Positions 1-64,000 of a stretch of 64,000 nt of DNA are shown here, piece by piece. The position numbers were made by a program, and so were the translations under genes. The stretch comes from a virus, in IMG/VR virus record IMGVR_UViG_3300012017_000779, positions 1 to 64,000 of that record. One strand, given 5' to 3'. The notes beneath the pieces were generated by a model that saw nothing but the letters and a program-made list of their open reading frames with translations, ran no database searches and had not been told where the DNA came from. The number at the start of each line of letters is the position of its first letter. Position 1 is the first letter of the stretch.

Positions 1-2
1 TA

Positions 3-281
3 TCTGGTCATATCAAAGACAAACAGGTAGATGATAAAGGAGAAATGGTAATGGCAGCTAACATAGATTTAACTGGTAAAATTAAATCCTTAATATGTGC
101 TAATGCTGATGCAATAGGATATATGTTTAGAAAAGGAAATAAAACAATTTTATCTTTTAAAACTAATGAAGAAGTAACTTGTGGTGCAAGACCAGAGCAC
201 TTAAGAAATGAAGAGATAGTAGTTTCTGAAATGAATGACAAAGGTGAAATTATTTTTCACTGGGATAAAATATATGTGTAA
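3..281 (+). CDS. AAA-family ATPase (Sak4/AAA_24-like), C-terminal part; gene starts before the window
   Basis: Frame is open from base 3 (SGHIKDKQ...DLTGKIKSLICANADAIGY...GARPEHL). This matches the C-terminal half of the phage ATPase usually found next to SSB and primase in crAss-like phages. Confidence 0.65.
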   Translation, partial: SGHIKDKQVDDKGEMVMAANIDLTGKIKSLICANADAIGYMFRKGNKTILSFKTNEEVTCGARPEHLRNEEIVVSEMNDKGEIIFHWDKIYV

Positions 282-301
282 CAAATAAAAACAAAATAAA
301 A

Positions 302-982
302 ATGGGATTAAGTACAACAGACTTGGGCACAGGCTCAGGAGGAGTAAAAACAATTGCACCAGGCAATCATTTATTAAAAATTAATAGTCTTGTATTAGAA
401 GATTTTAGATTTCTTGATAATGCTTATCATTTAATTTTAAATGTAGAAACTGAACCAATTGCAGGTTTTGAAGGATTTATGATTGATAAAGATGATGAGT
501 CAAAAGGACACTATGAAGGTCAAATTGGTAGAGTAAAAGCTAGTCAATATGCATTTGCAGATGGTTTAACTAAATCTGGAATTAAAATTCAGAGAGACAG
601 ATCAATATTAATTTTCTTACAAAATTTATCTAAAACTCTTGGTTTTAATGAATGGTTTGTAGGAGAAAATGATAAACATAAAACTATTGAAGATTTTGTA
701 AATGCTTTTAATAAAGCAGGTCTTTTTCAAGATAAGTATTTAGAATTTTGTGTAGCTGGTAAAGAATACTTAAACAAATCTGGTTATATCAATTATGATA
801 TGTATTTGGCTAAAGCAGAAAAAGGTAAATATGCTTATGGTGAAATTGAACAAGGTAAAGTTTTAGTATATGATGAAGCAAAACATCTTAAAAAACTAGA
901 AGTTACTGAAGTAAATAAATTTGGTGATGATGATGATTTTTCTACAACTACAAAATCAAGTTCTGATTTCAATTTAGACTAA
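302..982 (+). CDS. Putative single-stranded DNA-binding protein
   Basis: 226 aa with an acidic, aromatic-tipped tail (DDDDF...SDFNLD), between the ATPase and primase. Confidence 0.55.
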   Translation: MGLSTTDLGTGSGGVKTIAPGNHLLKINSLVLEDFRFLDNAYHLILNVETEPIAGFEGFMIDKDDESKGHYEGQIGRVKASQYAFADGLTKSGIKIQRDRSILIFLQNLSKTLGFNEWFVGENDKHKTIEDFVNAFNKAGLFQDKYLEFCVAGKEYLNKSGYINYDMYLAKAEKGKYAYGEIEQGKVLVYDEAKHLKKLEVTEVNKFGDDDDFSTTTKSSSDFNLD

Positions 983-997
983 TTAAAACTTAGTTAT

Positions 998-1027
998 AAG
1001 AGGAATCAGAAATGGTTCCTCTTTTTT
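998..1027 (+). terminator. Intrinsic terminator
   Basis: AAGAGGAA-N10-TTCCTCTT hairpin followed by a T-tract after the SSB stop. Confidence 0.75.
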
Positions 1028-1045
1028 ATTGTTAAAATTTATATC

Positions 1046-2029
1046 ATGATTTCAACTAAACACATAATTTCAGATTTAAAAGATGTACCAAGAGAATGGG
1101 TTTTTGAAAATTATTTAAATTTAAAAGAAAAACTCACAGGACAAGATGTAAAAATATTGTCTGCTTTTAATTCAAAAGATAAAGTACCTTCAATGTGTAT
1201 TTATACAGATACAATTTCAGGATATTATAAGTTTAAAGATTTTTCATCTGGTATTCAAGGAGATAGCATAGAATTAGTTAAAGCATTATATAATATGCCA
1301 ACTAGAGCTAATGCAGTAAATAAAATACTTTCTGATTATGAAGACTTTCTTGCTAATAATACTTTTTTTGAAAAAAGAGAGTTTAAGATTCATGATAAAT
1401 TTAAAGTAGTTGACCATGAAATAAGACATTGGAATACAATAGATCAACAATATTGGACAAGATTTAAAATTGGTTCTAAATTACTTGAGCATTATAATGT
1501 ATCACCATTGCAGTATTTTACAATGAAAAAAAAAGATATAGATGGTAATATACTTTTATTTAAATTTGAAAGACCATATACTTATGGTTATTTTAGAAAT
1601 GATGGTTCTTTGTATAAAGTTTACATGCCAAAAAATTCTGATAAAAAATTTATTAAAGTACAAAATTATGTACAAGGTTTTGATCAAGTAAGTTATGAAA
1701 AAGATTATTTAATTATAACTTCTTCTTTAAAAGATCTTATGGTATTTCAAAAACTTAGAATAGTTAATGCAGAATCTATAGCACCAGACAGTGAAAATAC
1801 TATGATTCCAGAGTCTACAATCAACAAACTTAGTAAAAGATATAAATCTATAATTATATTGTTTGATAATGATGAACCAGGAATAAAAGCTGCTGAAAGA
1901 TATAAACATAAATATAATTTTAGTTATGTTGTTCTCCCTATGGAAAAAGATTTATCTGATTCAGTAGCAAAACATGGTATTGATAAAGTTAGAGATATAT
2001 TATTACCTTTACTAAAACAAGCATTATGA
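1046..2029 (+). CDS. dnaG: DNA primase (TOPRIM domain)
   Basis: C-terminal TOPRIM motifs (IITSSLKD, ILFDNDEPG, KDLSD) and N-terminal FKDFSSG..GD. Confidence 0.85.
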   Translation: MISTKHIISDLKDVPREWVFENYLNLKEKLTGQDVKILSAFNSKDKVPSMCIYTDTISGYYKFKDFSSGIQGDSIELVKALYNMPTRANAVNKILSDYEDFLANNTFFEKREFKIHDKFKVVDHEIRHWNTIDQQYWTRFKIGSKLLEHYNVSPLQYFTMKKKDIDGNILLFKFERPYTYGYFRNDGSLYKVYMPKNSDKKFIKVQNYVQGFDQVSYEKDYLIITSSLKDLMVFQKLRIVNAESIAPDSENTMIPESTINKLSKRYKSIIILFDNDEPGIKAAERYKHKYNFSYVVLPMEKDLSDSVAKHGIDKVRDILLPLLKQAL

Positions 2030-2451
2030 GTTGGATTTACCAGGGTAAAAAGTTTACTGAAACAAATATACCAGAAAATGGTATTGGATTTATCTATCAC
2101 ATGTCAGTGATATTAAATGGAAATACTTATGCCTATATTGGTAAAAAGAATTTCTTTTCAAATGTAAAAAAGAAACTTGGTAAAAAAGCTTTAGCATTAG
2201 TTACTGATAAAAGGTTAAAGAAATATACTAAAGAACAAAAAGCTAATTTTGAAAATTACTATAGTAGTAATCAACAATTAAAAGAAGCTCACAAAGCAGG
2301 AGTTATTATTAAAAGAGAGATCTTGTTAATTTGTTATTCTGCTACAGAATTAACTTATCAAGAAGTAAAGCACCAGTTTAAATATGAAGTGCTTGAGAAA
2401 GAAAATTATTTAAATGCCAATATCCTTGGCAGATTTTACAAAACAAAATAA
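2026..2451 (+). CDS. GIY-YIG family endonuclease (Seg-like)
   Basis: GFIY...YIGKK...YYSS...REIL...E motif set. Confidence 0.7.
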   Translation: MSWIYQGKKFTETNIPENGIGFIYHMSVILNGNTYAYIGKKNFFSNVKKKLGKKALALVTDKRLKKYTKEQKANFENYYSSNQQLKEAHKAGVIIKREILLICYSATELTYQEVKHQFKYEVLEKENYLNANILGRFYKTK

Positions 2452-2453
2452 TT

Positions 2454-2861
2454 ATGAATGAAAATGAAATGACAGACCTTCTATTAAAGTTGGCTGACCT
2501 TGGTGTGACCGGAATTAAAATATTCTACTCAGGTAGTGGAGATTCAGGAGATATTGATGATGTTGTATATACTACAATTAAAGAAGCTAGTTTTTATGAT
2601 ATTATGAATTTAAGTAATTATGGACAAGAAAACACTCTTTATTTAGCAGATCTTGATGGTTATCTTAGAGATGACTTAATAGACTTTGCAAATGAAAAAA
2701 TTCTAAATGGTATAGAAGATTGGTGGAATAATGATGGTGGTTATGGAGTAATGCTTATTAAAATTCCTTCAGGTGAATATGAAATCAGTAATACTATTTA
2801 TGTTACTGATACTGAAGAATTTGCACATGATGGAGATTTAATTAGTAAAAGTTTACAATAA
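2454..2861 (+). CDS. DUF6878-like protein
   Basis: Acidic protein with YSGSGDSGDID and DWWNNDGGYG motifs. Confidence 0.65.
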   Translation: MNENEMTDLLLKLADLGVTGIKIFYSGSGDSGDIDDVVYTTIKEASFYDIMNLSNYGQENTLYLADLDGYLRDDLIDFANEKILNGIEDWWNNDGGYGVMLIKIPSGEYEISNTIYVTDTEEFAHDGDLISKSLQ

Positions 2862-2881
2862 TGGCACATCCAAATAAATAA
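2861..2881 (+). pseudogene. Orphaned 5' stub (MAHPNK*) of the DUF6915 gene
   Basis: ATGGCACATCC overlaps the DUF6878 stop (TAATG) and duplicates ATGTCACATCC at 3545. Confidence 0.6.
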
Positions 2882-2888
2882 ATATATT

Positions 2889-2925
2889 TTGTAATATGAT
2901 TATTTTATAGTACATTTACAATATA
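2889..2925 (+). promoter_or_regulatory. Putative promoter carried by the HNH element
   Basis: TTGTAA-N16-TACATTTACAATATA resembles the TATATTTACAATATA motif upstream of the gene starting at 39388. Confidence 0.4.
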
Positions 2926-2940
2926 TTTAATTATAATCTT

Positions 2941-3543
2941 ATGAGCAAATTTAAAAAAACAATGGTTTTTACTTCAGGAGAAGTTTTAAAAACTACAAAA
3001 GGTGTATTAACAGATTGGACATTTATTAGTGAATCTCATTCTAATCCAATTACTGGTAGAAGATATATAAATGCTAAGTGTAAGTGTGGTAGAGAAAAAA
3101 CTATTTGTATTAACAATATTAGATGTGGTAATAGCATATGTTGTGGAAAAACACCTTGTGGAAAAAAAATAACTAAAGAAAGAGATATAGAAGTAGGTTA
3201 TAGATGTATTTTGTATGTATATAAAAAACATGCAAAAGATAGAGGATTTACTTTTGATCTTGATTATGATTATTTTAAAAAATTAACAAAAGGTAACTGT
3301 CATTATTGTGGAATAGAACCTATTCAGGTTTATCAATTAAAAAACCCTAAAACTGGTAAAATTAGATCTGGTGTACCTGTAATATATAATGGTGTAGATA
3401 GAGTTGATTCAACTAAAGGTTATTTTAATAATAATGTAGTTACTTGTTGTAAAATTTGTAATAGAGCAAAGAGTAATTTACCTCTTGATGATTTTAAAGA
3501 GTGGATAAGTAAAGTTTATTTAAAAACAATTAAAACTAATTAA
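2941..3543 (+). CDS. Free-standing HNH homing endonuclease
   Basis: N-terminal CKCG..CG Zn motif; C-terminal CHYCG...GVDRVDS..GY...NVVTCCKICNRAK. Confidence 0.85.
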   Translation: MSKFKKTMVFTSGEVLKTTKGVLTDWTFISESHSNPITGRRYINAKCKCGREKTICINNIRCGNSICCGKTPCGKKITKERDIEVGYRCILYVYKKHAKDRGFTFDLDYDYFKKLTKGNCHYCGIEPIQVYQLKNPKTGKIRSGVPVIYNGVDRVDSTKGYFNNNVVTCCKICNRAKSNLPLDDFKEWISKVYLKTIKTN

Positions 3544-3544
3544 T

Positions 3545-3892
3545 ATGTCACATCCGGTACTGCATGCAAAATCAGCTGCAAAGAAATTTGGTGGAAAATG
3601 GGAAGATTACATAGCTATTGAGGAGTGGTTTGATGAAACTAAGGCTTGGATAGGACACAGTAAGCATAGAATGTTTAGACATCATAGTGAAGGTATATTT
3701 GAATGTGAAAAAGTATTTGGTAACTCATTTATAAATTCAGATGGTAAAACTGTATACACTAGATATGTTGGAGAACAACATGTAAAAGAAGATTGTAATA
3801 ATTACATTCCTACTGCTAAAGAATGGGTTGATATGATATCATCAGGTAAACCTAAAGAATGGGCAATTAAAACACTTAAAATAGAAGACTGA
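3545..3892 (+). CDS. DUF6915-like His-rich protein
   Basis: HP..HA.S..KKFGG..EDY...WFDETK...HRMFRHHSEGIF...EQHVKED pattern. Confidence 0.75.
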   Translation: MSHPVLHAKSAAKKFGGKWEDYIAIEEWFDETKAWIGHSKHRMFRHHSEGIFECEKVFGNSFINSDGKTVYTRYVGEQHVKEDCNNYIPTAKEWVDMISSGKPKEWAIKTLKIED

Positions 3893-4113
3893 TGAAAACT
3901 TTCAAAGAGATAAGAAATGAGTATGGTTATGTTGGATTAGTTCAAATTGTAGAACCAGAATATGGTGGTGATTATGGTTATGTAATTTATTATAAACCAA
4001 CTCATTTAGCTGTATTACATTGGAACAAAGGATTTGAAACCTATGAAGAAGCTGAAGAAGCTTGTTTAAAAGAATTAAATGAAATTGTAAAAACTTTAAA
4101 AATAGAAGACTAA
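3892..4113 (+). CDS. Hypothetical protein (73 aa)
   Basis: Coupled by TGATG; ends KTLKIED, identical to the upstream gene's end. Confidence 0.7.
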   Translation: MKTFKEIRNEYGYVGLVQIVEPEYGGDYGYVIYYKPTHLAVLHWNKGFETYEEAEEACLKELNEIVKTLKIED

Positions 4114-4250
4114 TGAAGATTATTGGAATAATAGTATTGGTTATACTAGGAATCAGTTTATTACTGTTAACATGCATGGGTTTGTATGCTCTTTGGTTTA
4201 TGGCTTTTCCTGAATTTATTAATAAAATAAAAACTAAAATTAAAGACTAA
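4113..4250 (+). CDS. Small membrane protein (45 aa), not in ORF track
   Basis: MKIIGIIVLVILGISLLLLTCMGLYALWFMAFPEFINKIKTKIKD*; TAATG overlaps at both ends; long hydrophobic segment. Confidence 0.7.
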   Translation: MKIIGIIVLVILGISLLLLTCMGLYALWFMAFPEFINKIKTKIKD

Positions 4251-4960
4251 TGGAAAAAATAATAAAATGGTCAGGATATGATTGGATAACTCAAGAAAGA
4301 TGGGGAAATATTCATCCAGATAAACTATATAACTGGTATGATTCAAGTGCTGTAGAAATTGTAGGAGAAAACTTAGTATTAAAAACTCATTACAATCCTA
4401 AAAAGTTTACAGTTAATAACAAGAAAATTATAAGTAACTATGGTGTCGGGTTAGTTTCTAATACAACCAAATTTGAGTATGGCTATTTTGAAATAGAAGC
4501 AAAATTACCAACAGGTAAAAATTTATGGCCTGCTTTTTGGATGTGGTCATTTGATGCTTGGCCTCCAGAAATAGATATTCTTGAAGCTTATAGTTCTATA
4601 AAAAAACCATCTTATTTTAAATTTTATTTAGACTCATTGTTTGGTTTTTGGAATGTTCAAACAAACTATCATTATGAGACAAAAGATAAAAAAGGATCAG
4701 TTGGAGGTAAAACACATTGGTTTGGATTTAAAAATCCACAAAAAAACTTTATTAAATACGGATGTTTATGGGAAGAACATCAAATTGTTTTTTATTACAA
4801 TGAAAAAGTAGTTAGAATTATTAAAGATAAAGCAATACTAAGCAACCTTAAAGGTGCTAAAATGAATGTTATAATAAACAATCACATTAGAAAAGATATT
4901 GGTAATGTTGGCTCATCTGAGTTTATTATAAAAAGCTTTAAGTACACAAAAAATATGTAA
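4250..4960 (+). CDS. Glycoside hydrolase family 16 (beta-glucanase/laminarinase-like)
   Basis: F.YGYFEIEAKLP.G..LWPAFWM...WPPEIDILE, containing the catalytic ExDxxE motif. Confidence 0.9.
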   Translation: MEKIIKWSGYDWITQERWGNIHPDKLYNWYDSSAVEIVGENLVLKTHYNPKKFTVNNKKIISNYGVGLVSNTTKFEYGYFEIEAKLPTGKNLWPAFWMWSFDAWPPEIDILEAYSSIKKPSYFKFYLDSLFGFWNVQTNYHYETKDKKGSVGGKTHWFGFKNPQKNFIKYGCLWEEHQIVFYYNEKVVRIIKDKAILSNLKGAKMNVIINNHIRKDIGNVGSSEFIIKSFKYTKNM

Positions 4961-5005
4961 TAAGTTATATAAAACATTAATTAAAACATTTAAAATAGAA
5001 AAATA

Positions 5006-5128
5006 ATGACAGAAGAAGAATTATATAAGTGGATATACAATTTAAAATTGCAAACACTTACAGATGAACTTAAAGATACTATAGTTGAAAAAATTCAAGA
5101 TGTAGTTTGGACTTTAACAAATAAATAA
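5006..5128 (+). CDS. Small hypothetical protein (40 aa), not in ORF track
   Basis: MTEEELYKWIYNLKLQTLTDELKDTIVEKIQDVVWTLTNK*; starts in the junction repeat (TAATG) and abuts the next ATG at 5130. Confidence 0.55.
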   Translation: MTEEELYKWIYNLKLQTLTDELKDTIVEKIQDVVWTLTNK

Positions 5129-5129
5129 T

Positions 5130-5534
5130 ATGATTTTAAACAAACAAGAAATTAAAAACATATTGAATATGTTACTTTCTGAAGATAAAGAAAATGCTAT
5201 AATTGCTTTTTCTTGTCTTAATAATTATGCTAGTAAAAAATATTTAGGTGAATTATTAGTATTATATCAATTTGGTAAAACATCAACTGAAGAATGGGAA
5301 AAAGAATGTAAAAAAGTTTTTAAACTTATAAAAAATGTTTTAAAACTTAATAGTACAAACTATAGATTTCCCTCTTCTACAGTATTTTCTGCTTTAATAG
5401 ATAATAAATGTAGTAAAGAATCAATAGAATTATATTTAGAATTATTTACTAATCAACTTTCTAATAATTTATATAATATGGGTTACCCTACAGATAAAAT
5501 AGAAATTAGTGTAAAAATAAAAGACAATGACTAG
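5130..5534 (+). CDS. Hypothetical helical protein
   Basis: 134-aa ORF overlapping the VWA gene start; N-terminal MLLSEDKENAIIA motif. Confidence 0.7.
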   Translation: MILNKQEIKNILNMLLSEDKENAIIAFSCLNNYASKKYLGELLVLYQFGKTSTEEWEKECKKVFKLIKNVLKLNSTNYRFPSSTVFSALIDNKCSKESIELYLELFTNQLSNNLYNMGYPTDKIEISVKIKDND

Positions 5535-6714
5535 AGAAGATACCTTAAGTAAAACAGGAAAAGATTTAATGTTGAAAGAGCCCTATTATGGGTTCTTTCT
5601 CATTAAGCTAAATAAAATTTGGAATAAAAGAATACCAACTGCTGGTGTTTGTAAAAATGGTATTAATTACCAATTAGCAATAAATGAAGATTTTTGGACA
5701 AATTTATCTGAAGATCATAGATTAGGCTTACTTAAACATGAGCTTTTACATATTGCTTTTGGTCACTTAACTACAGTATTTAAATTTAGTGATAGAAGAT
5801 TAGCAAATATTGCTATGGATATGGAAATAAATCAATATATTAGTGATGACTTACTACCAGAAGGTGGTATTGATATTAATAATTATCCTGATTTAAATTT
5901 AGAAACTAAAGCAGGTTGTAGATATTATTATGATAAGCTTAAAGAAGCTAAGAATGAGAAAGATACAAATGGTACAAGTGGTGATGAAAAATATGATGAT
6001 CTTTGTGATCAAATGGATGCTGGTGATGGTGCTGATCTGCCTGACCATAGTACTTGGGATGAGTTTGAAAATCTTACAGAAGCTGAACAAAAACTTATTG
6101 AGAAACAAGTACAGAAAATACTCTCAGATGCAAAAGAAGACACAATTAAGAAGAGAGGTAATGTACCTGGAGAAATAGAAGGTGTTCTTATACTTGAAGA
6201 AGTTGTTGCTGCTAAGTTTGATTGGAAAGGATATATCAGAAGATTTAATGGAATTTCAACTAAAGTTTATACTAAAAAAGTTAGAAGAAAAGAAAATAAA
6301 AGATATGATGCAAATCCTGGCCTTAAAATTAAGATGAAACAGCATATGTTATTGGGTATTGATACTTCTGGTTCAGTAAGTGATCATGAACTACAAGAGT
6401 TTATGAATGAAATACATCATATACATAAATCAGGTGTAGATATTACAGTTATACAATGTGATACAAGAATCAATTCTATTGAAGCTTACAAAGGTAAATT
6501 AGAAATGACTGTATCAGGAAGAGGAGGAACAGAGTTTGATCCTGTCTTAAATTATTATAATGAAAATCAAGGTTTATATACAAGTTTAGTATATTTTACT
6601 GACGGTGAATGTAATACATCTGTAACACCAAAAGGAAATGTTCTTTGGGTTTTGTCAGAACAATCATATATGAATGAAGATCTTCCAGGTAAGGTCATTA
6701 AATTAGAATTATAA
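5527..6714 (+). CDS. Metallopeptidase-like + VWA domain protein (DUF2201 family)
   Basis: HELLH (HExxH), NIAMDMEINQ, MIDAS DTSGS, GRGGTEF and YFTDG. Confidence 0.85.
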   Translation: MTREDTLSKTGKDLMLKEPYYGFFLIKLNKIWNKRIPTAGVCKNGINYQLAINEDFWTNLSEDHRLGLLKHELLHIAFGHLTTVFKFSDRRLANIAMDMEINQYISDDLLPEGGIDINNYPDLNLETKAGCRYYYDKLKEAKNEKDTNGTSGDEKYDDLCDQMDAGDGADLPDHSTWDEFENLTEAEQKLIEKQVQKILSDAKEDTIKKRGNVPGEIEGVLILEEVVAAKFDWKGYIRRFNGISTKVYTKKVRRKENKRYDANPGLKIKMKQHMLLGIDTSGSVSDHELQEFMNEIHHIHKSGVDITVIQCDTRINSIEAYKGKLEMTVSGRGGTEFDPVLNYYNENQGLYTSLVYFTDGECNTSVTPKGNVLWVLSEQSYMNEDLPGKVIKLEL

Positions 6715-6724
6715 AAAGAAAATT

Positions 6725-7894
6725 ATGAGTCAAGTACAATTAAATGTTGAAGAATTAAAAGGATTTATTAAGCACATGGTTAACAATAACCAACATATTC
6801 AAAAGGAAGGTAAGGTTCCTGTAGCTATTAATATTGAAGGAGATGCAGGTCTTGGTAAAACTTCTGCTATTATGCAGTTAGGTAAAGAACTTGATATGCA
6901 AGTAGTAAAACTTAATCTATCTCAGTTAGAAGAATTAGGTGACTTAGTTGGTTTTCCTGTAAAAGAATTTGAAATAACAAATGCTGAAGGTAAAACTACC
7001 TGGATTAATGAATCTCAAATAAATGCAGCTACTGCAAAAGGTTATAAAGTATCAGGAAAAAGAATGTCTCATGCTGCTCCTGAGTGGATTCAAGGGAAAG
7101 GTGAAGGTGGTTTCTTGGTATTAGATGATTATACTAGAGCTGACCATAGATTCATGCAAGCTACCATGGAGATCTTAGATAGACAAGAATATGTTTCTTG
7201 GAAACTTCCTAAGAACTGGCATGTAATCTTAACTACTAATCCAGACAATGGTGACTATAATGTTACTAGTCTTGATGTAGCTCAGAAAACAAGATTTATC
7301 TCATGTGAGCTTAAGTATGATGTAAAAGTATGGGCTAAGTGGGCTGAGACCGCAAATATTGATGGTAGATGTATAAATTTTATGTTAATGCATCCTGAAT
7401 TAGTCACACAAAAGATTAATCCAAGATCAGTAACTACATTCTTTAATGCTATTAGTTCTATTTCTAAGTTTGAAAATGACTTACCTTTAATCCAAATGAT
7501 TGGTGAAGGTTCAGTTGGTCCAGACTTTAGTTCTATGTTTACTATGTTTATTAATAATAAATTAGATAAGATTATTTCTCCGGAAGATATCTTGACTAAA
7601 GATGAAGCATATGTAATGGGAGCATTAGATGCTTCTGTAGGTAAAGATGATGATTTTAGAGCAGACTTATCTAGTATTATTGCTACCAGAGTAATAAATT
7701 ATTCTTTGGTTTATTCTGAAAAGAATACAATTACAGATGCATTTACTAATAGATTAATTAAACTTACTACAGATTGTAATGCATTTACTGATGACCTTAG
7801 ATATTATATGATTAAGGAAATTGTAAATGGCAATAAACTTAAGTTTAGTAAGTTGATGATGAACAGTGATGTTGTTAAAATGGCTGTAAAATAA
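6725..7894 (+). CDS. MoxR-like AAA+ ATPase
   Basis: Walker A GDAGLGKTS, Walker B LVLDDYTRA, TTNP and LDVAQKTRF; adjacent to the VWA gene. Confidence 0.85.
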   Translation: MSQVQLNVEELKGFIKHMVNNNQHIQKEGKVPVAINIEGDAGLGKTSAIMQLGKELDMQVVKLNLSQLEELGDLVGFPVKEFEITNAEGKTTWINESQINAATAKGYKVSGKRMSHAAPEWIQGKGEGGFLVLDDYTRADHRFMQATMEILDRQEYVSWKLPKNWHVILTTNPDNGDYNVTSLDVAQKTRFISCELKYDVKVWAKWAETANIDGRCINFMLMHPELVTQKINPRSVTTFFNAISSISKFENDLPLIQMIGEGSVGPDFSSMFTMFINNKLDKIISPEDILTKDEAYVMGALDASVGKDDDFRADLSSIIATRVINYSLVYSEKNTITDAFTNRLIKLTTDCNAFTDDLRYYMIKEIVNGNKLKFSKLMMNSDVVKMAVK

Positions 7895-7910
7895 ATTAAT
7901 TATTAATCAT

Positions 7911-7939
7911 AATAAGGGAGGGTAAAACTTCCCTTATTT
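7911..7939 (+). terminator. Hairpin / probable terminator
   Basis: AATAAGGGAG...CTTCCCTTATT inverted repeat after the ATPase stop; weak T-tract. Confidence 0.55.
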
Positions 7940-7952
7940 AATATAAAACAAA

Positions 7953-9227
7953 ATGGCATATTTATATTTAAATTTTGACTACACATATTCAGATACAACA
8001 TTAAATAATGTTGATGTAAGAATTGAAACTACAAATTATTTTGACCCGAGTACTGATGCTTTTAATATTGTTAAAAATGAATATATTCCTATGAAAGGAG
8101 ATAAGCTTTATTTTTTACCGGGGGTTAATATTCCTAGAATAAAACTTAAAGATTTGGCTACTAAATTTGGTATCCGTACAGTAAGAGATATAAATGAAGC
8201 AACTATAATATTTGGTTCATCAAAAACAAAAGATAAAATGACAGGTTCTTCATGGAAATATAAAATTCCAACAACTCTTGTACAATTATTTTTTGAAACA
8301 TATAAAAATGATATGGATGATTATCAATTCAGTAAAATAGATAATGCATTAGAATTTTATACAGAAGAATATATTTTAACTGATTGGTCTACTGCAAGAA
8401 ATTTTACAGATACTGATTGTCCACAATTTAATAGTTATTCTTTACAACCAGCATACATAGATTATGTAAATAACAAAAAAAGTAGTTCTGAATATGTTTA
8501 TGATATAACTACAGATTATTTAAATCTTTTTAAAAGTATTCAAGGAAAAGAAATTATAGATGAATCTTGTTTATTAGATCAACTTAATGGTGATGATGCT
8601 ATTATAATTGATGCTGATATGTTTACACAATTATCTACAATGTTTAATAGTTCAGATGATGATAATCATATTCTTGCTATGGAGATATTAGCTAATTCTA
8701 AGTATAAAGAAAGTTTATTATATATTGAAATGTTATTTAAAGATTATTCATATAAAATAGGAAATTGTCATACTAAAAATCATGTTAATTTTAAATCTTT
8801 ATTAAGTTATTTAGGTAAAGCTAATAGATATATTGACACTAGTTTAGATAATATAATGGAATCTTTGATATCTAAAAAAGTTTTAACTAAGGATAAAGTA
8901 GATATATTACTTTATAACTATGGTGATGAAATAAAAAATAGAGGAGACTCAAATTACTTTAAAGTGCAGACAATAACAGTAAATGAAGATACTCTAAGTT
9001 TATTAAATGAAAATTATAATTATAAAGTTATTAAAGACTATGAGCCTTTAATTGTTGAAAACTTAGAAGAAGAAGAATTAGATGAAGTTATAGAAGATGA
9101 ATTAATAACTGAAATTGTTAATGAACCTATAGAAATTGAAATAATAATTGAAGAGGAAAAAGAATTAGAAATATTAACAGAATCTAAAGCAGAAAATAAT
9201 GAATCTACAGATATCGACTGGTTCTAG
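7953..9227 (+). CDS. Hypothetical protein, possible BRCT-like N-terminal region, acidic tail
   Basis: 424-aa ORF; KLYFLPGVNIPRIKLKD...VRDINEATIIF is only loosely BRCT-like. Confidence 0.6.
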   Translation: MAYLYLNFDYTYSDTTLNNVDVRIETTNYFDPSTDAFNIVKNEYIPMKGDKLYFLPGVNIPRIKLKDLATKFGIRTVRDINEATIIFGSSKTKDKMTGSSWKYKIPTTLVQLFFETYKNDMDDYQFSKIDNALEFYTEEYILTDWSTARNFTDTDCPQFNSYSLQPAYIDYVNNKKSSSEYVYDITTDYLNLFKSIQGKEIIDESCLLDQLNGDDAIIIDADMFTQLSTMFNSSDDDNHILAMEILANSKYKESLLYIEMLFKDYSYKIGNCHTKNHVNFKSLLSYLGKANRYIDTSLDNIMESLISKKVLTKDKVDILLYNYGDEIKNRGDSNYFKVQTITVNEDTLSLLNENYNYKVIKDYEPLIVENLEEEELDEVIEDELITEIVNEPIEIEIIIEEEKELEILTESKAENNESTDIDWF

Positions 9228-10209
9228 TGAACTAGATAATTTTTATAAAAAAGAATTTAATTTTAGTTATAGCAGTATAAATAAATTATTATTTTCACCA
9301 AGGATGTTTTACAATCATTATGTTTTAAATCAGAAAGAAGACAGTACAGACTCTCACCTAGTAATAGGAAGGGTCTTACACTGTCTATTATTAGAGCCTG
9401 CAAATTTTGATAATCAGTTTGCAGTAATGACTAGTAAGATTCCAAGTGAAAACAATAAAAAAATAATTGATAATATTTTTAAAAATTATTTGGTAAATCA
9501 AAATAATATACTAACTTTGGAAGACTATTCCAAAGAGATACTTACACATTTACTTACAATCAACTTACATCAATCTTTAAAAACAGATCAACAAAGACTT
9601 GATAAAATTCTTACTGATGAAAACAATGAGTATTTTGAATTTTTAAAACTAAGCTTAGGAAAAACAGTAATTGATCAAATAATTTTAGATAACTGTAAAA
9701 AAAGTTTAGATGTTATAAAAGCTAATGATGATGTTAGAGCTTTATTACAACTTGATAAAATTCAAGAAGATGATGAGATAGAAGTATACAATGAATTAAT
9801 TGTATCTATGTCTGATAAAAATTTACCATTTGGTTTCAAAGGAGTTTTAGATAATGTTGTTGTTGATCATAACTCAAAAACTTTATTTATTAATGACTTA
9901 AAGACATCAGGTAAGTCTATACAAGATTTTCCAGAATCTGTTGACTATTACAAGTATTGGATACAAGGTACCATATATGTAATGTTAGCTTCTGAAAAGT
10001 TTTTAAAAGACAAACAAGATTGGAATGTTCAACTTACATTTATTGTAATTGACAAGTACAATCAAGTTTACCCATATCAAGTGTCTTCAGAAAGTCTAAG
10101 CAAATGGAAAATTGATTTTGAAAAAATAGTAACACAGATTAGATGGCACTATGATAACAAACAATATGATCTTCCATATGATTTAGCATTAGGTAATGTA
10201 AAATTATAA
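9199..10209 (+). CDS. PD-(D/E)XK exonuclease (ExoVIII/DUF3799-like)
   Basis: SYSSI...GRVLHCLLLEP...FKGVLDNV...INDLKTS...YWIQGTIY. Confidence 0.85.
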   Translation: MNLQISTGSSELDNFYKKEFNFSYSSINKLLFSPRMFYNHYVLNQKEDSTDSHLVIGRVLHCLLLEPANFDNQFAVMTSKIPSENNKKIIDNIFKNYLVNQNNILTLEDYSKEILTHLLTINLHQSLKTDQQRLDKILTDENNEYFEFLKLSLGKTVIDQIILDNCKKSLDVIKANDDVRALLQLDKIQEDDEIEVYNELIVSMSDKNLPFGFKGVLDNVVVDHNSKTLFINDLKTSGKSIQDFPESVDYYKYWIQGTIYVMLASEKFLKDKQDWNVQLTFIVIDKYNQVYPYQVSSESLSKWKIDFEKIVTQIRWHYDNKQYDLPYDLALGNVKL

Positions 10210-10212
10210 TAT

Positions 10213-10776
10213 ATGGCAATAAAGGCAATTTACAAAAAGTATTTCCAAAAATCTAAGATATTTATATATCCATTATTAGATATCAAAAGAGGAACTTTTA
10301 TTATTCCAAATGAAACTTATGTTAATTTGAATGATACTCACTCTTATAAAGATATGAAACTAATATGCTTATATGAAATGTCTGATACTAAAAATATGAA
10401 TTTAAACAAAGAAAAATTATTAAAACATAATAGACTAGTTGAACATATTGAATTAGACAATGATTCTAATTTATTTATATTTGATTTTTCAGATCTAATA
10501 GATGATTGGAAAAAATTTATAGATGGAAAATATAGTAAACTAGATGAAAAATTAAAACGTAAAATTTTAAATTATTTTGATAAAAATTCAGGAAACTATG
10601 CATATATTAAAAGTTATTTGTATCCAGAAAATTTTTTTAATGATTATGCTATATTATTAAATGTAGATAATGAAATGTTAGAAACAGTAGGAGAATTATG
10701 TGATAAACCTGATTTAGAAAAAGAAACTTTAACAATTTTAATAAATAATGTAACAGAATTAAAAGTTTTAAAATAA
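10213..10776 (+). CDS. Hypothetical phage protein
   Basis: 187-aa ORF in the operon; F..GKYSK motif. Confidence 0.65.
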   Translation: MAIKAIYKKYFQKSKIFIYPLLDIKRGTFIIPNETYVNLNDTHSYKDMKLICLYEMSDTKNMNLNKEKLLKHNRLVEHIELDNDSNLFIFDFSDLIDDWKKFIDGKYSKLDEKLKRKILNYFDKNSGNYAYIKSYLYPENFFNDYAILLNVDNEMLETVGELCDKPDLEKETLTILINNVTELKVLK

Positions 10777-10806
10777 TTTATATTAACTTTATAAAAAATT
10801 AAAAAA

Positions 10807-11205
10807 ATGACAGAAAAAACAATGATGTTAGTCCAATCAACTTGGCAAGAGAAACAAACATTTAGAATGATCCCAATAGCTGATTCATGTCCTTATGTTG
10901 AATGTATTATGGATCCAGAAACAAAAGTATTTGTAGTGATTTCTAAAATTACTAAACAAAGTTTACATATGTTACCAAGAATGGATGACAATGGAGACCC
11001 TATGTTTACTAAAAGTACAAGACCAAATGGTAGACAAATTAAAGAAGAACGTCACAAAATTGAAGTATTTCAAGAATTTTATATTGAAGACAAAATAGCA
11101 ATTAAAGATTTAATACATCTTTTTGCTGTTAATGCTAAAACATTTGATTATGAAGCATTTATGATTAAAACTGAAGTAGAAGATTTACCTGTAGCAGGAG
11201 TTTAA
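10807..11205 (+). CDS. Hypothetical phage protein
   Basis: 132-aa ORF with an A-rich start context. Confidence 0.65.
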   Translation: MTEKTMMLVQSTWQEKQTFRMIPIADSCPYVECIMDPETKVFVVISKITKQSLHMLPRMDDNGDPMFTKSTRPNGRQIKEERHKIEVFQEFYIEDKIAIKDLIHLFAVNAKTFDYEAFMIKTEVEDLPVAGV

Positions 11206-11222
11206 ATTAAAAAACTAAAGTG

Positions 11223-11253
11223 AAGGGTGGATATTATTGTTCACCCTTTTTTT
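11223..11253 (+). terminator. Intrinsic terminator
   Basis: AAGGGTGGATA-TTAT-TGTTCACCCTT followed by a T-tract. Confidence 0.75.
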
Positions 11254-11293
11254 ATTATCTAAATGGGGAAACAGCTTAACTGAATAATAGCCT

Positions 11294-13192
11294 ATGAGAA
11301 CACATTATGTGATGGATTATGAAACATTATCCAATTGTTTTTTAGCAGTGTTTGAAAGTATAAAATCAGAAGATAGACACATATTTGTATGTCATGAATC
11401 TAGAAATGATATATTATCTTTACTTACTTTTCTATGTAAAAACATAGAACAAAATGAATGGCATGTTAGTTTTAATGGTCTTGGTTTTGACAGTCAGATT
11501 ACTGAGTATATATTAAGAAATTCTAGTACTTTATTATTCATGACTGGAGAAGAAATTGCAGAGTTTGTGTATGAAAAAGCACAAAATGTAATTTACAAAC
11601 AAAACAACAAAGAATTCTTAGAGTTTAGTCAAAAAGATTTGCAAATTAAACAAGTTGATGTTTTTAAATTAAATCATTGGGATAATCCAGCAAAAAGAAG
11701 TTCATTGAAATGGATACAGTATACTATGGATTGGTTAAACATAAAAGATATGCCAATACACCATTCTAGTAGTATCACAGAAGACCAAATAGAAAGTATA
11801 ATAAGTTACTGTATAAATGATGTTAAGTCTACAAAAGCCATAATGCATTTAAGTAAAGAACAGATTGCTCTTAGAAAAACTTTAACTGAAGAATATAATA
11901 TTAATTTATTTAGTGCTTCAGAACCAAGGATATCTAAAGAGTTGTTTTTGCATTTCTTACATAAGCATACTGGTATACCAAAATGGGAACTTAAAAATAT
12001 GAGAACTAGTAGACCAAGTATAGTTGTTAAAGATATTATACTACCTTATATAAAGTTTAAGACAGCAAGTTTCCAAAATCTTCTTAGAAAATTCCAGGAC
12101 GTAGTTTTATATCCAGGAGAAACTAAAGGAGGATTTAAATACTCTGTTAACTATAAAGGTGTTAAAACTGATTTTGGTTTAGGTGGTGTTCACGGTGCTA
12201 GAACTAGTAAAGTATATAATTCTACTGAAGATACTGTAATTATGACATCAGATGTTACTAGTTTCTATCCAAATTTAGCAATTAGAAACAAATGGTCTCC
12301 TGCTCATTTACCAAGAGAAGAATTTTGTAACCTGTATGAATGGTTCTTTGAAGAAAGAAAAAAGATTCCTAAAAAAGATCCTAAAAATTATGTATATAAG
12401 ATTATATTAAACTCTACTTATGGGCTTAGTAATGATGCTAATAGTTTTCTATATGATCCTGAGTTTACTATGAGGATTACTATTAATGGTCAGCTTAGTC
12501 TTACTATGTTATATGAGATGATATGTGAAGGGATTCCCGAAGCTATTCCTATAATGCAAAATACTGATGGTTTAGAAACTATAATACCAAAAGATAAAGT
12601 AGATAAGTATAAGGAAATATGTGCTGAATGGGAAAAAATAACAATGCTAGAACTGGAGCATGATACTTATACTAAAATTGTTTTAGGTGATGTAAATAAT
12701 TATATAGCAGTTACAGCAGATGGTAAGTCTAAATGTAAAGGTAGATTTGAGTTTAAAGATTTAGCTCTTCATAAAAATAAAAGTTTCTTAATTATACCAA
12801 TAGCTCTTCATGAGTTCTTTGTAAATGGTGTTGAACCTATAGATACAATTAAAGCTAACAAAAACATATTTGATTTTTGTGGTGGTGTAAAAATAAAAGG
12901 AGATTGGAATTTTTGGGAACATGTGATTAAAGATGGAGACTACAGTGTAAATGAAATACAACACACTATTAGATATTATATGTCTAATGGGGGAAGTAAG
13001 ATTGTTAAGAAAAATAATACAGACAATAGAGAAATACAAATAGAAGCTGGAAAGTGGATGCAGAGTATCTTTATAAATTATGAAGAAAAAGAATTTTCTG
13101 AATATGATATTAATTATGATTATTACATACAAAAAGTAAAAAAAGAAATAGAAGGGCTTATGCCTAATAGAAACCAATTAAGTTTATTTTAA
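11294..13192 (+). CDS. polB: DNA polymerase family B
   Basis: Exo I DYE, Exo II FNGLGFD, Exo III YCINDV; Pol motifs DVTSFYPN, KIILNSTYG and NTDG. No intein-sized insertion. Confidence 0.92.
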   Translation: MRTHYVMDYETLSNCFLAVFESIKSEDRHIFVCHESRNDILSLLTFLCKNIEQNEWHVSFNGLGFDSQITEYILRNSSTLLFMTGEEIAEFVYEKAQNVIYKQNNKEFLEFSQKDLQIKQVDVFKLNHWDNPAKRSSLKWIQYTMDWLNIKDMPIHHSSSITEDQIESIISYCINDVKSTKAIMHLSKEQIALRKTLTEEYNINLFSASEPRISKELFLHFLHKHTGIPKWELKNMRTSRPSIVVKDIILPYIKFKTASFQNLLRKFQDVVLYPGETKGGFKYSVNYKGVKTDFGLGGVHGARTSKVYNSTEDTVIMTSDVTSFYPNLAIRNKWSPAHLPREEFCNLYEWFFEERKKIPKKDPKNYVYKIILNSTYGLSNDANSFLYDPEFTMRITINGQLSLTMLYEMICEGIPEAIPIMQNTDGLETIIPKDKVDKYKEICAEWEKITMLELEHDTYTKIVLGDVNNYIAVTADGKSKCKGRFEFKDLALHKNKSFLIIPIALHEFFVNGVEPIDTIKANKNIFDFCGGVKIKGDWNFWEHVIKDGDYSVNEIQHTIRYYMSNGGSKIVKKNNTDNREIQIEAGKWMQSIFINYEEKEFSEYDINYDYYIQKVKKEIEGLMPNRNQLSLF

Positions 13193-13193
13193 T

Positions 13194-14405
13194 ATGCCAA
13201 AGAAAATTAAAGATTGCACATGGGATTACCTAACAGGAATTCCTTTACCGGTACATGCTGATACATATACAGTTATAAGTCATGAAAATGTGATGGATTA
13301 CTCAAAAACAGCATTAATTAATGCAGGTTTTACAATTGAAAGAGAAGAATATAGAGCAACTGCTGATGGGCAGATTGCTCAGGGAGTTTTTAGATTACAC
13401 TATGGAACTGACCAAGAATTATCAATGATGTTTGCATGGACTAATAGTTATAATAAGCAAGTAAGATTTAAATGTGGTGTTGGTGCTTATATAAATACTA
13501 ACGGAACTGTGATGGTATGTGGGGACATGGGTAACTGGGCAAGAAAACATACAGGAACAGCTGACACAGAAACAATAGCTACAATTACTGAACAAGTAAC
13601 TAATGCTCACATGTATTATAATCAATTAGTATCTGATAAAAATGTTATGCAAACCATTAGCATGACTAAAAGAAAACAAGCACAATTATTGGGAATATTA
13701 TTTGCTGAGTATCAAATACTTACTACTGAACAAGCTAGTATAGTGAGACAACAGATGGATAAACCAAGTTATGTGTTTGCAGATAACAATAGTTTATGGG
13801 CATTCTATAACTATGTTACTTTAGCATTACAGCAGTCACATCCTAAAACATGGATGGAAGATCAAAGAATATTACATTATTTTATTAATTCTGTAAATAA
13901 TTTTCCAGTGAGCAGTCAACCTGCACAGGTTCCTGTAGAAGAAGTTATAGTTACTGAAGACATAATAAATACAATTGATCCTAATCAGATTAGTTTGTTA
14001 GATCAGATTGCTGACATGGAAGCTGATATGATGGATGAAGATGTTAGATATGCTGCAAATGATGAAGAAGAAATCTATAATGAAATAGAAGTAGAAGAAC
14101 TTACTATAGAACAACCTGAAGAATCTATATTGCAATATACCGATAAAGATGGTAATACATTTGAGTCTATAGAATTTCATAATGCAGTTGTAGAACCTTC
14201 ATTAGAAATTCATAAGCAATTTGAAAATGATATGGAAAAAGATATGTCTGAAGAAGAGAAAGAAAATCTACAAAACTCTGCAGATTTAAATTTGTTGGAT
14301 GAAAATCCTAACAAAACAAAAACTTTAGATTCAGATTTTGATTTAGATTTTATAGTTACTGAAGATAATACAAATAAAGAAGAAGATTTATCTGACTTTT
14401 TCTAA
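13194..14405 (+). CDS. DUF932/DUF945-like protein with long acidic C-terminal tail
   Basis: YTVISH...NSYNKQ....G.....NG.......HTG and WAFYNYVT motifs. Confidence 0.6.
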   Translation: MPKKIKDCTWDYLTGIPLPVHADTYTVISHENVMDYSKTALINAGFTIEREEYRATADGQIAQGVFRLHYGTDQELSMMFAWTNSYNKQVRFKCGVGAYINTNGTVMVCGDMGNWARKHTGTADTETIATITEQVTNAHMYYNQLVSDKNVMQTISMTKRKQAQLLGILFAEYQILTTEQASIVRQQMDKPSYVFADNNSLWAFYNYVTLALQQSHPKTWMEDQRILHYFINSVNNFPVSSQPAQVPVEEVIVTEDIINTIDPNQISLLDQIADMEADMMDEDVRYAANDEEEIYNEIEVEELTIEQPEESILQYTDKDGNTFESIEFHNAVVEPSLEIHKQFENDMEKDMSEEEKENLQNSADLNLLDENPNKTKTLDSDFDLDFIVTEDNTNKEEDLSDFF

Positions 14406-14418
14406 GTAAAAATAAATT

Positions 14419-14452
14419 AAGGGAGAAACATTATGTTTTTCCCTTTTTTTTT
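14419..14452. terminator. Terminator at the convergence of the two transcription blocks
   Basis: AAGGGAGAAACA-TTA-TGTTTTTCCCTT plus a long T-tract between convergent stops. Confidence 0.8.
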
Positions 14453-17400
14453 AACGTTCTGATATAGACTTATATAATTTTGTAGCTTCTTCTGGATTAA
14501 AATTATAACCACTAAAGCCCATCATTCTTTTAAAATAAACCCATGCTTTATTATCTCCTTTTTCAACAACACCTGATTTTCTTTCATATACTTCAAAAGG
14601 AGAAGTTAGTTGACCAAGAAATTTTATAACTCTATCAACAGATGTTAACATTGCAGATGGACTTCTTACTTGACGGTAAGCATCTTTTATACTTACATAT
14701 GCTGCTGTTTCAGATTTCATTCTTGTAAGTTGATATACAAATAAATTCATAAAGTATCCTTTTTCATCATCATCATCATCTCCTGTAAGTAATGATAAAG
14801 CTAATATTAAAGATAATATTATTGATAGTTCCATTATTGCTTTTTTTATACTAGCTTTTTCAAAAGCACTGTAAGTTGACCAATTTTTTATTAAATTAAA
14901 TTTAAGTTTTTTTAAATCTCTTCCAGCAGTATCTAAAAATACTCTATAAAAACCTTCTGTCATACTATCAAGTTCAATGTCATATGATAATTTTTTAAAT
15001 CTCCTTTTAAAACCAGGAACCATATGTTTTCTATACATAAGTATTAATCTTCCTATGCTATATTTTTGAAATGTACTTTTATCAAATTTATTATAAATAC
15101 CTTGCATTCTTTTACTTAATGCATGTAATCTATTTTGAAAATCTTGTCTTCTTGCATCAGTAAAGGGTAATGTTTTATATTCAGTTCCTTCCATTATAGG
15201 TGCATTATAGGCATCTAGAATTACTATTTCTACTTTACCTTCTAAATTTGTACCTTCAGGAGAATTTATATATTTTTTATATGCTTCATATAGATCAATT
15301 ATTTTTTTAGATTCAATATCATAAACTTTTGTTCCATGCATTAATGCATACATATTACTAACTGCAATTTCATATTCACCCCAATGTTGATTAAAGAATA
15401 ATGTATTTGTACTCATAAGTTTACGGGCAACAGAAGCTGAAACTACTTTTCCATATTCATCTGTAAAATCACCTTGCATAGGTTCAAAAAGTTCTACTAG
15501 TCTTCCTTGAAAACTTTTAGGAGCTACATTACCTTGAAAAAAATCTCCAAGAGCAGCAGGTGTATCAGATATAAAATTTGTTTTTGCAGTTAAAAGATTT
15601 TTTTTAGTAAAAAATTCTCCAGAATTAGCTTCAATTATTAATTGAATATTTCCTTGTAAATTATTTGCAATACCTTTTAATAAGTCTCCAGCAATAGAAG
15701 TTAATGCAGAATATGCAATTCCTAAATTTGTTAATTTTCCTGAGTCAAATTTTGCACCAAGAGTTTCAAAACTAGATACTTGTTGAGATTCACCAAATAT
15801 AATCATATCAATGAAAGCATTTACATGAGCTTTACTATTATTATCAAATTGTCCTTTTGATATTATAGGAAGATTATATCCTAATTTCTTAGCAAAACTA
15901 TCTAAAATATTTTGTCCAGATGAGTCTGTTTTTTCAACAACTCTATCACCTATAGCAAATTTAAATAAATTAATTTCAGCATGTATTTTATTTAATGCAT
16001 CAAATTTATTAGACATAGCACTAAACTGTAATACACTAGCTCCTAAATCATATGATACAATATCAGTTGACATTTCACTTATAAAATATATAGGTAAGTT
16101 TTTATTTCCTTCACCTGCAATTGCAGAACTTTCAGATAAGTTACCAAAATCATCTTCATAATTTTGTACATTAAATGCTTCTTTAAATGTTTGTTTTGTA
16201 CCTTGAATTATATTAGTTTGTAATCTTTCATTAGTTGATTTTGGAATTGATGGTACATAATAACCAGGTCTTTTTGAAGATGGTAATTTTTCTTGTTGTT
16301 CAAAATATAATTTAGTCAACCCTTCATGCAATCTTCCTTTTTCATTTTTTGGTTTTCCATTTGTATCATACAAACTTGTCCAATTTTTATTTAAATATTT
16401 ATCTGCAGGTCTTGTAAATTCACTATTAAAATCTATACTAGAAGCCCAATTGTTAAATGTATCTTCATCAATAAATCCTTGTACTAAATCATTTTGTTTT
16501 TCTGCTATAGCAGCATCTTTTATACTTTGATCTACACTAGTAGTATTAGCTTTATACCAATCATTTTTTTTCTTTTTATATGCAGCTAATGCTACTGCTT
16601 CAGTAGGTATTTTTCCTAAATCTTTAAAAAATTTATATCTTTCAGTATTATATTTATTTATATCATATTTTTGTACAAAAGCAAGTCTTGTAGTTTTTAA
16701 ATAAGCTTCACTATCTTTTATATCTTCATCATAGTCTACATTTTTTTTAAAAGTATCTATTTCTTCATATATTCCAGAATATAAATTTTTAATTGATGTA
16801 GCTCTACTATAAGTTTTAAAATATGGTTCTAAATAATTTTTAAAAAGATCATTTTTAATTTTTATATCTTGTAATCTAGCAGTTTCCATTTCACTTTTTA
16901 TTGCTTTAGCAAACAATGCTATTACATTATCTTCTGAACTTATTAAAGGATCAACTAAATAATTAAAAAATGATTCATCAATATTTGTACTTGTTAGTTG
17001 ATCTATTAAAGTTTTTTCATCTAATGTAAAACCTAAAAGTTTATTTTTTTCAGCTTCTAGTTTTCTAACTCTATCAACAATAAATTCTGGTTTATTCTTA
17101 GGATAATTTCTAACATTTTCTATTCTTTTATCAATAGTTTCAATTTGATCTAAAATTTTTGCATTACCATATTCTGGTTTATATTTTAAAATAAAACTTG
17201 CTAATAATGGAATTGCACTTTTATTAAGATCTTTTTTCATCTTATCTCTAATTGCAATTGATTCTGTAATCCTTGCTTGAGGAGTCATTTTATTAATATC
17301 TATACCCATTTGAGAAAGAGTATTTTTATCTCCTTTAAAAAAGCTATCAATATCAGCTTTATCAATAGCATCTAGTATAGTATAGTTATTTATTCTAGTT

Positions 17401-17930
17401 AAAATAAGAGAAAAATCTTTCATTAAATTTTTCTTTTGAGTATCTGATAAATTTGGTTTTGCAGAAAGTTTTATCCAATCTTGAAAATCTTTATTTAAAA
17501 GTCTAAACTTTCTTAATGTATCATCAACAAATATTTCAAGAGATTTGATTTGTTGTATAGTATCTATGTCTTCATTTATTTTTTCTACTTTTAATTTTTC
17601 AATAGTTGTTTTTAAAGTAAAAAGTTCTTTTTCTTTTGATTTAAATTTTTGACCTGATAAAGCACTTAATTGTTTTTTAAGTTCAACTTCTATTTTTTCA
17701 ACTAAAGATTGTATTTCTATTTTTTGTTCAGCAGAAATATCTTTATTTTCTTTTACTTCTGTTTGATCTATAGTAGCACCTTCTTCCATTACTGAACTCA
17801 TATCAAATAAAAGTTCATCCTCATCTGCATAATTAAAGTATTTATCAGTAGCAGCTTGGTCACCATTATTTTCTGCTAACTTATCTATATACTCTTTTGA
17901 ATTTCTATTTATACAATTTCCTATTGACAT
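14451..17930 (-). CDS. Large internal virion (cargo/ejected) protein
   Basis: 1159 aa, last gene of the vRNAP cluster; C-terminal TM-like helix followed by GDDDDDE; single Cys at residue 6. Confidence 0.65.
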   Translation of the reverse strand: MSIGNCINRNSKEYIDKLAENNGDQAATDKYFNYADEDELLFDMSSVMEEGATIDQTEVKENKDISAEQKIEIQSLVEKIEVELKKQLSALSGQKFKSKEKELFTLKTTIEKLKVEKINEDIDTIQQIKSLEIFVDDTLRKFRLLNKDFQDWIKLSAKPNLSDTQKKNLMKDFSLILTRINNYTILDAIDKADIDSFFKGDKNTLSQMGIDINKMTPQARITESIAIRDKMKKDLNKSAIPLLASFILKYKPEYGNAKILDQIETIDKRIENVRNYPKNKPEFIVDRVRKLEAEKNKLLGFTLDEKTLIDQLTSTNIDESFFNYLVDPLISSEDNVIALFAKAIKSEMETARLQDIKIKNDLFKNYLEPYFKTYSRATSIKNLYSGIYEEIDTFKKNVDYDEDIKDSEAYLKTTRLAFVQKYDINKYNTERYKFFKDLGKIPTEAVALAAYKKKKNDWYKANTTSVDQSIKDAAIAEKQNDLVQGFIDEDTFNNWASSIDFNSEFTRPADKYLNKNWTSLYDTNGKPKNEKGRLHEGLTKLYFEQQEKLPSSKRPGYYVPSIPKSTNERLQTNIIQGTKQTFKEAFNVQNYEDDFGNLSESSAIAGEGNKNLPIYFISEMSTDIVSYDLGASVLQFSAMSNKFDALNKIHAEINLFKFAIGDRVVEKTDSSGQNILDSFAKKLGYNLPIISKGQFDNNSKAHVNAFIDMIIFGESQQVSSFETLGAKFDSGKLTNLGIAYSALTSIAGDLLKGIANNLQGNIQLIIEANSGEFFTKKNLLTAKTNFISDTPAALGDFFQGNVAPKSFQGRLVELFEPMQGDFTDEYGKVVSASVARKLMSTNTLFFNQHWGEYEIAVSNMYALMHGTKVYDIESKKIIDLYEAYKKYINSPEGTNLEGKVEIVILDAYNAPIMEGTEYKTLPFTDARRQDFQNRLHALSKRMQGIYNKFDKSTFQKYSIGRLILMYRKHMVPGFKRRFKKLSYDIELDSMTEGFYRVFLDTAGRDLKKLKFNLIKNWSTYSAFEKASIKKAIMELSIILSLILALSLLTGDDDDDEKGYFMNLFVYQLTRMKSETAAYVSIKDAYRQVRSPSAMLTSVDRVIKFLGQLTSPFEVYERKSGVVEKGDNKAWVYFKRMMGFSGYNFNPEEATKLYKSISER

Positions 17931-20900
17931 AATTTGTTATTTATTTCTGTTTCTATTTCAATTAAATCTTCTTTTGTAGTTGCATTATTTATTTTTTTAT
18001 AAACATCTTGTATATTTATATTAAATAAAGAAAGAAGTTCATCTAAATTATAAGCTATAACTTTTTGTTCAAAATCTTTAATAAAATCATTTTTTTGTTT
18101 TGCAGTTAATGGTATTGATTCTACAATATCTTCTTCCATTATACCAGTTACCATATTTACATTTTTTAATTGTACTTCCCCGGTATCTTGATCAATTAAA
18201 TCATAGTTAAAGTTTTTATTTAACTTCCATGTACTTACACCTACTGTAAAAGTTATTGGAGGTTTACCAGTAGCTATAAAAAGACTTTCATAAACTTCTC
18301 TAGCTTCATTAAGTCCTTCAAGTTCTTTTTTAATAGGAGCACTAGTAGATGGTTGAGACCAATCATATTTATTAATTAAATAATCTAAAGCTGTAGCATG
18401 AGACGGTTCTCCAAGTTCTGCATAATATTGAAGTTGTCTTCCTTTTAATTTACCTGATTTTAAAACATCTAGAATAAATGCTTTTCTTTTTGGTTTAACA
18501 TCTTTAAATTTATCAGTAGTTAACCAATCAATATAATTTATAACTGCTTCTTTAGTAGTATTAGTTTTTATAGTACCTGTTCTATTAAAAGAAGCCCAAG
18601 GATTACTAAAACTATTTACATCACTAACCACTTCCATAGTATAAACTCTATTGTTAGCTTTTGCTTCTTTTATATTAGCATCCCTATCATATTTACCATC
18701 TTTAGTTTTAATGTTAGAAATAACTACATTTTTATTTTCTAATTGAGAATATATATCATTACTATTAACACTAGTAGATGATTGAGTAGCAAGTGCAGTT
18801 TTAAGTTGTGCTCTCCAATTAGTATCAGCCATATTAATAGTTGGTATACCTTTTCTTCTAGCCATTTCAACAGCTTGTCCTGTTCCTCCTTTAGGTCTTA
18901 AAGGATCAGCTGTTTCTTTAGCATAGAATATTACAAAGTCTACTGGAGTATCAAGATTTTTACCAAATATTTGATTAGTATTTCTAGCCATTAAATTAGC
19001 TACAAATGCAGCAGATCTTTCAGGATCATTTCCTTTTGTTATAGCTTTTTTTCTAGTGCTATCTAACATTACATTCCAAGCAGGATGAATTTCTTCTGCT
19101 ATTTTAAGTTCTTTTTCTCCAGTTTTTACACTACCAATAAATATTTCTTTTAAAGATGTTACACCTTTTTCAAATGCAGCATCTGCACCAGCTGCTCCAC
19201 CACTTCTTAATGTATATCCTAAAGACTCTAAATATTTAGCAACTTCTGGCATAACATCAAGAACTTCTTGTGGAGTTTCTCTAGATCCTATACCTGCATA
19301 AGTCATAGTAGGTGTAGTAGATTTACTAGGAAGAGAATCAAATACAGGTCTATCACCTGATACAGGTGGTTGAGTAGGTTGACCAGTAGTAATTTTATAA
19401 CCAGTTTTTAAATCAACATTTTCAATAACAATTTCACCTCCATCTTTATCTACTAAATTATATAAATTATTTTTTTGTAAAATCCATGATGTACTATGTG
19501 GTGCTTTTTCATTTTTTCCTGTTTGTGAATTATAAAATTCTTTAAAAAATGTAGAAGGAGTAAAAAATTCTTTAGGTTTAACACCATTAGATTTTTCTAA
19601 ATATGTATTATATGCAGCAATATCATCATCTGATATAATTTTAGTTTTAATAATATTTTCTTCATTTTCTAAATCAAATTCTATTTCTATGCCATCATCA
19701 ATATCTTTTTTAACAGGATTGTTATATTGATCTGCATTTTCAGTATATTCAATAAACTGTCTATTTTTTACATCTATTACTTTACTAAAAATATTATTTA
19801 AAGTAACAAAAGAAAAATCTTTACTTTCTAAATCATTAATAAAAAATGTTGATGCATCAATCATTTCATCTGTAAATTTTTTAGCATCTAGAACTCTATT
19901 GATACTTAATTTACTATTTCCAAAACCATGTTGATAAAAAAGAATTAATGAAAAAGGTTTAAAAAATTCTAAAGATTTTTTATCTTTATTTATTGTAGGA
20001 TCTGCTAGATCTTTTAAGTTTTTATTATAAATAGAAGATATTTCTTTAGTTAATAAAGATTTGTTATTTAAACTTAATACTTTATTTATATTTCTTTTAT
20101 TACTTTTTAAAACTATATGATTTAAAACTGGAAAATTTACTTTTGTATCATCAAAGTTATTTATAATATTCATTATACTTTCTGAATATGAATATTTAGT
20201 TTTTCCCATTATGTATGGAGAATTAAAACTTTTTAATAAAGCAACTTCAGATAAGTATTCTTCAGTTACTTCAGTATCAATTAAAGAATCTCTTAGTACT
20301 TCTCTTTCCATTACATATCTTACATAACTTGAAAATGTTTGAAATGGATTTTTATTTTTTTCAAACACATCTAAAGCATCATCATTTAAAAATATTTTAT
20401 TATCAAAATCTGATTTTAATTTTTCTTCATTTACAATTATATTTTTTCCAACAATTACATCTTGTTGTATTGTATTATCAATTATAACATTTTTAGAACT
20501 TAAAGCTTTAGGAATAGTTATATGTTTTCCATTTACTGGATCAGTAAAATTAGACATATAGTTTTGATATATATAATCTACCACAGCATTATTATATGAT
20601 GAAGTAAAATATTCTTCACCTTTAACACCTTTACCAAATTTTCTTGTAATTCTAGCTCTTTCTTTTAATAACTTTTCAGAAATAAAAGAAGAAATATTTT
20701 TATCTAATCTTAATTTAAATAAAGGTTTGATTAAATCAATCATTAATGCATCCTGATTAAAAGATGAAAGCAAAGAATCTTTCATTAAAGCAGTAAGAAA
20801 CTCTTGATCTATTTTAGAATTTCTTTTTAATTTATCAAAAAGTTCTATTCTTTTTATAACTTGTTGTAATGTAGTAAGTTTACTAGTATCTGGTGCATAA

Positions 20901-23900
20901 ATCATTTGCAATGTTTCCAGACCTTCATATTGTTTTTCTAGTTCAATAAAATTTAAAAATAAAGCCAAAGATTTTAAAGATGCATCATTATTCATTGATT
21001 CTTTTAAATCAGATATGTTAATATCATCTTTAAATAATTCTTTAGATAAAACTTCTGATAAATAAACATAGTTGTTACTAAAATCATAAGTTTTAGTTTT
21101 ATTATCAAGAATTTTATTTTCAAGACTTTTTACTATATCATATACAACTTCATTATTATTACTTTTAATGCTGATAATATTTAATGGATTAATTTTTTTA
21201 TTATTTAATCCTTTTATTAATTCATTTAAAGTATAATAAAATGATTGTTTTTTATTATCTTTTATTAAATATTCATCATCAGCAGGATATATTTTTTCTA
21301 AAGACTTTATTGTAGTTCTTAATTTTAATAATGTAACACTATTAATAACTCTTTGTAATTCATCTGGTGCTAAAGTATTTAAAATTTTATTGCTTATTTC
21401 TGATGCAATATTATATTTATTACTTTTTTCAAATTGAGCATCTGTAGAAATTAATGGATTTAAAGAACTATTTTCTAATCTTTGTTTAAAAAAGTATTCT
21501 CTAATTAAAGGTTGAGTTACAAAATAAAAAACTTCTTCTTCATCTACACCTGCTTGCATTAAATAACTTATTACACCTATTCCTTCAGGAGTTAGTTGTA
21601 AAACAAAAGGGAAAGAATTTTTTGCTCTATCTAAAATACCGTTAAGCATGTGTGAATTAAGATCTGTAATTCTATTTCCTTTTTGAGACTTATTACCTGA
21701 TATAGAAATTACTTCATCACCATTTTTTGATTTTATAATGTTGTGTTTAAATCTTATAATAAAAGGAATGTCAATTAAACCATCTTCAAATTCACGTAAA
21801 TTTTTATTAAAAACAGAGTTTTTATATGACTTTGGCATCTTAGCACCCAACATTTTAAAGAGCACATGATTCTTTGTATTTTTAGCTTGTATTCCTAATG
21901 AAGGTTCTAAAGATAAATTAGCAGCAAACTTGTATAAATTATAGATATAATCATAATTTCTTGAAGGACTTATAATTTCTTTTTTTCCATCTGCACTTTT
22001 ATTTTTTTCACCAACTTTACTATCAGTATGAGAAACATTATCTAATCTATTATACTCATTTACAATATTATTTTCTAAAGATTTACTATATTTTTCTACT
22101 AAATATGTTAAATTAGGTTTTGTAAGTATTGCAAAGTTTTCAGGAAGAGTTAAAATATCTAAACTTATTTTAATGTATTGATTTTGTAAATACTTTTCTT
22201 GCTGTTTAATTAATTTATTAGATGTTAATGCACCTAATTCAAGTGTACCAGTAAACTCTTTATCTTTTGTTTCTTTTAATATTTTATTAAAGTTTTTTAT
22301 TGGAGTATTTATATAATTACCTTCTATATCAATATTAGGCATACTCATAAATAATTTATCACCATCATAATCAGAACCTGATTTAGCAACTATTTCTGTT
22401 GGAACAATAATAGCATTACCATAACTTTCATCTAGAAAATGCCATACCTCAGCTCCTTCAATTGTACTTAATGCATCATTAGGAATCCTTGGACCATATA
22501 AAGATATTGAAAGTCTATTTTTTTCTAACCAAGCATCATCTTTAATTAATTCATTTAATCTTGTTATAGTACCAATTTTATTACCTTGTAAGTCATTTCC
22601 ATTTAAAAGATTAATAAAGTCTCCTTGCAATGCAATAGCTACTTTCATTAAACCTGTTCTACCATTTTTATTTCGTATGTAAGAAGGCAGTGTATTTGTA
22701 CCTAATACTTTTTTAATTTCAGAAACTTTAGTAATTGTTTTATATTGAGTATTCCAAAGTCCATTTGTAAATGTAGAAGCAGCTTGAGTTAAAGGTTCAC
22801 CATTAATTGTTTGTTTAATTAATCTTGATTGAACAATACTCATTATAAGTTTTTCAATTGTTTGAGCTTCAGGATGTATAGAAAAATCCATAGATGCAGC
22901 ATTACCTTTTTTAGTTGCATTTAATAATCTAATTAAATGGTCAGGCACATCTCTTTCATCTAAGTTATCTCTGATAATTTTTATAAACTTTGAAAAATCA
23001 CCATTGCTTACATATTTTCCATCTTTTTCAGTAAAACCAATTTCATTAAGTAATTTTAATTTAAGTAATGCACTATAGTCATTTACTATTTTACTATAAC
23101 TATCTAATGTTTTTTTATTTTTTGGATTAATTAACTCTCCATTATCATATAATGTGTCTGTTAATATTACTCTTGTTTGTGTAGCAATTGGAAGACTTCC
23201 TTTAAAGGTGTCATTAATGACTGTAACTTCTTTTAAGTTAGCAAGGTATACTGGATTAATAGTAAATGTAAAATCATCACTGATGCCAGTATTTTCAGTT
23301 TTATCTTCAAAAATATCATCAGTTTCTTTATTACTAGTAAGTTCAGAACCTTTTGAACCTGATTTAAAAGTTACATACTGAACATTATCTTTTAACATTT
23401 TAAGATGCAACTTATATAGTTCAGATCCTTCTTTTGCATTCACTCCTGGTATTAAAGGACTAACAGCAAATTTATGCATAGCAATTGCTGGCAAATACTT
23501 ATTTTTTATAGCACCAAATAAATGTAACTTATATATAGGAAAAAATTGTTTAACTGTATTTGGATCAATAGTTTCTCCTTTAACAATTTTTTGATATAAA
23601 CTTTCTTGCTCCATTGACCAGCCTCTTCCACTTACTTTATGTAATATTCTATAGGCATCAATAGTCATAAAAGCCATACCATCACTTTCAACTATTTTTT
23701 CATAAGCTTCTCTATCTTCTTTGATTCTTTCTTCAGTCTCTGCTTCACTAAAAGTTTTTAAATAATCTTCTCTCCAAGCTTCAACTAAATCATCTATATA
23801 AATAGATTCTCTTGTAGCATCTTTAATAACTCCTGTATTTATTACTTCACTAAATACATATTTATTATAATCTATATTATCTTTACTTAAGCTTTTGTTA

Positions 23901-26900
23901 AGTTCAGAAGCATAAGTAGCATTTGTTTCTGTAGGTTTGTTAAATGTGTTATTAATAAAATTAATAGTTCCTTCATCAAATAAAAATCTAATACCATCAG
24001 AAGTACCACCTGGTATTCTTTTAGTCCAATCTTCTTTTGAATGATCCCATTGAGCTATATCTCCAAATAATAAAGTTGAGGTTTCAAATTTATATATCCA
24101 ATCATTATATAAAAAAGCTTTTAATAATACATCAGATAATTCTTCATTTTCATTAAGCATATTTAAGTCAGCTTGATTATTGACCTCCATACCAAGTTTT
24201 TTATATATACCTTTTGAGAATATATTTTTTTCTTTAATAGGATTATAATAATATTTTTTAAGCTCACTTACTTTATCATTAAAATATTTTTTAATTTCAT
24301 TTTGAATATTATTTTTTAAATCTGCATTATCTTTTTGTTTTAAAAGTTCAAGTAATGTTGATATTGTATCTTCTTTAACAGCTAACTTATATAATTCATT
24401 TTTAGTTTTATCAGATAATAAATTATCAAATGCTGAAAATACTTCACCTGCATAAACATCTTTTCCTTTTACTTTTTTTACTACTTGATTAAATCCACTT
24501 ATTTTTAATAATTCATCTCTATCAGGACCTTTGAATTTTTTTATTCTATCAAATTCACTTTCTATATATTTTAATAGATAACCTTCAATAGCATATGTTT
24601 CACCAGTATTTTCTTGAAAAGTAAACATTATTGGATCAACAAAAATATTATCATCAGTTCCTTTTGTTCCATCTGCAAGAGTTGGTTTAAGTAAACCTCC
24701 TTTCACTGTTAAACCAAAAGACATCTTCTTATCTGCTGTTCTTCCTAACTCAGCTTTACCATTAAGAAGCATCATATTAATATCCTGTATAAATTTACTA
24801 AAAGGGTCTAATTTAGTAGTTATTGTTCCTGAACCATCCATTTCAGAAGTACCATCTATTACAATTAAATTTAAATTTTTGCCTTTAATTTTAACTTTAT
24901 CAATACCAAATAAACTCTGAAACATTACAAGATTCTTAGTAAAAGCATTTATTTTTGGATCTAAAAAATTCATGTGATTAAGAATAGGATTTTTACCATT
25001 CCATAATTCATCTTGTTTAGATACAGAATTTATTGCATATAAGTTATTTGTAACTGAACTTGCATTCATTGTTTCATATGCAACATTACCATCAGCTCTA
25101 ATTACAGCATTAGTTGAACTATCAAATCCATATTGAGATTGAAGTTTTGCTAAATTTTTTATTTGTGTATTTTGTTTAATAACATTTACTTTATCTATCT
25201 CTGGTAAAATATTTTTAGGAATTTCTTCTTTTAATATTTTTATTGGATTTTCTTTAAAGTCTTTTATATATTTTTTTTGTAAAGCTGTTTTTTGTGGAAG
25301 TTTATCAACATTATTAAAGGCATTTAAAATTCTAAATATATATTTTAATCCATAAGGTGTAGAATTATTTTTTAATTCATCTTTAATATTATTATTATTG
25401 GCTAATCCTATTCCTATGGCATTTGCAAATTCTAATTGTTTATTAATATCAAGTTCATTTTCTTTTGTTTGTTTAAATTCACTAACAACTTTATCTAAAT
25501 TTAAATTAGGGACATTAGCTACAACATCTATAAACTCATTATAAATACTTAAACTATTAAATTCAGATATCCATTTCTCAATAATAGAAGAAGTTTCCAT
25601 AGAAAGTTCAATTACTTGAAAGTTTACAGTTTCATCACGGGATGCAACTAATTGTACATATTTAACATTAGGTTTTCCAAAATCATTAAAAAATGATACA
25701 CTTAAGTCATACTCAAAAGTATTTGTAGTGTTAGGTTCAGGATATTTTTCTTCAAAGAATTGTTTTAATTCTGGATATTTTTTATATTCTTTTTCTAATT
25801 TTTTATATGCTTCATCTCTATCTGATATATTACCAATTATTGCATATAACATATTAAATATATCTGAAAAATCAGCTCTTTCTTTAAATCCAAATCTATC
25901 AACAGGTGTGCTAATATCTCCATTTTTGTTTCTAACAACTTTAAATAAAGATTTTATTACATATATAGTTTCTTTAGATAACATGTCCTGAAGTGATATT
26001 TTTCCAGGTACAGCATCTATTGTTAATTCATCAACTCCTTCTTCTTGTTCTGTTTCTTCTTTTGCATCTACTGCAATATCATATACTTTTTTTGAAGTTT
26101 TAAAATCACTATTTTCTGAATGATATTTAATTACACCTGACCCTTTACTTCCCCAGTTATCAAGTGTTGTTTGTAGTATTCTTATATTATCAAGTATAAC
26201 AGATTGTTCCGGACTTAAAACAGTTTCTGATATAGAATCAGTAATTAATTCTGTATAATTTTCAGTTACACCTTCTATTTTATTAAATTTTTCTTGTTCT
26301 TTCTTAAGTTTATCTTCTAGAATTTTTTTAGTTTCTCTATACAAATATTCTTTTTGTTCAATACCTTTTAAAAATAAAACATTAGCTGCTTTTAAATTTT
26401 GTTTTCCAGCTGCTTTTCTTTTATTATATATGTCACTTAATAGTTCAGCCCATATATTATCTATTGTCATGGTTACTTCTAAAGAATCTTGATTACTTAA
26501 TATATCTATAGAAGGATTATTAACTTTTCTAATTCCACGGTCAAGTTCATATAAAATAGCATTTTCTATTAAAGGTTTATAACTATTAATCTCTCCTATA
26601 TATAACTTATTAAATAAGTCTTTTGCCATAGGAGAATTCATGCTATCAACAAGTATATCTTTTTTAGAAAAAACATTTAGTTTACCAAATAATGCTTTTA
26701 AAAAATTAAGCATTTTTCTAAACAAAGTATTTTTAACTGGTGTCTCAGGACTTGGCTTTTGATTTTTAGCATAGTTTCTAAAATCTTCAGCTAACATTTC
26801 TTCTAACTCTAAATAAGATTTATTTATATTTGGTTTATTCCCTTTTGAATCAGTATAATTTCTTAATTCAGTATATAATTTAATTTTATCTTGAGGAGTC

Positions 26901-29386
26901 AAAAACAATTGTGAAAATATATGCCATGCTTCATGATACAAAGTAAGATTTTGGAATATATCTCCTTGTTTTCTATTTACTGCTATAGTTGCTAAACTTC
27001 CATCTGGATTAGCTATTTTACTTGCATTAACTATAAATGTTGCATAAACATCTGAATTAACTAAGTTAAACACTTGTTTAAAAGAAATTACTTTTCTTAA
27101 TGGTTCAAGTGCTTTACTATTCCACCAAGTATTGATATCTTCAAGTTGTTCTTGAGTTATTTTTTCTTTTTTAAATCCTTTTCTATCAAGACCTTTAAAT
27201 ATATCATCATTTATATCAATACCGGTATCAGTATCATTTGGATTAGCTGCTCCTGGAACAATAGTATTTTGAATAACATCTGTTTCTGATTTTATTTCTT
27301 TAACTTCTTTAGTCTCAACTTTTTCTTTAGGTAAAGCTAAAAATTGACTTCTAAAAAATTCTCTTTGTTTATTAGTAATAGCTGAAGGTTGTCCATTATA
27401 ACTTGACATGTCTGTCCACTCATTTATAATTTTTGTAAATTGTTCTTGAGTATCAAATTCTCCTTTATCAAGAGCTGTTTTAATAACATTAAACAATACA
27501 AAACTTAAATTTTCATTAAAAGAAAATCCTTGACTATTAGTAGTAAAACCATCTGCAATTTTTTTTCTAGCTTTTTCTAAAAAATAATCATAAGATAATT
27601 CAGATTCAACTTCATCAGATTCTATACTTTCTTTTATATTATCAAAAGATACATCTTCTGCTGAAAAATTTACTACAAAATTAAAAACATCATTAGATAT
27701 GTTTTTAAAATCTATATTAGGATTTAAACTAATAATTAAATCTAAATAATCAGCTTGAACAATTTCTTTTGTTTCTGTATTATAATCATTATAAACATGA
27801 TTTCCTTTAATAAATTCATTATTATAAAAAAGATATGGAGGATTATTAAAGAAAATATTTTTAATTTTAGTTTCATAATCTTCAATACTATCATCAGATA
27901 TATTAGATACATTTAATTCTTCAATAATTTCTTTAGAATCTTTGTCAATTATTTTAAATATTAAATTAGAACCTTCTTCTTTAATTAAAAAGTTTCTATT
28001 ACCTTTAGAATCTAAGAATAAAAACTGCTTTACAAAATTTAATTTTACTTTATTTTTTAAATTTTTATTAGTTAAAACTTTAGCAATTTTTATTGCAAGT
28101 TGATCTGACATTTTCATTCTGTCAATTTCAACTTTTTCATTTTTAAAAGATATAGTTGCTTTTTTAGATGAAGCATCAATAGTTTTTAAACTCTCTTTAT
28201 TAAACAGTGTACTATCTATTAATTCTTTTAACTTATATGTATCACTAATTTTATTTTCTGTAATACCAGTTGATATATTTGTTATTGGTAATAATAAGTC
28301 TTCTGTATTTTTTTTATTTTTAATTTTATTTTGTAGAGCTAACAGTTGTTCTGATTCTTTTTTTAAAGTCTCTTTAATTTCTTTAAGAAATAAAGCCTGG
28401 TCTTCAGCTGTAGAACCATTTATTTCTGGATCATAAGTATTTTTGTATATAGTTTCTGCAGATTGTATAGTTATAGCTTTACCATAAAAATCTTTTACAA
28501 CTATTTTATTATTTTCAACAGAAGCATTTCTCATAAACTGATAAACAATTTTACCAGTTTCAGCTAAATTACCATCTTTGTCAAAATATAAAAACTTACC
28601 GTTTGTATCAGTGATTACTAAGATTATTTTTTCATCTGCCTGAATTACATTTTTTTGATTTTTTCCTTGTGATGATAAATGTCTAGAATCTTTAACTTCA
28701 GTTATAGTAGTTGGATCAAGTAAACTTTCATTCTTAGTAAAAAAATCATTTAAAATAAATGGTTTAAACATTAATTTTTTACCCTGATACATAACAGTAT
28801 ATACATCCTCTTCCATATTTTGAGAAGCTGATATGTTTTCAAGTGCTTTTACTATATGTGCTCTACCGGGATCATCTTCTTCTATGATTAACTTCTTATT
28901 AGGATCTTTAGATTTTAATGTTTGTAATGTTCCACTCAATGGAGAAGCAGTTAATAATCTTTTTGATTTACTAAAAGGTTTTGGTGGTTCATTTTCATCA
29001 TCTTCTTCTTCTTCAATTTCATTTGATTTTATTCTATCTATAATATCTTTTAAGTTTATTTTTTTATCTGATAAAGTATCAATTATTATATTGATTGCAT
29101 TATCTGACATATACTGCACATTTAATTTTCTTAAAGATGTTAAATCAACATCAATATTCATAAAAGATAAATTTGTATTTGCTACATCAATAATTAATCT
29201 TGGTACAGACTGTAAATATTTAGCTGCTACTTCAGGTGACGTAGCTTCAGCAAACTTTTTATATAAACTTTTTAAATAATTTTCATACTTAAAAACACCT
29301 TCTTTAGAAGATATTTTAAATTGAGCTGTTATGTGTGAATATAATAAACTAACAATTTCAGGATTATTAATTGAACAAGTAATCAT
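17921..29386 (-). CDS. Virion RNA polymerase (crAss-type single chain) with zincin, SLOG/DprA-like and DUF4326-like domains
   Basis: 3821 aa; RIP...GSDYDGD catalytic motif (22358-22372); HEAWH...EEMLAEDF zincin; YAGIGSR...SGGAAGAD...GGTGQA SLOG motif. Confidence 0.88.
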   Translation of the reverse strand: MITCSINNPEIVSLLYSHITAQFKISSKEGVFKYENYLKSLYKKFAEATSPEVAAKYLQSVPRLIIDVANTNLSFMNIDVDLTSLRKLNVQYMSDNAINIIIDTLSDKKINLKDIIDRIKSNEIEEEEDDENEPPKPFSKSKRLLTASPLSGTLQTLKSKDPNKKLIIEEDDPGRAHIVKALENISASQNMEEDVYTVMYQGKKLMFKPFILNDFFTKNESLLDPTTITEVKDSRHLSSQGKNQKNVIQADEKIILVITDTNGKFLYFDKDGNLAETGKIVYQFMRNASVENNKIVVKDFYGKAITIQSAETIYKNTYDPEINGSTAEDQALFLKEIKETLKKESEQLLALQNKIKNKKNTEDLLLPITNISTGITENKISDTYKLKELIDSTLFNKESLKTIDASSKKATISFKNEKVEIDRMKMSDQLAIKIAKVLTNKNLKNKVKLNFVKQFLFLDSKGNRNFLIKEEGSNLIFKIIDKDSKEIIEELNVSNISDDSIEDYETKIKNIFFNNPPYLFYNNEFIKGNHVYNDYNTETKEIVQADYLDLIISLNPNIDFKNISNDVFNFVVNFSAEDVSFDNIKESIESDEVESELSYDYFLEKARKKIADGFTTNSQGFSFNENLSFVLFNVIKTALDKGEFDTQEQFTKIINEWTDMSSYNGQPSAITNKQREFFRSQFLALPKEKVETKEVKEIKSETDVIQNTIVPGAANPNDTDTGIDINDDIFKGLDRKGFKKEKITQEQLEDINTWWNSKALEPLRKVISFKQVFNLVNSDVYATFIVNASKIANPDGSLATIAVNRKQGDIFQNLTLYHEAWHIFSQLFLTPQDKIKLYTELRNYTDSKGNKPNINKSYLELEEMLAEDFRNYAKNQKPSPETPVKNTLFRKMLNFLKALFGKLNVFSKKDILVDSMNSPMAKDLFNKLYIGEINSYKPLIENAILYELDRGIRKVNNPSIDILSNQDSLEVTMTIDNIWAELLSDIYNKRKAAGKQNLKAANVLFLKGIEQKEYLYRETKKILEDKLKKEQEKFNKIEGVTENYTELITDSISETVLSPEQSVILDNIRILQTTLDNWGSKGSGVIKYHSENSDFKTSKKVYDIAVDAKEETEQEEGVDELTIDAVPGKISLQDMLSKETIYVIKSLFKVVRNKNGDISTPVDRFGFKERADFSDIFNMLYAIIGNISDRDEAYKKLEKEYKKYPELKQFFEEKYPEPNTTNTFEYDLSVSFFNDFGKPNVKYVQLVASRDETVNFQVIELSMETSSIIEKWISEFNSLSIYNEFIDVVANVPNLNLDKVVSEFKQTKENELDINKQLEFANAIGIGLANNNNIKDELKNNSTPYGLKYIFRILNAFNNVDKLPQKTALQKKYIKDFKENPIKILKEEIPKNILPEIDKVNVIKQNTQIKNLAKLQSQYGFDSSTNAVIRADGNVAYETMNASSVTNNLYAINSVSKQDELWNGKNPILNHMNFLDPKINAFTKNLVMFQSLFGIDKVKIKGKNLNLIVIDGTSEMDGSGTITTKLDPFSKFIQDINMMLLNGKAELGRTADKKMSFGLTVKGGLLKPTLADGTKGTDDNIFVDPIMFTFQENTGETYAIEGYLLKYIESEFDRIKKFKGPDRDELLKISGFNQVVKKVKGKDVYAGEVFSAFDNLLSDKTKNELYKLAVKEDTISTLLELLKQKDNADLKNNIQNEIKKYFNDKVSELKKYYYNPIKEKNIFSKGIYKKLGMEVNNQADLNMLNENEELSDVLLKAFLYNDWIYKFETSTLLFGDIAQWDHSKEDWTKRIPGGTSDGIRFLFDEGTINFINNTFNKPTETNATYASELNKSLSKDNIDYNKYVFSEVINTGVIKDATRESIYIDDLVEAWREDYLKTFSEAETEERIKEDREAYEKIVESDGMAFMTIDAYRILHKVSGRGWSMEQESLYQKIVKGETIDPNTVKQFFPIYKLHLFGAIKNKYLPAIAMHKFAVSPLIPGVNAKEGSELYKLHLKMLKDNVQYVTFKSGSKGSELTSNKETDDIFEDKTENTGISDDFTFTINPVYLANLKEVTVINDTFKGSLPIATQTRVILTDTLYDNGELINPKNKKTLDSYSKIVNDYSALLKLKLLNEIGFTEKDGKYVSNGDFSKFIKIIRDNLDERDVPDHLIRLLNATKKGNAASMDFSIHPEAQTIEKLIMSIVQSRLIKQTINGEPLTQAASTFTNGLWNTQYKTITKVSEIKKVLGTNTLPSYIRNKNGRTGLMKVAIALQGDFINLLNGNDLQGNKIGTITRLNELIKDDAWLEKNRLSISLYGPRIPNDALSTIEGAEVWHFLDESYGNAIIVPTEIVAKSGSDYDGDKLFMSMPNIDIEGNYINTPIKNFNKILKETKDKEFTGTLELGALTSNKLIKQQEKYLQNQYIKISLDILTLPENFAILTKPNLTYLVEKYSKSLENNIVNEYNRLDNVSHTDSKVGEKNKSADGKKEIISPSRNYDYIYNLYKFAANLSLEPSLGIQAKNTKNHVLFKMLGAKMPKSYKNSVFNKNLREFEDGLIDIPFIIRFKHNIIKSKNGDEVISISGNKSQKGNRITDLNSHMLNGILDRAKNSFPFVLQLTPEGIGVISYLMQAGVDEEEVFYFVTQPLIREYFFKQRLENSSLNPLISTDAQFEKSNKYNIASEISNKILNTLAPDELQRVINSVTLLKLRTTIKSLEKIYPADDEYLIKDNKKQSFYYTLNELIKGLNNKKINPLNIISIKSNNNEVVYDIVKSLENKILDNKTKTYDFSNNYVYLSEVLSKELFKDDINISDLKESMNNDASLKSLALFLNFIELEKQYEGLETLQMIYAPDTSKLTTLQQVIKRIELFDKLKRNSKIDQEFLTALMKDSLLSSFNQDALMIDLIKPLFKLRLDKNISSFISEKLLKERARITRKFGKGVKGEEYFTSSYNNAVVDYIYQNYMSNFTDPVNGKHITIPKALSSKNVIIDNTIQQDVIVGKNIIVNEEKLKSDFDNKIFLNDDALDVFEKNKNPFQTFSSYVRYVMEREVLRDSLIDTEVTEEYLSEVALLKSFNSPYIMGKTKYSYSESIMNIINNFDDTKVNFPVLNHIVLKSNKRNINKVLSLNNKSLLTKEISSIYNKNLKDLADPTINKDKKSLEFFKPFSLILFYQHGFGNSKLSINRVLDAKKFTDEMIDASTFFINDLESKDFSFVTLNNIFSKVIDVKNRQFIEYTENADQYNNPVKKDIDDGIEIEFDLENEENIIKTKIISDDDIAAYNTYLEKSNGVKPKEFFTPSTFFKEFYNSQTGKNEKAPHSTSWILQKNNLYNLVDKDGGEIVIENVDLKTGYKITTGQPTQPPVSGDRPVFDSLPSKSTTPTMTYAGIGSRETPQEVLDVMPEVAKYLESLGYTLRSGGAAGADAAFEKGVTSLKEIFIGSVKTGEKELKIAEEIHPAWNVMLDSTRKKAITKGNDPERSAAFVANLMARNTNQIFGKNLDTPVDFVIFYAKETADPLRPKGGTGQAVEMARRKGIPTINMADTNWRAQLKTALATQSSTSVNSNDIYSQLENKNVVISNIKTKDGKYDRDANIKEAKANNRVYTMEVVSDVNSFSNPWASFNRTGTIKTNTTKEAVINYIDWLTTDKFKDVKPKRKAFILDVLKSGKLKGRQLQYYAELGEPSHATALDYLINKYDWSQPSTSAPIKKELEGLNEAREVYESLFIATGKPPITFTVGVSTWKLNKNFNYDLIDQDTGEVQLKNVNMVTGIMEEDIVESIPLTAKQKNDFIKDFEQKVIAYNLDELLSLFNINIQDVYKKINNATTKEDLIEIETEINNKLCQ
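18340..19377 (-). repeat. In-frame linker repeat (TQPSTS-like) separating accessory domains in vRNAP
   Basis: + strand CACTAGTAGATGGTTGAG (18340-18357), CACTAGTAGATGATTGAG (18769-18786), partial TGGTTGAGTAG (19367-19377). Confidence 0.7.
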
Positions 29387-32300
29387 TATTGACAGTTTTT
29401 AATTTTGGTTAATAAATCATCTTCAATTTTTGTAATATTATCTTTTAATCCTATTTCAGTTGCTTTATTTTTATCTTCAGTAGAATTTATAAAAGTATCA
29501 GTAGTATTTTGTACTTCTTTTAAAATAGTTTTTTCAGACTCATTTGCTTCATAAGTACTTTCTTCAGATTTTAAATTTTCAATATCTTCAGAAGTTAAAT
29601 AAAGGTCTTTATTTAATAAATCTTTTGTATTAACAATTGATTCTTTAGAATTTTTTCTATTTCCTTTTATAGTAATTTTATCTCCATCAACTTTCATAAC
29701 TGTAACTTGTGTATAATCTTTATTATTTTTAAAATATCTTGAATTAACTTCTATAGGACTAACAAATTCTTCTTTAACTTCACCATATAAAGATAGTAAA
29801 TTATCTTTTAAATTAGTTAACTTTTCAATACTTCCTAGAATATTCTTTTTTTGAAAATCAATTTTTGCATATTGTAGTTTATTTGTTAATTTTAAAATTT
29901 CATTAGTTAATAAAGAATTATAATTTGTCTTATTTAAATTGCCAAGTACATTAACTGTATCTTGTAAATTCATATGAAAAGAAGATTGACCCATATAAGA
30001 AAATAATGTTTTTTGATATACTTTAAATTCTTGTGCATTAGAAGTATCATTTGCAATTAAATATTCAATTCTTATTACAGCATTATGAATAAGTTCAGAA
30101 ACTTCTGCCATATTTAAATCTTGAGATTCTATTGATTGATATTCTACATCAGTAATAATTTTAGTAGCATTTAAAATTTTAGCTGCCATTAATTGATTTT
30201 CATGAGGAGGTTTTGTACTATCTTCAAATGATTTATGTTTATCATAATAATTTTTAAACTTATTATCTCCATCTTCAGATACTTTAAGTCTGTCAGCAAT
30301 AAAAGCATTACTAATTGCTATATTTGAAATATCAGGTATAGTAATTGATTTTAATATATTTTCTAACTTATCTAAAGATATTTGACTATTTTCTAAATCT
30401 TTTTTATAACTGTTAATAATAACTGCATTCTTATTTTTTAAAAGTTGTACTTCTTGTGATGTTTGTTTTATATCAGGACTTTCAAAAGAAAAAGATTGAG
30501 CTCCTTCATCATCTTTAGGTGCTAATAAATCATCTATTTCTTCCGCAACACTTTCTAATGAAAGAGGAATAAATACATCATTAATTGCATTATTAGGACC
30601 TGTTTTAAATATTTTTTCTTCAAAGTCTTTATCACCTTTAGGATCTTTAAACTTATTTTTCTTTACTTTACCATCATCATCAAATTCATAAATTACTTCT
30701 TTTGCTAAACCTGCTGCTAATGGTTTTTTAGCAGAAATAATTTGATCTGTTTCTTTATCAGATTCTCTTTCTATTGGCAATAATCCTATTTCTGTTTCAA
30801 CACCAGTTTGTCTTTTTAATAACTCTCTATACACTGCTTGTTGTAAAGTATATTCATTTCTTTTTGAATATTTTTTATTATCAAAACTATTTGTTAGTGA
30901 ATTAAAATTTGTCCATTTACTTTTAGAACCTGTTTTGATATCTATAATAAATGCATTACCTTTTTTATCAACTACAATTAAATCTATTTCTCCAGCAATT
31001 CTATCTTTTTTACCTTCTTCAGTAACAATATTAGAATCCCAAACAACTAAATTATTACCTACAATATAGTAACCTTCATCTTTAAATTTCTTACCTAGTT
31101 GAACTATATATCCAGTATCATCATTAAATAATTCTTCATATGCTTTTTTAGAAATTATTTTTTCATCAAACTCAGGTTTTTTTCCATATTGAAAATAATC
31201 TTTAATTAAATCTACATAGTTACCGGCAACTCTTCCATCTTCATAAGATTTTTCTGATATTAAATTTAATACTTTGTCAAAAAGTTCTTCATTGTTTATA
31301 TCAGTTTCAACAGTTGTATCTAAAGCAGCTAGTTCTGTATTATTAATTGTAAATATTGCAAATCTACCATCTTCTTTTACTTTTGTTAATAATCCTTTAT
31401 CAACAGCTTTATTATGCATTTTAATAGCACCTTCACCAGCAGATTCAGTTTTTAATGTTTTAACACCTTTTGCTTTTAAGTATCTTATTAAAGTTTCAAA
31501 CATTTTTGAACCTTGCCCTTTACCAACTTCATTAGCAGATATACCATCTATTCTAAATTCTGTAGGTGAAATCATTACTCCACTAATAAGACCATCTTTA
31601 GTTTTAAATTGATATAAATCCCCATTAATTACAATATTATTAATAGTTCCAATTTCAATTTTTGAAATTTCTGGAGTTCCTAAATATTCTATATCAGCTT
31701 TAGTATCTGTAGTACCTAAAGCAGTTAGTTTTGCAGTTAAAGTTTTTAAGTCTGCATTTAAAGTTTTAACTCTATCTTTATTTTTTGCTTTTTTAGATAA
31801 TGCAATATCTTCTTTTAAAGATTTAATTTGGTTATTTAAAGATTCAATTTTATTATTTACTACATTAGATGTTATAAAAGATTTTATATCTTTAGATAAC
31901 TCAGTAAATAATTTATCATTAATACCTGATGCACCACCATCTTTTAAAAGTTTAATAAAGGCATCTACAGAAGCTTCATTAAGACCATTTTTTCTAATAG
32001 TATCATCATATGATTTTTCTACTAGTTTATAACTACTATATTCATATTTTTCTAAATAAGCTTGTATAGCATTAGTAACACGTCTGTGTACTAAGTTATC
32101 TATTAAATAGGCTTTATCTCCTTTTTTAAGACCTGTTACCGGGTCATCTTCAGTTAGTACATAATCTTTTTGAACTGATTTATTTAATGCTATAAGTTTT
32201 TCTATTTCTTTAATTACCTTTTTTTGAGGAGTTGTTCTTTCCTGTAAACTTCTAGACTTATTAACTTTAAGTAATTTTTTTGTTTCTTCACTTAAAGTTT

Positions 32301-35300
32301 CAATTTCTAATTTTTTAATATTATAATTAGGATCATCTTCTTTAAGTTTAGATAATTCTTCTCTTAATTTATTTAATTCTTTACTTTTTTCATTAACAAC
32401 AGCTATTATTTGATTAGTACTTAAATCATTAGTGTTAACAGTTTTATCATTATTTTGAAAAGTAAATTCTGATATTAATTCAATATCTTTATTAAATTCA
32501 TCAATGATAGTTTTTGCAGAAGCATCAGTATTAACCCAATCTTGAAATGCTTTTGAAGAAGCATCAGGAGCATTTATTTTATCTTCAGTTGTTTTACTTG
32601 GTAATGTAGTTTGAAAATCTTTGTAAAGTTTATCTTTTAATCCATCAGACATAGCTTTAAAATCTGATTCACCTATAATATAAGGATCTTCAAATTCTAA
32701 ATCAGTTAAACTTTTAGAAGTTTCAAAGTTTTTAATAATATCTAATTTCTCTTTAGCATATCTATTTTCTATTTCAGTTACTTTTATTGGATCTGGAATT
32801 AATTCTTCAGAGTAAACTTTATTTTCAGTAAATCTAGTTTTGTCATTTAAATCATATACATCTCCTGTTTCATCATTATATCTTAATACTCCTTGATCAT
32901 CTTTGTATAATATTATTGTTGTTTCAGAATTTTTTGGAGTAAGTTCAATATAAGAATTATTATTTAATATTTCATCAACATTTTTAATACTGATTGATTT
33001 AGCATTTCCTTTTAATTCAATAGATTCTTCAGGAATTTGTGTAACTGTTTTTTCTAAAAGATCAAGTTCATTTTGTTTTTTTTCTTCTAATTTAACAAGT
33101 TCTTCAGTATAATCAGCTATTACATTACTTACTTCTGAAAATTTAGATTTTGCTTTTAGATCTCTATCTTTTGATAAATACTTATCATATATTTCATTAT
33201 ATTTTACAGTATCTATTTTATAAACTTCTCCGTCTATTGAATTAAAAAACTCAGAGGGTCTAGTTCTTAGTGTTTGCCAGTCAGAATAGTCATTAGCACT
33301 CATATAAAGGCCTTCATCAGCCATTGCATTTAATAAGGCATTACTTTCAATATTAGCAATTTCTTGTTTAACTAAATCTCTAAAATATTTTTTTCTATTT
33401 TTATATAATCTTTTAGACCATTCTGTATTTTTTCTAACTAATCCATAAAAATTTTCAGGATCACTAAGTAATTCTATATGAGATGCTAAATTTCTAGAGT
33501 CTTTATTTAATTTATAAAAGTCTACAAGTTGTACAAAAGCATCATCTAATTCTGTACTAAAAATATTAGTATCCTGAGCTTTTGCTAATGTACGTAAATA
33601 AGAGTCATGAGATTTTTTAAGATTACTTAATAGTTCAATCATTTTTTCTTCATCATCTTCTTTACCATATAACTTAGACATTTTTTCTTCAATATCTTCA
33701 GCAGTAATATCTTGTTCTGTATCTTGTTGAAGTTCTTCTTGAACTTCTTTAGTGTATTCTGATCTATTAGTAAATCTATTAAATGCATCATATGAAGTTT
33801 TAAACTCTTTTAAAGTTGAAATTTCTTCTTCTAAATCATTTATTTTAATTTTATCTGACTCTATAGTTGTAGAAGTTTTAGACTTAACTCCTTTTTTTAA
33901 CATATCTAATTCTAACTCAAAAGAATTAATACTATCAGCTAATAACTTAACTTGAAATAATGGTGAAATTTTTGAACTACTAACATTTTTTAAAGTACTA
34001 TTTTTTAAATAAGTTTGCTTAATACTACTAATTCTATTTGCAACATCTTTAAATGCTTCATTTGCATAAACAATATTTTTAACTGCAACATCCCAACCAT
34101 TTCTAAGAGCAGCAGCTTCTACATAATTAGGATCACTCCTATCAGGCATGTTGTCATTATTTATTGGATTTGGAAAATTTTCAGAAACAGTTTCATAAGC
34201 TTCTTTTATAGAATCAATTTTATTTATAGTCTTGTCTATTTTTAATCTATATCTTTCAGCATCTTTTAAATCATCAAACTTTAATTCTTCTTGTAATGCT
34301 TCATCAGAAACATCTCTTAATGATTTTAATTTATCTTGAAAAATTTCAGAAGAACCAGTTTTTATCATAGTAGAAACTTGGTTGATTAATGAATCTAACT
34401 CAGCATCTTTAGATTCTTTTGTATTTGCTTGTTCCTTTATTAAAGATAATGTATCTTGAGAACCTGCATTTACATATCTATTAGATAATAAATCATTTAT
34501 ATCAATCTTATTTAATTCATTTACCAAAGTATTTGTTACTGCTTCTTTTTGTTCTGTCCAAGCTTTATATCCTGCTTTATCAAAAATTCTTCCATAAGCA
34601 TTTTGTAACAATGAAAAAGTTTTGTTCATGCCTCCACCTAATGTTCCCATAAAAAAACCTGAAGCAAAAGTTTCAAATCCTTGTGCTGAAAACTCTTTAT
34701 TAAGTTCTTCATTGTAAATACTTAATGGTGTTCCTGAATTATTTTTTAGGTTAATACTATTAACAGCATTATTAAAAAGACTTGCTTTTAAATATGGACT
34801 ATTATAAGAATCAGTATACCATTTTTCATTAGCTCTTGCAATAATTTCTTGTGCATTTTCTTGAAATCCTTCAGAAAAATTAGATTTAAAATATTTAATA
34901 GAACCAAGTACTGATTTAGAAAGAGGTTGTTTCATCCAACTTTTTGCTAAATTTTTAAAACCTTGATATCCAACAGATGATTGATATAAAAATTGTTTAG
35001 CTGTTTTATCATATAATACTTTACCTATGGTACCAAAAGATTTATGTGAAACATTCATTATATCTTGAGTAGCATTTTTAAAGTAATTTTTTATACCACC
35101 TTTATTTAAAATGTTTCCAAAAGTTATTTTATTTGTTCCATATATTAATCCAGCATTTTTATAAAAAGTTTCTAAACCAGATTTTACAGAAACTTTAGTC
35201 ATATCCTCCTGTTCTTCATTAGTAGGGGCTCTTTTATTTCTTAAATAAAATTGATCATATTTATTATTATAAACTTTATCCTGAACCATTCCTGCTTCTA

Positions 35301-36402
35301 ATCTAGATTCAGATATGGCTGCATTTATACTTCTTACATCTTGATAAAATCCACCTGCAGTTTTAAAAGCTGTAGCTAAATTAGTAAGATTAGATGTTTT
35401 AGCATTTTGAAATGATCTTCTAGCATTATTTACTGGATTAAGAAAAGAACCTACTGGAGTATCTAAAAGATAATTTGCATCTTTCCAAAATGAATTTGCA
35501 CTTTTTAAATTATTTAAAGACTGTACAGTTTGTACTGTATTTTCTGCATCTTTAGCAAACTTAAGTCCTTTTGCTGCTTTATATACATTACTTAAAGAAT
35601 TTTTTGTAGCTCCTAAAAAACTTAAACCTCCTGTTACCGGAGCCAAAAGACCAGCAGCAATTTCTTCAGTTACTATTTCAGAAATAATTCCTGCAGTATA
35701 ACCAAAGTTCATAAATGTATTACTAAAAAAAGGAACTAAACCTTTTTTAGTAGATGTACCAATAGCAGCTGCTTCTTCATATTCTCTAGCATCATCTAAA
35801 TCACCACTAGTAAAATCACCATGAACCATTTTTAATAAACTTTTTGGTCCAGCTACAAAACCTCTTGTAAATAATGGTACAAAAGAATGTGTTAATTGTC
35901 TACCAAAGTCTTGCCATGCAGAAGTGTTTTCATTAAAAGTAGATTCATTATCTTTCATAGGATTAAATCCTATTTTATCAAATGTTTCTGTTCCATATGC
36001 ATAGTATCTTTTAAAGTGTGCATTTCCACTACTTCCAGCATTATAAGAATATAATTTTGCAGTTGAACCTTTTTGTTCATGTGATTTTGATAAAGATGTT
36101 AAATAATTCTTAATTAAAGAAACTTTTTCTCTAGGATCTATACCTTTACTATTATATGCAATACCACCTTTTTTTGGAGGTGTGCCTACAATATATTTTC
36201 TTACATTTTTTGATTGATTAACTAAACCTTTTGGAACTAATGGATTTTCTAAAGCAGGAGGATTTGCTTTACCAAAATCAATTGGATCACCTTCAAATGG
36301 AGTATAATTTTTAGCATCTGGATTAAGAGAATTTATACTTCCAACAGCAGGTCCTAATGTATCAAGAGGATTAAAACCTTCTTCATTGTTATTTAATGCC
36401 AT
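29386..36402 (-). CDS. Large internal virion protein with PD-(D/E)XK nuclease and GNAT acetyltransferase domains
   Basis: 2338 aa; IAGEIDLIVVD...IIDIKT...QQAVY nuclease; GKGQGSKMF GNAT motif A; N-terminal Gly/Ala-rich amphipathic segments. Confidence 0.75.
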   Translation of the reverse strand: MALNNNEEGFNPLDTLGPAVGSINSLNPDAKNYTPFEGDPIDFGKANPPALENPLVPKGLVNQSKNVRKYIVGTPPKKGGIAYNSKGIDPREKVSLIKNYLTSLSKSHEQKGSTAKLYSYNAGSSGNAHFKRYYAYGTETFDKIGFNPMKDNESTFNENTSAWQDFGRQLTHSFVPLFTRGFVAGPKSLLKMVHGDFTSGDLDDAREYEEAAAIGTSTKKGLVPFFSNTFMNFGYTAGIISEIVTEEIAAGLLAPVTGGLSFLGATKNSLSNVYKAAKGLKFAKDAENTVQTVQSLNNLKSANSFWKDANYLLDTPVGSFLNPVNNARRSFQNAKTSNLTNLATAFKTAGGFYQDVRSINAAISESRLEAGMVQDKVYNNKYDQFYLRNKRAPTNEEQEDMTKVSVKSGLETFYKNAGLIYGTNKITFGNILNKGGIKNYFKNATQDIMNVSHKSFGTIGKVLYDKTAKQFLYQSSVGYQGFKNLAKSWMKQPLSKSVLGSIKYFKSNFSEGFQENAQEIIARANEKWYTDSYNSPYLKASLFNNAVNSINLKNNSGTPLSIYNEELNKEFSAQGFETFASGFFMGTLGGGMNKTFSLLQNAYGRIFDKAGYKAWTEQKEAVTNTLVNELNKIDINDLLSNRYVNAGSQDTLSLIKEQANTKESKDAELDSLINQVSTMIKTGSSEIFQDKLKSLRDVSDEALQEELKFDDLKDAERYRLKIDKTINKIDSIKEAYETVSENFPNPINNDNMPDRSDPNYVEAAALRNGWDVAVKNIVYANEAFKDVANRISSIKQTYLKNSTLKNVSSSKISPLFQVKLLADSINSFELELDMLKKGVKSKTSTTIESDKIKINDLEEEISTLKEFKTSYDAFNRFTNRSEYTKEVQEELQQDTEQDITAEDIEEKMSKLYGKEDDEEKMIELLSNLKKSHDSYLRTLAKAQDTNIFSTELDDAFVQLVDFYKLNKDSRNLASHIELLSDPENFYGLVRKNTEWSKRLYKNRKKYFRDLVKQEIANIESNALLNAMADEGLYMSANDYSDWQTLRTRPSEFFNSIDGEVYKIDTVKYNEIYDKYLSKDRDLKAKSKFSEVSNVIADYTEELVKLEEKKQNELDLLEKTVTQIPEESIELKGNAKSISIKNVDEILNNNSYIELTPKNSETTIILYKDDQGVLRYNDETGDVYDLNDKTRFTENKVYSEELIPDPIKVTEIENRYAKEKLDIIKNFETSKSLTDLEFEDPYIIGESDFKAMSDGLKDKLYKDFQTTLPSKTTEDKINAPDASSKAFQDWVNTDASAKTIIDEFNKDIELISEFTFQNNDKTVNTNDLSTNQIIAVVNEKSKELNKLREELSKLKEDDPNYNIKKLEIETLSEETKKLLKVNKSRSLQERTTPQKKVIKEIEKLIALNKSVQKDYVLTEDDPVTGLKKGDKAYLIDNLVHRRVTNAIQAYLEKYEYSSYKLVEKSYDDTIRKNGLNEASVDAFIKLLKDGGASGINDKLFTELSKDIKSFITSNVVNNKIESLNNQIKSLKEDIALSKKAKNKDRVKTLNADLKTLTAKLTALGTTDTKADIEYLGTPEISKIEIGTINNIVINGDLYQFKTKDGLISGVMISPTEFRIDGISANEVGKGQGSKMFETLIRYLKAKGVKTLKTESAGEGAIKMHNKAVDKGLLTKVKEDGRFAIFTINNTELAALDTTVETDINNEELFDKVLNLISEKSYEDGRVAGNYVDLIKDYFQYGKKPEFDEKIISKKAYEELFNDDTGYIVQLGKKFKDEGYYIVGNNLVVWDSNIVTEEGKKDRIAGEIDLIVVDKKGNAFIIDIKTGSKSKWTNFNSLTNSFDNKKYSKRNEYTLQQAVYRELLKRQTGVETEIGLLPIERESDKETDQIISAKKPLAAGLAKEVIYEFDDDGKVKKNKFKDPKGDKDFEEKIFKTGPNNAINDVFIPLSLESVAEEIDDLLAPKDDEGAQSFSFESPDIKQTSQEVQLLKNKNAVIINSYKKDLENSQISLDKLENILKSITIPDISNIAISNAFIADRLKVSEDGDNKFKNYYDKHKSFEDSTKPPHENQLMAAKILNATKIITDVEYQSIESQDLNMAEVSELIHNAVIRIEYLIANDTSNAQEFKVYQKTLFSYMGQSSFHMNLQDTVNVLGNLNKTNYNSLLTNEILKLTNKLQYAKIDFQKKNILGSIEKLTNLKDNLLSLYGEVKEEFVSPIEVNSRYFKNNKDYTQVTVMKVDGDKITIKGNRKNSKESIVNTKDLLNKDLYLTSEDIENLKSEESTYEANESEKTILKEVQNTTDTFINSTEDKNKATEIGLKDNITKIEDDLLTKIKNCQ
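31313..31733 (-). repeat. 25-bp imperfect direct repeats flanking the GNAT domain
   Basis: GTTGTATCTAAAGCAGCTAGTTCTG (31313-31337) vs GTAGTACCTAAAGCAGTTAGTTTTG (31709-31733), 396 bp apart and in frame. Confidence 0.65.
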
Positions 36403-39388
36403 AACTATTCATTTGTTGAAAAGTAGTAAAATAATCATCTTTAAGATTTGGAAAAAATTCATTAACTAATGAATTTCTAAATTCAGTTAATTGATTTCCA
36501 TAAACAGTTGAACTTTCAGTAAAAGTTTCAATTGTTTTTTTACCAGTATTAGGATCAATAAAAGGAAAAGTACCTGTTACAGTAAAATCACTTGGACCTC
36601 CTAAACTTTTATTAATTTGAAATTTATAATCATTATCTGTAAGATCTTCATATTTATATGGTTTACCTCTACTAATATTTGCAGCAAGAGGATCTTCAAA
36701 ATAATCTTTATACATTTGACTTTCCATTTCTTTATTTTTCATCATATATGTAATACCATTTTTTAACATTAAATCTGCTTGATTTTGACTTAATATTCCT
36801 GATTTTTTAACTGAACCATCAGTATTTAATTGACGAGTATTTTCAGTAATCCACTCTATATCAGGTTTTAAAATATAACCTCCTATATCACTTTTACTAC
36901 CTGCAGTAGGTAATACAGTAAGTTTAACTACTCCAAATTTACTTTTAGGATTATCAATATCTGCTCTAAACTTATTTAATATTTGTAAACCTAAGTCATT
37001 TCTTTTAAAATCAGATCCAGCTTTATCATAAGCATTGGCACTATAACCCATAAAAGAAACTCTATCAGTTTTAGAATTTTGCCAGTCAAATTTATCTAAA
37101 TCATACATGGCTTCTCCCCAATAAGTTCTACCAACAGGATTATTAGGATGTACAACAATTGAACTTAGTGCATCTACTGCTATTCCAGTACCAGTTCCAC
37201 GTAAACCAGCATCATTATTTTTTAAAAAGTCACTATCACTATATAATTTATTAGCTCTTGTATTAAAAAAGTCATACTCTTCATAATCTCCACCTTCAGA
37301 TCTACCAATACCTGGTATCATATCTTTAGCCTTTTCCCAATAAGATCTTCCATCATAAGTATATTTTCCTGCTTTTGCTAATGCAGCAAAGTATTCATCT
37401 TTTGTTCTTTTGTTGCCACTTTCATCAAATAAATATTGAACATTACCTCTATTTTCACCAGTAAGTTCATTCATTATTTTACTTTCAATAAGTTTTGATG
37501 TTTTTATTTTCCACTTTTCAGTTTCATCTAAATATCTAAAAGTGTCATCTAATACTAATTTACCAGCTACATACTGTTTATATGGTTCATTATCTTTTTG
37601 AAATGTAGTAAAAGTACTATCTCCTTTATGATTCGAAATATAATTATTAAATTTATTTACAATTTTTTTAAGATCATTGTCACCAATTCTATTTGTTAAA
37701 TACCAATTTATTGATTTATCATCTTTTATTTGTTTGTCAAATGCATCTAAAGTAACTTTTTTATTTTTACTATAACTTAAAATTTCAGTAGCTTCTGCTT
37801 GACTCATTTTATTACTAGAAACTAAATCATTTAACATATGAGTCATGTTCTTTAATACACCTTGAGCATTATTTTCACCAATAAGCATTTGTGTATCTAC
37901 TTTCATTTTTTGATAATACTTATTTGTTTCATCTGTAACACTACCAGTTTTAAGTGAACCTTTGGGTTCAGAAAAAGTTTGATTTTGATTTTTATATTTT
38001 GCAAAAACTATATTACCATCAGCATCATTAGTCATATAACCTTGTTTAGTATCAACTAAATATTTACCATAAGCAGCTTCTTTCTCAGCAGCAGCTTTAA
38101 TATTTGCTGCTTTTACTGTAGCATTAGCTCTTGTACGTGCTGCACTCATAGTTGCTGCATTTCTTTGAGCAACAAGACGGCTTTCTAATTGATTTTTATA
38201 ATCTGCAAGTTTATATTGATCAACTTTAACATCAGTCTTCATATTTTTTAAAGCAAATAAATTAGCATCTTCTAAAAATTGTTTTTGCATTAAAGCAGCT
38301 GCCATTCCATTATCTACTTTCCATTTTAAAGATTTTACATCACCATAAGGATTTTTAAATTTACCATCAGCATCAACAGTTTCTTTCATGATGTCAGCAT
38401 TTGTTTTTGCTCTATTTAATACTTTAGTATTTATGTCTTTATTTAATTTAAGTTGAGCAATTTCTTTATCAATATTTGGTCCTCCTTTATTTTCTTTTTT
38501 TTGTTTTTCTAAGTCTAGTAACTGAGCATCATAATTTGTATTGACTTCATTTAAATGATCATACTGAGCAATAGATTGATCTTTAAGAACAGTAAACTTG
38601 TCTTCTAAATATTTCATTTCTGCCTTATTCTTATCTCCTCCAAACTGTGCTGCATTAGTTACACCATATCTTTTTCTATCTACATATGCTTTAGTTCTAA
38701 ACCAATCTTGTACTCCTGGATCATCACCAAGACTAGCTTCATATAATTTATATAACGGTTCAACTAACTTTTCACCATTAGTTGTTGTTATTATATAACC
38801 ATTCTTAAACTCAGGTGCAAATTGTACATTTCCAAAGTCTTTAGTAATTTTACTAAGTTCTGCAGTAATATCTCTGTTAGGAGTATAGTTTGATATTTCA
38901 ATATTTCCAGCTTCTTCATCAGTAGCATCTTTAAATTCTTGTAATTCAAACTTAATTTTATCTACTCCTTCACTCCAATATTTTTTATTTTGTATTGGAT
39001 CAATTTTACTTAAGTAACCTTCACCAAGAGAAATTTGAGATTTAGCTTTTTTGGTTTTAACCATGTCAGACATTAAAGCAGCATCTTCATAAAAAGGTTT
39101 AAATATTTGAGAAGCTTGATTAACATTTTGTTCTAAAGATAAATCTAACTGTGATACTCTTTTTAAATTAAATTCAATGTCTTTTAAATATGTGTCTCTT
39201 TTTTTTATATTATTATCTCTTGTTAAATCAGCATTATAGTATTCACTATACATACTATTTAAAGCCTTCCAATTACTATCATATTGAGACTGTTTAGTCT
39301 GCATAATATTTTGATAGAAATTGTAGTCAGGCTCAAAAGGCTGAAATTGAGGAATGTAATCTGTGACACCTTGGATGTACGTTGCCAT
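36389..39388 (-). CDS. Internal virion (cargo) protein
   Basis: 999 aa, Cys-free, helical; first gene of the giant-protein cluster. Confidence 0.65.
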   Translation of the reverse strand: MATYIQGVTDYIPQFQPFEPDYNFYQNIMQTKQSQYDSNWKALNSMYSEYYNADLTRDNNIKKRDTYLKDIEFNLKRVSQLDLSLEQNVNQASQIFKPFYEDAALMSDMVKTKKAKSQISLGEGYLSKIDPIQNKKYWSEGVDKIKFELQEFKDATDEEAGNIEISNYTPNRDITAELSKITKDFGNVQFAPEFKNGYIITTTNGEKLVEPLYKLYEASLGDDPGVQDWFRTKAYVDRKRYGVTNAAQFGGDKNKAEMKYLEDKFTVLKDQSIAQYDHLNEVNTNYDAQLLDLEKQKKENKGGPNIDKEIAQLKLNKDINTKVLNRAKTNADIMKETVDADGKFKNPYGDVKSLKWKVDNGMAAALMQKQFLEDANLFALKNMKTDVKVDQYKLADYKNQLESRLVAQRNAATMSAARTRANATVKAANIKAAAEKEAAYGKYLVDTKQGYMTNDADGNIVFAKYKNQNQTFSEPKGSLKTGSVTDETNKYYQKMKVDTQMLIGENNAQGVLKNMTHMLNDLVSSNKMSQAEATEILSYSKNKKVTLDAFDKQIKDDKSINWYLTNRIGDNDLKKIVNKFNNYISNHKGDSTFTTFQKDNEPYKQYVAGKLVLDDTFRYLDETEKWKIKTSKLIESKIMNELTGENRGNVQYLFDESGNKRTKDEYFAALAKAGKYTYDGRSYWEKAKDMIPGIGRSEGGDYEEYDFFNTRANKLYSDSDFLKNNDAGLRGTGTGIAVDALSSIVVHPNNPVGRTYWGEAMYDLDKFDWQNSKTDRVSFMGYSANAYDKAGSDFKRNDLGLQILNKFRADIDNPKSKFGVVKLTVLPTAGSKSDIGGYILKPDIEWITENTRQLNTDGSVKKSGILSQNQADLMLKNGITYMMKNKEMESQMYKDYFEDPLAANISRGKPYKYEDLTDNDYKFQINKSLGGPSDFTVTGTFPFIDPNTGKKTIETFTESSTVYGNQLTEFRNSLVNEFFPNLKDDYFTTFQQMNSYGIK

Positions 39389-39401
39389 AATTTATCTTTA
39401 T

Positions 39402-39444
39402 CTATATTGTAAATATATTAAAATTTTATAAGTTTAATAAACTT
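39402..39444 (-). promoter_or_regulatory. Putative phage promoter with upstream palindrome
   Basis: - strand AAGTTT-ATT-AAACTT palindrome then TTTTAATATATTTACAATATAG upstream of the ATG at 39388. Confidence 0.5.
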
Positions 39445-39459
39445 TAAAAATTTAGTTGG

Positions 39460-42108
39460 TTAATAATTAGGATATACTGTATAAACATAACCTCCATACT
39501 CAAAGGATTCACCACCATATTTATGATTGTCCATATAAATTTTAATACAATTGTTTAAAGCATTACCTGATTGATCTTTACAATGTTCTTCTGCATCTTC
39601 ATAAGTATTTTTTCTTTTTGTACTATCAAGTGTTTTATCAGTTGGAGTATATGTTACTCTTCCACCTGGTCCAGCATCAGTTTGATAGTTAGGATACATT
39701 TGATTAAGAGCATCAGTTTTCCATTTATTAGTTACTGCAGTATTATAAGCATTTCTTAAGTTTTGTCTACCTTGTAACTTAGCATTATCAAACTGTTGAT
39801 TAGCAATAGTATTTTTATCAAAAACTCTATTTGCCATTTGTTGGTTTAACATAGATTCTTGATTTCTTATACCTACTTGTGTACCTTCAAACTGGTTTGC
39901 TATGTTTACATTCTGATTATTTATATTACTCAAAGTATTTGCAGCTTGTGCAGCAGCATTTCCTTGAGTTGCAGCATTTCTGGCACCTAATCCTTGAGCA
40001 CCTGCAAAAGATGCAGAAGCTTGAGAAGCAATATTTGCTTGTTCAGATTGTGCACCTAATTCTCTTGTAGGATCTAAAAATGTAGGTCTTGGTTCTTCAA
40101 GATCAACTCTTGCTTCCCATGGCATATACTTTTTAATACTTGCTAAATCAGATACAGCACCCATAGTATTTACATTATCTTGTAACCACCATTCAGCAGG
40201 TTTTCTTTCACCAGGTACAACTTTATCAGTAGTTGTAGTAGTTGAATCTTCTTTAGTTTTTTCTTCTGTAGTTTTTGTTGTTTCATAACATGATGCATCA
40301 TCAGCTATACAATTTCCATCTTTATCTACTGGAGCTTTTTTAGTATTACCTTGAGCATCTTTATATATACTACCATCAGTTTTTTTACAAAGACAAGGAT
40401 CTTTTGCTTCATCTGGTAACTTTTCAAAATCAAAATTTATAGGTGTTCTTGAAGATGTAAAAGCTCCAAAATCAGAATCAATTCCTTGTCCTGATGTGTT
40501 GTCAAAACCAAAATCACTTATAAGACTAGACTTTAAATTAGTTAATTCATTTTCAGTATAGGCTGGTCTTCCAGAAGCAACTTTTTTAGCATTAAGTTCT
40601 TTTACTTTATTAGGTATATAATCATTATTAATCCAAGTTTGAAATTCTTTAACTTTAGGATTATTTTTTCCTGGTCCACCTGGCTTATTTATTTCTTCTA
40701 ATAATTCAGCATATTCTGGATATACTCCATCCCATTTAGCAAAACTTGTTAAGTTTTTTTCAGCATTTCCAAAACCTATTTTAGAAGGTTTTTGAACATC
40801 CTCATATTCATCAACACCAACAGCTTCATCATTAAGTTTAATACCATATTCTTTAGTATAATCAGTTTTTGACTGTTGTTTTGTTTTATTTTTTTTATCA
40901 CCAGGACCACCTACAACATACTTAGGCATACCACCATAAGCCATTTCATATGGATCATCATAAAAAGGCATATCATAGCCACCCATAGACATACCATAAG
41001 CTGCCATAGGAGCTTGTTGCATCTGTCTTGGATCTTGTTCTTGTCCACCTTGCATTTGTTGCATAACACCCATTACAAGTTGTTGTACTTGATCTTCAGG
41101 CATTCCTAATTCTACAAAAATTTGTGCAATTGCTTCAGGAGGAACTTGACCTTGCAATAACTCAACAGTTAACTCTTCAGGTTCAGCACCTTGTTGTAAA
41201 GCCTCTGCAACTTGTTGCATAATCTGCATCATTTGTTGATCTTGACCACCTTGTTGTGGTTGCTGTTGAGCTTGTTGTTGTTGCATCATCATCATTTCTT
41301 CTTCAGATGGTTGTTGCATTCCTTCTTGAGCTCTTCTTAATCTTCTCATTCCACCATATCTCATCATTTCTTCTTGTGATTGTGCAGTTGGTTCACCATT
41401 AGGCATTTCCATAACTTCTTCTTCCTCTTCTTGAGGCATGTTATTATTATTAGATTGCTGTTGACCTTTTGGATTTTCTTTTTTAGGAATTAAATCTTCT
41501 TCAGTAATACCATTAGCTTCCATGTATGGTTCAGATAATTTAGGGATTCCTTGAGGAAATCCTTTTTTAGATTCCTGAGCAAGAGCAAGAGCACCTAATT
41601 TAATAACATAATTTTTAATCATCATTTCAGCAGTTTTTATATCTAACTTATCTGAATTACGATCTTGTAAAATTTCTCTATATCTATTTATATCAAATTT
41701 TTTAGACATTTCTGCAGGAGTATAACCACCTTTTTTTGTAGGCATGTTAAACATTTTTAATAATACCGGATCATTAATCATCATAGCTTTGGTATCACTA
41801 AAAATAAAACTATCATCTGGAAGATTTAATGGTACACCACCTTTAGTATGTCTTGGACCTTCTATATTAAAAAATGAAGGAATTTTACTGCCATCTATAT
41901 TACCTATTACAGTTTCTCCACCTTCAGCTTCTAAGTTAGCATCTTTTCTAGGTACCGCAGTTATACTTTTAGTAACCTTGATATTAGAATGATCTTTAAA
42001 ATTAGTGTTGCTATCACCAAATGATGACACATCATTTTTTAAAGAACCATCTACTTGATAGCCAACTTTTGCTTTTGGTAAAGATTTTATTCTTACTTTA
42101 TAGTACAT
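39460..42108 (-). CDS. Cargo/internal virion protein with Q/M-rich region and xxxGG motifs
   Basis: 882 aa; EAEGGE...GPRHTKGGVP...FIFSD N-terminal domain typical of crAss-like cargo proteins; repeated YGG motifs. Confidence 0.65.
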   Translation of the reverse strand: MYYKVRIKSLPKAKVGYQVDGSLKNDVSSFGDSNTNFKDHSNIKVTKSITAVPRKDANLEAEGGETVIGNIDGSKIPSFFNIEGPRHTKGGVPLNLPDDSFIFSDTKAMMINDPVLLKMFNMPTKKGGYTPAEMSKKFDINRYREILQDRNSDKLDIKTAEMMIKNYVIKLGALALAQESKKGFPQGIPKLSEPYMEANGITEEDLIPKKENPKGQQQSNNNNMPQEEEEEVMEMPNGEPTAQSQEEMMRYGGMRRLRRAQEGMQQPSEEEMMMMQQQQAQQQPQQGGQDQQMMQIMQQVAEALQQGAEPEELTVELLQGQVPPEAIAQIFVELGMPEDQVQQLVMGVMQQMQGGQEQDPRQMQQAPMAAYGMSMGGYDMPFYDDPYEMAYGGMPKYVVGGPGDKKNKTKQQSKTDYTKEYGIKLNDEAVGVDEYEDVQKPSKIGFGNAEKNLTSFAKWDGVYPEYAELLEEINKPGGPGKNNPKVKEFQTWINNDYIPNKVKELNAKKVASGRPAYTENELTNLKSSLISDFGFDNTSGQGIDSDFGAFTSSRTPINFDFEKLPDEAKDPCLCKKTDGSIYKDAQGNTKKAPVDKDGNCIADDASCYETTKTTEEKTKEDSTTTTTDKVVPGERKPAEWWLQDNVNTMGAVSDLASIKKYMPWEARVDLEEPRPTFLDPTRELGAQSEQANIASQASASFAGAQGLGARNAATQGNAAAQAANTLSNINNQNVNIANQFEGTQVGIRNQESMLNQQMANRVFDKNTIANQQFDNAKLQGRQNLRNAYNTAVTNKWKTDALNQMYPNYQTDAGPGGRVTYTPTDKTLDSTKRKNTYEDAEEHCKDQSGNALNNCIKIYMDNHKYGGESFEYGGYVYTVYPNY

Positions 42109-42118
42109 AATTAATTAT

Positions 42119-45100
42119 TTATAAAAATTCAACTTGTCCACCTTCTGCCATAAAAGCTCTAATTTGATCTTCAGACATGTATGTTATTTTTTCACCACCC
42201 TCAGCATAAGTTAATTCATCTTCTTCATCTTCTTCTGTATAAGGATCATAATATTCTTCTTCATCTATGTATCCACCATATTGTGCAGATCTACTGTTCC
42301 ACATTTGACCTTGTTCATCAGGTCTATATAATCCTGAATTAGTATCATAATCTCCTTTATCTCTACTAGGATCAGAAGCATAAAGATTATTAGAACTTAA
42401 GTTTTCATACATTTCATTTTCTTTTTTTCTACTTTCTATATTTTTTCTTATACCATCTATAACATCTACACCTGCATTAAATGTTTGTAGTCTTGCTTCA
42501 TTTTTTGATGTATCAGCATTAGCACCAAAAGCAAGGTCTTTTTTATTTTCTACATCAACAGCATACATATCATTAAAGGATGGTTTATCTTCATTTATTT
42601 GAAGATTTCCACTTTTATCTTTTATAACTCCAGGTTTTTCACCAGTCAATGGATTTCTATAATCTTTATCTATTACTCCTGGTTGTTTTATATCTTGAAT
42701 ATTATTTCCAAAGTCAGATCCTGTAGATCTTTTTTTAACAACTTTACCCATAAAATCTACACAATCTCCAGCTGCATTTTTAGTAGAACCCATTGGACAT
42801 TCTCCTGGACTCATAGAAGTTTGAAAACCATCTTCTGCTCTAGGAAGAAACATATCTAAATTACCACCATATTGCATTTCAGTATTTCTTGGTCCTGATG
42901 TATTAATTAATTGATCAGATGAAAAAGGAATTCCTTGTAATTCTTTTGATTGAGTATTTCTTAATTGATTCATTGTATCCTGATTAGATTTAATATCTAA
43001 TCTTCCTGTATTACGATAAGGATGATCTAAAGGAAAATCTGCATAAGGATCATATTTTTTAATTGGCTTACCACCTATTGGATTACCATATTCATCTAAA
43101 CCTTGCATTCTAAGTTTTAAATTATTTATAAAACCATAACCTTGTCTTCCAGATCTTTGATTTTTATTATTTTCTCTAGTATCTTCAGGATAATTATCTC
43201 TAACTGGTTTTTTTGCACCTTGACAATTTGGTGAATTAGGAAAATCTAAACAATATCTATCACGACCTCTTTGAGAAGCATCAGTACCTTTTGATGTAGT
43301 AATAGGTTGACCAGATTGACCATTAAAATACATAGTATATTTTTTTGGTCTACCTGACCAGAATCTAGTTTTATCTACATTTATACTAGATAAGTTACCC
43401 ATATTAATAGGCATAACAATTGTCTTTCCTGTTCTTGGATCATAAACTCTTTGAATTTCATTTCTATAAGTTCTTTGTGGACTTAATATATTTCCGGGAA
43501 AATAATTTTCAATAAATTTTCTAACTCCACCACCTCTTTGAAAATAAGGATCAGTTGTATCTATAGAATTTGAATAATCCATATCTTGTTGAGTAGGATC
43601 ATAACCACCTTGATTAAATTCATATAAATCAGGATTCTCACTATCTACAAAACCTCCATTTTCAAGATTAGGATCAAAAAATCTTCCAAGTCTTTCCATA
43701 AATGATGGATCTCTATAATAATAATCAGATTTCTTTTTTGTTTTTTTAGTAGTAGTTTTCTTTTTATTAGTAGTTGTAAATTTAGGAATTTGATTTTCAG
43801 GAATTATAACTTTATTTTTTTTAATTTCTATTAAAGTAGGAGAAGAATTTCTTTTTACTTCTGGTTTATAAACACTACTTATTATTGGTGTATTTGCTAC
43901 AGTTGCATTTGGATTAACTGTTGCTTGTGTAATTACTTCTTTAGAAGTACCCGTTGGTAAAGTTGAAAATTTTCCTGGTTGTAAATAATCAGGTATTTTA
44001 TCACTATTAGCATCTGTTGTAAAAAAACCATGAGGTAAAAGTGTACCTTGTTTTGGTAAGTCTGTACTTTGAGATTTATTTATTATAGTTGCAACAGTAC
44101 TTGACACTGTACTTTGTGAAGATTTAACAACAGGTTTTTGTGATACTACATCTGGATTATTTCCATTAGCAATATCTACAAGTGGAGAATATCCATAAAA
44201 ATCTATTCTATATTTACTTGGTTTTCCTGTTAACCAATTTGATTTTCTAACATCTACACTATAAGAAGGATGATCATAAGAATGCATTTCATTATTGCTA
44301 TTTTCATTTCTTCTTGGAAAACAATTTGTTTGTCCATTTTCATCTTCAAAACATGTATTGTTTCTTTCATTAAATTGTCCTTTAACAGCATAATCAGTTG
44401 CATCTACATAACCATCTTTATTATAATCTCCTTCTTCAAATGTTGTTGTAGGATAATCATTAACATTAAAATAATCTATATTATCTTCTCTATCTCTTCT
44501 ATTTTGACCTGTTATAAAATCTTTTAATTGGTTTGCTCTATATTTCAACTCATTACCACGAACAACTTTAGGATCTCTTGAACCTGCAGAACCACCTCTT
44601 CTCATCATATCATTTTGAGGTTGCATTTGTTGTTGCATCATTTGATCATATTCTTGTTCAGCTTGTTGTTTTAAGTTAAACATTTCTGTTTCTTTCTTTA
44701 AACTACTTATAAAATTATTTAGTTTTTGTTTTCTAATTTTTTTACCAGTAGGATCTCCTGCTTCAGGATCTTCATCAGATTTTTTTTCTTCACCACCTTC
44801 TGCTTTTTTTGCTAATTTTAAAATAGAATTAACATAAACTCTTTTATTTCTTTTATAATTTCCTCCCATTTTCATTTCAGGAGGTGCATCTAAAGCATAT
44901 TCACTAGATACATCAGATTCTTCTTCTTCTTCTTCAGAATTATCTTCATTTTCATATTCACTATTTTGATTTATATCTTTACTAGCATAATGATTATAAT
45001 ACATTCCTGTTGCAGGATCTACAGTTCCATTTAACATATCTGCCATATTATATGGTAAATAAGTTTCTATTTCTGGAAATACTATACCAGGAGCAGTAGG

Positions 45101-46087
45101 ATTAAAAGGATATGTAACTTGACCATTTTGTTGTATTTCTGTATCAACATCTTCTACTTCTTCTCCATCTTGAGCTTTATAAAGTCCACCATAAGCCATT
45201 TGTCCACCATACTTTTCTTCATCATCATCTTCCTCTTCTTCTTCATCTTCATCTTCATTTAATAACATATCAGATACAAAACTATTATTTTGAGTATCTT
45301 CAGCAGCATCTACTTCTTCTTGTGATTCATAAGGCTCTTCTTCAACAACTTCTTCTTCAACAACTTCTTTTTCATCTTCATCTTCATCAAAATCATATTC
45401 ATAATCAGAACCATTTTGTTCAGTTAAATAATTTTTTACTTGACTTACTAAATTTATAGCTTCCATTGGATCTACATCATAAAAGTTTGCTAATTTAAAA
45501 GCAATCTGTTGTTCATCAATATCATTATTTAAGTCATTAGAAATTATATTAACTAATTCATCTTGTGATAAATCTTTTTTTTCTTCTGAATTAGAACCAG
45601 GATAACCCATTTCACTAACATCAGGTACTCCACCTAATTGATATTTAGGAAAAGTACCATTTTTAATACGTTGTAAAGCATTATACTGACTTTGTGTTGC
45701 TAAATTATTATTTTTTATTACAGCTTCTATTATTTTTTCATGATACTTTCTAGTTGATGGACTTATATTAGATATATTTAATACATCTTGAAAAAATGCT
45801 GGATTTTTTATTTGAATTTTTGATGATGCTGTAGTTGCTTTTTTAATTCCTTCACCATATTTAATAGCTCCTGCAGCTCTAGCTGCATTATTAGATTTGT
45901 CTATAGCTTTTGCTAGTTCAGTTGCCTTTTGTATTTTATCAGATTCATCAAAATTCATAATAAGTTGTTTTCCATATTTTAAAACATCTTTTACAATTCT
46001 TCCTTTTTGAGCTTTTTCTAAAAACTGACCTGTCTTATTAAGATACTTACCATTTCCATCAGGTGATTTATAAATTCTAACTTTCAT
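42119..46087 (-). CDS. Low-complexity modular virion protein with about 13 xxxGG motifs
   Basis: 1322 aa; acidic tracts separated by YQLGG, MAYGG, MKMGG, FQRGG, AQYGG and similar motifs. Confidence 0.6.
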   Translation of the reverse strand: MKVRIYKSPDGNGKYLNKTGQFLEKAQKGRIVKDVLKYGKQLIMNFDESDKIQKATELAKAIDKSNNAARAAGAIKYGEGIKKATTASSKIQIKNPAFFQDVLNISNISPSTRKYHEKIIEAVIKNNNLATQSQYNALQRIKNGTFPKYQLGGVPDVSEMGYPGSNSEEKKDLSQDELVNIISNDLNNDIDEQQIAFKLANFYDVDPMEAINLVSQVKNYLTEQNGSDYEYDFDEDEDEKEVVEEEVVEEEPYESQEEVDAAEDTQNNSFVSDMLLNEDEDEEEEEDDDEEKYGGQMAYGGLYKAQDGEEVEDVDTEIQQNGQVTYPFNPTAPGIVFPEIETYLPYNMADMLNGTVDPATGMYYNHYASKDINQNSEYENEDNSEEEEEESDVSSEYALDAPPEMKMGGNYKRNKRVYVNSILKLAKKAEGGEEKKSDEDPEAGDPTGKKIRKQKLNNFISSLKKETEMFNLKQQAEQEYDQMMQQQMQPQNDMMRRGGSAGSRDPKVVRGNELKYRANQLKDFITGQNRRDREDNIDYFNVNDYPTTTFEEGDYNKDGYVDATDYAVKGQFNERNNTCFEDENGQTNCFPRRNENSNNEMHSYDHPSYSVDVRKSNWLTGKPSKYRIDFYGYSPLVDIANGNNPDVVSQKPVVKSSQSTVSSTVATIINKSQSTDLPKQGTLLPHGFFTTDANSDKIPDYLQPGKFSTLPTGTSKEVITQATVNPNATVANTPIISSVYKPEVKRNSSPTLIEIKKNKVIIPENQIPKFTTTNKKKTTTKKTKKKSDYYYRDPSFMERLGRFFDPNLENGGFVDSENPDLYEFNQGGYDPTQQDMDYSNSIDTTDPYFQRGGGVRKFIENYFPGNILSPQRTYRNEIQRVYDPRTGKTIVMPINMGNLSSINVDKTRFWSGRPKKYTMYFNGQSGQPITTSKGTDASQRGRDRYCLDFPNSPNCQGAKKPVRDNYPEDTRENNKNQRSGRQGYGFINNLKLRMQGLDEYGNPIGGKPIKKYDPYADFPLDHPYRNTGRLDIKSNQDTMNQLRNTQSKELQGIPFSSDQLINTSGPRNTEMQYGGNLDMFLPRAEDGFQTSMSPGECPMGSTKNAAGDCVDFMGKVVKKRSTGSDFGNNIQDIKQPGVIDKDYRNPLTGEKPGVIKDKSGNLQINEDKPSFNDMYAVDVENKKDLAFGANADTSKNEARLQTFNAGVDVIDGIRKNIESRKKENEMYENLSSNNLYASDPSRDKGDYDTNSGLYRPDEQGQMWNSRSAQYGGYIDEEEYYDPYTEEDEEDELTYAEGGEKITYMSEDQIRAFMAEGGQVEFL

Positions 46088-46097
46088 AACTACATAT

Positions 46098-46148
46098 TAT
46101 ATATTTAATATACTAAATTTTAATTTATTCAATAAACTTAATAAGTTT
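46098..46148 (-). promoter_or_regulatory. Putative phage promoter with upstream palindrome
   Basis: 20-nt string (46098-46117) identical to 59168-59187; AAACTT-AAT-AAGTTT palindrome at 46134-46148. Confidence 0.6.
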
Positions 46149-49100
46149 AATTAATACCTTTTGCTTTCATATAATTTAAAATACGTTTGTATTGATTATA
46201 AGTAATATCAGGTTTTGTTTCAAGACCTTTTTCATTAGCATGTTTTTTTATATAGGCATTTCTAATTTGCTCATGTGTAATAATACTTTTTAAATTTAAA
46301 TTATATTTTTTTGCAATTGGAGCATAATACTCTACAAATGAAATAACTTGTTGATCAGTTAATGGTTTTTTTTGTGTATCTCCTTGAAATTCTACACCAA
46401 TACTAAAATCATTAACATCTTCTCTTCCATTCCATTTTGATTTTCCTGCATGAAAAGAAACTTGTTCAGGAGATGCATATATAGTTCTAGAACCATCTTC
46501 TTCAATAACTACGTGAGAAGAATTTTGTCCAGGTGTCATAAATTGTTTTTTTACTTCAGCATTATTAGTAATAGGATCATTATAAGCAGTATGATGTAAT
46601 ACAAAGTTTTTAATTTCATTTTTTAATTTATGACCAGCTTTATAACTGTCATCTTTTTTTGTTCTTACATTAGGCATATCATATACATACGTTTCTTTAA
46701 ATTTGTTAACAGGAACATTATATTTTTTTATATATAAACCATTACCTCCAGAAGTATTTTCAGCATCATAATTAACCAACCTTTGTTTAGTTAACTTACC
46801 ATCTTTATAAGAAAGACCTCTTGCATATGTTCCATTATCAAGACTCCATGCTTCAAGATATTTACTGTTTCCTTTTAATCTTTTAAATTCTTTTTTAATA
46901 TGAGAAACACTTCCTGATACCAATGTTTGTTCTTTTGTTGTAGGATTAACAAAAACAACTCTACCTCCTAAAATAGAACCATAATAATCTTCTTCTGCTT
47001 TACCTTTTTTTGTTAAAATATTTAAAGCACCTTTTTTAAGTTTATTATTTTCTAATATTGTTATTTGAGGTTGCCAAAATTTTGGATTTCCAGATCTTGC
47101 TCCATCTAAAGATATGTCATCAATAGAAACAATTTTATTCATAAATGTTTTAGAAAATTTCCAATCTTTATTATTTTTTAAATTTTTATAAATACCAGTA
47201 TGTAATACTCCTTTGTTATCTAAAGCAAATACACTATTATCATCATTTATACCATTTACATTTGTTTTTTTATTATAAGGTTTTATATTAGCTGCCTTAC
47301 TAAATGGATGAAATGTTGTAAATTCTAATCCATCAGATTCTATATCTTGATATTGACCTCTATTTCTACTACCTAAAACTAAGTTAGATGTTGGAACAGT
47401 TTGTTGTTTAAACTGTCTATTTGGTTGATCATTTACATTTAATATAGTTTGTGATAAAGTTGGATTTTTATAATAATCTTTTACATTTATAGGTTCAGGT
47501 GATTCTATAACTTTTTTATCTTTAGTTTCTACTATACCCCAAGTTTGAAGTTTACGGTCTAAACCATTATTAAAAAGTTTTTTTTGATTATCCAACCAGT
47601 TATCAAAACTTTTTATTTCTTTATAAGTTGATTCAAAAAATGAATCTTCTGGTTTAACAATTTTATTTTTTATATTAGAATTATTATTTTTAGTTATTTG
47701 TAAACTATTTTTAATAGGTTCAACTTTACTTATATTTTTTTCTTTTAAAATATTTTCTTTTGCAATGTTTTGCAATTTATTTTTTAAATCTAATTCAAAA
47801 TTAGATTTAGTTTCAATAGTAGGTATTTTTCTAATAGTTTTTTTTATAGGTTCAGTTGTTTGTTTATATTTTTTTATATTTTTATCATCAACTTTTTCAT
47901 AAGCTATATCATCAATATCTTCCATACCAAAAAATCTTTTAAATCTTTCTGTATATGTAGGATCTCTTGTATAATCATAAGATTTACCTTTTTTATTAAA
48001 ACCACCATTTTGATAATTATCTATTTCCTCTACTATATAACCACCTTCTTTATATCTTTGTACTTCTTCTGGTGTTAGATCTAATTCTACATAATCATTA
48101 TTTTCTCCACCTTGTTTATATTGCCCTCTAAAACCTGTATTATAATCTTTTTTTAATTTTTCTAAATAGTTTTTATATTCTATTTGTTTGTTTCTATCTA
48201 AATTTTTATAATCCATAAATGGATAAGTTTCATCAACATCAAACATTTTTTGACCTTTTTTTCCTACTACAGTATTTCTATCTAATAATATTGGTAAATC
48301 ATAAGAATTATTAGGCATAAATTGAGAATTCCAATAACCATTATTAACTGCTAATTTATTCAATTTTCTACTTTTTAAATTATGATATTTATTAAACCAA
48401 TCTTGATAATTACCTGTACTATAATCTCTTGGTGAATGCAATTTAAACATATACTTTCCATAACCAGATGGTACGTCTGAAGTATATAAAGCATCTGCAT
48501 AACTCATATCTGGCATACCTGATCTATAACCATATTGTTGCATAGGTACATGAGTAGCTTGATATTTAGCAATTGAAATAGGATCATCAAAATTTACTCC
48601 TGCATTTTTCATATTTTCAAATTCAGATATTTTATTATTCCATGAAGGTTTTGACATATCATAAGGTCTATTAGTATAGTCCATAACTCCTTTACCATCT
48701 CTAGGTACTGAACCATCAACACCTCTAAATTTAGTTGCTTCTCTATTTAAAGCTAGTTTAGTTAACTTATTTGTTCTATCTGTACTTCTAGCTGCATAAT
48801 TTAAATCTTGAAAATCTTTACCTATAAGCTCTTCTTTTTGTAAGTTTTTAATAAATTGTCTTCTTGGTAAAAAACCAGAAATTTCTTTTAAATTTTTAGA
48901 AGAAAAATCATATTTAGAAAGGTCTATTTTAGGAGAACCTGATAATTGTTTAGGAACTCCTTTAAATCCTTTTATTAAATTTTTAGATGCATTATAAGCA
49001 GGTTTAAAAACTTGTTTACCTAAACCTAATCCTAAAAAACCTAGTGCATTAACTCCTGTTTCAAAAGAAGCATCTCCTAAAGTATTCCATGAAGGATTAT

Positions 49101-51330
49101 TAATAAAATTACTTTGAGATTTTACAACATCACTTTTTGAATCTCCTTGATTATAAAGAGCATCAGCTCCAAAATATGCTGCTACAGAATTACCAAGATT
49201 TAATTTACCTCCTGTTGCATCTGTAATTTTTTTACCTAATGGTAAAGGTGCTTTTACAGATGTTTTTGTTGCAGTCCATAAAGGTTTTAACCATTTTCCT
49301 GCTTGTAAAACCATTTTTGGTGCACCTCCTATTCCTGTCATTGGAGAATCTTCAAAAGGAGATCTACCTTTAGGTTGTGGTTTATAATTACTTTCTGGAG
49401 CATCTGTAAATAGTCTATTTAAAATATTAGAATGTTCCCAGTCATCTTGTCTTTTATTAAATTGACCTACTGTTTCTTTAATACCTTCATTATTAGCAAG
49501 ACCTTTCTTTATTTTACTATCTTCTTTTTCTTTTTGAATTGCTTTTTCTTTTTCTTCTGAACTTTTTTTAACAAAAGCTTGTATATTATTTTTATATTTA
49601 GGATCAAAAGACCAGTCTAAAGGTTTTTGATAAATATTATTTACTCTTGTATTATCAGAAGAATTAGATGAAACTTTAGACATACTATCATCAACAGGTT
49701 TAGCCATCTTATCTAAAACTGCTGTCCTAGCTTTAACATCTCCTTTATTTAAAGGTTGATATTTACCAGACCTATTCCAATCTACTTGCCACTTACCATT
49801 AACTTTTTTGTAATTACCCTTACTTCCTTTTACAGTGTATATACCACCATCTTGGTAATTATCTATTTCTTCTACTACATAACCACCTCTTCTATATTCT
49901 TCTATCTCATCTTCATCAAGATCAGCTTCTATAAATCCTGGAGAAACATCTTTATAATTTTCTGCAAAATAATTAGCATCTTCATTTGAATCAAATCTTA
50001 TAGCTTCATTAGATTCCGGACCATAGTCTCCAAGTTGTAGTACACCATTCTCATCTTGTATTTGTGGTACTGCATAATTATCCATGCTTGCCATGTAATG
50101 AGAACCAGTATCTCCATTATCAAATTGATAAGGATTGTCTGGTAGGTTAATCATTCTTTCAGCAGCAGGGTTACCAAACTCATTAGCATATGCTAGTCTA
50201 GCTTTCATCATACCAGTCATTGCATCTTTGTTACCACCATCTTGTTTTTTAGGAAACATAGATTTACCATCTTTTTCAAATTGTTCTTCACGGACTCTTG
50301 CTTCTCCTTCTTCTGTAGTTGGATCTTGATACATTAAAGCATTTGCACCTGGAAAACCTTCTGTAAATTCTTGTAATTTATTTCTTGGTATAAATTGTAA
50401 ATTAGGATCAGCTTTGATCATTGCATCTGTTTGTGCTTCTAATTCAGTATTTCTTCTGTCATAGTAATTACTTATTGCTTGATCTGATGCTACAGTATTA
50501 TTAGGTCTTTGACCTAAAAAACCAGCAGTACTTGCACCACCTCCTAAGTTTTGCAAATGGTGATACTTTTCATGTTCTGTCCACCAACCATTATTTTCTA
50601 TTGATCCAGGTCTTGTATCTTGACTTATTTCACCTGTTGCTGCATTATATCCTGTATTCTCATCAGTTTCAATTACTTCTGGTTCTTGCCATTCTACACA
50701 TTGACCATTATAAATAATATATCCTTCTGGACATTTTGATTCTCCACCATCTTGTGCATGTACTAATCCTTGACCACCACACTCATGACATGTAGTAATA
50801 TCTTTACCACCATCTTCAGCATCCCATTTCCAGCCACATTTTTTACATGTTACTTTTTTAGTAAGTAAAGCACCACCTTCTGCATAATACTTTGAGTTAG
50901 GATCAAATACTTTATTCTTTCTAGACTTAGGTTTTGCAAATAAAAAATTTTGTGTAAATAATTTATTAGTTGCACTAAGACTTCTTGAGTAACCTTTAGA
51001 ATTTTTTTTATTAGGCATTTTTAAAACAGAACCACCTTTACGCATAAAATCTTCAGGTTGTTCTAACTCAGGTTGCATTCTATAGTTAGTAGTAATTTCT
51101 TCTCCGGGTTTTAAATTTTTAGAAGCATAGATAAATCTTTTATTATCTATTTTTTTACTATAAGCTGTAGGATTTTTTTCATTATGATTATGATTTCTTC
51201 CAATTTCAGATGCGGGTTGATCATCAACATGAGCTAATCCAATTACCTCACCTTTTTTAAAAGGTGCTTTAGTAAATAAACCTTTACCAGCTCCTTTTAT
51301 ACTAGATTGTTTTGTTATATATTTTTTCAT
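46147..51330 (-). CDS. Polyvalent virion protein: SET domain, Zn ribbon, HExxH module, ART-like module, C-terminal Amidase_2
   Basis: SSIKGAGKGLF...NHN...GEEITTNY (SET); CKKC..CHEC; HEKYH; VLHHTA...SSHVVI...FHAG...NDFSIGVE...THEQI (amidase). Confidence 0.8.
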   Translation of the reverse strand: MKKYITKQSSIKGAGKGLFTKAPFKKGEVIGLAHVDDQPASEIGRNHNHNEKNPTAYSKKIDNKRFIYASKNLKPGEEITTNYRMQPELEQPEDFMRKGGSVLKMPNKKNSKGYSRSLSATNKLFTQNFLFAKPKSRKNKVFDPNSKYYAEGGALLTKKVTCKKCGWKWDAEDGGKDITTCHECGGQGLVHAQDGGESKCPEGYIIYNGQCVEWQEPEVIETDENTGYNAATGEISQDTRPGSIENNGWWTEHEKYHHLQNLGGGASTAGFLGQRPNNTVASDQAISNYYDRRNTELEAQTDAMIKADPNLQFIPRNKLQEFTEGFPGANALMYQDPTTEEGEARVREEQFEKDGKSMFPKKQDGGNKDAMTGMMKARLAYANEFGNPAAERMINLPDNPYQFDNGDTGSHYMASMDNYAVPQIQDENGVLQLGDYGPESNEAIRFDSNEDANYFAENYKDVSPGFIEADLDEDEIEEYRRGGYVVEEIDNYQDGGIYTVKGSKGNYKKVNGKWQVDWNRSGKYQPLNKGDVKARTAVLDKMAKPVDDSMSKVSSNSSDNTRVNNIYQKPLDWSFDPKYKNNIQAFVKKSSEEKEKAIQKEKEDSKIKKGLANNEGIKETVGQFNKRQDDWEHSNILNRLFTDAPESNYKPQPKGRSPFEDSPMTGIGGAPKMVLQAGKWLKPLWTATKTSVKAPLPLGKKITDATGGKLNLGNSVAAYFGADALYNQGDSKSDVVKSQSNFINNPSWNTLGDASFETGVNALGFLGLGLGKQVFKPAYNASKNLIKGFKGVPKQLSGSPKIDLSKYDFSSKNLKEISGFLPRRQFIKNLQKEELIGKDFQDLNYAARSTDRTNKLTKLALNREATKFRGVDGSVPRDGKGVMDYTNRPYDMSKPSWNNKISEFENMKNAGVNFDDPISIAKYQATHVPMQQYGYRSGMPDMSYADALYTSDVPSGYGKYMFKLHSPRDYSTGNYQDWFNKYHNLKSRKLNKLAVNNGYWNSQFMPNNSYDLPILLDRNTVVGKKGQKMFDVDETYPFMDYKNLDRNKQIEYKNYLEKLKKDYNTGFRGQYKQGGENNDYVELDLTPEEVQRYKEGGYIVEEIDNYQNGGFNKKGKSYDYTRDPTYTERFKRFFGMEDIDDIAYEKVDDKNIKKYKQTTEPIKKTIRKIPTIETKSNFELDLKNKLQNIAKENILKEKNISKVEPIKNSLQITKNNNSNIKNKIVKPEDSFFESTYKEIKSFDNWLDNQKKLFNNGLDRKLQTWGIVETKDKKVIESPEPINVKDYYKNPTLSQTILNVNDQPNRQFKQQTVPTSNLVLGSRNRGQYQDIESDGLEFTTFHPFSKAANIKPYNKKTNVNGINDDNSVFALDNKGVLHTGIYKNLKNNKDWKFSKTFMNKIVSIDDISLDGARSGNPKFWQPQITILENNKLKKGALNILTKKGKAEEDYYGSILGGRVVFVNPTTKEQTLVSGSVSHIKKEFKRLKGNSKYLEAWSLDNGTYARGLSYKDGKLTKQRLVNYDAENTSGGNGLYIKKYNVPVNKFKETYVYDMPNVRTKKDDSYKAGHKLKNEIKNFVLHHTAYNDPITNNAEVKKQFMTPGQNSSHVVIEEDGSRTIYASPEQVSFHAGKSKWNGREDVNDFSIGVEFQGDTQKKPLTDQQVISFVEYYAPIAKKYNLNLKSIITHEQIRNAYIKKHANEKGLETKPDITYNQYKRILNYMKAKGIN
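48001..49935 (-). repeat. About 90-bp imperfect direct repeats encoding E.DL..EE...Y..GGY.VEEIDNYQ.GG
   Basis: Copies at about 48001-48093 and 49843-49935 bracket a segment of about 1.75 kb. Confidence 0.75.
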
Positions 51331-54300
51331 TATCTTGGGGATACTTGGATTTTAGCATCAAATACTTTAATTATCATATTAACATCATTTACAACTCCAA
51401 CAGGTGCTGCATTTTTTGTTAAATTTAAAAAATTTAAATAACTTCTAAACTTTTTTCTTTGTAATGGTGGTTTAGCATAATTTAAATTTGTAGGAGTTAA
51501 TATTTTTTTATAACCACTAGCATCTGTTATCCATATATTTCTTTCAATATAATTTCCAGACAATACAGTTGTACCAGGAACTAATGGTCCTAATGGTGGA
51601 TAACCTGAACCTACAGGAAATTCACCACGGTCTGCAGTAATATCCCAAAATTGATTAAATTTATATTTACTTTCTTCTTTAGAAAACAATATGTCATAAG
51701 AAGCAAAATTTGTTGTGTTTAATTTAGGATATGTTAAACTTAAAGTTACATTATTTTTAGGAAATATATTTAAGTTTAAGTATCCAGAAACTTGTTCATT
51801 ATTAAATACAACTACTTTATCAAAGTTATAATCTAAAATTTTAAATTGGTCAACACAATTAATACTAGATCTTTTATAACATTCTAATATATATTCAAAT
51901 GATCTTATAGTAGTTACTGTTTGTCCAGTAATGTGAGGAAATTCAATTTCAAAAGGATATGGTGTATCATAAAAATTACAAAAGTTGTTACATATAAAAT
52001 TATGTTTCCATATTGTATTTTGCTTACCTAAGTCTCCGGTTGTTAAAAAATTATTTTTAGTTCCCATAGTTAAACTAGGATGCCAATCATGAAATGAAAC
52101 CCAAACTTGTGTCTTAGGATCATAACTTACTGTCCAAGAAGCATCTTCAAATAAGAAAGGATCTCCTAATAAATATCTACCTTGTCCATTTAATGTAAAA
52201 TAATCTCCTTTACCATTATCTTTACCATATGTTATTAAAGGTATATAAGCAACTGTACCAGGTGCTCTTGGAATTGGATCAGTAACTTCTCTTAATCTAT
52301 AATCTTTTTTAGAAAAATATAACATTGAGTTTTCACTATCATACATTGATTGACAACCTATACCTGCTACTGGATTATCCTGATATGGATAATCAGGAAA
52401 ATCTTCAGTAAGTTTATATGGTAAAAATAAATTAAACCACCACTTTAATCCTGCAGATGATATTTCTTGTAGTCCTTGACCATAAGTAAAAACCTTACCT
52501 TGATTTTGTGCTATATAAAATATACCAATAGGAGTAGATATAACAGATAATCTATTTTGTGATGAACCATATTCATATGATTTATCAGCATTTGTAACAG
52601 ATTGTCCAGGTTGTGAAAATAATCCACCATCTCCAATAGTTAATTTAGTTCCTAAATCAGTTTGTAACTGATCAGTACCTTGAAACATTAAAGGACTATC
52701 ATTTTTAAATGTAATTAATATACCACTTTTATTTACACTTTTTACACCACTTACTTGTGATTTAAATTCTTTATAATTATTTGCTAAATATATAAACCAA
52801 CTATCTTTAAATGATTCATCTTGTTGTTGTAAAGAATAATATATTCTATCAGGATAATAAGTATAACAAAGTTGTGAAACCTTTGGATTATAATATCTAC
52901 TTTGTAAAGTACCTTGAGAAAAATATTGAGTAAAAGCTTTAGATATACTTAAAGAATAATCATATCTATATTCATTACCTCTAGTTATAATTGCTGGATC
53001 AATATTAAACATACGTACAGTATCCGTATATCTATATGGATCATAATGTTTTTCTCCTTCTAGTATTCCTTGTTGTCTAAAGTCTACTAATACATCTGAC
53101 TCAACAAAAAAATCTTTAACACTAGAATTAAATATATAAAAGTTAGCATCAGGAACACTAATGTCTCGAGTAGAACCATAATTTCCTTCATCATCTACTA
53201 TATAATTATAACCTCTCCAATCAAGTTGATAATAATCTCTTGGCCAAGGACCTGTTCCTGGAGGGTTTGAATTAAATAAATTTCGTAAATCAGTTAAATT
53301 ACTTACTAAAACTGATGGGTCATATTCAATACTATTTATAAAAAATCTTGCATTAGGAATCATATTATACAATGTATAATTAAATTCATAACCATCAGGT
53401 TGTTGCCACAACCAATCATAAAAATAAAAAAATGTATTTTTTTCAGTATATCTATTTATAAAAGTATCTCCACCAAAAAATATAGGAGTTTGACCTAGTC
53501 TAAACCAAGATAAATTACTATTTCCTGTTGTAGGATTAAATATTGTAGGACAATCACGACCAGCATTTACAGTAACAAAATTATTTTCTGGTGTTGGATT
53601 AGCTGCTGTTGGTTGTACATTAAAAGTCATTTTTTGTTCACATGGAGTAATAGGTATTTGTTTGATACCTTCTAATTGTCCATATTGATTTCTAATTCTT
53701 ACTTTAATACCTGCATAGTGACTTGCTATTGTTCTATTAAAAGGAGTATCTATATTACTAAAAGAAGGTAATCCAGAAGAAGAAGTTGATTGTAGTAATG
53801 TACCTAATGTAACTAATGAATTATCAGCACCAGTTAAAGCCGTTGGAAGTGATGGAAGTGGAGGAATAGGACTAATATTTATAAAATCAGGACCATCTGT
53901 AACAGCTCTTCCTGTTTCAGTTCTTAAAACAACTGTATCAGATCTTTTTAAATTATTAATACTATATGATTTATAAACACCACTACTATTTTGATATAAA
54001 GGTACATCTTGTATATTATCTCTAATATAAAAAGCATCTTCTATACTATATCTAAAAATATTTGCAGAAGGTTCCGGAATAAAATTACCATAAAAACCAT
54101 AAGATATGCCTTGTAATGCATATTGTTTATATCTTATAACTGCTAATAATAATTTTTTAGCAGCGTCTGCTCCTCTAGAAAAATAATATGTAAGTTTTCC
54201 AACTGCATTAAAAGCTCCACTTAAAAGTTTACCAAGTGATTGTCTATCTCCTAATTCATTTTCATATTCAATTGATACTGTTTGAGCACCAGGTACAATT

Positions 54301-56867
54301 GATGCAGCTGCATTAACAGTAGAATTAATTGTATCAGGAGAAGCTACACCAAGAGATGTTAAATTTAAAAGACCACCTGGAGAAAGAAAATATAAAGGCA
54401 TACCAGGAATAAGAGGAGGTATACCAGTATTATATGGAACATTTACAGCTGTAGCATAAGCACCTGCACCTGCAGCATTAGGTATTTCAACAAGAGAACC
54501 ACTACCTAATGCTAAAGGAAGTATATATGTTCCACCATTAAGAGTAGGTTTACCTGTCTTTTTTTTAGTTTTTCCAATATTTGATAGTATAGCTTCAATT
54601 ATTCCACCTACAATCATAATTGTTACTGCTGTATCACTTAATAACTTAAACTGTGGATGATCACTTGGTACAATAAATTGTTGTTGAGAAGTTCCATTTA
54701 ATTGACCATAAAGTTTTAATTCACTAACTGATAAAAAAGGTGTTCTAAACATTGTATCAGGTGAATGAAAAGTCATTATATCTTTTGGCACAGTTTGATT
54801 TATAACAGGATCTCCATTATCTTGTGCACCTAGTGTTCTTGGTATTCTTATATATGGATCATTATAACCAGCCATATGTCCATTTTGAGTACTACTTGAT
54901 GGAATTATAGTATTAAATGGATAATTAGGATATAATCCTTGAGATTTATTTAAAGCTACAGAACCTTTTATTTCAAAAGTTCTAAGATTATTTAACATCC
55001 CTTTTGCAATAATAGATTTACTACCTTCTCTTGAGCCTCTTAGTATTTCATAACCAACTATTCCAGGAATATCATTTCCTTCATTATCTTTTGGATAAGT
55101 AATATTTTCAAAAAAAACTCCCATGAGTCTAATGTGATTATCATTATTTAATGTAGCAGTTGAAGGATTAGCTCTAAAATGATAAGTGTTTAGGTTTAAT
55201 GCATTATCTGGAAATTTATGATGTCTTATATTTTTATTACATAAATCAAATGCTGTAGTTGGTAAATTTGTTAAAGGATCAATTGGAAGAGGAGTCCAAC
55301 ATTGTGAAGTTGAGTTCCAAACATCATCTTTATTATCAGGATATTTTTCATTAGATTGCCAATAACCCATTTTACCTGTAGCAATTACTACACCACCATC
55401 AGGTAGAATAGTACCAGGATTACCTGTTTGTGATGCTGTATTAAATACTTCAAACAAATGATCATCAGTTGTTAAACTATTAATATTTGTTGCAGTAGCA
55501 TTAGATAATATAGTTGTACTTTCTGGTAATCCATTTTGAACAGGATAGTTTTCAGAAATTCTTCCAGGAATATGATATGATGAAGATTTATCTCCTGTAT
55601 CATAAACCCATCTAATAAAAAAACAATATACTTCATCTCTTAAATATGATCCTTTACCTCCTCCTTTAACATAATAATTTCCAGGATATTCAATAGAAGC
55701 CCATTTAGAAGTAATTAAATTTGCTAAAGGTTGATAATTAAAATCAAGTTTTGATGTTGGACCAACTCTTAACAAATAATTATTTACTTCTGATATCTGA
55801 TCTGATTTTTCAAATATAGGAGTTTGTATTGGTAAAAAAGATACAGGAACTGTAATTAAATCTTCTCTAATTTGATCTAACTCAACTACATTAGTATTAG
55901 TAGAATAAAAACCAATTTGTTTAGCTACAGTACCTTGATTAATATTTTGTACAACAACTAAAATAAATTCATCAAAATTTTCAGAATCTGCATTTATTGA
56001 AATTCTAATAGCTCCTTGTAAATCATCAGGTGACCATACTGGTTGTGTATTACTTGCAGAAAAATAATCAGTTACTTTTTGACCTTTAATAGCATATGCT
56101 ATACATGCATAATATGTTCCGTTTCTTAATGTACCTCCAGAACTTCCTAAAGTTACATTAATACAAGGTGTAGTCATAAATCTTGCTATTCTGATTTTAC
56201 TACAATCTAATACATTTGTATTAGTACAAATTTCACAATCATTAACTATTGGACAATCTTGAATCCATTGTACTCCTGGCCATAGTATAGGAGTATTTAC
56301 ACCATTACTATAATAGTTTACATTTACTGGTGCTGAAGAATTACCAAAATATGTATATGATGGTGGTATCCAAGTTTGAGGATCTCCAACATTTAAAAAT
56401 CTATCTGGATTTAAACCATCTGCAAAATATACTTGCCATGTACAATCTTCTTTTTCTCTTGATACACCTGATATTAAAAATCTTTTATCAAAACTTAAAC
56501 AAGCATCTTGTACAATTGGTTGATATATACATCTATTTTCTTGTAATAAACCAATTTCAGACATAATAGGTCTACCTTGATTATCATGACCTGCAGTAAA
56601 AATTATCCATTTATCAGAAAATAAATAAATACAACCTATAATGTATTTATCAGTAACTGCTGTTTGCATAGTTGCACCTGTTACAGCACATAAAAAATTT
56701 GATGCTTCATTTGATAATGTACCTAAGTCACCTTCAGAAGTATTATTAACAGCATTACGGGCATGTGTCCACATACCATCATTTACAAATGTAGGATCTG
56801 AATCTTTATTTAATCCTTTAGTAAATGTATGTGTTATATTTTGTCCTGAATTATCTGATTCTGCCAT
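51330..56867 (-). CDS. Tail muzzle / stabilization protein (P22 gp10-like in crAss annotation)
   Basis: 1845 aa; N-terminal FTKGLNKD...W.HARN beta-propeller start, WTVSYD...WVSFHDWHP; position after the ring proteins. Confidence 0.75.
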   Translation of the reverse strand: MAESDNSGQNITHTFTKGLNKDSDPTFVNDGMWTHARNAVNNTSEGDLGTLSNEASNFLCAVTGATMQTAVTDKYIIGCIYLFSDKWIIFTAGHDNQGRPIMSEIGLLQENRCIYQPIVQDACLSFDKRFLISGVSREKEDCTWQVYFADGLNPDRFLNVGDPQTWIPPSYTYFGNSSAPVNVNYYSNGVNTPILWPGVQWIQDCPIVNDCEICTNTNVLDCSKIRIARFMTTPCINVTLGSSGGTLRNGTYYACIAYAIKGQKVTDYFSASNTQPVWSPDDLQGAIRISINADSENFDEFILVVVQNINQGTVAKQIGFYSTNTNVVELDQIREDLITVPVSFLPIQTPIFEKSDQISEVNNYLLRVGPTSKLDFNYQPLANLITSKWASIEYPGNYYVKGGGKGSYLRDEVYCFFIRWVYDTGDKSSSYHIPGRISENYPVQNGLPESTTILSNATATNINSLTTDDHLFEVFNTASQTGNPGTILPDGGVVIATGKMGYWQSNEKYPDNKDDVWNSTSQCWTPLPIDPLTNLPTTAFDLCNKNIRHHKFPDNALNLNTYHFRANPSTATLNNDNHIRLMGVFFENITYPKDNEGNDIPGIVGYEILRGSREGSKSIIAKGMLNNLRTFEIKGSVALNKSQGLYPNYPFNTIIPSSSTQNGHMAGYNDPYIRIPRTLGAQDNGDPVINQTVPKDIMTFHSPDTMFRTPFLSVSELKLYGQLNGTSQQQFIVPSDHPQFKLLSDTAVTIMIVGGIIEAILSNIGKTKKKTGKPTLNGGTYILPLALGSGSLVEIPNAAGAGAYATAVNVPYNTGIPPLIPGMPLYFLSPGGLLNLTSLGVASPDTINSTVNAAASIVPGAQTVSIEYENELGDRQSLGKLLSGAFNAVGKLTYYFSRGADAAKKLLLAVIRYKQYALQGISYGFYGNFIPEPSANIFRYSIEDAFYIRDNIQDVPLYQNSSGVYKSYSINNLKRSDTVVLRTETGRAVTDGPDFINISPIPPLPSLPTALTGADNSLVTLGTLLQSTSSSGLPSFSNIDTPFNRTIASHYAGIKVRIRNQYGQLEGIKQIPITPCEQKMTFNVQPTAANPTPENNFVTVNAGRDCPTIFNPTTGNSNLSWFRLGQTPIFFGGDTFINRYTEKNTFFYFYDWLWQQPDGYEFNYTLYNMIPNARFFINSIEYDPSVLVSNLTDLRNLFNSNPPGTGPWPRDYYQLDWRGYNYIVDDEGNYGSTRDISVPDANFYIFNSSVKDFFVESDVLVDFRQQGILEGEKHYDPYRYTDTVRMFNIDPAIITRGNEYRYDYSLSISKAFTQYFSQGTLQSRYYNPKVSQLCYTYYPDRIYYSLQQQDESFKDSWFIYLANNYKEFKSQVSGVKSVNKSGILITFKNDSPLMFQGTDQLQTDLGTKLTIGDGGLFSQPGQSVTNADKSYEYGSSQNRLSVISTPIGIFYIAQNQGKVFTYGQGLQEISSAGLKWWFNLFLPYKLTEDFPDYPYQDNPVAGIGCQSMYDSENSMLYFSKKDYRLREVTDPIPRAPGTVAYIPLITYGKDNGKGDYFTLNGQGRYLLGDPFLFEDASWTVSYDPKTQVWVSFHDWHPSLTMGTKNNFLTTGDLGKQNTIWKHNFICNNFCNFYDTPYPFEIEFPHITGQTVTTIRSFEYILECYKRSSINCVDQFKILDYNFDKVVVFNNEQVSGYLNLNIFPKNNVTLSLTYPKLNTTNFASYDILFSKEESKYKFNQFWDITADRGEFPVGSGYPPLGPLVPGTTVLSGNYIERNIWITDASGYKKILTPTNLNYAKPPLQRKKFRSYLNFLNLTKNAAPVGVVNDVNMIIKVFDAKIQVSPR

Positions 56868-56869
56868 TT

Positions 56870-57925
56870 TTATATAACTCTAGTGTTTCTAAAACTTCTT
56901 GGATGTTCATTATTTGGTCTATGACTTGTAAACATATCATAATATTTACTATGCATAGCTCTTCTATTTGTCCACCAAATTTCTTCAAGTTCACTAAAGT
57001 TTGGAGTATTAACTAAACTAAGTGCTTGATTTCTAGCAGCTTTTAATCTACCTTCTATTATCTGCATTCTTTGTGCAACATCTTCACCATTCATTAATAA
57101 GTTTTCAAGAATTCTTGCTTTAAATGCATATTCATAATATTCATTTATAAGATCATGATCAGGAACTAATAAGTTTCCATTATCATCTTCCATAGCTCCT
57201 TGATAATTTAAATAAACTTTACATGTGTCTAGTGTAGTAAATAAAAAACCACCTTTTATCCAACCTTCATCTAAAGTATTTACATATAAATTTGGACAGT
57301 CACAAGAAATTTCTTGACTAGTTTTCATTCTTAATGGAAGAAGTGTACTATAGGTTCTTGTTTGTCCAGTATTTACTATTTGAATAAGTTCAGATTTTTC
57401 TCCTTTACAGTTCATAAAAACTCTTGGCCTTATACAAGTATCTCCATAAGGATTAAGTGGATCATATGAGCTAGGAATAGTTGGTGTGGGACATTCTGCA
57501 GCACAAGAATTAGTAGGACATGCTGCAGTATGATTACATGGATTAGAATTACATGTAGAACAGTTAATTGTAATAGGTGCACATACATTTACATTAGCTG
57601 GAGTTTCAACATAAGGTACTTCTTGTATATTAGTTCCACCAACCATTCCATTGTATCCTATACTTTCAGTAAATTCACCACATAGTAATGCATAATTAAA
57701 TACATAAAAGTCATCTGGTAATTTTACTCTACCATGACATACTTCTAATACAACTTCTTTAGTTTGATTAATTCTTAAACCTAAATCATAGTTTAATTTT
57801 TTAGCTAACTTGATAAGCTGTTGAGGCTCTATCATGTTTTCTAATGCTAAAGTATTAAAGTCTATTGATACATCTTCTAAAACTGAGTCAAAAGTTCTGT
57901 ACCGTAGTGTATAATTAAAGTCCAT
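56870..57925 (-). CDS. Tail ring / tubular protein with Cys-rich insertion
   Basis: 351 aa; KLPDDF...LNYQG...DDNGNLLVPD motif; crAss synteny IHF-ring-ring-muzzle. Confidence 0.65.
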   Translation of the reverse strand: MDFNYTLRYRTFDSVLEDVSIDFNTLALENMIEPQQLIKLAKKLNYDLGLRINQTKEVVLEVCHGRVKLPDDFYVFNYALLCGEFTESIGYNGMVGGTNIQEVPYVETPANVNVCAPITINCSTCNSNPCNHTAACPTNSCAAECPTPTIPSSYDPLNPYGDTCIRPRVFMNCKGEKSELIQIVNTGQTRTYSTLLPLRMKTSQEISCDCPNLYVNTLDEGWIKGGFLFTTLDTCKVYLNYQGAMEDDNGNLLVPDHDLINEYYEYAFKARILENLLMNGEDVAQRMQIIEGRLKAARNQALSLVNTPNFSELEEIWWTNRRAMHSKYYDMFTSHRPNNEHPRSFRNTRVI

Positions 57926-58587
57926 TATCTAAGTGTATTTTGACTATCATCAGGTCCATCTGTTGGAATTGACATAGTCATAGTTAATTCTTTTATTACA
58001 AATTGTTCTACTTCAGAAAATAAATATTCTGGTAATGAGAAAGGTTCATCTTGTCTTACTGTACATTCTTTTGTATCACATGTTTCAATAGTTCCTTCAA
58101 AGATTGCTTCCATTCTTATTGCTTCCCAATCTACATTAGGACAATATATGTAGCCATCTAAATACCAAAAATAAAAGTTTCTATTATATTTCCAAGTTGT
58201 AGTTTTAGTCATAGAAACCCAGGTACCTGGATCTGTTCTAAACATTTCTATACTACCATCTATTGAAGATGTGGTACGTATAATAGGTCCTGCCATTCCA
58301 TTTAATATTCCTGGAATCTTTTCTTTTGATCTTTTAAAATAACAACCTGAATATACTCCAAGACAACCAGCTTCTACTTTATCTACATCTATTAATTCTA
58401 TATAAGGAAGAACTCTAAATAAAGAACTAATTTTCATTAGTCTAAATTGATTGTCTTCTCTTTTAATTAATGTTTGTGAATATTTTAATAAAGATGAATA
58501 TATTATTCTATCAGTTAAAAAAGCATCTTCTTTAACAGCTTTTAATGTATTTCTTACTCTTGATATTGTTTCACCAATTGTTGTCAT
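57925..58587 (-). CDS. Tail ring structural protein
   Basis: 220 aa; YFWYLDGYIY...EAIFE motif; crAss tail-gene synteny. Confidence 0.6.
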   Translation of the reverse strand: MTTIGETISRVRNTLKAVKEDAFLTDRIIYSSLLKYSQTLIKREDNQFRLMKISSLFRVLPYIELIDVDKVEAGCLGVYSGCYFKRSKEKIPGILNGMAGPIIRTTSSIDGSIEMFRTDPGTWVSMTKTTTWKYNRNFYFWYLDGYIYCPNVDWEAIRMEAIFEGTIETCDTKECTVRQDEPFSLPEYLFSEVEQFVIKELTMTMSIPTDGPDDSQNTLR

Positions 58588-59165
58588 AAGTTAGAGTCAT
58601 TATATTGTTTTAATGCTAATTCAGCTTCTTTATTTTTTCTATCTCTATATACAGCTTTACTGTATGTTAAGTTTAATTTTTTTGTAGCATCTACTACAAT
58701 ATACATATTCCAGTTTTCTGGATAAGTTTTAGCTACACTTCTTTTAAAATTTCTACATGCAGTAAATCCCCAAAACTCTCTATTCTTTATTTTATGTTTA
58801 GGAGCATGATTAGTAAAAAATATTTTTGCTAACTTACCATCAGTCTCCCAATTATTATTTGATACTGATACTCCGTACTTTAAAGATTTAGCATAGTTTA
58901 CATTTTGTTTTTTACTTTGTTGGCATGTTCCTATAAATAACCAACCTATTGATTCAGGTAATTGAACACCATCTCTTACATCAATTACTTTATTGTATAC
59001 AGCATAATTAAATTTTTTTATAATGTTTTTTAAATCAGAATTATCTAAGTCTTTATATTTACTATACTTTTTTTTAAAACTTTCAAAAAATTCTTTATTC
59101 AAAACATTATATACAGCTGGTCTAAATCTTGGAGCTGTAACATCTGGTTTTTTAAATTCTCTCAT
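58584..59165 (-). CDS. IHF/HU-like DNA-binding protein
   Basis: Basic 193 aa with GVQLPESIGWLFI (HU-like VxLxxxGxF turn); in the crAss IHF position before the tail genes. Confidence 0.55.
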   Translation of the reverse strand: MREFKKPDVTAPRFRPAVYNVLNKEFFESFKKKYSKYKDLDNSDLKNIIKKFNYAVYNKVIDVRDGVQLPESIGWLFIGTCQQSKKQNVNYAKSLKYGVSVSNNNWETDGKLAKIFFTNHAPKHKIKNREFWGFTACRNFKRSVAKTYPENWNMYIVVDATKKLNLTYSKAVYRDRKNKEAELALKQYNDSNL

Positions 59166-59167
59166 AC

Positions 59168-59205
59168 TATATATTTAATATACTAAAAATTACTGACATG
59201 AACAA
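59168..59205 (-). promoter_or_regulatory. Putative promoter, near-leaderless
   Basis: - strand TTGTTC-N17-TATATT, 11 nt upstream of the ATG; shares a 20-nt exact match with 46098-46117. Confidence 0.6.
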
Positions 59206-59220
59206 ATGTAAAGATACTAT

Positions 59221-59256
59221 AAAAAAACAAAACCCCCACAAGTGCGGGGGTATTGT
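59221..59256 (-). terminator. Intrinsic terminator
   Basis: - strand ACCCCCGC-ACTT-GTGGGGGT followed by TTTGTTTTTTT. Confidence 0.8.
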
Positions 59257-59304
59257 CTTGTTGCCACAGTAACCAACAAACTGTAACTTCTTATAAAATT
59301 TTTA

Positions 59305-60960
59305 TTATCCTACTCTTCTAATAGCCCACTCTATATTATCACCAAGAGTACGTTGTTCAGTATAAGCCACACCTGTTAAATTTTGTATTTTTAATACTAT
59401 TTGAGTTCCTACAGATATAGGTACACCTTGCATACCACCTGTCATATAAATTTTATCATAATAAAATTCTTTTACAGCAGTAAAAGTATCAGCACAATAA
59501 ATAATTGCTGCACCTGTTATATCTGTTATACCAATAGTAAAAGTTCCTCCTACTTGACCCCACCCATATGTATTTGCAGGTGAACTTAAATATACATTAT
59601 AATTAAGATCATATTTGCCTGTTTGAGGACATGTCCAAACTCCAGTAATTTGATTATATTGTGAAGTAACATTTACTCCATTTTCTATTTCATATTGTAT
59701 AACACCATTAGTAGTATCAAATACTACAGTAGTACCTAAAGAAATATTTGAATTAGGTTTATTAAAAGTTAAACTAGGAAAACTATCAGGGCTAATATAA
59801 CCTCTAAAAGCTGTACCAAATAAACCTGCAGTAGTTTGAATAACATTTCCAAGTGCATCTGTAGATAAACTCCATGCAGCAGTACCTATAAAATTATTAG
59901 GAGTACCATAATTATTTAATTGTAATTGTCCAGTACTTTTTAAAGTTAGTTGATCTTGAAGTGTATTATTAGCAGATACTTTACTTTGAATAATAAATTT
60001 AGATGAAGTAGCAGTTACATTTGTATTAACAACTGTTTTAGATACTAATCTATTTGTTACAACAGGTTCTGTTAATGAAGATGGATTTCCAAATTCAATA
60101 GACACCCCAGATCCTGCTGTAGTATTACCTTTATTTTCAACACGTATTGCACATGCATTAGCATTTCCTGCTGAAGTAATAGATGTAGGTTGAATTAATA
60201 ATGTTGGAATAGTTGTTGCTGGAATACTTGAATTTTCTACATTAGAATTTGATATTAATCCTAAAGCTTGAGTTCCTGATCCTGCAGTATTAGTAGATGT
60301 AATTTGTACAACAGGTGTATTTAAACCAGAAACATTAGACTTTGCTAATATAGCTTGAGAATTTGTTACTGTATTATTAACTACTAATGTTGCACCAACA
60401 GAACCAGATTTATCTAATGTTAATGTAGGTACTGCACTACTATTTATCTTTAAAGCAAATCCATTATTAGTAATAGTTGTATCTTGAACTAAAGGACCTC
60501 CAAGTTGAATATTATTTACAGTTTTTGTTAATCCATTGTTTGCTGTTACTGGTGTTAAACTTACAATTGCATCACAAAAATATAATACTATTTGTTGTAA
60601 AGCTGAATTAACACCAGAACCAGCTGTTACGACTACATCTTCACTACATAATATTTCTGGCACATCACTATATGTAGTACAAAAATATTCAACTAAATCT
60701 TCTAATAAGTCTGTCCATGTAGAATCTGATGTTATAACAACATCTCCATTACACTCAATGTCTGGACCATTGTATATAATACAATCTGAACTTAATACTT
60801 CTTGACAAGGTATAGGATCCGGACATCCTGCAGGAGTTGGACATGGAGGAGGACTAGTTAAAAAACTATCCTTACATCCACATTTTGCACATTTGTTATT
60901 ACAACTACTGTAGTTATGATTACAACTTGTACAAGTACTATTAGTGTTATTACAGCTCAT
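59305..60960 (-). CDS. Cys-rich structural/fibre protein with C1q-like C-terminal domain
   Basis: Cys-rich N-terminus with SDCIIYNGPDI; ANNGLT..LGG linker; TGVWTCPQTGKY.L...VYL C1q/BclA-like end. Confidence 0.6.
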   Translation of the reverse strand: MSCNNTNSTCTSCNHNYSSCNNKCAKCGCKDSFLTSPPPCPTPAGCPDPIPCQEVLSSDCIIYNGPDIECNGDVVITSDSTWTDLLEDLVEYFCTTYSDVPEILCSEDVVVTAGSGVNSALQQIVLYFCDAIVSLTPVTANNGLTKTVNNIQLGGPLVQDTTITNNGFALKINSSAVPTLTLDKSGSVGATLVVNNTVTNSQAILAKSNVSGLNTPVVQITSTNTAGSGTQALGLISNSNVENSSIPATTIPTLLIQPTSITSAGNANACAIRVENKGNTTAGSGVSIEFGNPSSLTEPVVTNRLVSKTVVNTNVTATSSKFIIQSKVSANNTLQDQLTLKSTGQLQLNNYGTPNNFIGTAAWSLSTDALGNVIQTTAGLFGTAFRGYISPDSFPSLTFNKPNSNISLGTTVVFDTTNGVIQYEIENGVNVTSQYNQITGVWTCPQTGKYDLNYNVYLSSPANTYGWGQVGGTFTIGITDITGAAIIYCADTFTAVKEFYYDKIYMTGGMQGVPISVGTQIVLKIQNLTGVAYTEQRTLGDNIEWAIRRVG

Positions 60961-60972
60961 TATATTTTATTT

Positions 60973-63531
60973 TTATAAATCTCTAAGTTTTACAATACCA
61001 ACTCTTATAGCATCTGCACTATTATAACCTCCACCAGCATAATTTGTTCCTGACAAATTTAATACTCTAAAAATTACTTCATCTCCAACATCTAATAGTA
61101 CTGTACATTGTGCATTAAGTATTATATTACTATCCATACTTGCAACAATACTTTTTGAACTACCTGTAAATATATTTCTTGAATTAGTACCTCCACTACA
61201 TATACCTATATCAAAACGTCCATCTGTTCCAGATGTTTTCCAATAAGTATTACTATTGTCATCTGCTTTTAAATAACAAGACATAGTTAATAAGTATTCT
61301 CCTTTTTTAGTTATTTCAAATATTCCAGTAGTATTATCAACAGTTACAAATGTAGAAGTTGGAACAGTTGATGCTGGAGTTGAATTACCAACATACTCAG
61401 TTCCTCCTCCATAAGTAGCACTATTAATATTTACAACAGTTCCATTTGAATCCATATAAGTATAATTTAATACATCTTGAACTCTATTTGATACTGAATA
61501 ATTATTTCCCCCAAAAGCTACTGTTTTACCGGGAGCATTTGCTACAGTATTTATTGTAGCTGTTGCAGTATTAGAACTATAAGCACCTCCAATAGTAACC
61601 TGTGCATTATAATAATCTAATCCTTTACTGTTAACAGCATAAGTAGTAGTAGTTCCTACAGTATTAGATGTAACATTTATATTTGTTCCACCCTCAACTA
61701 CTGATAAACTTCCTGGAGGAACTTCTACAGAAAGACATCCTTCAGAAGTTACACTTAAGTCTAAAGAACAAGATGTTATTTGTCTTAATACTAAAGACTG
61801 TGTAATAGGATCCCATGACTCAATTAAAGATTCTGAACTACAATTGGCTGAACCTCCACTTAATACAGAATTTAAATCATTTTCAAATTCTACAGTTGTA
61901 AATGTAAGCAATCCTGTTCCAGAATCTACTGCTTTATTAAGTATTGATCCCCATCCATAATTCCATAAACCTTGATTTGCAGCTATATAGGGATTAGATC
62001 CAGCTCCAGTAGGTGTTACACTTCCAAAAATTGGAATAGTATAATTTGCTCCAAATGCTCCACTTAAACCACCTAATGTAATATCTGTATTATTTGTAGC
62101 TGCATAAGCATGAAGTAAAAAATTTTGTTCAAGAACAGTACCATTATATGCTGGATATACAACAGCATTAAAACTAGTCCAATATGTAGTATAATCTGTT
62201 ACAAATGTATTGTAGTTACTAGTATATGTAGAAGTTGGTTGAGCAGGACTAAATAAAGAAGCAGGAGAAGCAGCACCATGATAGTCAGCTTCAGATTCAT
62301 TTACAAATGCTACAAATAATATTGCAGTAGGTCCAGCCCATCCAGGTCCATAACTTGGAGGAACTACAGCTCCTATTGTAGTACCATCTAAAGGATTTAA
62401 CCAAGTAAAAGCTGCAGCTGAAGTACCTGTTTTAATTATATTAGGGTGGTTTAAATAATTTTCAGTATACGATTCATAAATATAAATTTGACCAGTATAA
62501 CTTGGATTTGCTGCAGTATAATTTACCCACCACTGATAAAGTGCTGAACATACTATTTGTTTATTTTGTGCAGCAGTTGGACCAGATCCACTATATGGGC
62601 CAGAAGTAGTATCTATATAACCATAAACATCAGCATCATTTGAAATACCAAGTGCACAATCAGTTTCAGTAATTGTTAAACCAATTTGATTATCTAAATA
62701 ATTATAAATATCACAAAGTACTACCCAAACATTACTTAAAGAAGCTGCAAGATTATTTTCTGTAGTTTGCCAATATGAATTCCAATTTGGATTTGCAGAA
62801 TATGTAGTACCTGTAGATAATTGTATATCTGTATTTAAAATACATTGTGATAATACAGCATCAATTAAAGATGCTGGTAATGCAGTTGCATCTAATAAAG
62901 CACAATATCCATAATCATCATCATTAATAAGAATACTTAATAATTGATCCATAGGAACTGCTGGAGAACCCGTGCCTCCAATTTGCGGACTATTTTGTAA
63001 TATACAATCACTAGCAACAGTTGGTAAAGTAAATGTTGGTGGAGGAGTATTTTCTAATATTGTAACTCTTATATCTAATTCATTAAGTGTATTATTAATT
63101 ATAGCAATTTGATCTAAAATATTACAAATTTTTAATCCTATTGCTGTTACATAATCTATTAATGTCATTACAGTAACTCCATTAACTATAAAACAAGGTG
63201 CTACAGTTATTAATACATCATCAGATTTACCAGTTGTATCTGCACCTGTTAAAGACAATCCTTGTAATAAACAAATCTGTTCTATTAAAAATTGTAACAG
63301 TTCTTGATAAGTTTCTGGTTTACAACCAACTAAATTAAAACAAGAAAGATCATAATTTGTAATAGATAACTGATCCATTACTGTTGCTAATTCAGTTGCA
63401 AGACTTGCTATAACATCTGAAATAGTATCTCCTGTACATAATTTAATAATATGTAAATCAGGTCCTTGCCAAATAACACAGTTAGATGATATTGGACTAC
63501 ATGGTGAGTTATCGTAATTTAATGGTTTCAT
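60973..63531 (-). CDS. Cys-rich structural/fibre protein, paralogue of 59305-60960
   Basis: SNCVIWQGPDL N-terminus; TGIFEITKKGEYLL...YL C1q-like end. Confidence 0.6.
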   Translation of the reverse strand: MKPLNYDNSPCSPISSNCVIWQGPDLHIIKLCTGDTISDVIASLATELATVMDQLSITNYDLSCFNLVGCKPETYQELLQFLIEQICLLQGLSLTGADTTGKSDDVLITVAPCFIVNGVTVMTLIDYVTAIGLKICNILDQIAIINNTLNELDIRVTILENTPPPTFTLPTVASDCILQNSPQIGGTGSPAVPMDQLLSILINDDDYGYCALLDATALPASLIDAVLSQCILNTDIQLSTGTTYSANPNWNSYWQTTENNLAASLSNVWVVLCDIYNYLDNQIGLTITETDCALGISNDADVYGYIDTTSGPYSGSGPTAAQNKQIVCSALYQWWVNYTAANPSYTGQIYIYESYTENYLNHPNIIKTGTSAAAFTWLNPLDGTTIGAVVPPSYGPGWAGPTAILFVAFVNESEADYHGAASPASLFSPAQPTSTYTSNYNTFVTDYTTYWTSFNAVVYPAYNGTVLEQNFLLHAYAATNNTDITLGGLSGAFGANYTIPIFGSVTPTGAGSNPYIAANQGLWNYGWGSILNKAVDSGTGLLTFTTVEFENDLNSVLSGGSANCSSESLIESWDPITQSLVLRQITSCSLDLSVTSEGCLSVEVPPGSLSVVEGGTNINVTSNTVGTTTTYAVNSKGLDYYNAQVTIGGAYSSNTATATINTVANAPGKTVAFGGNNYSVSNRVQDVLNYTYMDSNGTVVNINSATYGGGTEYVGNSTPASTVPTSTFVTVDNTTGIFEITKKGEYLLTMSCYLKADDNSNTYWKTSGTDGRFDIGICSGGTNSRNIFTGSSKSIVASMDSNIILNAQCTVLLDVGDEVIFRVLNLSGTNYAGGGYNSADAIRVGIVKLRDL

Positions 63532-63542
63532 AAGTTTACTAT

Positions 63543-63577
63543 TAATATAATATACAAAATTTTATTAAGACTTGCAA
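63543..63577 (-). promoter_or_regulatory. Putative promoter
   Basis: - strand TTGCAA-N17-TATATT (63577-63549) upstream of the ATG at 63531. Confidence 0.55.
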
Positions 63578-63590
63578 CTATTGTTTATTA

Positions 63591-63998
63591 TTAACAAGGA
63601 TTAGATAATATAGTAGAAGATAAACCTACTTGCCAAAATTGTCTTTCATCACATATAATATTTTTATTAGAACTTCCACCTACTGTTGTTACATAATCAA
63701 TAGATGCAGGATCTACAAAATTTTTATTTGTTCCATCCCATTCTTCTATACCTATTTCTGATGCAACATTATCAATTCTATTTGCATAACCAGTTTTTGC
63801 ACCAGTGTTCGAAGCAAAAACTAATCCTATAATTTTTCTAACTCCTCCAAAATCAGCAATTAATGCTGAACCTGAATCACCACCTATAATAGGATTAGCA
63901 CATAAAACACTTAAACTAGGATCATTTTCAGGTTTAACAAATTCAAGTTGATCTTGAAAATTTACATTAGTGAATGTACCTTGTTTTCTATATTGTAT
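63591..63998 (-). CDS. Trypsin-like (S1/Nal1-like) serine protease, C-terminal part; gene starts beyond the window; not in ORF track
   Basis: Manual translation ...CANPIIGGDSGSALIADFGGVRKIIGLVFA...GYANRIDNV...SNPC*; GDSGS nucleophile motif plus IIGLVFA strand. Confidence 0.75.
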   Translation of the reverse strand: MQYRKQGTFTNVNFQDQLEFVKPENDPSLSVLCANPIIGGDSGSALIADFGGVRKIIGLVFASNTGAKTGYANRIDNVASEIGIEEWDGTNKNFVDPASIDYVTTVGGSSNKNIICDERQFWQVGLSSTILSNPC

Positions 63999-64000
63999 TG

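Follow-up and report, generated by a model that had tools for sequence, protein, structure and literature searches.

Paired terminal cysteines in the giant cargo proteins of Crassvirales: a conserved pattern and a possible disulfide-linked ejection chain

Introduction

Podophages send megadalton cargo, in this case an entire RNA polymerase, along a narrow tail, and how they do so is a standing question for the phages that dominate the human gut. For crAss001 and phi14:2, and for these only, mass spectrometry has placed the cargo proteins in the virion and among the ejected proteins. In the crAss001 atlas gp47, gp49 and gp50 are unresolved (PMC10172136), and neither that study nor the one on the phi14:2 virion RNA polymerase (vRNAP; bioRxiv 10.1101/2020.03.07.982082) mentions cysteines or disulfides in these cargo proteins. 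The window considered here, a 64,000-nt stretch comprising positions 1 to 64,000 of IMG/VR record IMGVR_UViG_3300012017_000779, raises the question in a specific form, as its four giant cargo genes encode almost no cysteines and the few that are encoded lie at protein ends facing each other. Are these residues a by-product of gene arrangement, or might they join the cargo proteins? In the literature on cysteines or disulfides in crassvirus cargo proteins we found no description of such a rule for Crassvirales.

Cysteine content of the cargo genes

All four genes are on the minus strand. The 999-aa protein (36389..39388) has the gene-order position of the crAss001 cargo protein gp46. It is followed by a gp47-like cargo protein of 2338 aa (29386..36402), a vRNAP of 3821 aa (17921..29386) that resembles gp50 and phi14:2 gp66, and a gp49-like RNAP-associated protein of 1159 aa (14451..17930). 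According to the ORF translations, the four proteins contain four cysteines in 8317 residues, all encoded by TGT. The remaining ORFs of the window have a cysteine content of 1.24%, and therefore approximately 103 cysteines would be expected in 8317 aa. None of the four is internal (0 in 8317 aa against the 1.24% background), so that the proteins display cysteine suppression of the Schitoviridae type, with a content far below the proteome background.

The sole cysteine of the gp47-like protein is its penultimate residue, Cys2337 (..KNCQ*; codon 29392..29394, minus strand), and across junction 1 it faces Cys4 of the polymerase (MITC; 29375..29377, minus strand). The only other cysteine of the polymerase, Cys3820 (..KLCQ*; 17927..17929, minus strand), faces across junction 2 the sole cysteine of the gp49-like protein, Cys6 (MSIGNC; 17913..17915, minus strand), the C-terminal end of which has none. 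For the window alone, four cysteines placed at random would each come to lie no more than 6 residues from the four facing ends with a probability of approximately 7e-11.

The ends and codons listed for the four cysteines in the preliminary description of this DNA were exact. It was also right that the TGT of Cys3820 overlaps the ATG of the gp49-like gene and that the other three codons are free of overlap constraint; the junction 2 C-terminal codon of the window is partly forced by that overlap, which is a counterpoint to a disulfide at this position. The proposed chain of four proteins stood as regards its two head-to-tail cysteine pairs but has to be shortened to three members, since the 999-aa protein has no cysteine. 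Its homologs in relatives (978-1229 aa) are likewise cysteine-free, and the protein stands outside the cysteine-linked chain.

Identity of the cargo proteins

The gene order gp47-gp50-gp49 of crAss001 (PMC10172136) and gp078-gp077-gp076 of phi14:2 is homologous to that of the gp47-like, polymerase and gp49-like genes of the window, and the four-gene order of the window is also present in relatives. BLASTP found no match between the 999-aa protein and gp46 of crAss001 or p-crAssphage, and its placement is by synteny only. The gp47-like protein contains a PD-(D/E)XK nuclease-like domain (Pfam DUF3799/PDDEXK_1) at residues 1791-1899 (window 30706-31032). It is in this domain region only, residues 1709-1884, that crAss001 gp47 matches it (BLASTP, E 2e-8); together with the common gene order, a gp47-type protein upstream identifies the Crassvirales cargo module. 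No PHROGs family was found for the 999-aa, gp47-like or gp49-like proteins, nor for an 882-aa neighbor.

The polymerase was related to the phi14:2 vRNAP by pairwise BLASTP, in which its residues 1823-2355 align to residues 897-1377 of gp077 (E 1e-17); gp077 in GenBank numbering is the 2180-aa vRNAP described as gp66 (bioRxiv 10.1101/2020.03.07.982082). In this alignment the catalytic SDYDGDK motif (residues 2338-2344, window 22355-22375) is matched by SDFDIDK of gp077, in accordance with a two-barrel RNAP having a DxDxD-type metal-binding motif. A phmmer search with the polymerase in PDB sequences missed the phi14:2 vRNAP and gave only spurious PPR matches, and a first search with the N-terminal 1000 aa retrieved only a near-identical contig. 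The protein is far longer than its counterparts in crAss001 and phi14:2 (3821 vs 2180-2412 aa) and has inserts, including a DprA/LOG-like domain located by tblastn at approximately residues 3329-3523 (window 18818-19402). A second inserted domain, DUF4326-like, had been suggested from LQYYAELGEPSH at residues 3652-3663 (window 18398-18433), but it is unsupported: DUF4326 gave no Pfam match at E<=1 in residues 3301-3821, nor at E<=10 in the 201-aa stretch around LQYYAELGEPSH.

The polymerase ends in a conserved C-terminal module (residues 3691-3821, window 17924-18316). When its 200 C-terminal aa were modeled with AlphaFold2, the final 130 aa had pLDDT >90 and the cysteine came after the terminal helix; Foldseek returned no PDB structure similar to this module at E <= 0.001. 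The gp49-like protein matches crAss001 gp49 over residues 318-1125 (tblastn/BLASTP, E 3e-52) and phi14:2 gp076 (E 1e-27), which makes it a gp49-type RNAP-associated homolog. AlphaFold2 predicts a coil for its Cys6, immediately followed by a pair of confidently modeled helices (residues 12-34). Complex prediction with the C-terminal module of the polymerase and the N-terminal 300 aa of the gp49-like protein gave a score of 0.17 (mark 0.32), a value that speaks neither for nor against binding.

Conservation of the terminal cysteines

The pattern is conserved. In distant environmental relatives, only 33-43% identical, cysteines are found on both sides of all 64 distinct junctions (64/64), at which the genes are spaced by -10 to +18 nt. 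Cysteines at internal positions amount to 0.005% (11 in 220,152 aa from 132 proteins of relatives) vs 0.94% in neighboring ORFs, and the outermost ends of the protein series, first and last, never have one. Every member of the gp47-like family that was compared contains one cysteine, within the last 1-5 residues; this junction 1 cysteine is kept in nine environmental lineages with gene spacing from -1 to +17 nt. The polymerases of relatives begin with MIQC, MNITC, MKVTC, MIKC or MAC. At junction 2 the C-terminal cysteine is kept also in lineages with non-overlapping genes. In this environmental clade 0-3 residues follow the C-terminal cysteine and 2-5 precede the N-terminal one.

Around junction 2, an alignment of 25 sequences of the polymerase C-terminal 200 aa has just two invariant columns, of which Cys3820 is one. 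The N-terminal 300 aa of the gp49-like protein, likewise aligned for 25 sequences, also have just two, and Cys6 is among them. Mean column identity in these alignments is 23-32%. Neither has a conserved histidine or further cysteine beside the terminal one. The expectation that the terminal cysteines would be conserved across Crassvirales was borne out whatever the gene arrangement, and no other residues in their regions are conserved as well as these.

Named crassviruses have the same terminal-cysteine rule as the window. phi14:2 fits it perfectly (..NTIC* / MAC...ECK* / MSC). In crAss001, gp47 ends ..RCNS*, gp50 begins MSKRC and has a cysteine 9 residues from its C-terminal end (up to 8 residues follow it), and gp49 begins MAKKC; here gp47 is coded on the strand opposite to gp50 and gp49, away from gp50, yet the rule is kept. 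It is kept also in DAC15, p-crAssphage, crAss002, cr271_1, cr4_1 and cr55_1. The clade of the window, with zero internal cysteines, is stricter than crAss001 and phi14:2, and gut lineages tolerate internal cysteines (8 in p-crAssphage gp44, 10 in IAS gp056). The lone C-terminal cysteines of p-crAssphage gp47 and crAss002 gp30 have no obvious partner.

Gene splits and fusions

Cysteine pairing is strictly coupled to gene splits at the protein level. The pairs equal the protein junctions in number, and every extra gene split brings a new pair. Where the last part of the polymerase is split off as an ORF of 242-782 aa, this ORF has exactly two cysteines, at position 3 and at the last residue, and the new upstream polymerase end is also given one. 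In the reverse situation, neither the gp47+gp50 fusion of Suoliviridae nor the gp50+gp49 fusion of Intestiviridae has a cysteine in the zone where the fusion is estimated to lie or in its vicinity. A gp50 gene broken by a group I intron, which encodes an HNH endonuclease, serves as a negative control, and it has no cysteine pair.

Comparison with other ejection systems

Cysteine suppression is established for the Schitoviridae ejection operon (N4 gp50 / DEV gp71 vRNAP, gp72 and gp73; PMC11445570). Similarly to the proteins described here, the giant ejected vRNAP and its companions are almost cysteine-free, which has been attributed to passage through channel and periplasm. Unlike the Crassvirales proteins, which retain exactly the terminal cysteines, the N4-like proteins are without any, terminal ones included, and the N4-like vRNAP is a single T7-like chain.

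The closest parallel is the pre-ejectosome of cyanopodophage A4 (Anabaena phage A-4L), in which a disulfide between gp27 and gp26 is visible by cryo-EM (PNAS 2025, PMC12002296). The sole cysteine of gp27 (1717 aa) is residue 1715 and that of gp26 (1114 aa) is residue 5. As in the window, consecutive giant ejection proteins have their sole cysteine at the C-terminal end and then within the first ~6 residues. In A4 the bond is seen at the end of the C-terminal helix; the same end-only geometry is known here from genes. A4 differs from Crassvirales in having one link, two proteins and no RNA polymerase. No homology to A4 gp27 or gp26 was detectable by hhalign (probability 0.2% for both pairs), and what the two systems have in common is a mechanism and not a protein family. 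In the A4 study the bond figures as a detail of the structure and not as a conserved rule that tracks gene splits (PMC12002296).

A proposed disulfide-linked chain

From the conserved cysteine rule and the A4 disulfide with the same signature, we infer that head-to-tail disulfides probably join the gp47-like protein, the vRNAP and the gp49-like protein into one thread. Cys2337 at the C-terminal end of the gp47-like protein would pair with Cys4 of the polymerase, and Cys3820 with Cys6 of the gp49-like protein. Each pair would most likely form an intermolecular disulfide in the oxidized virion, turning three separately translated cargo proteins into one unbranched thread of approximately 7,300 residues and 833 kDa. 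Because the cysteines are within a few residues of the ends, such a link would add no bulk to the chain, and the whole might be threaded as a single polypeptide. Other cysteines would have been purged, as in ejected phage proteins that unfold through a narrow tail channel and the periplasm; here the purge would also block wrong or branching cross-links. Once in the cytoplasm, which is reducing, the links would be undone and the subunits released. What the genes show is the sequence pattern, its conservation and its coupling to gene splits; that the bond forms, that it serves ejection or packaging and that it is reduced inside the host is inferred. The comparative pattern and the A4 precedent thus lend partial support to the intermolecular-disulfide chain of the preliminary description; its fourth member and its DUF4326 argument have been dropped.

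Purified crAss001 virions do have disulfides, both in the tail and, at the portal vertex, in the dimer of the capsid-associated gp57 (PMC10172136). As a counterpoint, the habitat of gut crassviruses is anoxic and the cytoplasm in which they assemble is reducing, and natural oxidation and its timing are therefore in doubt. The pairing of C- with N-terminal ends is read from sequence, which fits other pairings as well.

Alternative explanations

The reading that would make the pattern uninformative is that it arose by chance or at the nucleotide level, as a side effect of gene overlap or coupling (a TGY beside an ATG, or a junction signal). The junction 2 C-terminal codon does overlap the next ATG (A-TG-Y) in the window and in many relatives, and TGTCAATA is common to both junctions of the window. 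As a nucleotide signal this octamer was rejected, being not enriched (3 matches vs 5.3 expected in the window) and absent at the junctions of relatives. The pairs remain with intergenic gaps of up to 18 nt and despite the opposite orientation of gp47 and gp50 in crAss001-like phages, the intron-interrupted gene has no pair, and the chance estimate for the window is vanishingly small. Neither a gene-overlap artefact nor chance is the source of the pattern; the comparative data refute this reading, and we leave it practically no probability. Links between like ends, C- to C-terminal and N- to N-terminal, which would yield homodimers or mixed polymers in place of a head-to-tail chain, agree with a sequence that alone does not specify partners. 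Middle proteins with a cysteine at both ends would then polymerize without limit, a split always yields one cysteine of each kind, and the A4 bond joins a C- to an N-terminal end, all of which makes such links very improbable. Split inteins or trans-splicing were considered and rejected, as there is no intein or Hint Pfam match and too few residues flank the junction cysteines; neither split inteins nor N-terminal-nucleophile processing accounts for the C-terminal cysteine.

A function without disulfides, as shared metal ligands, through acylation or another thiol modification, or in attachment to another virion protein, is improbable, though less so than like-end links. Thiols can serve many purposes, disulfides would be disfavored where the cytoplasm is reducing and the gut anoxic, and the partnerless cysteines of p-crAssphage gp47 and crAss002 gp30 would be accommodated. 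A single cysteine per end is insufficient for a metal site when no conserved histidine or cysteine accompanies it, and this function is also hard to reconcile with the strict parity of one C-terminal and one N-terminal cysteine per split with none at the outer ends, or with the disulfide that the A4 structure has for the same signature. Unlikely, but the strongest of the rivals, is that the disulfides form for assembly, stabilizing a 1:1:1 complex co-packaged as a cargo core, and do not serve a threaded ejection; exit of the three proteins as one thread would then not be required. Its model is the 'mortise-and-tenon' pre-ejectosome of A4, in which the disulfide stabilizes the gp27 C-terminal helix docked in a cleft of gp26, an ordered structure. 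The predicted position of Cys3820 after the terminal helix of a folded module, and of Cys6 ahead of a small helical unit, would suit it. Against it, a stabilizing disulfide would be free to sit anywhere in the interface, whereas here the cysteines are always 1-9 residues from the ends, and a linear thread fits better with first and last ends without cysteine. Assembly and threading roles are not mutually exclusive, and the sequence is compatible with either.

Implications

In its most general form the disulfide reading would amount to a 'terminal-cysteine code', to which we give slightly less than an even chance: every protein-level break in the gp47-vRNAP-gp49 cargo would be bridged by a disulfide between C- and N-terminal ends, the cargo would exit the capsid unbroken, in a single thread measuring at most ~1 MDa, the reducing cytoplasm would cut it into working subunits, and cyanophage A4 would have reached the same solution independently. 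The rule is of practical use in annotation, for start codons (e.g., crAss002 gp33), for separating true splits from intron interruptions and for marking proteins that belong to the cargo chain. Since the cultured phages phi14:2, crAss001 and DAC15 carry the signature, the mechanism is directly testable. If true, a redox-switched covalent chain would account in a simple way for co-packaging and stoichiometry as well as for ordered ejection and the release that follows. The free splitting and fusing of the cargo genes would be explained too, as giant ejected proteins could split and fuse in evolution with their physical continuity kept.

The Cargo Module and Its Cysteines

Four consecutive ORFs on the minus strand encode giant proteins of 999, 2338, 3821 and 1159 aa (here g999, g2338, g3821 and g1159), with coordinates exactly matching those of the preliminary description. 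g1159 matches ΦcrAss001 gp49 'RNAP subunit' (E 3e-52) and also Cellulophaga phage phi14:2 gp076, and residues 1823–2355 of g3821 align to the phi14:2 virion RNA polymerase (vRNAP; 2180 aa, GenBank gp077; E 1e-17), the alignment including the catalytic metal-binding motif SDYDGDK (g3821 residues 2338–2344). g2338 matches crAss001 gp47 via a PD-(D/E)XK nuclease-like domain (residues 1791–1899, window 30706–31032; Pfam DUF3799, E 4e-7), the sole part of the protein conserved with gp47. Judged by homology, the block is therefore a crassvirus cargo/virion-RNAP module in the order gp47-like, vRNAP and gp49-like, and the gp46 position, ahead of the gp47-like gene, is taken by a Cys-free protein. Virions of crAss001 were found to contain proteins of this module, which are placed in the cargo zone of the capsid (PMC10172136). 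The C-terminal region of g3821 carries a Cys-free DprA/LOG-like insert (residues ~3329–3523, window 18818–19402), for which more than 1000 unrelated phages, among them phages of Stenotrophomonas, Pseudomonas and Klebsiella, have stand-alone 'DprA-like' genes at 31–41% identity; a DUF4326-like domain, proposed earlier, found no support.

Translation of the four ORFs yields just four cysteines in 8317 residues, all encoded by TGT on the minus strand and all where the preliminary description had placed them: C2337 of g2338 (29392–29394; C-terminus KNCQ), C4 of g3821 (29375–29377; N-terminus MITC), C3820 of g3821 (17927–17929; C-terminus KLCQ) and C6 of g1159 (17913–17915; N-terminus MSIGNC). At the Cys content of the other ORFs of the window (1.24%) approximately 103 would be expected, and four random cysteines would all land within six residues of the four facing ends with P ~7e-11. 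The g2338 stop and the g3821 ATG overlap by one base; the end of g3821 and the start of g1159 overlap by 10 nt, so that the TG of the C3820 codon is common to the g1159 ATG, which confirms the overlap reported before. The cargo train was originally drawn with four members; facing-end cysteines are present in g2338, g3821 and g1159, and g999, with no Cys, drops out of it. The 882-aa neighbour upstream of g999 has six cysteines, and no protein of the window is richer in Cys than that of a 200-aa ORF at 2941–3543 (+), with 13 (6.5%).

Conservation Among Crassviruses

Across Crassvirales relatives, terminal cysteines were found at every junction examined, with the exception of IAS virus and one intron interruption. 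In environmental relatives from IMG/VR, only 33–43% identical, the gp47-like protein has one Cys within its last 1–5 residues, the polymerase has one at position 3–5 and another at the C-terminal end, and the gp49-like protein has one at position 3–6. All 64 distinct junctions of this clade have Cys on both sides, whether the genes overlap (by up to 10 nt) or are separated (by up to 18 nt). Of the 162 cysteines in the 220,152 aa of 132 distinct chain proteins, 151 are terminal, and internal Cys amounts to 0.005%; 275 further ORFs from these loci have 0.94% Cys. Cys is one of just two invariant columns both in the C-terminal 200-aa alignment (mean column identity 23%) and in the N-terminal 300-aa alignment (32%). 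The convergent neighbour of g1159 (13194–14405, +) belongs to a family kept beside the chain in most relatives; its cysteines, conserved at positions 8 and 94, raised the naive control count of N-terminal Cys.

Among cultured and reference viruses, phi14:2 has the C-terminus NTIC, then a polymerase beginning MAC and ending ECK, then MSC, with zero further Cys. In crAss001 the sole Cys of gp47 is residue 2339 of 2341, gp50 has Cys 5, 1334 and 2404 of 2412, and the sole Cys of gp49 is residue 5; some internal Cys is tolerated in gut lineages. DAC15, p-crAssphage, crAss002, cr271_1, cr4_1 and cr55_1 also obey the rule. In IAS virus no N-terminal Cys is visible at the gp055/gp056 junction, where the record contains Ns and the frame is uncertain (L125:11900–12100); both this absence and the apparent polymerase split may be sequence artefacts of the N runs. 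The rule has predictive value: in crAss002 gp33 (L127:11243–23980) the first Cys from the annotated start is residue 35, residues 33–35 read MSC, the family consensus start, and the annotation probably starts the gene 32 codons too early. Read with table 11, the cr4_1 cargo genes gp24–gp27 (L129; Suoliviridae) have stop codons in frame, as would fit stop-codon recoding, and they retain the terminal Cys pair. Upstream of the chain, p-crAssphage gp47 (L019:8641–11214) and crAss002 gp30 (L127:548–2221) each have a single Cys, residue 856 of 857 and 550 of 557, respectively; the next gene has no obvious N-terminal Cys partner, and the lone Cys may join two copies of its own protein or attach it to a different virion protein. 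crAss002 gp30 and crAss001 gp45 are both annotated 'putative transmembrane protein'.

Gene Fission and Fusion

In 24 loci of the environmental sweep the polymerase end is detached as an ORF of its own (nine of 307–782 aa and fifteen of 242–297 aa). All 24 have exactly two cysteines, residue 3 and the final residue, and the upstream end made by the split gains its own Cys (e.g., C-termini KCKL or KECY). Over its whole length, the C-terminal stretch of ~130 residues in the detached ORFs aligns with the final ~130 of unsplit polymerases, including g3821, and the matching interior of the unsplit polymerases is Cys-free. Fusions show the reverse. In Suoliviridae gp47 and gp50 are fused, and the 4551-aa fusion cr55_1 gp070, with Cys at 4026 and 4548 only, has one Cys pair, with the next protein. 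In Intestiviridae gp50 and gp49 are fused, the sole remaining pair is that between the gp47-like protein and the fusion, and no Cys was found in the estimated fusion zone or at the far C-terminal end. In two crAss001-like gut contigs gp50 is broken by 900 nt without a Cys pair (L086:4533–5453, and L087). Rfam identifies the inserted stretch as a group I intron (RF00028, 54.3 bits, E 1e-12), and it holds a 181-aa HNH/I-HmuI-like homing endonuclease ORF; splicing thus restores one unbroken protein, and the case is an apparent exception only, serving as a control. The Cys pairs, as encoded, follow protein-level breaks.

A Proposed Disulfide-Linked Cargo Thread

Each break has one C-terminal and one N-terminal Cys, and the outer ends of the series are Cys-free. 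Since this parity is hard to explain otherwise, each C-terminal Cys is taken to pair with the N-terminal Cys of the next protein; like-with-like pairing of ends seems very improbable. Pairing as an artefact of junction sequence or translational coupling is ruled out, because crAss001 and its many gut relatives have gp47 on the other strand, in convergent orientation to gp50/gp49. An artefactual origin of the Cys pattern in general has a negligible chance of being correct.

The reading that we favour, and consider reasonably probable from sequence and analogy, is that disulfides would link g2338, g3821 and g1159 in the virion into one unbranched 833-kDa thread, whose joints would be thin enough for translocation as if it were one polypeptide, and that the links would be reduced in the cytoplasm. 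In AF2 models a 130-residue C-terminal module of g3821 is folded with confidence, its last helix being directly followed by C3820, and no fold match for this module was found in the PDB; C6 of g1159 lies in a coil that is exposed and precedes a small confident helical unit. A clasp serving co-packaging and stabilization only, a variant inseparable from the thread by sequence, is distinctly less likely. Non-disulfide roles of the terminal cysteines are improbable. The feasibility of the proposed links is supported by two observations: purified crAss001 virions contain disulfides, one of them in the gp57 dimer, which is associated with the capsid at the portal vertex (PMC10172136), and ejected proteins of N4-like phages show general Cys suppression, attributed to periplasm passage (PMC11445570).

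A direct precedent for the proposed disulfide pairing is found in the cyanopodophage A4, where cryo-EM revealed a disulfide between gp27 Cys1715 and gp26 Cys5 (PMC12002296). As encoded by the A-4L genome, gp27 (1717 aa) and gp26 (1114 aa) have no other cysteines, a signature identical to that of the crassvirus chain proteins. The A4 and crassvirus proteins have no detectable homology and the resemblance is therefore convergent. In the literature searched, which included the atlas of crAss001 and the preprint on the phi14:2 polymerase, no account was found of crassvirus cargo proteins with terminal Cys pairs. The link type is already known from A4 and the Cys suppression from N4-like phages; what appears to be new is a rule that is conserved throughout the order and keeps step with the splitting and merging of genes around the virion RNA polymerase.

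Follow-up and report, generated by a model that had tools for sequence, protein, structure and literature searches.

A recurring Gly-Gly motif joins exchangeable cassettes in the presumed cargo proteins of a distant crAss-like phage

The window, 64,000 nucleotides of the IMG/VR record IMGVR_UViG_3300012017_000779, belongs to an uncultured, distant crAss-like podophage whose available genome (G000, 82 kb) is 69% complete. It was compared with four relatives (G001–G004), one of which, G003 (IMGVR_UViG_3300008262_000018, 121 kb), is complete. The gene order is Ring2, Ring1 and then genes for proteins of 1845, 1727, 1322, 882, 999, 2338 and 3821 amino acids. The genes of interest, for the 1727-, 1322- and 882-aa proteins, are flanked by those encoding CrAss_Ring_1 and CrAss_Ring_2; they lie downstream of the ring and muzzle-like tail genes and upstream of a block of giant genes, which the earlier note on this DNA assigned to a virion RNA polymerase (vRNAP). 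In gene content the head module matches that of phage crAss001, and the three genes occupy the position of the crAss001 cargo (ejected) proteins: like C1 (gp45), they follow the ring and muzzle genes and precede the RNA-polymerase-associated giants. On the basis of this shared position a cargo role is presumed, and the three proteins are probably carried in the particle and injected. crAss-like phages pack several megadaltons of protein alongside their DNA. A megablast search with the region gave no match, none of the 50,697 cultured-phage records searched by tblastn matched the 882-aa, 1322-aa or 222-aa protein, and sequence searches of the PDB returned amidase matches only.

The 1727-aa protein (46147..51330, minus strand, as are all features located below in the three genes) is encoded by the first gene after the muzzle-like gene. 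It consists of a SET-like cassette (residues 1–100), a segment at 101–153, a Zn-ribbon (154–196), an HExxH cassette (197–365), a segment at 366–470, a junction module, residues 497–1075, a second junction module, residues 1111–1560, and an Amidase_2 domain (1571–1689). The amidase was matched in Pfam at E=1.6e-16, the SET match was weak (E=0.0066, below the cut-off), and nine sub-modules had no Pfam match. As the earlier note claimed, short motifs ending in Gly-Gly separate these modules: MRKGG (51031..51045) behind the SET cassette at residue 100, YAEGG (50872..50886) at residue 153, AQDGG (50743..50757) behind the Zn-ribbon at residue 196 and KQDGG (50233..50247) behind the HExxH cassette at residue 366. 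The first junction module (49843..49944) reads ..FIEADLDEDEIEEYRRGG-YVVEEID-NYQDGG and the second (48001..48120) YKQGG-..DLTPEEVQRYKEGG-YIVEEID-NYQNGG.

The 1322-aa protein (42119..46087) has 10 [MYFA]xxGG sites and acidic low-complexity linkers. It opens with a start tag, MKVRIYK..FLEKAQKG (45995..46087), and closes with a C-terminal end module, YAEGG..SEDQIRAFMAEGG-QVEFL-stop (42122..42208). The 882-aa protein (39460..42108) has folded parts at residues 41–210, 290–350 and 640–820, and Met/Gln-rich low-complexity parts occur in its linkers. Its start tag, MYYKVRIKSLPKAKVG (42046..42108), has an Ile at residue 7 and a Pro at residue 11 that are conserved in at least 90% of 76 homologues. A central linear peptide, ..MSMGGYDMPF..MAYGG-MPKYVVGG (40906..41013), and a C-terminal tail, HKYGG..FEYGG-YVYTVYPNY (39463..39525; family consensus ..GGxxxxGG(F/Y)VYxxxx(F/Y)PF(I/L)), follow. 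In the predicted model every [MY]xxGG site of this protein falls in a segment with pLDDT below about 60; other GG sites, namely EAEGG, HTKGG, TKKGG and AGPGG, are not of this kind and lie within confidently folded domains. The first Gly of MAYGG is conserved in 70 of 72 aligned homologues despite a pLDDT below 50, within a conserved stretch some 35 residues long (PMAxYGMxMGGYDMPF..YQYGG-LPKYQxGG). The whole model, searched with Foldseek and VIA, gave generic long-helix matches only.

All 28 pentapeptides of the xxxGG form listed in the earlier note are present, as are its variants AQDG, AQEG and AEDG, and the enrichment it called for checking is strong. The three proteins contain 45 GG dipeptides, against 23.1±4.2 in 500 composition-preserving shuffles (z=5.2). 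For [MYFA]xxGG the count is 25 against 3.8±1.8 (z=12), and for [MY]xxGG 18 against 1.8±1.3. Met or Tyr stands three residues ahead of GG at 23 of 53 sites in these proteins (binomial p=1e-12) and at 6 of 74 elsewhere (p=0.38). In the remaining 43 ORFs of the 82-kb genome there are 13 [MYFA]xxGG sites where 12.6 were expected, and the motif is not enriched in capsid, portal, ring, fibre or vRNAP-block proteins. It takes the form [M/Y/F/A]-[Q/K/A/R]-x-G-G-x-hydrophobic in predicted disordered linkers. Over 842 non-redundant GG sites the information is 0.35 bits at P5 (Met, Tyr or Phe), 0.30 at P4 (Gln, Lys or Ala), 0.31 at P3, 0.22 at P1' and 0.16 at P2', with at most 0.09 at other positions.

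Part of the linker sequence is of low complexity, with Met and Gln abundant in the 882-aa protein and acidic runs in that of 1322 aa, as it would be if the motif were a compositional accident of Gly-, Met- and Tyr-rich sequence. This explanation is refuted, and deserves next to no credence, since no shuffle that kept the composition ever attained the observed counts and the positions are conserved throughout a family with about 1,900 cluster representatives from metagenomes. The pattern is real and widespread, and those representatives come from one family alone. In phages phi14:2 and crAss001 the motif is only weakly in excess; its strong form is therefore specific to a lineage and not general for the Crassvirales. 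No published description of the Gly-Gly junction pattern was found.

In relatives that are more than 90% identical per module, the motif lies exactly where cassettes – SET, Zn-ribbon, HExxH and others – have been gained, lost or moved. Break points in the 1727-aa protein are at residues 100, 153, 196, 365–366, 1070–1075 and 1104–1110, and its HExxH cassette is present in 6 of 37 relatives. YAEGG at residue 153 has its homologue in YEDGG, residue 740 of a 1535-aa protein of G002, after which the two sequences diverge. Of 687 alignment break points, 31% are within 5 residues of a GG, compared to 10% of random positions. Each of the three proteins strings together exchangeable cassettes, with a short linear motif at the joints. 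Exchange at the motif explains the mosaic effector repertoires of close relatives; it shows where modules can be swapped, and suggests insertion sites for foreign payloads in such phages when grown in laboratory hosts.

These exchanges would also be expected of a passive hinge and recombination seam – flexible Gly-Gly linkers that nothing reads, alike because junction segments were copied with their cassettes and because the surviving recombinants broke only in linkers. The presence, absence or movement of closely similar cassettes at the six break points, the concentration of break points near GG and the 75% identity of the two junction modules across 89 nt are consistent with it. A hinge, however, needs no Met, Tyr or Phe at P5, no Gln or Lys at P4 and no Tyr or Lys at P3, yet the 842 non-redundant sites keep them, and these preferences extend to the distant phages Lbo-JY46 and crAss001. 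The seams are only modestly identical as DNA, and their likeness is therefore not accounted for by recent copying. Single-module proteins, too, have tags at their very N-termini. A passive hinge is, in our estimate, quite unlikely.

Two known classes of protein share the cassette architecture. Polyvalent proteins of phages and conjugative elements (Iyer, Burroughs, Anand, de Souza, Aravind 2017, PMC5512222) carry several unrelated effector domains per polypeptide, are encoded by late virion genes, are mosaic between relatives and are predicted to be delivered with DNA; the 1727-aa protein likewise joins Amidase_2, a weak SET, a Zn-ribbon and HExxH in one chain encoded among virion genes. An embedded zincin-like MPTase was proposed to process polyvalent chains (PMC5512222), whereas no MPTase was found by Pfam here and the HExxH cassettes are sporadic. 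The word 'linker' is absent from that paper, and no junction peptide was found described there. The other likeness is to bacterial toxins. MARTX toxins are effector arrays freed by an internal cysteine protease domain that cuts after Leu. Like the proteins here they are mosaic module arrays that differ between close strains; they differ in having their own protease domain, and none was seen here.

The motif also occurs at the ends of proteins. Together with the start tag (KVRIK..LPKAQxG) and the end module (33 residues, DLTPEEIxxYxxGGYIVEEI), it makes up the native ends, N- and C-terminal, of cargo proteins that relatives encode as separate genes. N-termini of the 882 type read MxKVRIKKLPKA(R/K)TG, and C-termini either read ..GGxxxxGGFVYxxxxFPFIL or have the 33-residue module as their last element. 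Terminal copies of this module have Q-G instead of the middle GG, and the element xYQxGG, found only where another module follows, is missing from at least 15 of them. Fused relatives have xxGG directly before (K/A)(R/K)TGxQ in place of the stop and start. The earlier note had made its case depend on motif positions tracking domain boundaries in relatives; they track both module boundaries and protein ends, so the case does not fall on that ground.

About seven pairs of genes – in G000, G002, loci L036 and L039, and the cultured cyanophage Lbo-JY46 (a Leptolyngbya phage, PP438436) – consist of a protein with the end module followed by a gene that opens with the start tag. Lbo-JY46, with a capsid protein only 28% identical, has the same two tags: its 674-aa protein carries FQQGG and the end module, and the next protein MKIRIIGLPKAQIG. 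Small basic proteins encoded beside the capsid gene have KKMxxGG every 10–30 residues. They stand behind a 19-residue leader, MKTKCMSCGGxxKKMxxGG, which heads two proteins of the source genome and is common to 17 viral loci at which the protein bodies otherwise differ. The tag is found on all cargo proteins, at all module joints and on the small basic head proteins, and it would matter alike if it served for loading, for coupling or for cutting. Being conserved and easily mutated, it offers a direct handle on the choice, order and expulsion of cargo.

We favour, with a probability of about 0.4, an uncut docking or seam tag, and the capsid-loading tag that the earlier note offered as an alternative is still alive. 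The motif would serve for recognition while the head is assembled, and a single, hypothetical partner would read it throughout. As an uncut seam it would allow whole modules to be swapped without damage to folds; as a docking handle it would anchor the cargo chain to the portal, the tail lumen or a scaffold, and might also tie each cargo protein by its end to the beginning of the following one. Loading and ejection could then proceed with the cargo as a string in fixed order and for the most part unfolded. Enrichment restricted to presumed internal proteins points this way, as do the tags at natural termini, the pairing of end module and start tag in about seven cases, and the replacement of stop and start by xxGG. 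In the 882-aa protein, predicted disorder combined with conservation is what a linear motif should show, and some 35 conserved residues around MAYGG are more than a cutting site requires. No conserved protease was found.

Several results sit less well with an uncut tag. An AlphaFold2 model of a junction (residues 440–560 of the 1727-aa protein, shallow alignment) had a mean pLDDT of 44, which gives no support for folding or docking of the end module. Across 56 additional loci, C-terminal tags and downstream start tags were paired in only 4 cases, a weak statistical association (Fisher p=0.046). A handle of the upstream module should persist in terminal copies, but xYQxGG is missing there. The vRNAP-block proteins, packaged by analogy with crAss001, are without the motif. 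The bias of information toward the P side resembles a protease site, and the small basic proteins rich in KKMxxGG resemble the precursors of adenoviral core proteins, which are cut.

The cargo of crAss001 offers a structural comparison. Most of the chain of its C1 (gp45) and C2 (gp46) is unresolved, apart from a few short segments that are ordered where they bind portal, ring and muzzle proteins; in gp45, residues 214–245 are ring-bound and residues 425–552 portal-bound, the latter ordered straight through an AFGG-W site (Bayfield et al. 2023, PMC10172136). The 882-aa protein is the probable counterpart of C1. Sites related to the motif (SAYGG 209, AFGG 427 and MFAYGG 562) flank the bound segments of gp45, consistent with an uncut tag. 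Homology is not established: BLAST gave nothing significant, there was no Pfam hit, and hhalign of a 76-sequence profile of the 882-aa protein with gp45 aligned 31 columns (100–137 with 480–510) at a probability of 2% and E=0.025. crAss001 also differs in having one C1 of 842 residues with a weak motif excess, and in lacking multi-enzyme cassettes, the 33-residue end module and motif-rich small basic proteins.

Alternatively, the motif may be a protease site, which we regard as possible though doubtful. A head-maturation or post-ejection protease cutting after G-G would cut up the polyvalent cargo proteins to give single effectors, remove the short N-terminal leaders and reduce the small basic proteins to short Lys-rich peptides, acting like T4 gp21 (LxE) or SPN3US gp245 (AxE) with the site chemistry of adenain and ASFV pS273R. 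One short motif common to the ends of unrelated modules, with its P-side bias, suggests such a site, as do the loss of the junction-only xYQxGG where a module ends a protein and the coincidence of seams with protein termini in relatives. The leader at 17 viral loci resembles the T4 capsid-targeting sequence, and ORF 72326-72685 opens with MKALPKAQKG and continues with the body found behind MQKGG in a paralogue. It is established that SPN3US ejection proteins are processed at a motif of three residues (PMC10052503), and processing of polyvalent proteins was predicted earlier (PMC5512222). Cutting is harder to reconcile with sites only 6–8 residues apart or within the 33-residue module, with Pro directly after GG (11 of 280 sites), with conserved context much longer than cutting needs, and with the ordered chain across AFGG-W in gp45.

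In prohead-protease systems, T4 gp21 cuts at LxE, T4 internal proteins bear a capsid-targeting sequence, and SPN3US gp245 and phiKZ gp175 cut at AxE (PMC10052503, PMC9026906). There, as here, one short motif with multiple sites per protein is limited to internal head proteins, and a conserved N-terminal leader heads unrelated small internal proteins. Those systems have an identified essential head-module protease and termini proven by mass spectrometry, whereas no such protease was identified here, and their motifs end in Glu rather than Gly-Gly. Adenain cuts at (M/I/L)XGG-X and pS273R at GG-X, and their substrates are large polyproteins and small basic core proteins. The likeness is Gly-Gly at P2-P1 with a hydrophobic residue upstream, but that residue is at P4 in the adenain-type consensus and at P5 here, and the virus lineages are unrelated. 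That a crAss-like lineage matures its head contents by a Gly-Gly-specific protease, either phage-encoded and unrecognised or borrowed from the host, seems to us somewhat unlikely. If true, the giant cargo would yield single injected effectors and the small basic precursors Lys-rich DNA-associated peptides, and Gly-Gly maturation would be a convergent counterpart, in the HK97 lineage, of that in adenovirus and ASFV.

The earlier note had proposed polyproteins cut at GG, with a Ulp1/adenain-like protease to be sought; its placing of the motifs at module boundaries stands, while for the cutting no protease match was obtained and the candidates are not conserved. In six-frame searches of G000 (69% complete), G002 and the complete G003, nothing matched the clan-CE models PF02902 and PF00770 at E<=1; the C39 model (PF03412) had no match in G000, the one genome searched with it. 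No cargo or vRNAP-block protein had a Pfam peptidase match. The head gene set is that of crAss001, for which no protease has been reported, and no processing has been reported in crAssviruses.

Individual candidates were also rejected. A trypsin-like ORF (63591-64841, GDSGS, phrog_20754) has no homologue in G001–G004, including the complete G003, and is absent from the syntenic slot in G002. The HExxH cassette of the 1727-aa protein is too sporadic among relatives, and those cargo proteins of G002 that were checked showed none; an HExxH at residue 818 of the 3821-aa protein has no G003 match and no Pfam peptidase match. A 232-aa head protein, whose 'ECW' might be a papain-like centre, aligns with crAss001 gp34/gp35 and phi14:2 g089, in which the Cys is absent. 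The only gene between portal and capsid encodes a 415-aa acidic protein rich in Glu, Lys and Gln that is scaffold-like: in position and in a motif at the N-terminus it matches crAss001 gp31 and phi14:2 g092, and the named Atlas clusters nearest to it are, at low score, scaffolding proteins.

The xxxGG motif reflects a real, conserved system of tags for the cargo proteins, placed at their junctions and ends. All 28 of the pentapeptides listed in an earlier note on this DNA are present in the three focus proteins, which are encoded on the minus strand and have 1727 aa (46147–51330), 1322 aa (42119–46087) and 882 aa (39460–42108). Together they contain 45 GG pairs vs 23.1 ± 4.2 in 500 shuffles (z 5.2), 25 [MYFA]xxGG vs 3.8 ± 1.8 (z 12), and 18 [MY]xxGG vs 1.8 ± 1.3 (z 12.4). 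The motif is enriched relative to the rest of the proteome, a comparison that the note proposed: the other 43 ORFs were at expectation (13 vs 12.6). In a pool of 842 non-redundant GG sites from relatives, with the GG numbered as P2-P1, the information was 0.35 bit at P5 (Met/Tyr/Phe favoured), 0.30 at P4 (Gln/Lys/Ala), 0.31 at P3 (Tyr/Lys), 0.22 at P1’ and 0.16 at P2’, and at most 0.09 bit at the remaining positions.

The window makes up the first 64 kb of a very AT-rich, linear viral contig of 82,178 bp (69% complete by CheckV), and all large ORFs from 14.4 to 63.5 kb of it are on the minus strand. Pfam matches in the genome include the Crass_capsid major capsid protein (74849–76465), the portal (77833–80583), CrAss_Ring_1 (56870–57925) and CrAss_Ring_2 (57925–58587). 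The ring genes are followed by a 1845-aa gene with matches to PHROG virion structural proteins, in the place that the muzzle protein has in crAss001; after it come the three focus genes and then giants of 999, 2338, 3821 and 1159 aa. The position of the three genes equals that of the crAss001 cargo proteins gp45 (C1) and gp46 (C2) (Bayfield et al. 2023, PMC10172136). The 2338-aa giant (29386–36402, minus) has a PD-(D/E)XK nuclease-like domain (DUF3799, residues 1791–1899, E = 4e-7). By capsid protein the nearest cultured phage is Leptolyngbya phage Lbo-JY46, at only 28.5% identity, so the phage studied here belongs to a distant, uncultured crAss-like lineage.

Two close relatives, with capsid proteins 96% identical (G002) and 82% identical (G003, a complete genome of 121 kb with terminal repeats), share the motif: both have it in cargo proteins at the syntenic position and also in small basic proteins that follow the capsid gene. 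At E ≤ 0.001 the family of the 882-aa protein counts 1,904 cluster representatives, and at E ≤ 1e-30 still 1,131, with no member in the cultured-phage collection; the best 150 representatives contain 533 [MYFA]xxGG vs 194 expected from composition.

The earlier note claimed that the motifs fall at module boundaries, and this is borne out: in relatives, too, the seams coincide with GG sites and motif positions track the boundaries. Among the 32 large relatives that a region search returned for the 1727-aa protein, cassettes 80–99% identical are gained, lost or shifted as discrete blocks. The Zn-ribbon (154–196) is located at 101–143, 145–187, 154–196 or 176–218 in different proteins. The HExxH cassette (197–365) is found in only 6 of 37 relatives, and where it is missing, block 366–470 directly adjoins the Zn-ribbon. 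The N-terminal SET module of the 1727-aa protein has an internal position in G002 (residues 578–742), with FKYGGG..FTEGG before it and YEDGG at its end. Alignment ends on the 1727-aa protein cluster at 97–100, 153, 196–205, 363–366, 1070–1075 and 1104–1110, all GG sites. With all pairs taken together (687 break points), a GG lay within 5 residues in 31%, vs 10% for random positions, and the median distance was 15 residues vs 46. That the motif is a passive hinge and recombination seam is an improbable reading. A 70-nt repeat, 74% identical, occurs at 43675–43744 and 47928–47997, in the 1322-aa and 1727-aa proteins; it encodes a common segment, K..S.DY.RDP...ER..RFF, directly after a seam in both, and may be a further start-of-module element.

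The tags themselves are of several types. A 33-residue end module, (Y/K)KQGG-TTNDY(I/V)ELDLTPEEIQxYKxGG-YIVEEID, has two internal copies in the 1727-aa protein and forms the C-terminus of the 1322-aa protein, and many relatives’ proteins terminate in it (..YVIEELN-stop, ..YIVEEIN-stop). After an internal copy there is nearly always x(Y/F)QxGG (with a few variants, e.g. PEMQSGG) and then a new cassette; terminal copies (at least 15) lack this element and reach the stop within 2 residues of the last strand. Separately encoded cargo proteins open with one of two start tags, MxKVRIKKLPKA(R/K)TG in the 882 type (I7 and P11 conserved in at least 90%) and MK(R)VRIYK..F(L)xKAQxG in the 1322 type. Where relatives have the two types as one fused protein, ..xxGG directly before (K/A)(R/K)TGxQ stands in place of the stop, spacer and start.

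Two consecutive genes of the cultured cyanophage Lbo-JY46 (PP438436, 77867–81357), annotated only as hypothetical proteins, carry the same end module and start tag. A 674-aa protein ends in ..FQQGG-..EEIDLSPEEVAKLIELGYDFEVV-stop, and the next gene, taken as the C1 counterpart by position and a ..HEEGGE.. motif, opens with MKIRIIGLPKAQIG. Unlike Lbo-JY46, crAss001 gp45 and phi14:2 g070 have only a few related sites. Lbo-JY46 is a possible experimental system for asking whether the chains are cut.

An AlphaFold2 model of the 882-aa protein (76-sequence alignment) has confident domains at residues 41–210, 290–350 and 640–820. The [MY]xxGG sites (252, 376, 392, 400, 865 and 872) all have pLDDT below about 60, and the other GGs (63, 90, 127 and 815) are within folded parts. 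The linker sites are strongly conserved – the first Gly of MAYGG is retained in 70 of 72 aligned sequences, and a peptide of ca. 35 residues, PMAxYGMxMGGYDMPF..(Y/M)(Q/A)YGG-LPK(Y/A)QxGG, is recognisable across the family. Such conservation within predicted disorder is what characterises a short linear motif. The protein also has a Met/Gln-rich stretch, EEEMMMMQQQQ... (residues ca. 264–353, window 41050–41320), within which residues 290–350 are predicted as confident helices (pLDDT > 90); the unit MRxGGM(R/K)RL(R/K)RA(E/Q)xG plus QQPSEEEMMMMQQQQ of this region is duplicated in G002.

Outside the window, two small Lys-rich ORFs with the motif (genome 71622–72290 and 73314–73718, minus) adjoin the capsid gene, and both open with MKTKCMSCGG..KKMQxGGIIK. 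The 19-residue leader MKTKCMSCGGxxKKMxxGG, which contains a CxxC, is common to 17 viral loci, while the protein bodies differ, with KKMxxGG and LPKAQxGG every 10–30 residues. A small ORF at 72326–72685 opens with MKALPKAQKG. Two neighbouring ORFs (72701–73314, minus), a DUF5872 protein of 112 aa and a DUF6321 protein of 90 aa, match successive stretches of a single profile, phrog_727 (positions 268–329 and 349–430); the pair looks like a protein that is in one piece elsewhere and split here.

An uncut docking or seam tag is the tentatively preferred role of the motif, with a probability of about 0.4; pairing of an end module with a start tag was seen in about seven pairs of genes, and an AlphaFold2 model of the junction was of low confidence. 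Cleavage by a protease at the motif is rather doubtful. It would suit a short common element with information biased to the P side, the confinement of xYQxGG to junctions, and the leader of the small basic proteins, reminiscent of the T4 capsid-targeting sequence; there is precedent in the motif-directed processing of SPN3US ejection proteins (PMC10052503), and polyvalent proteins are predicted to be processed (PMC5512222). However, some GG sites are only 6–8 residues apart or inside the 33-residue end module, and the conserved context is in places 35 residues long. The Ulp1/adenain-like protease envisaged in the earlier note did not appear: PF02902 (Ulp1) and PF00770 (adenain) had no match in this genome, in G002 or in the complete G003, nor had PF03412 (C39) in this genome. 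The head module has no conserved genes beyond the crAss001 set, except the small basic proteins, DUF5872, DUF6321 and a Dps-like protein. Papers on crAss001 and a 2023 review report neither protease nor processing, and the model of the portal-bound gp45 domain starts at residue 425 and therefore runs through A425-F426-G427-G428-W429.

Candidates for a GG protease were rejected: a trypsin-like ORF in the fibre region, which G003 lacks and which is also missing at the syntenic place in G002; the HExxH cassettes, which occur sporadically; a 415-aa gene between portal and capsid that looks like a scaffold; and a 232-aa protein with a conserved ECW whose Cys is absent from gp34/gp35, the crAss001 proteins with which it aligns. 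The trypsin-like serine protease (416 aa, minus, window 63591–64000 and on to genome 64841) has NHV... and GDSGS, matches phrog_20754 (‘protease’) and lies between fibre-like genes; it may belong to the tail and act on the host surface. A 395-aa early-region protein (5527–6714, plus) has a metallopeptidase-like motif, HELLHIAFGH. In the tail-fibre region of G003, a 311-aa protein (18508–19443 of locus L008) has the metzincin motif HESGHTLGLYH and, judged by eye, a candidate lipoprotein signal – a second, unrelated putative protease in the genomic neighbourhood matching that of the trypsin-like gene.
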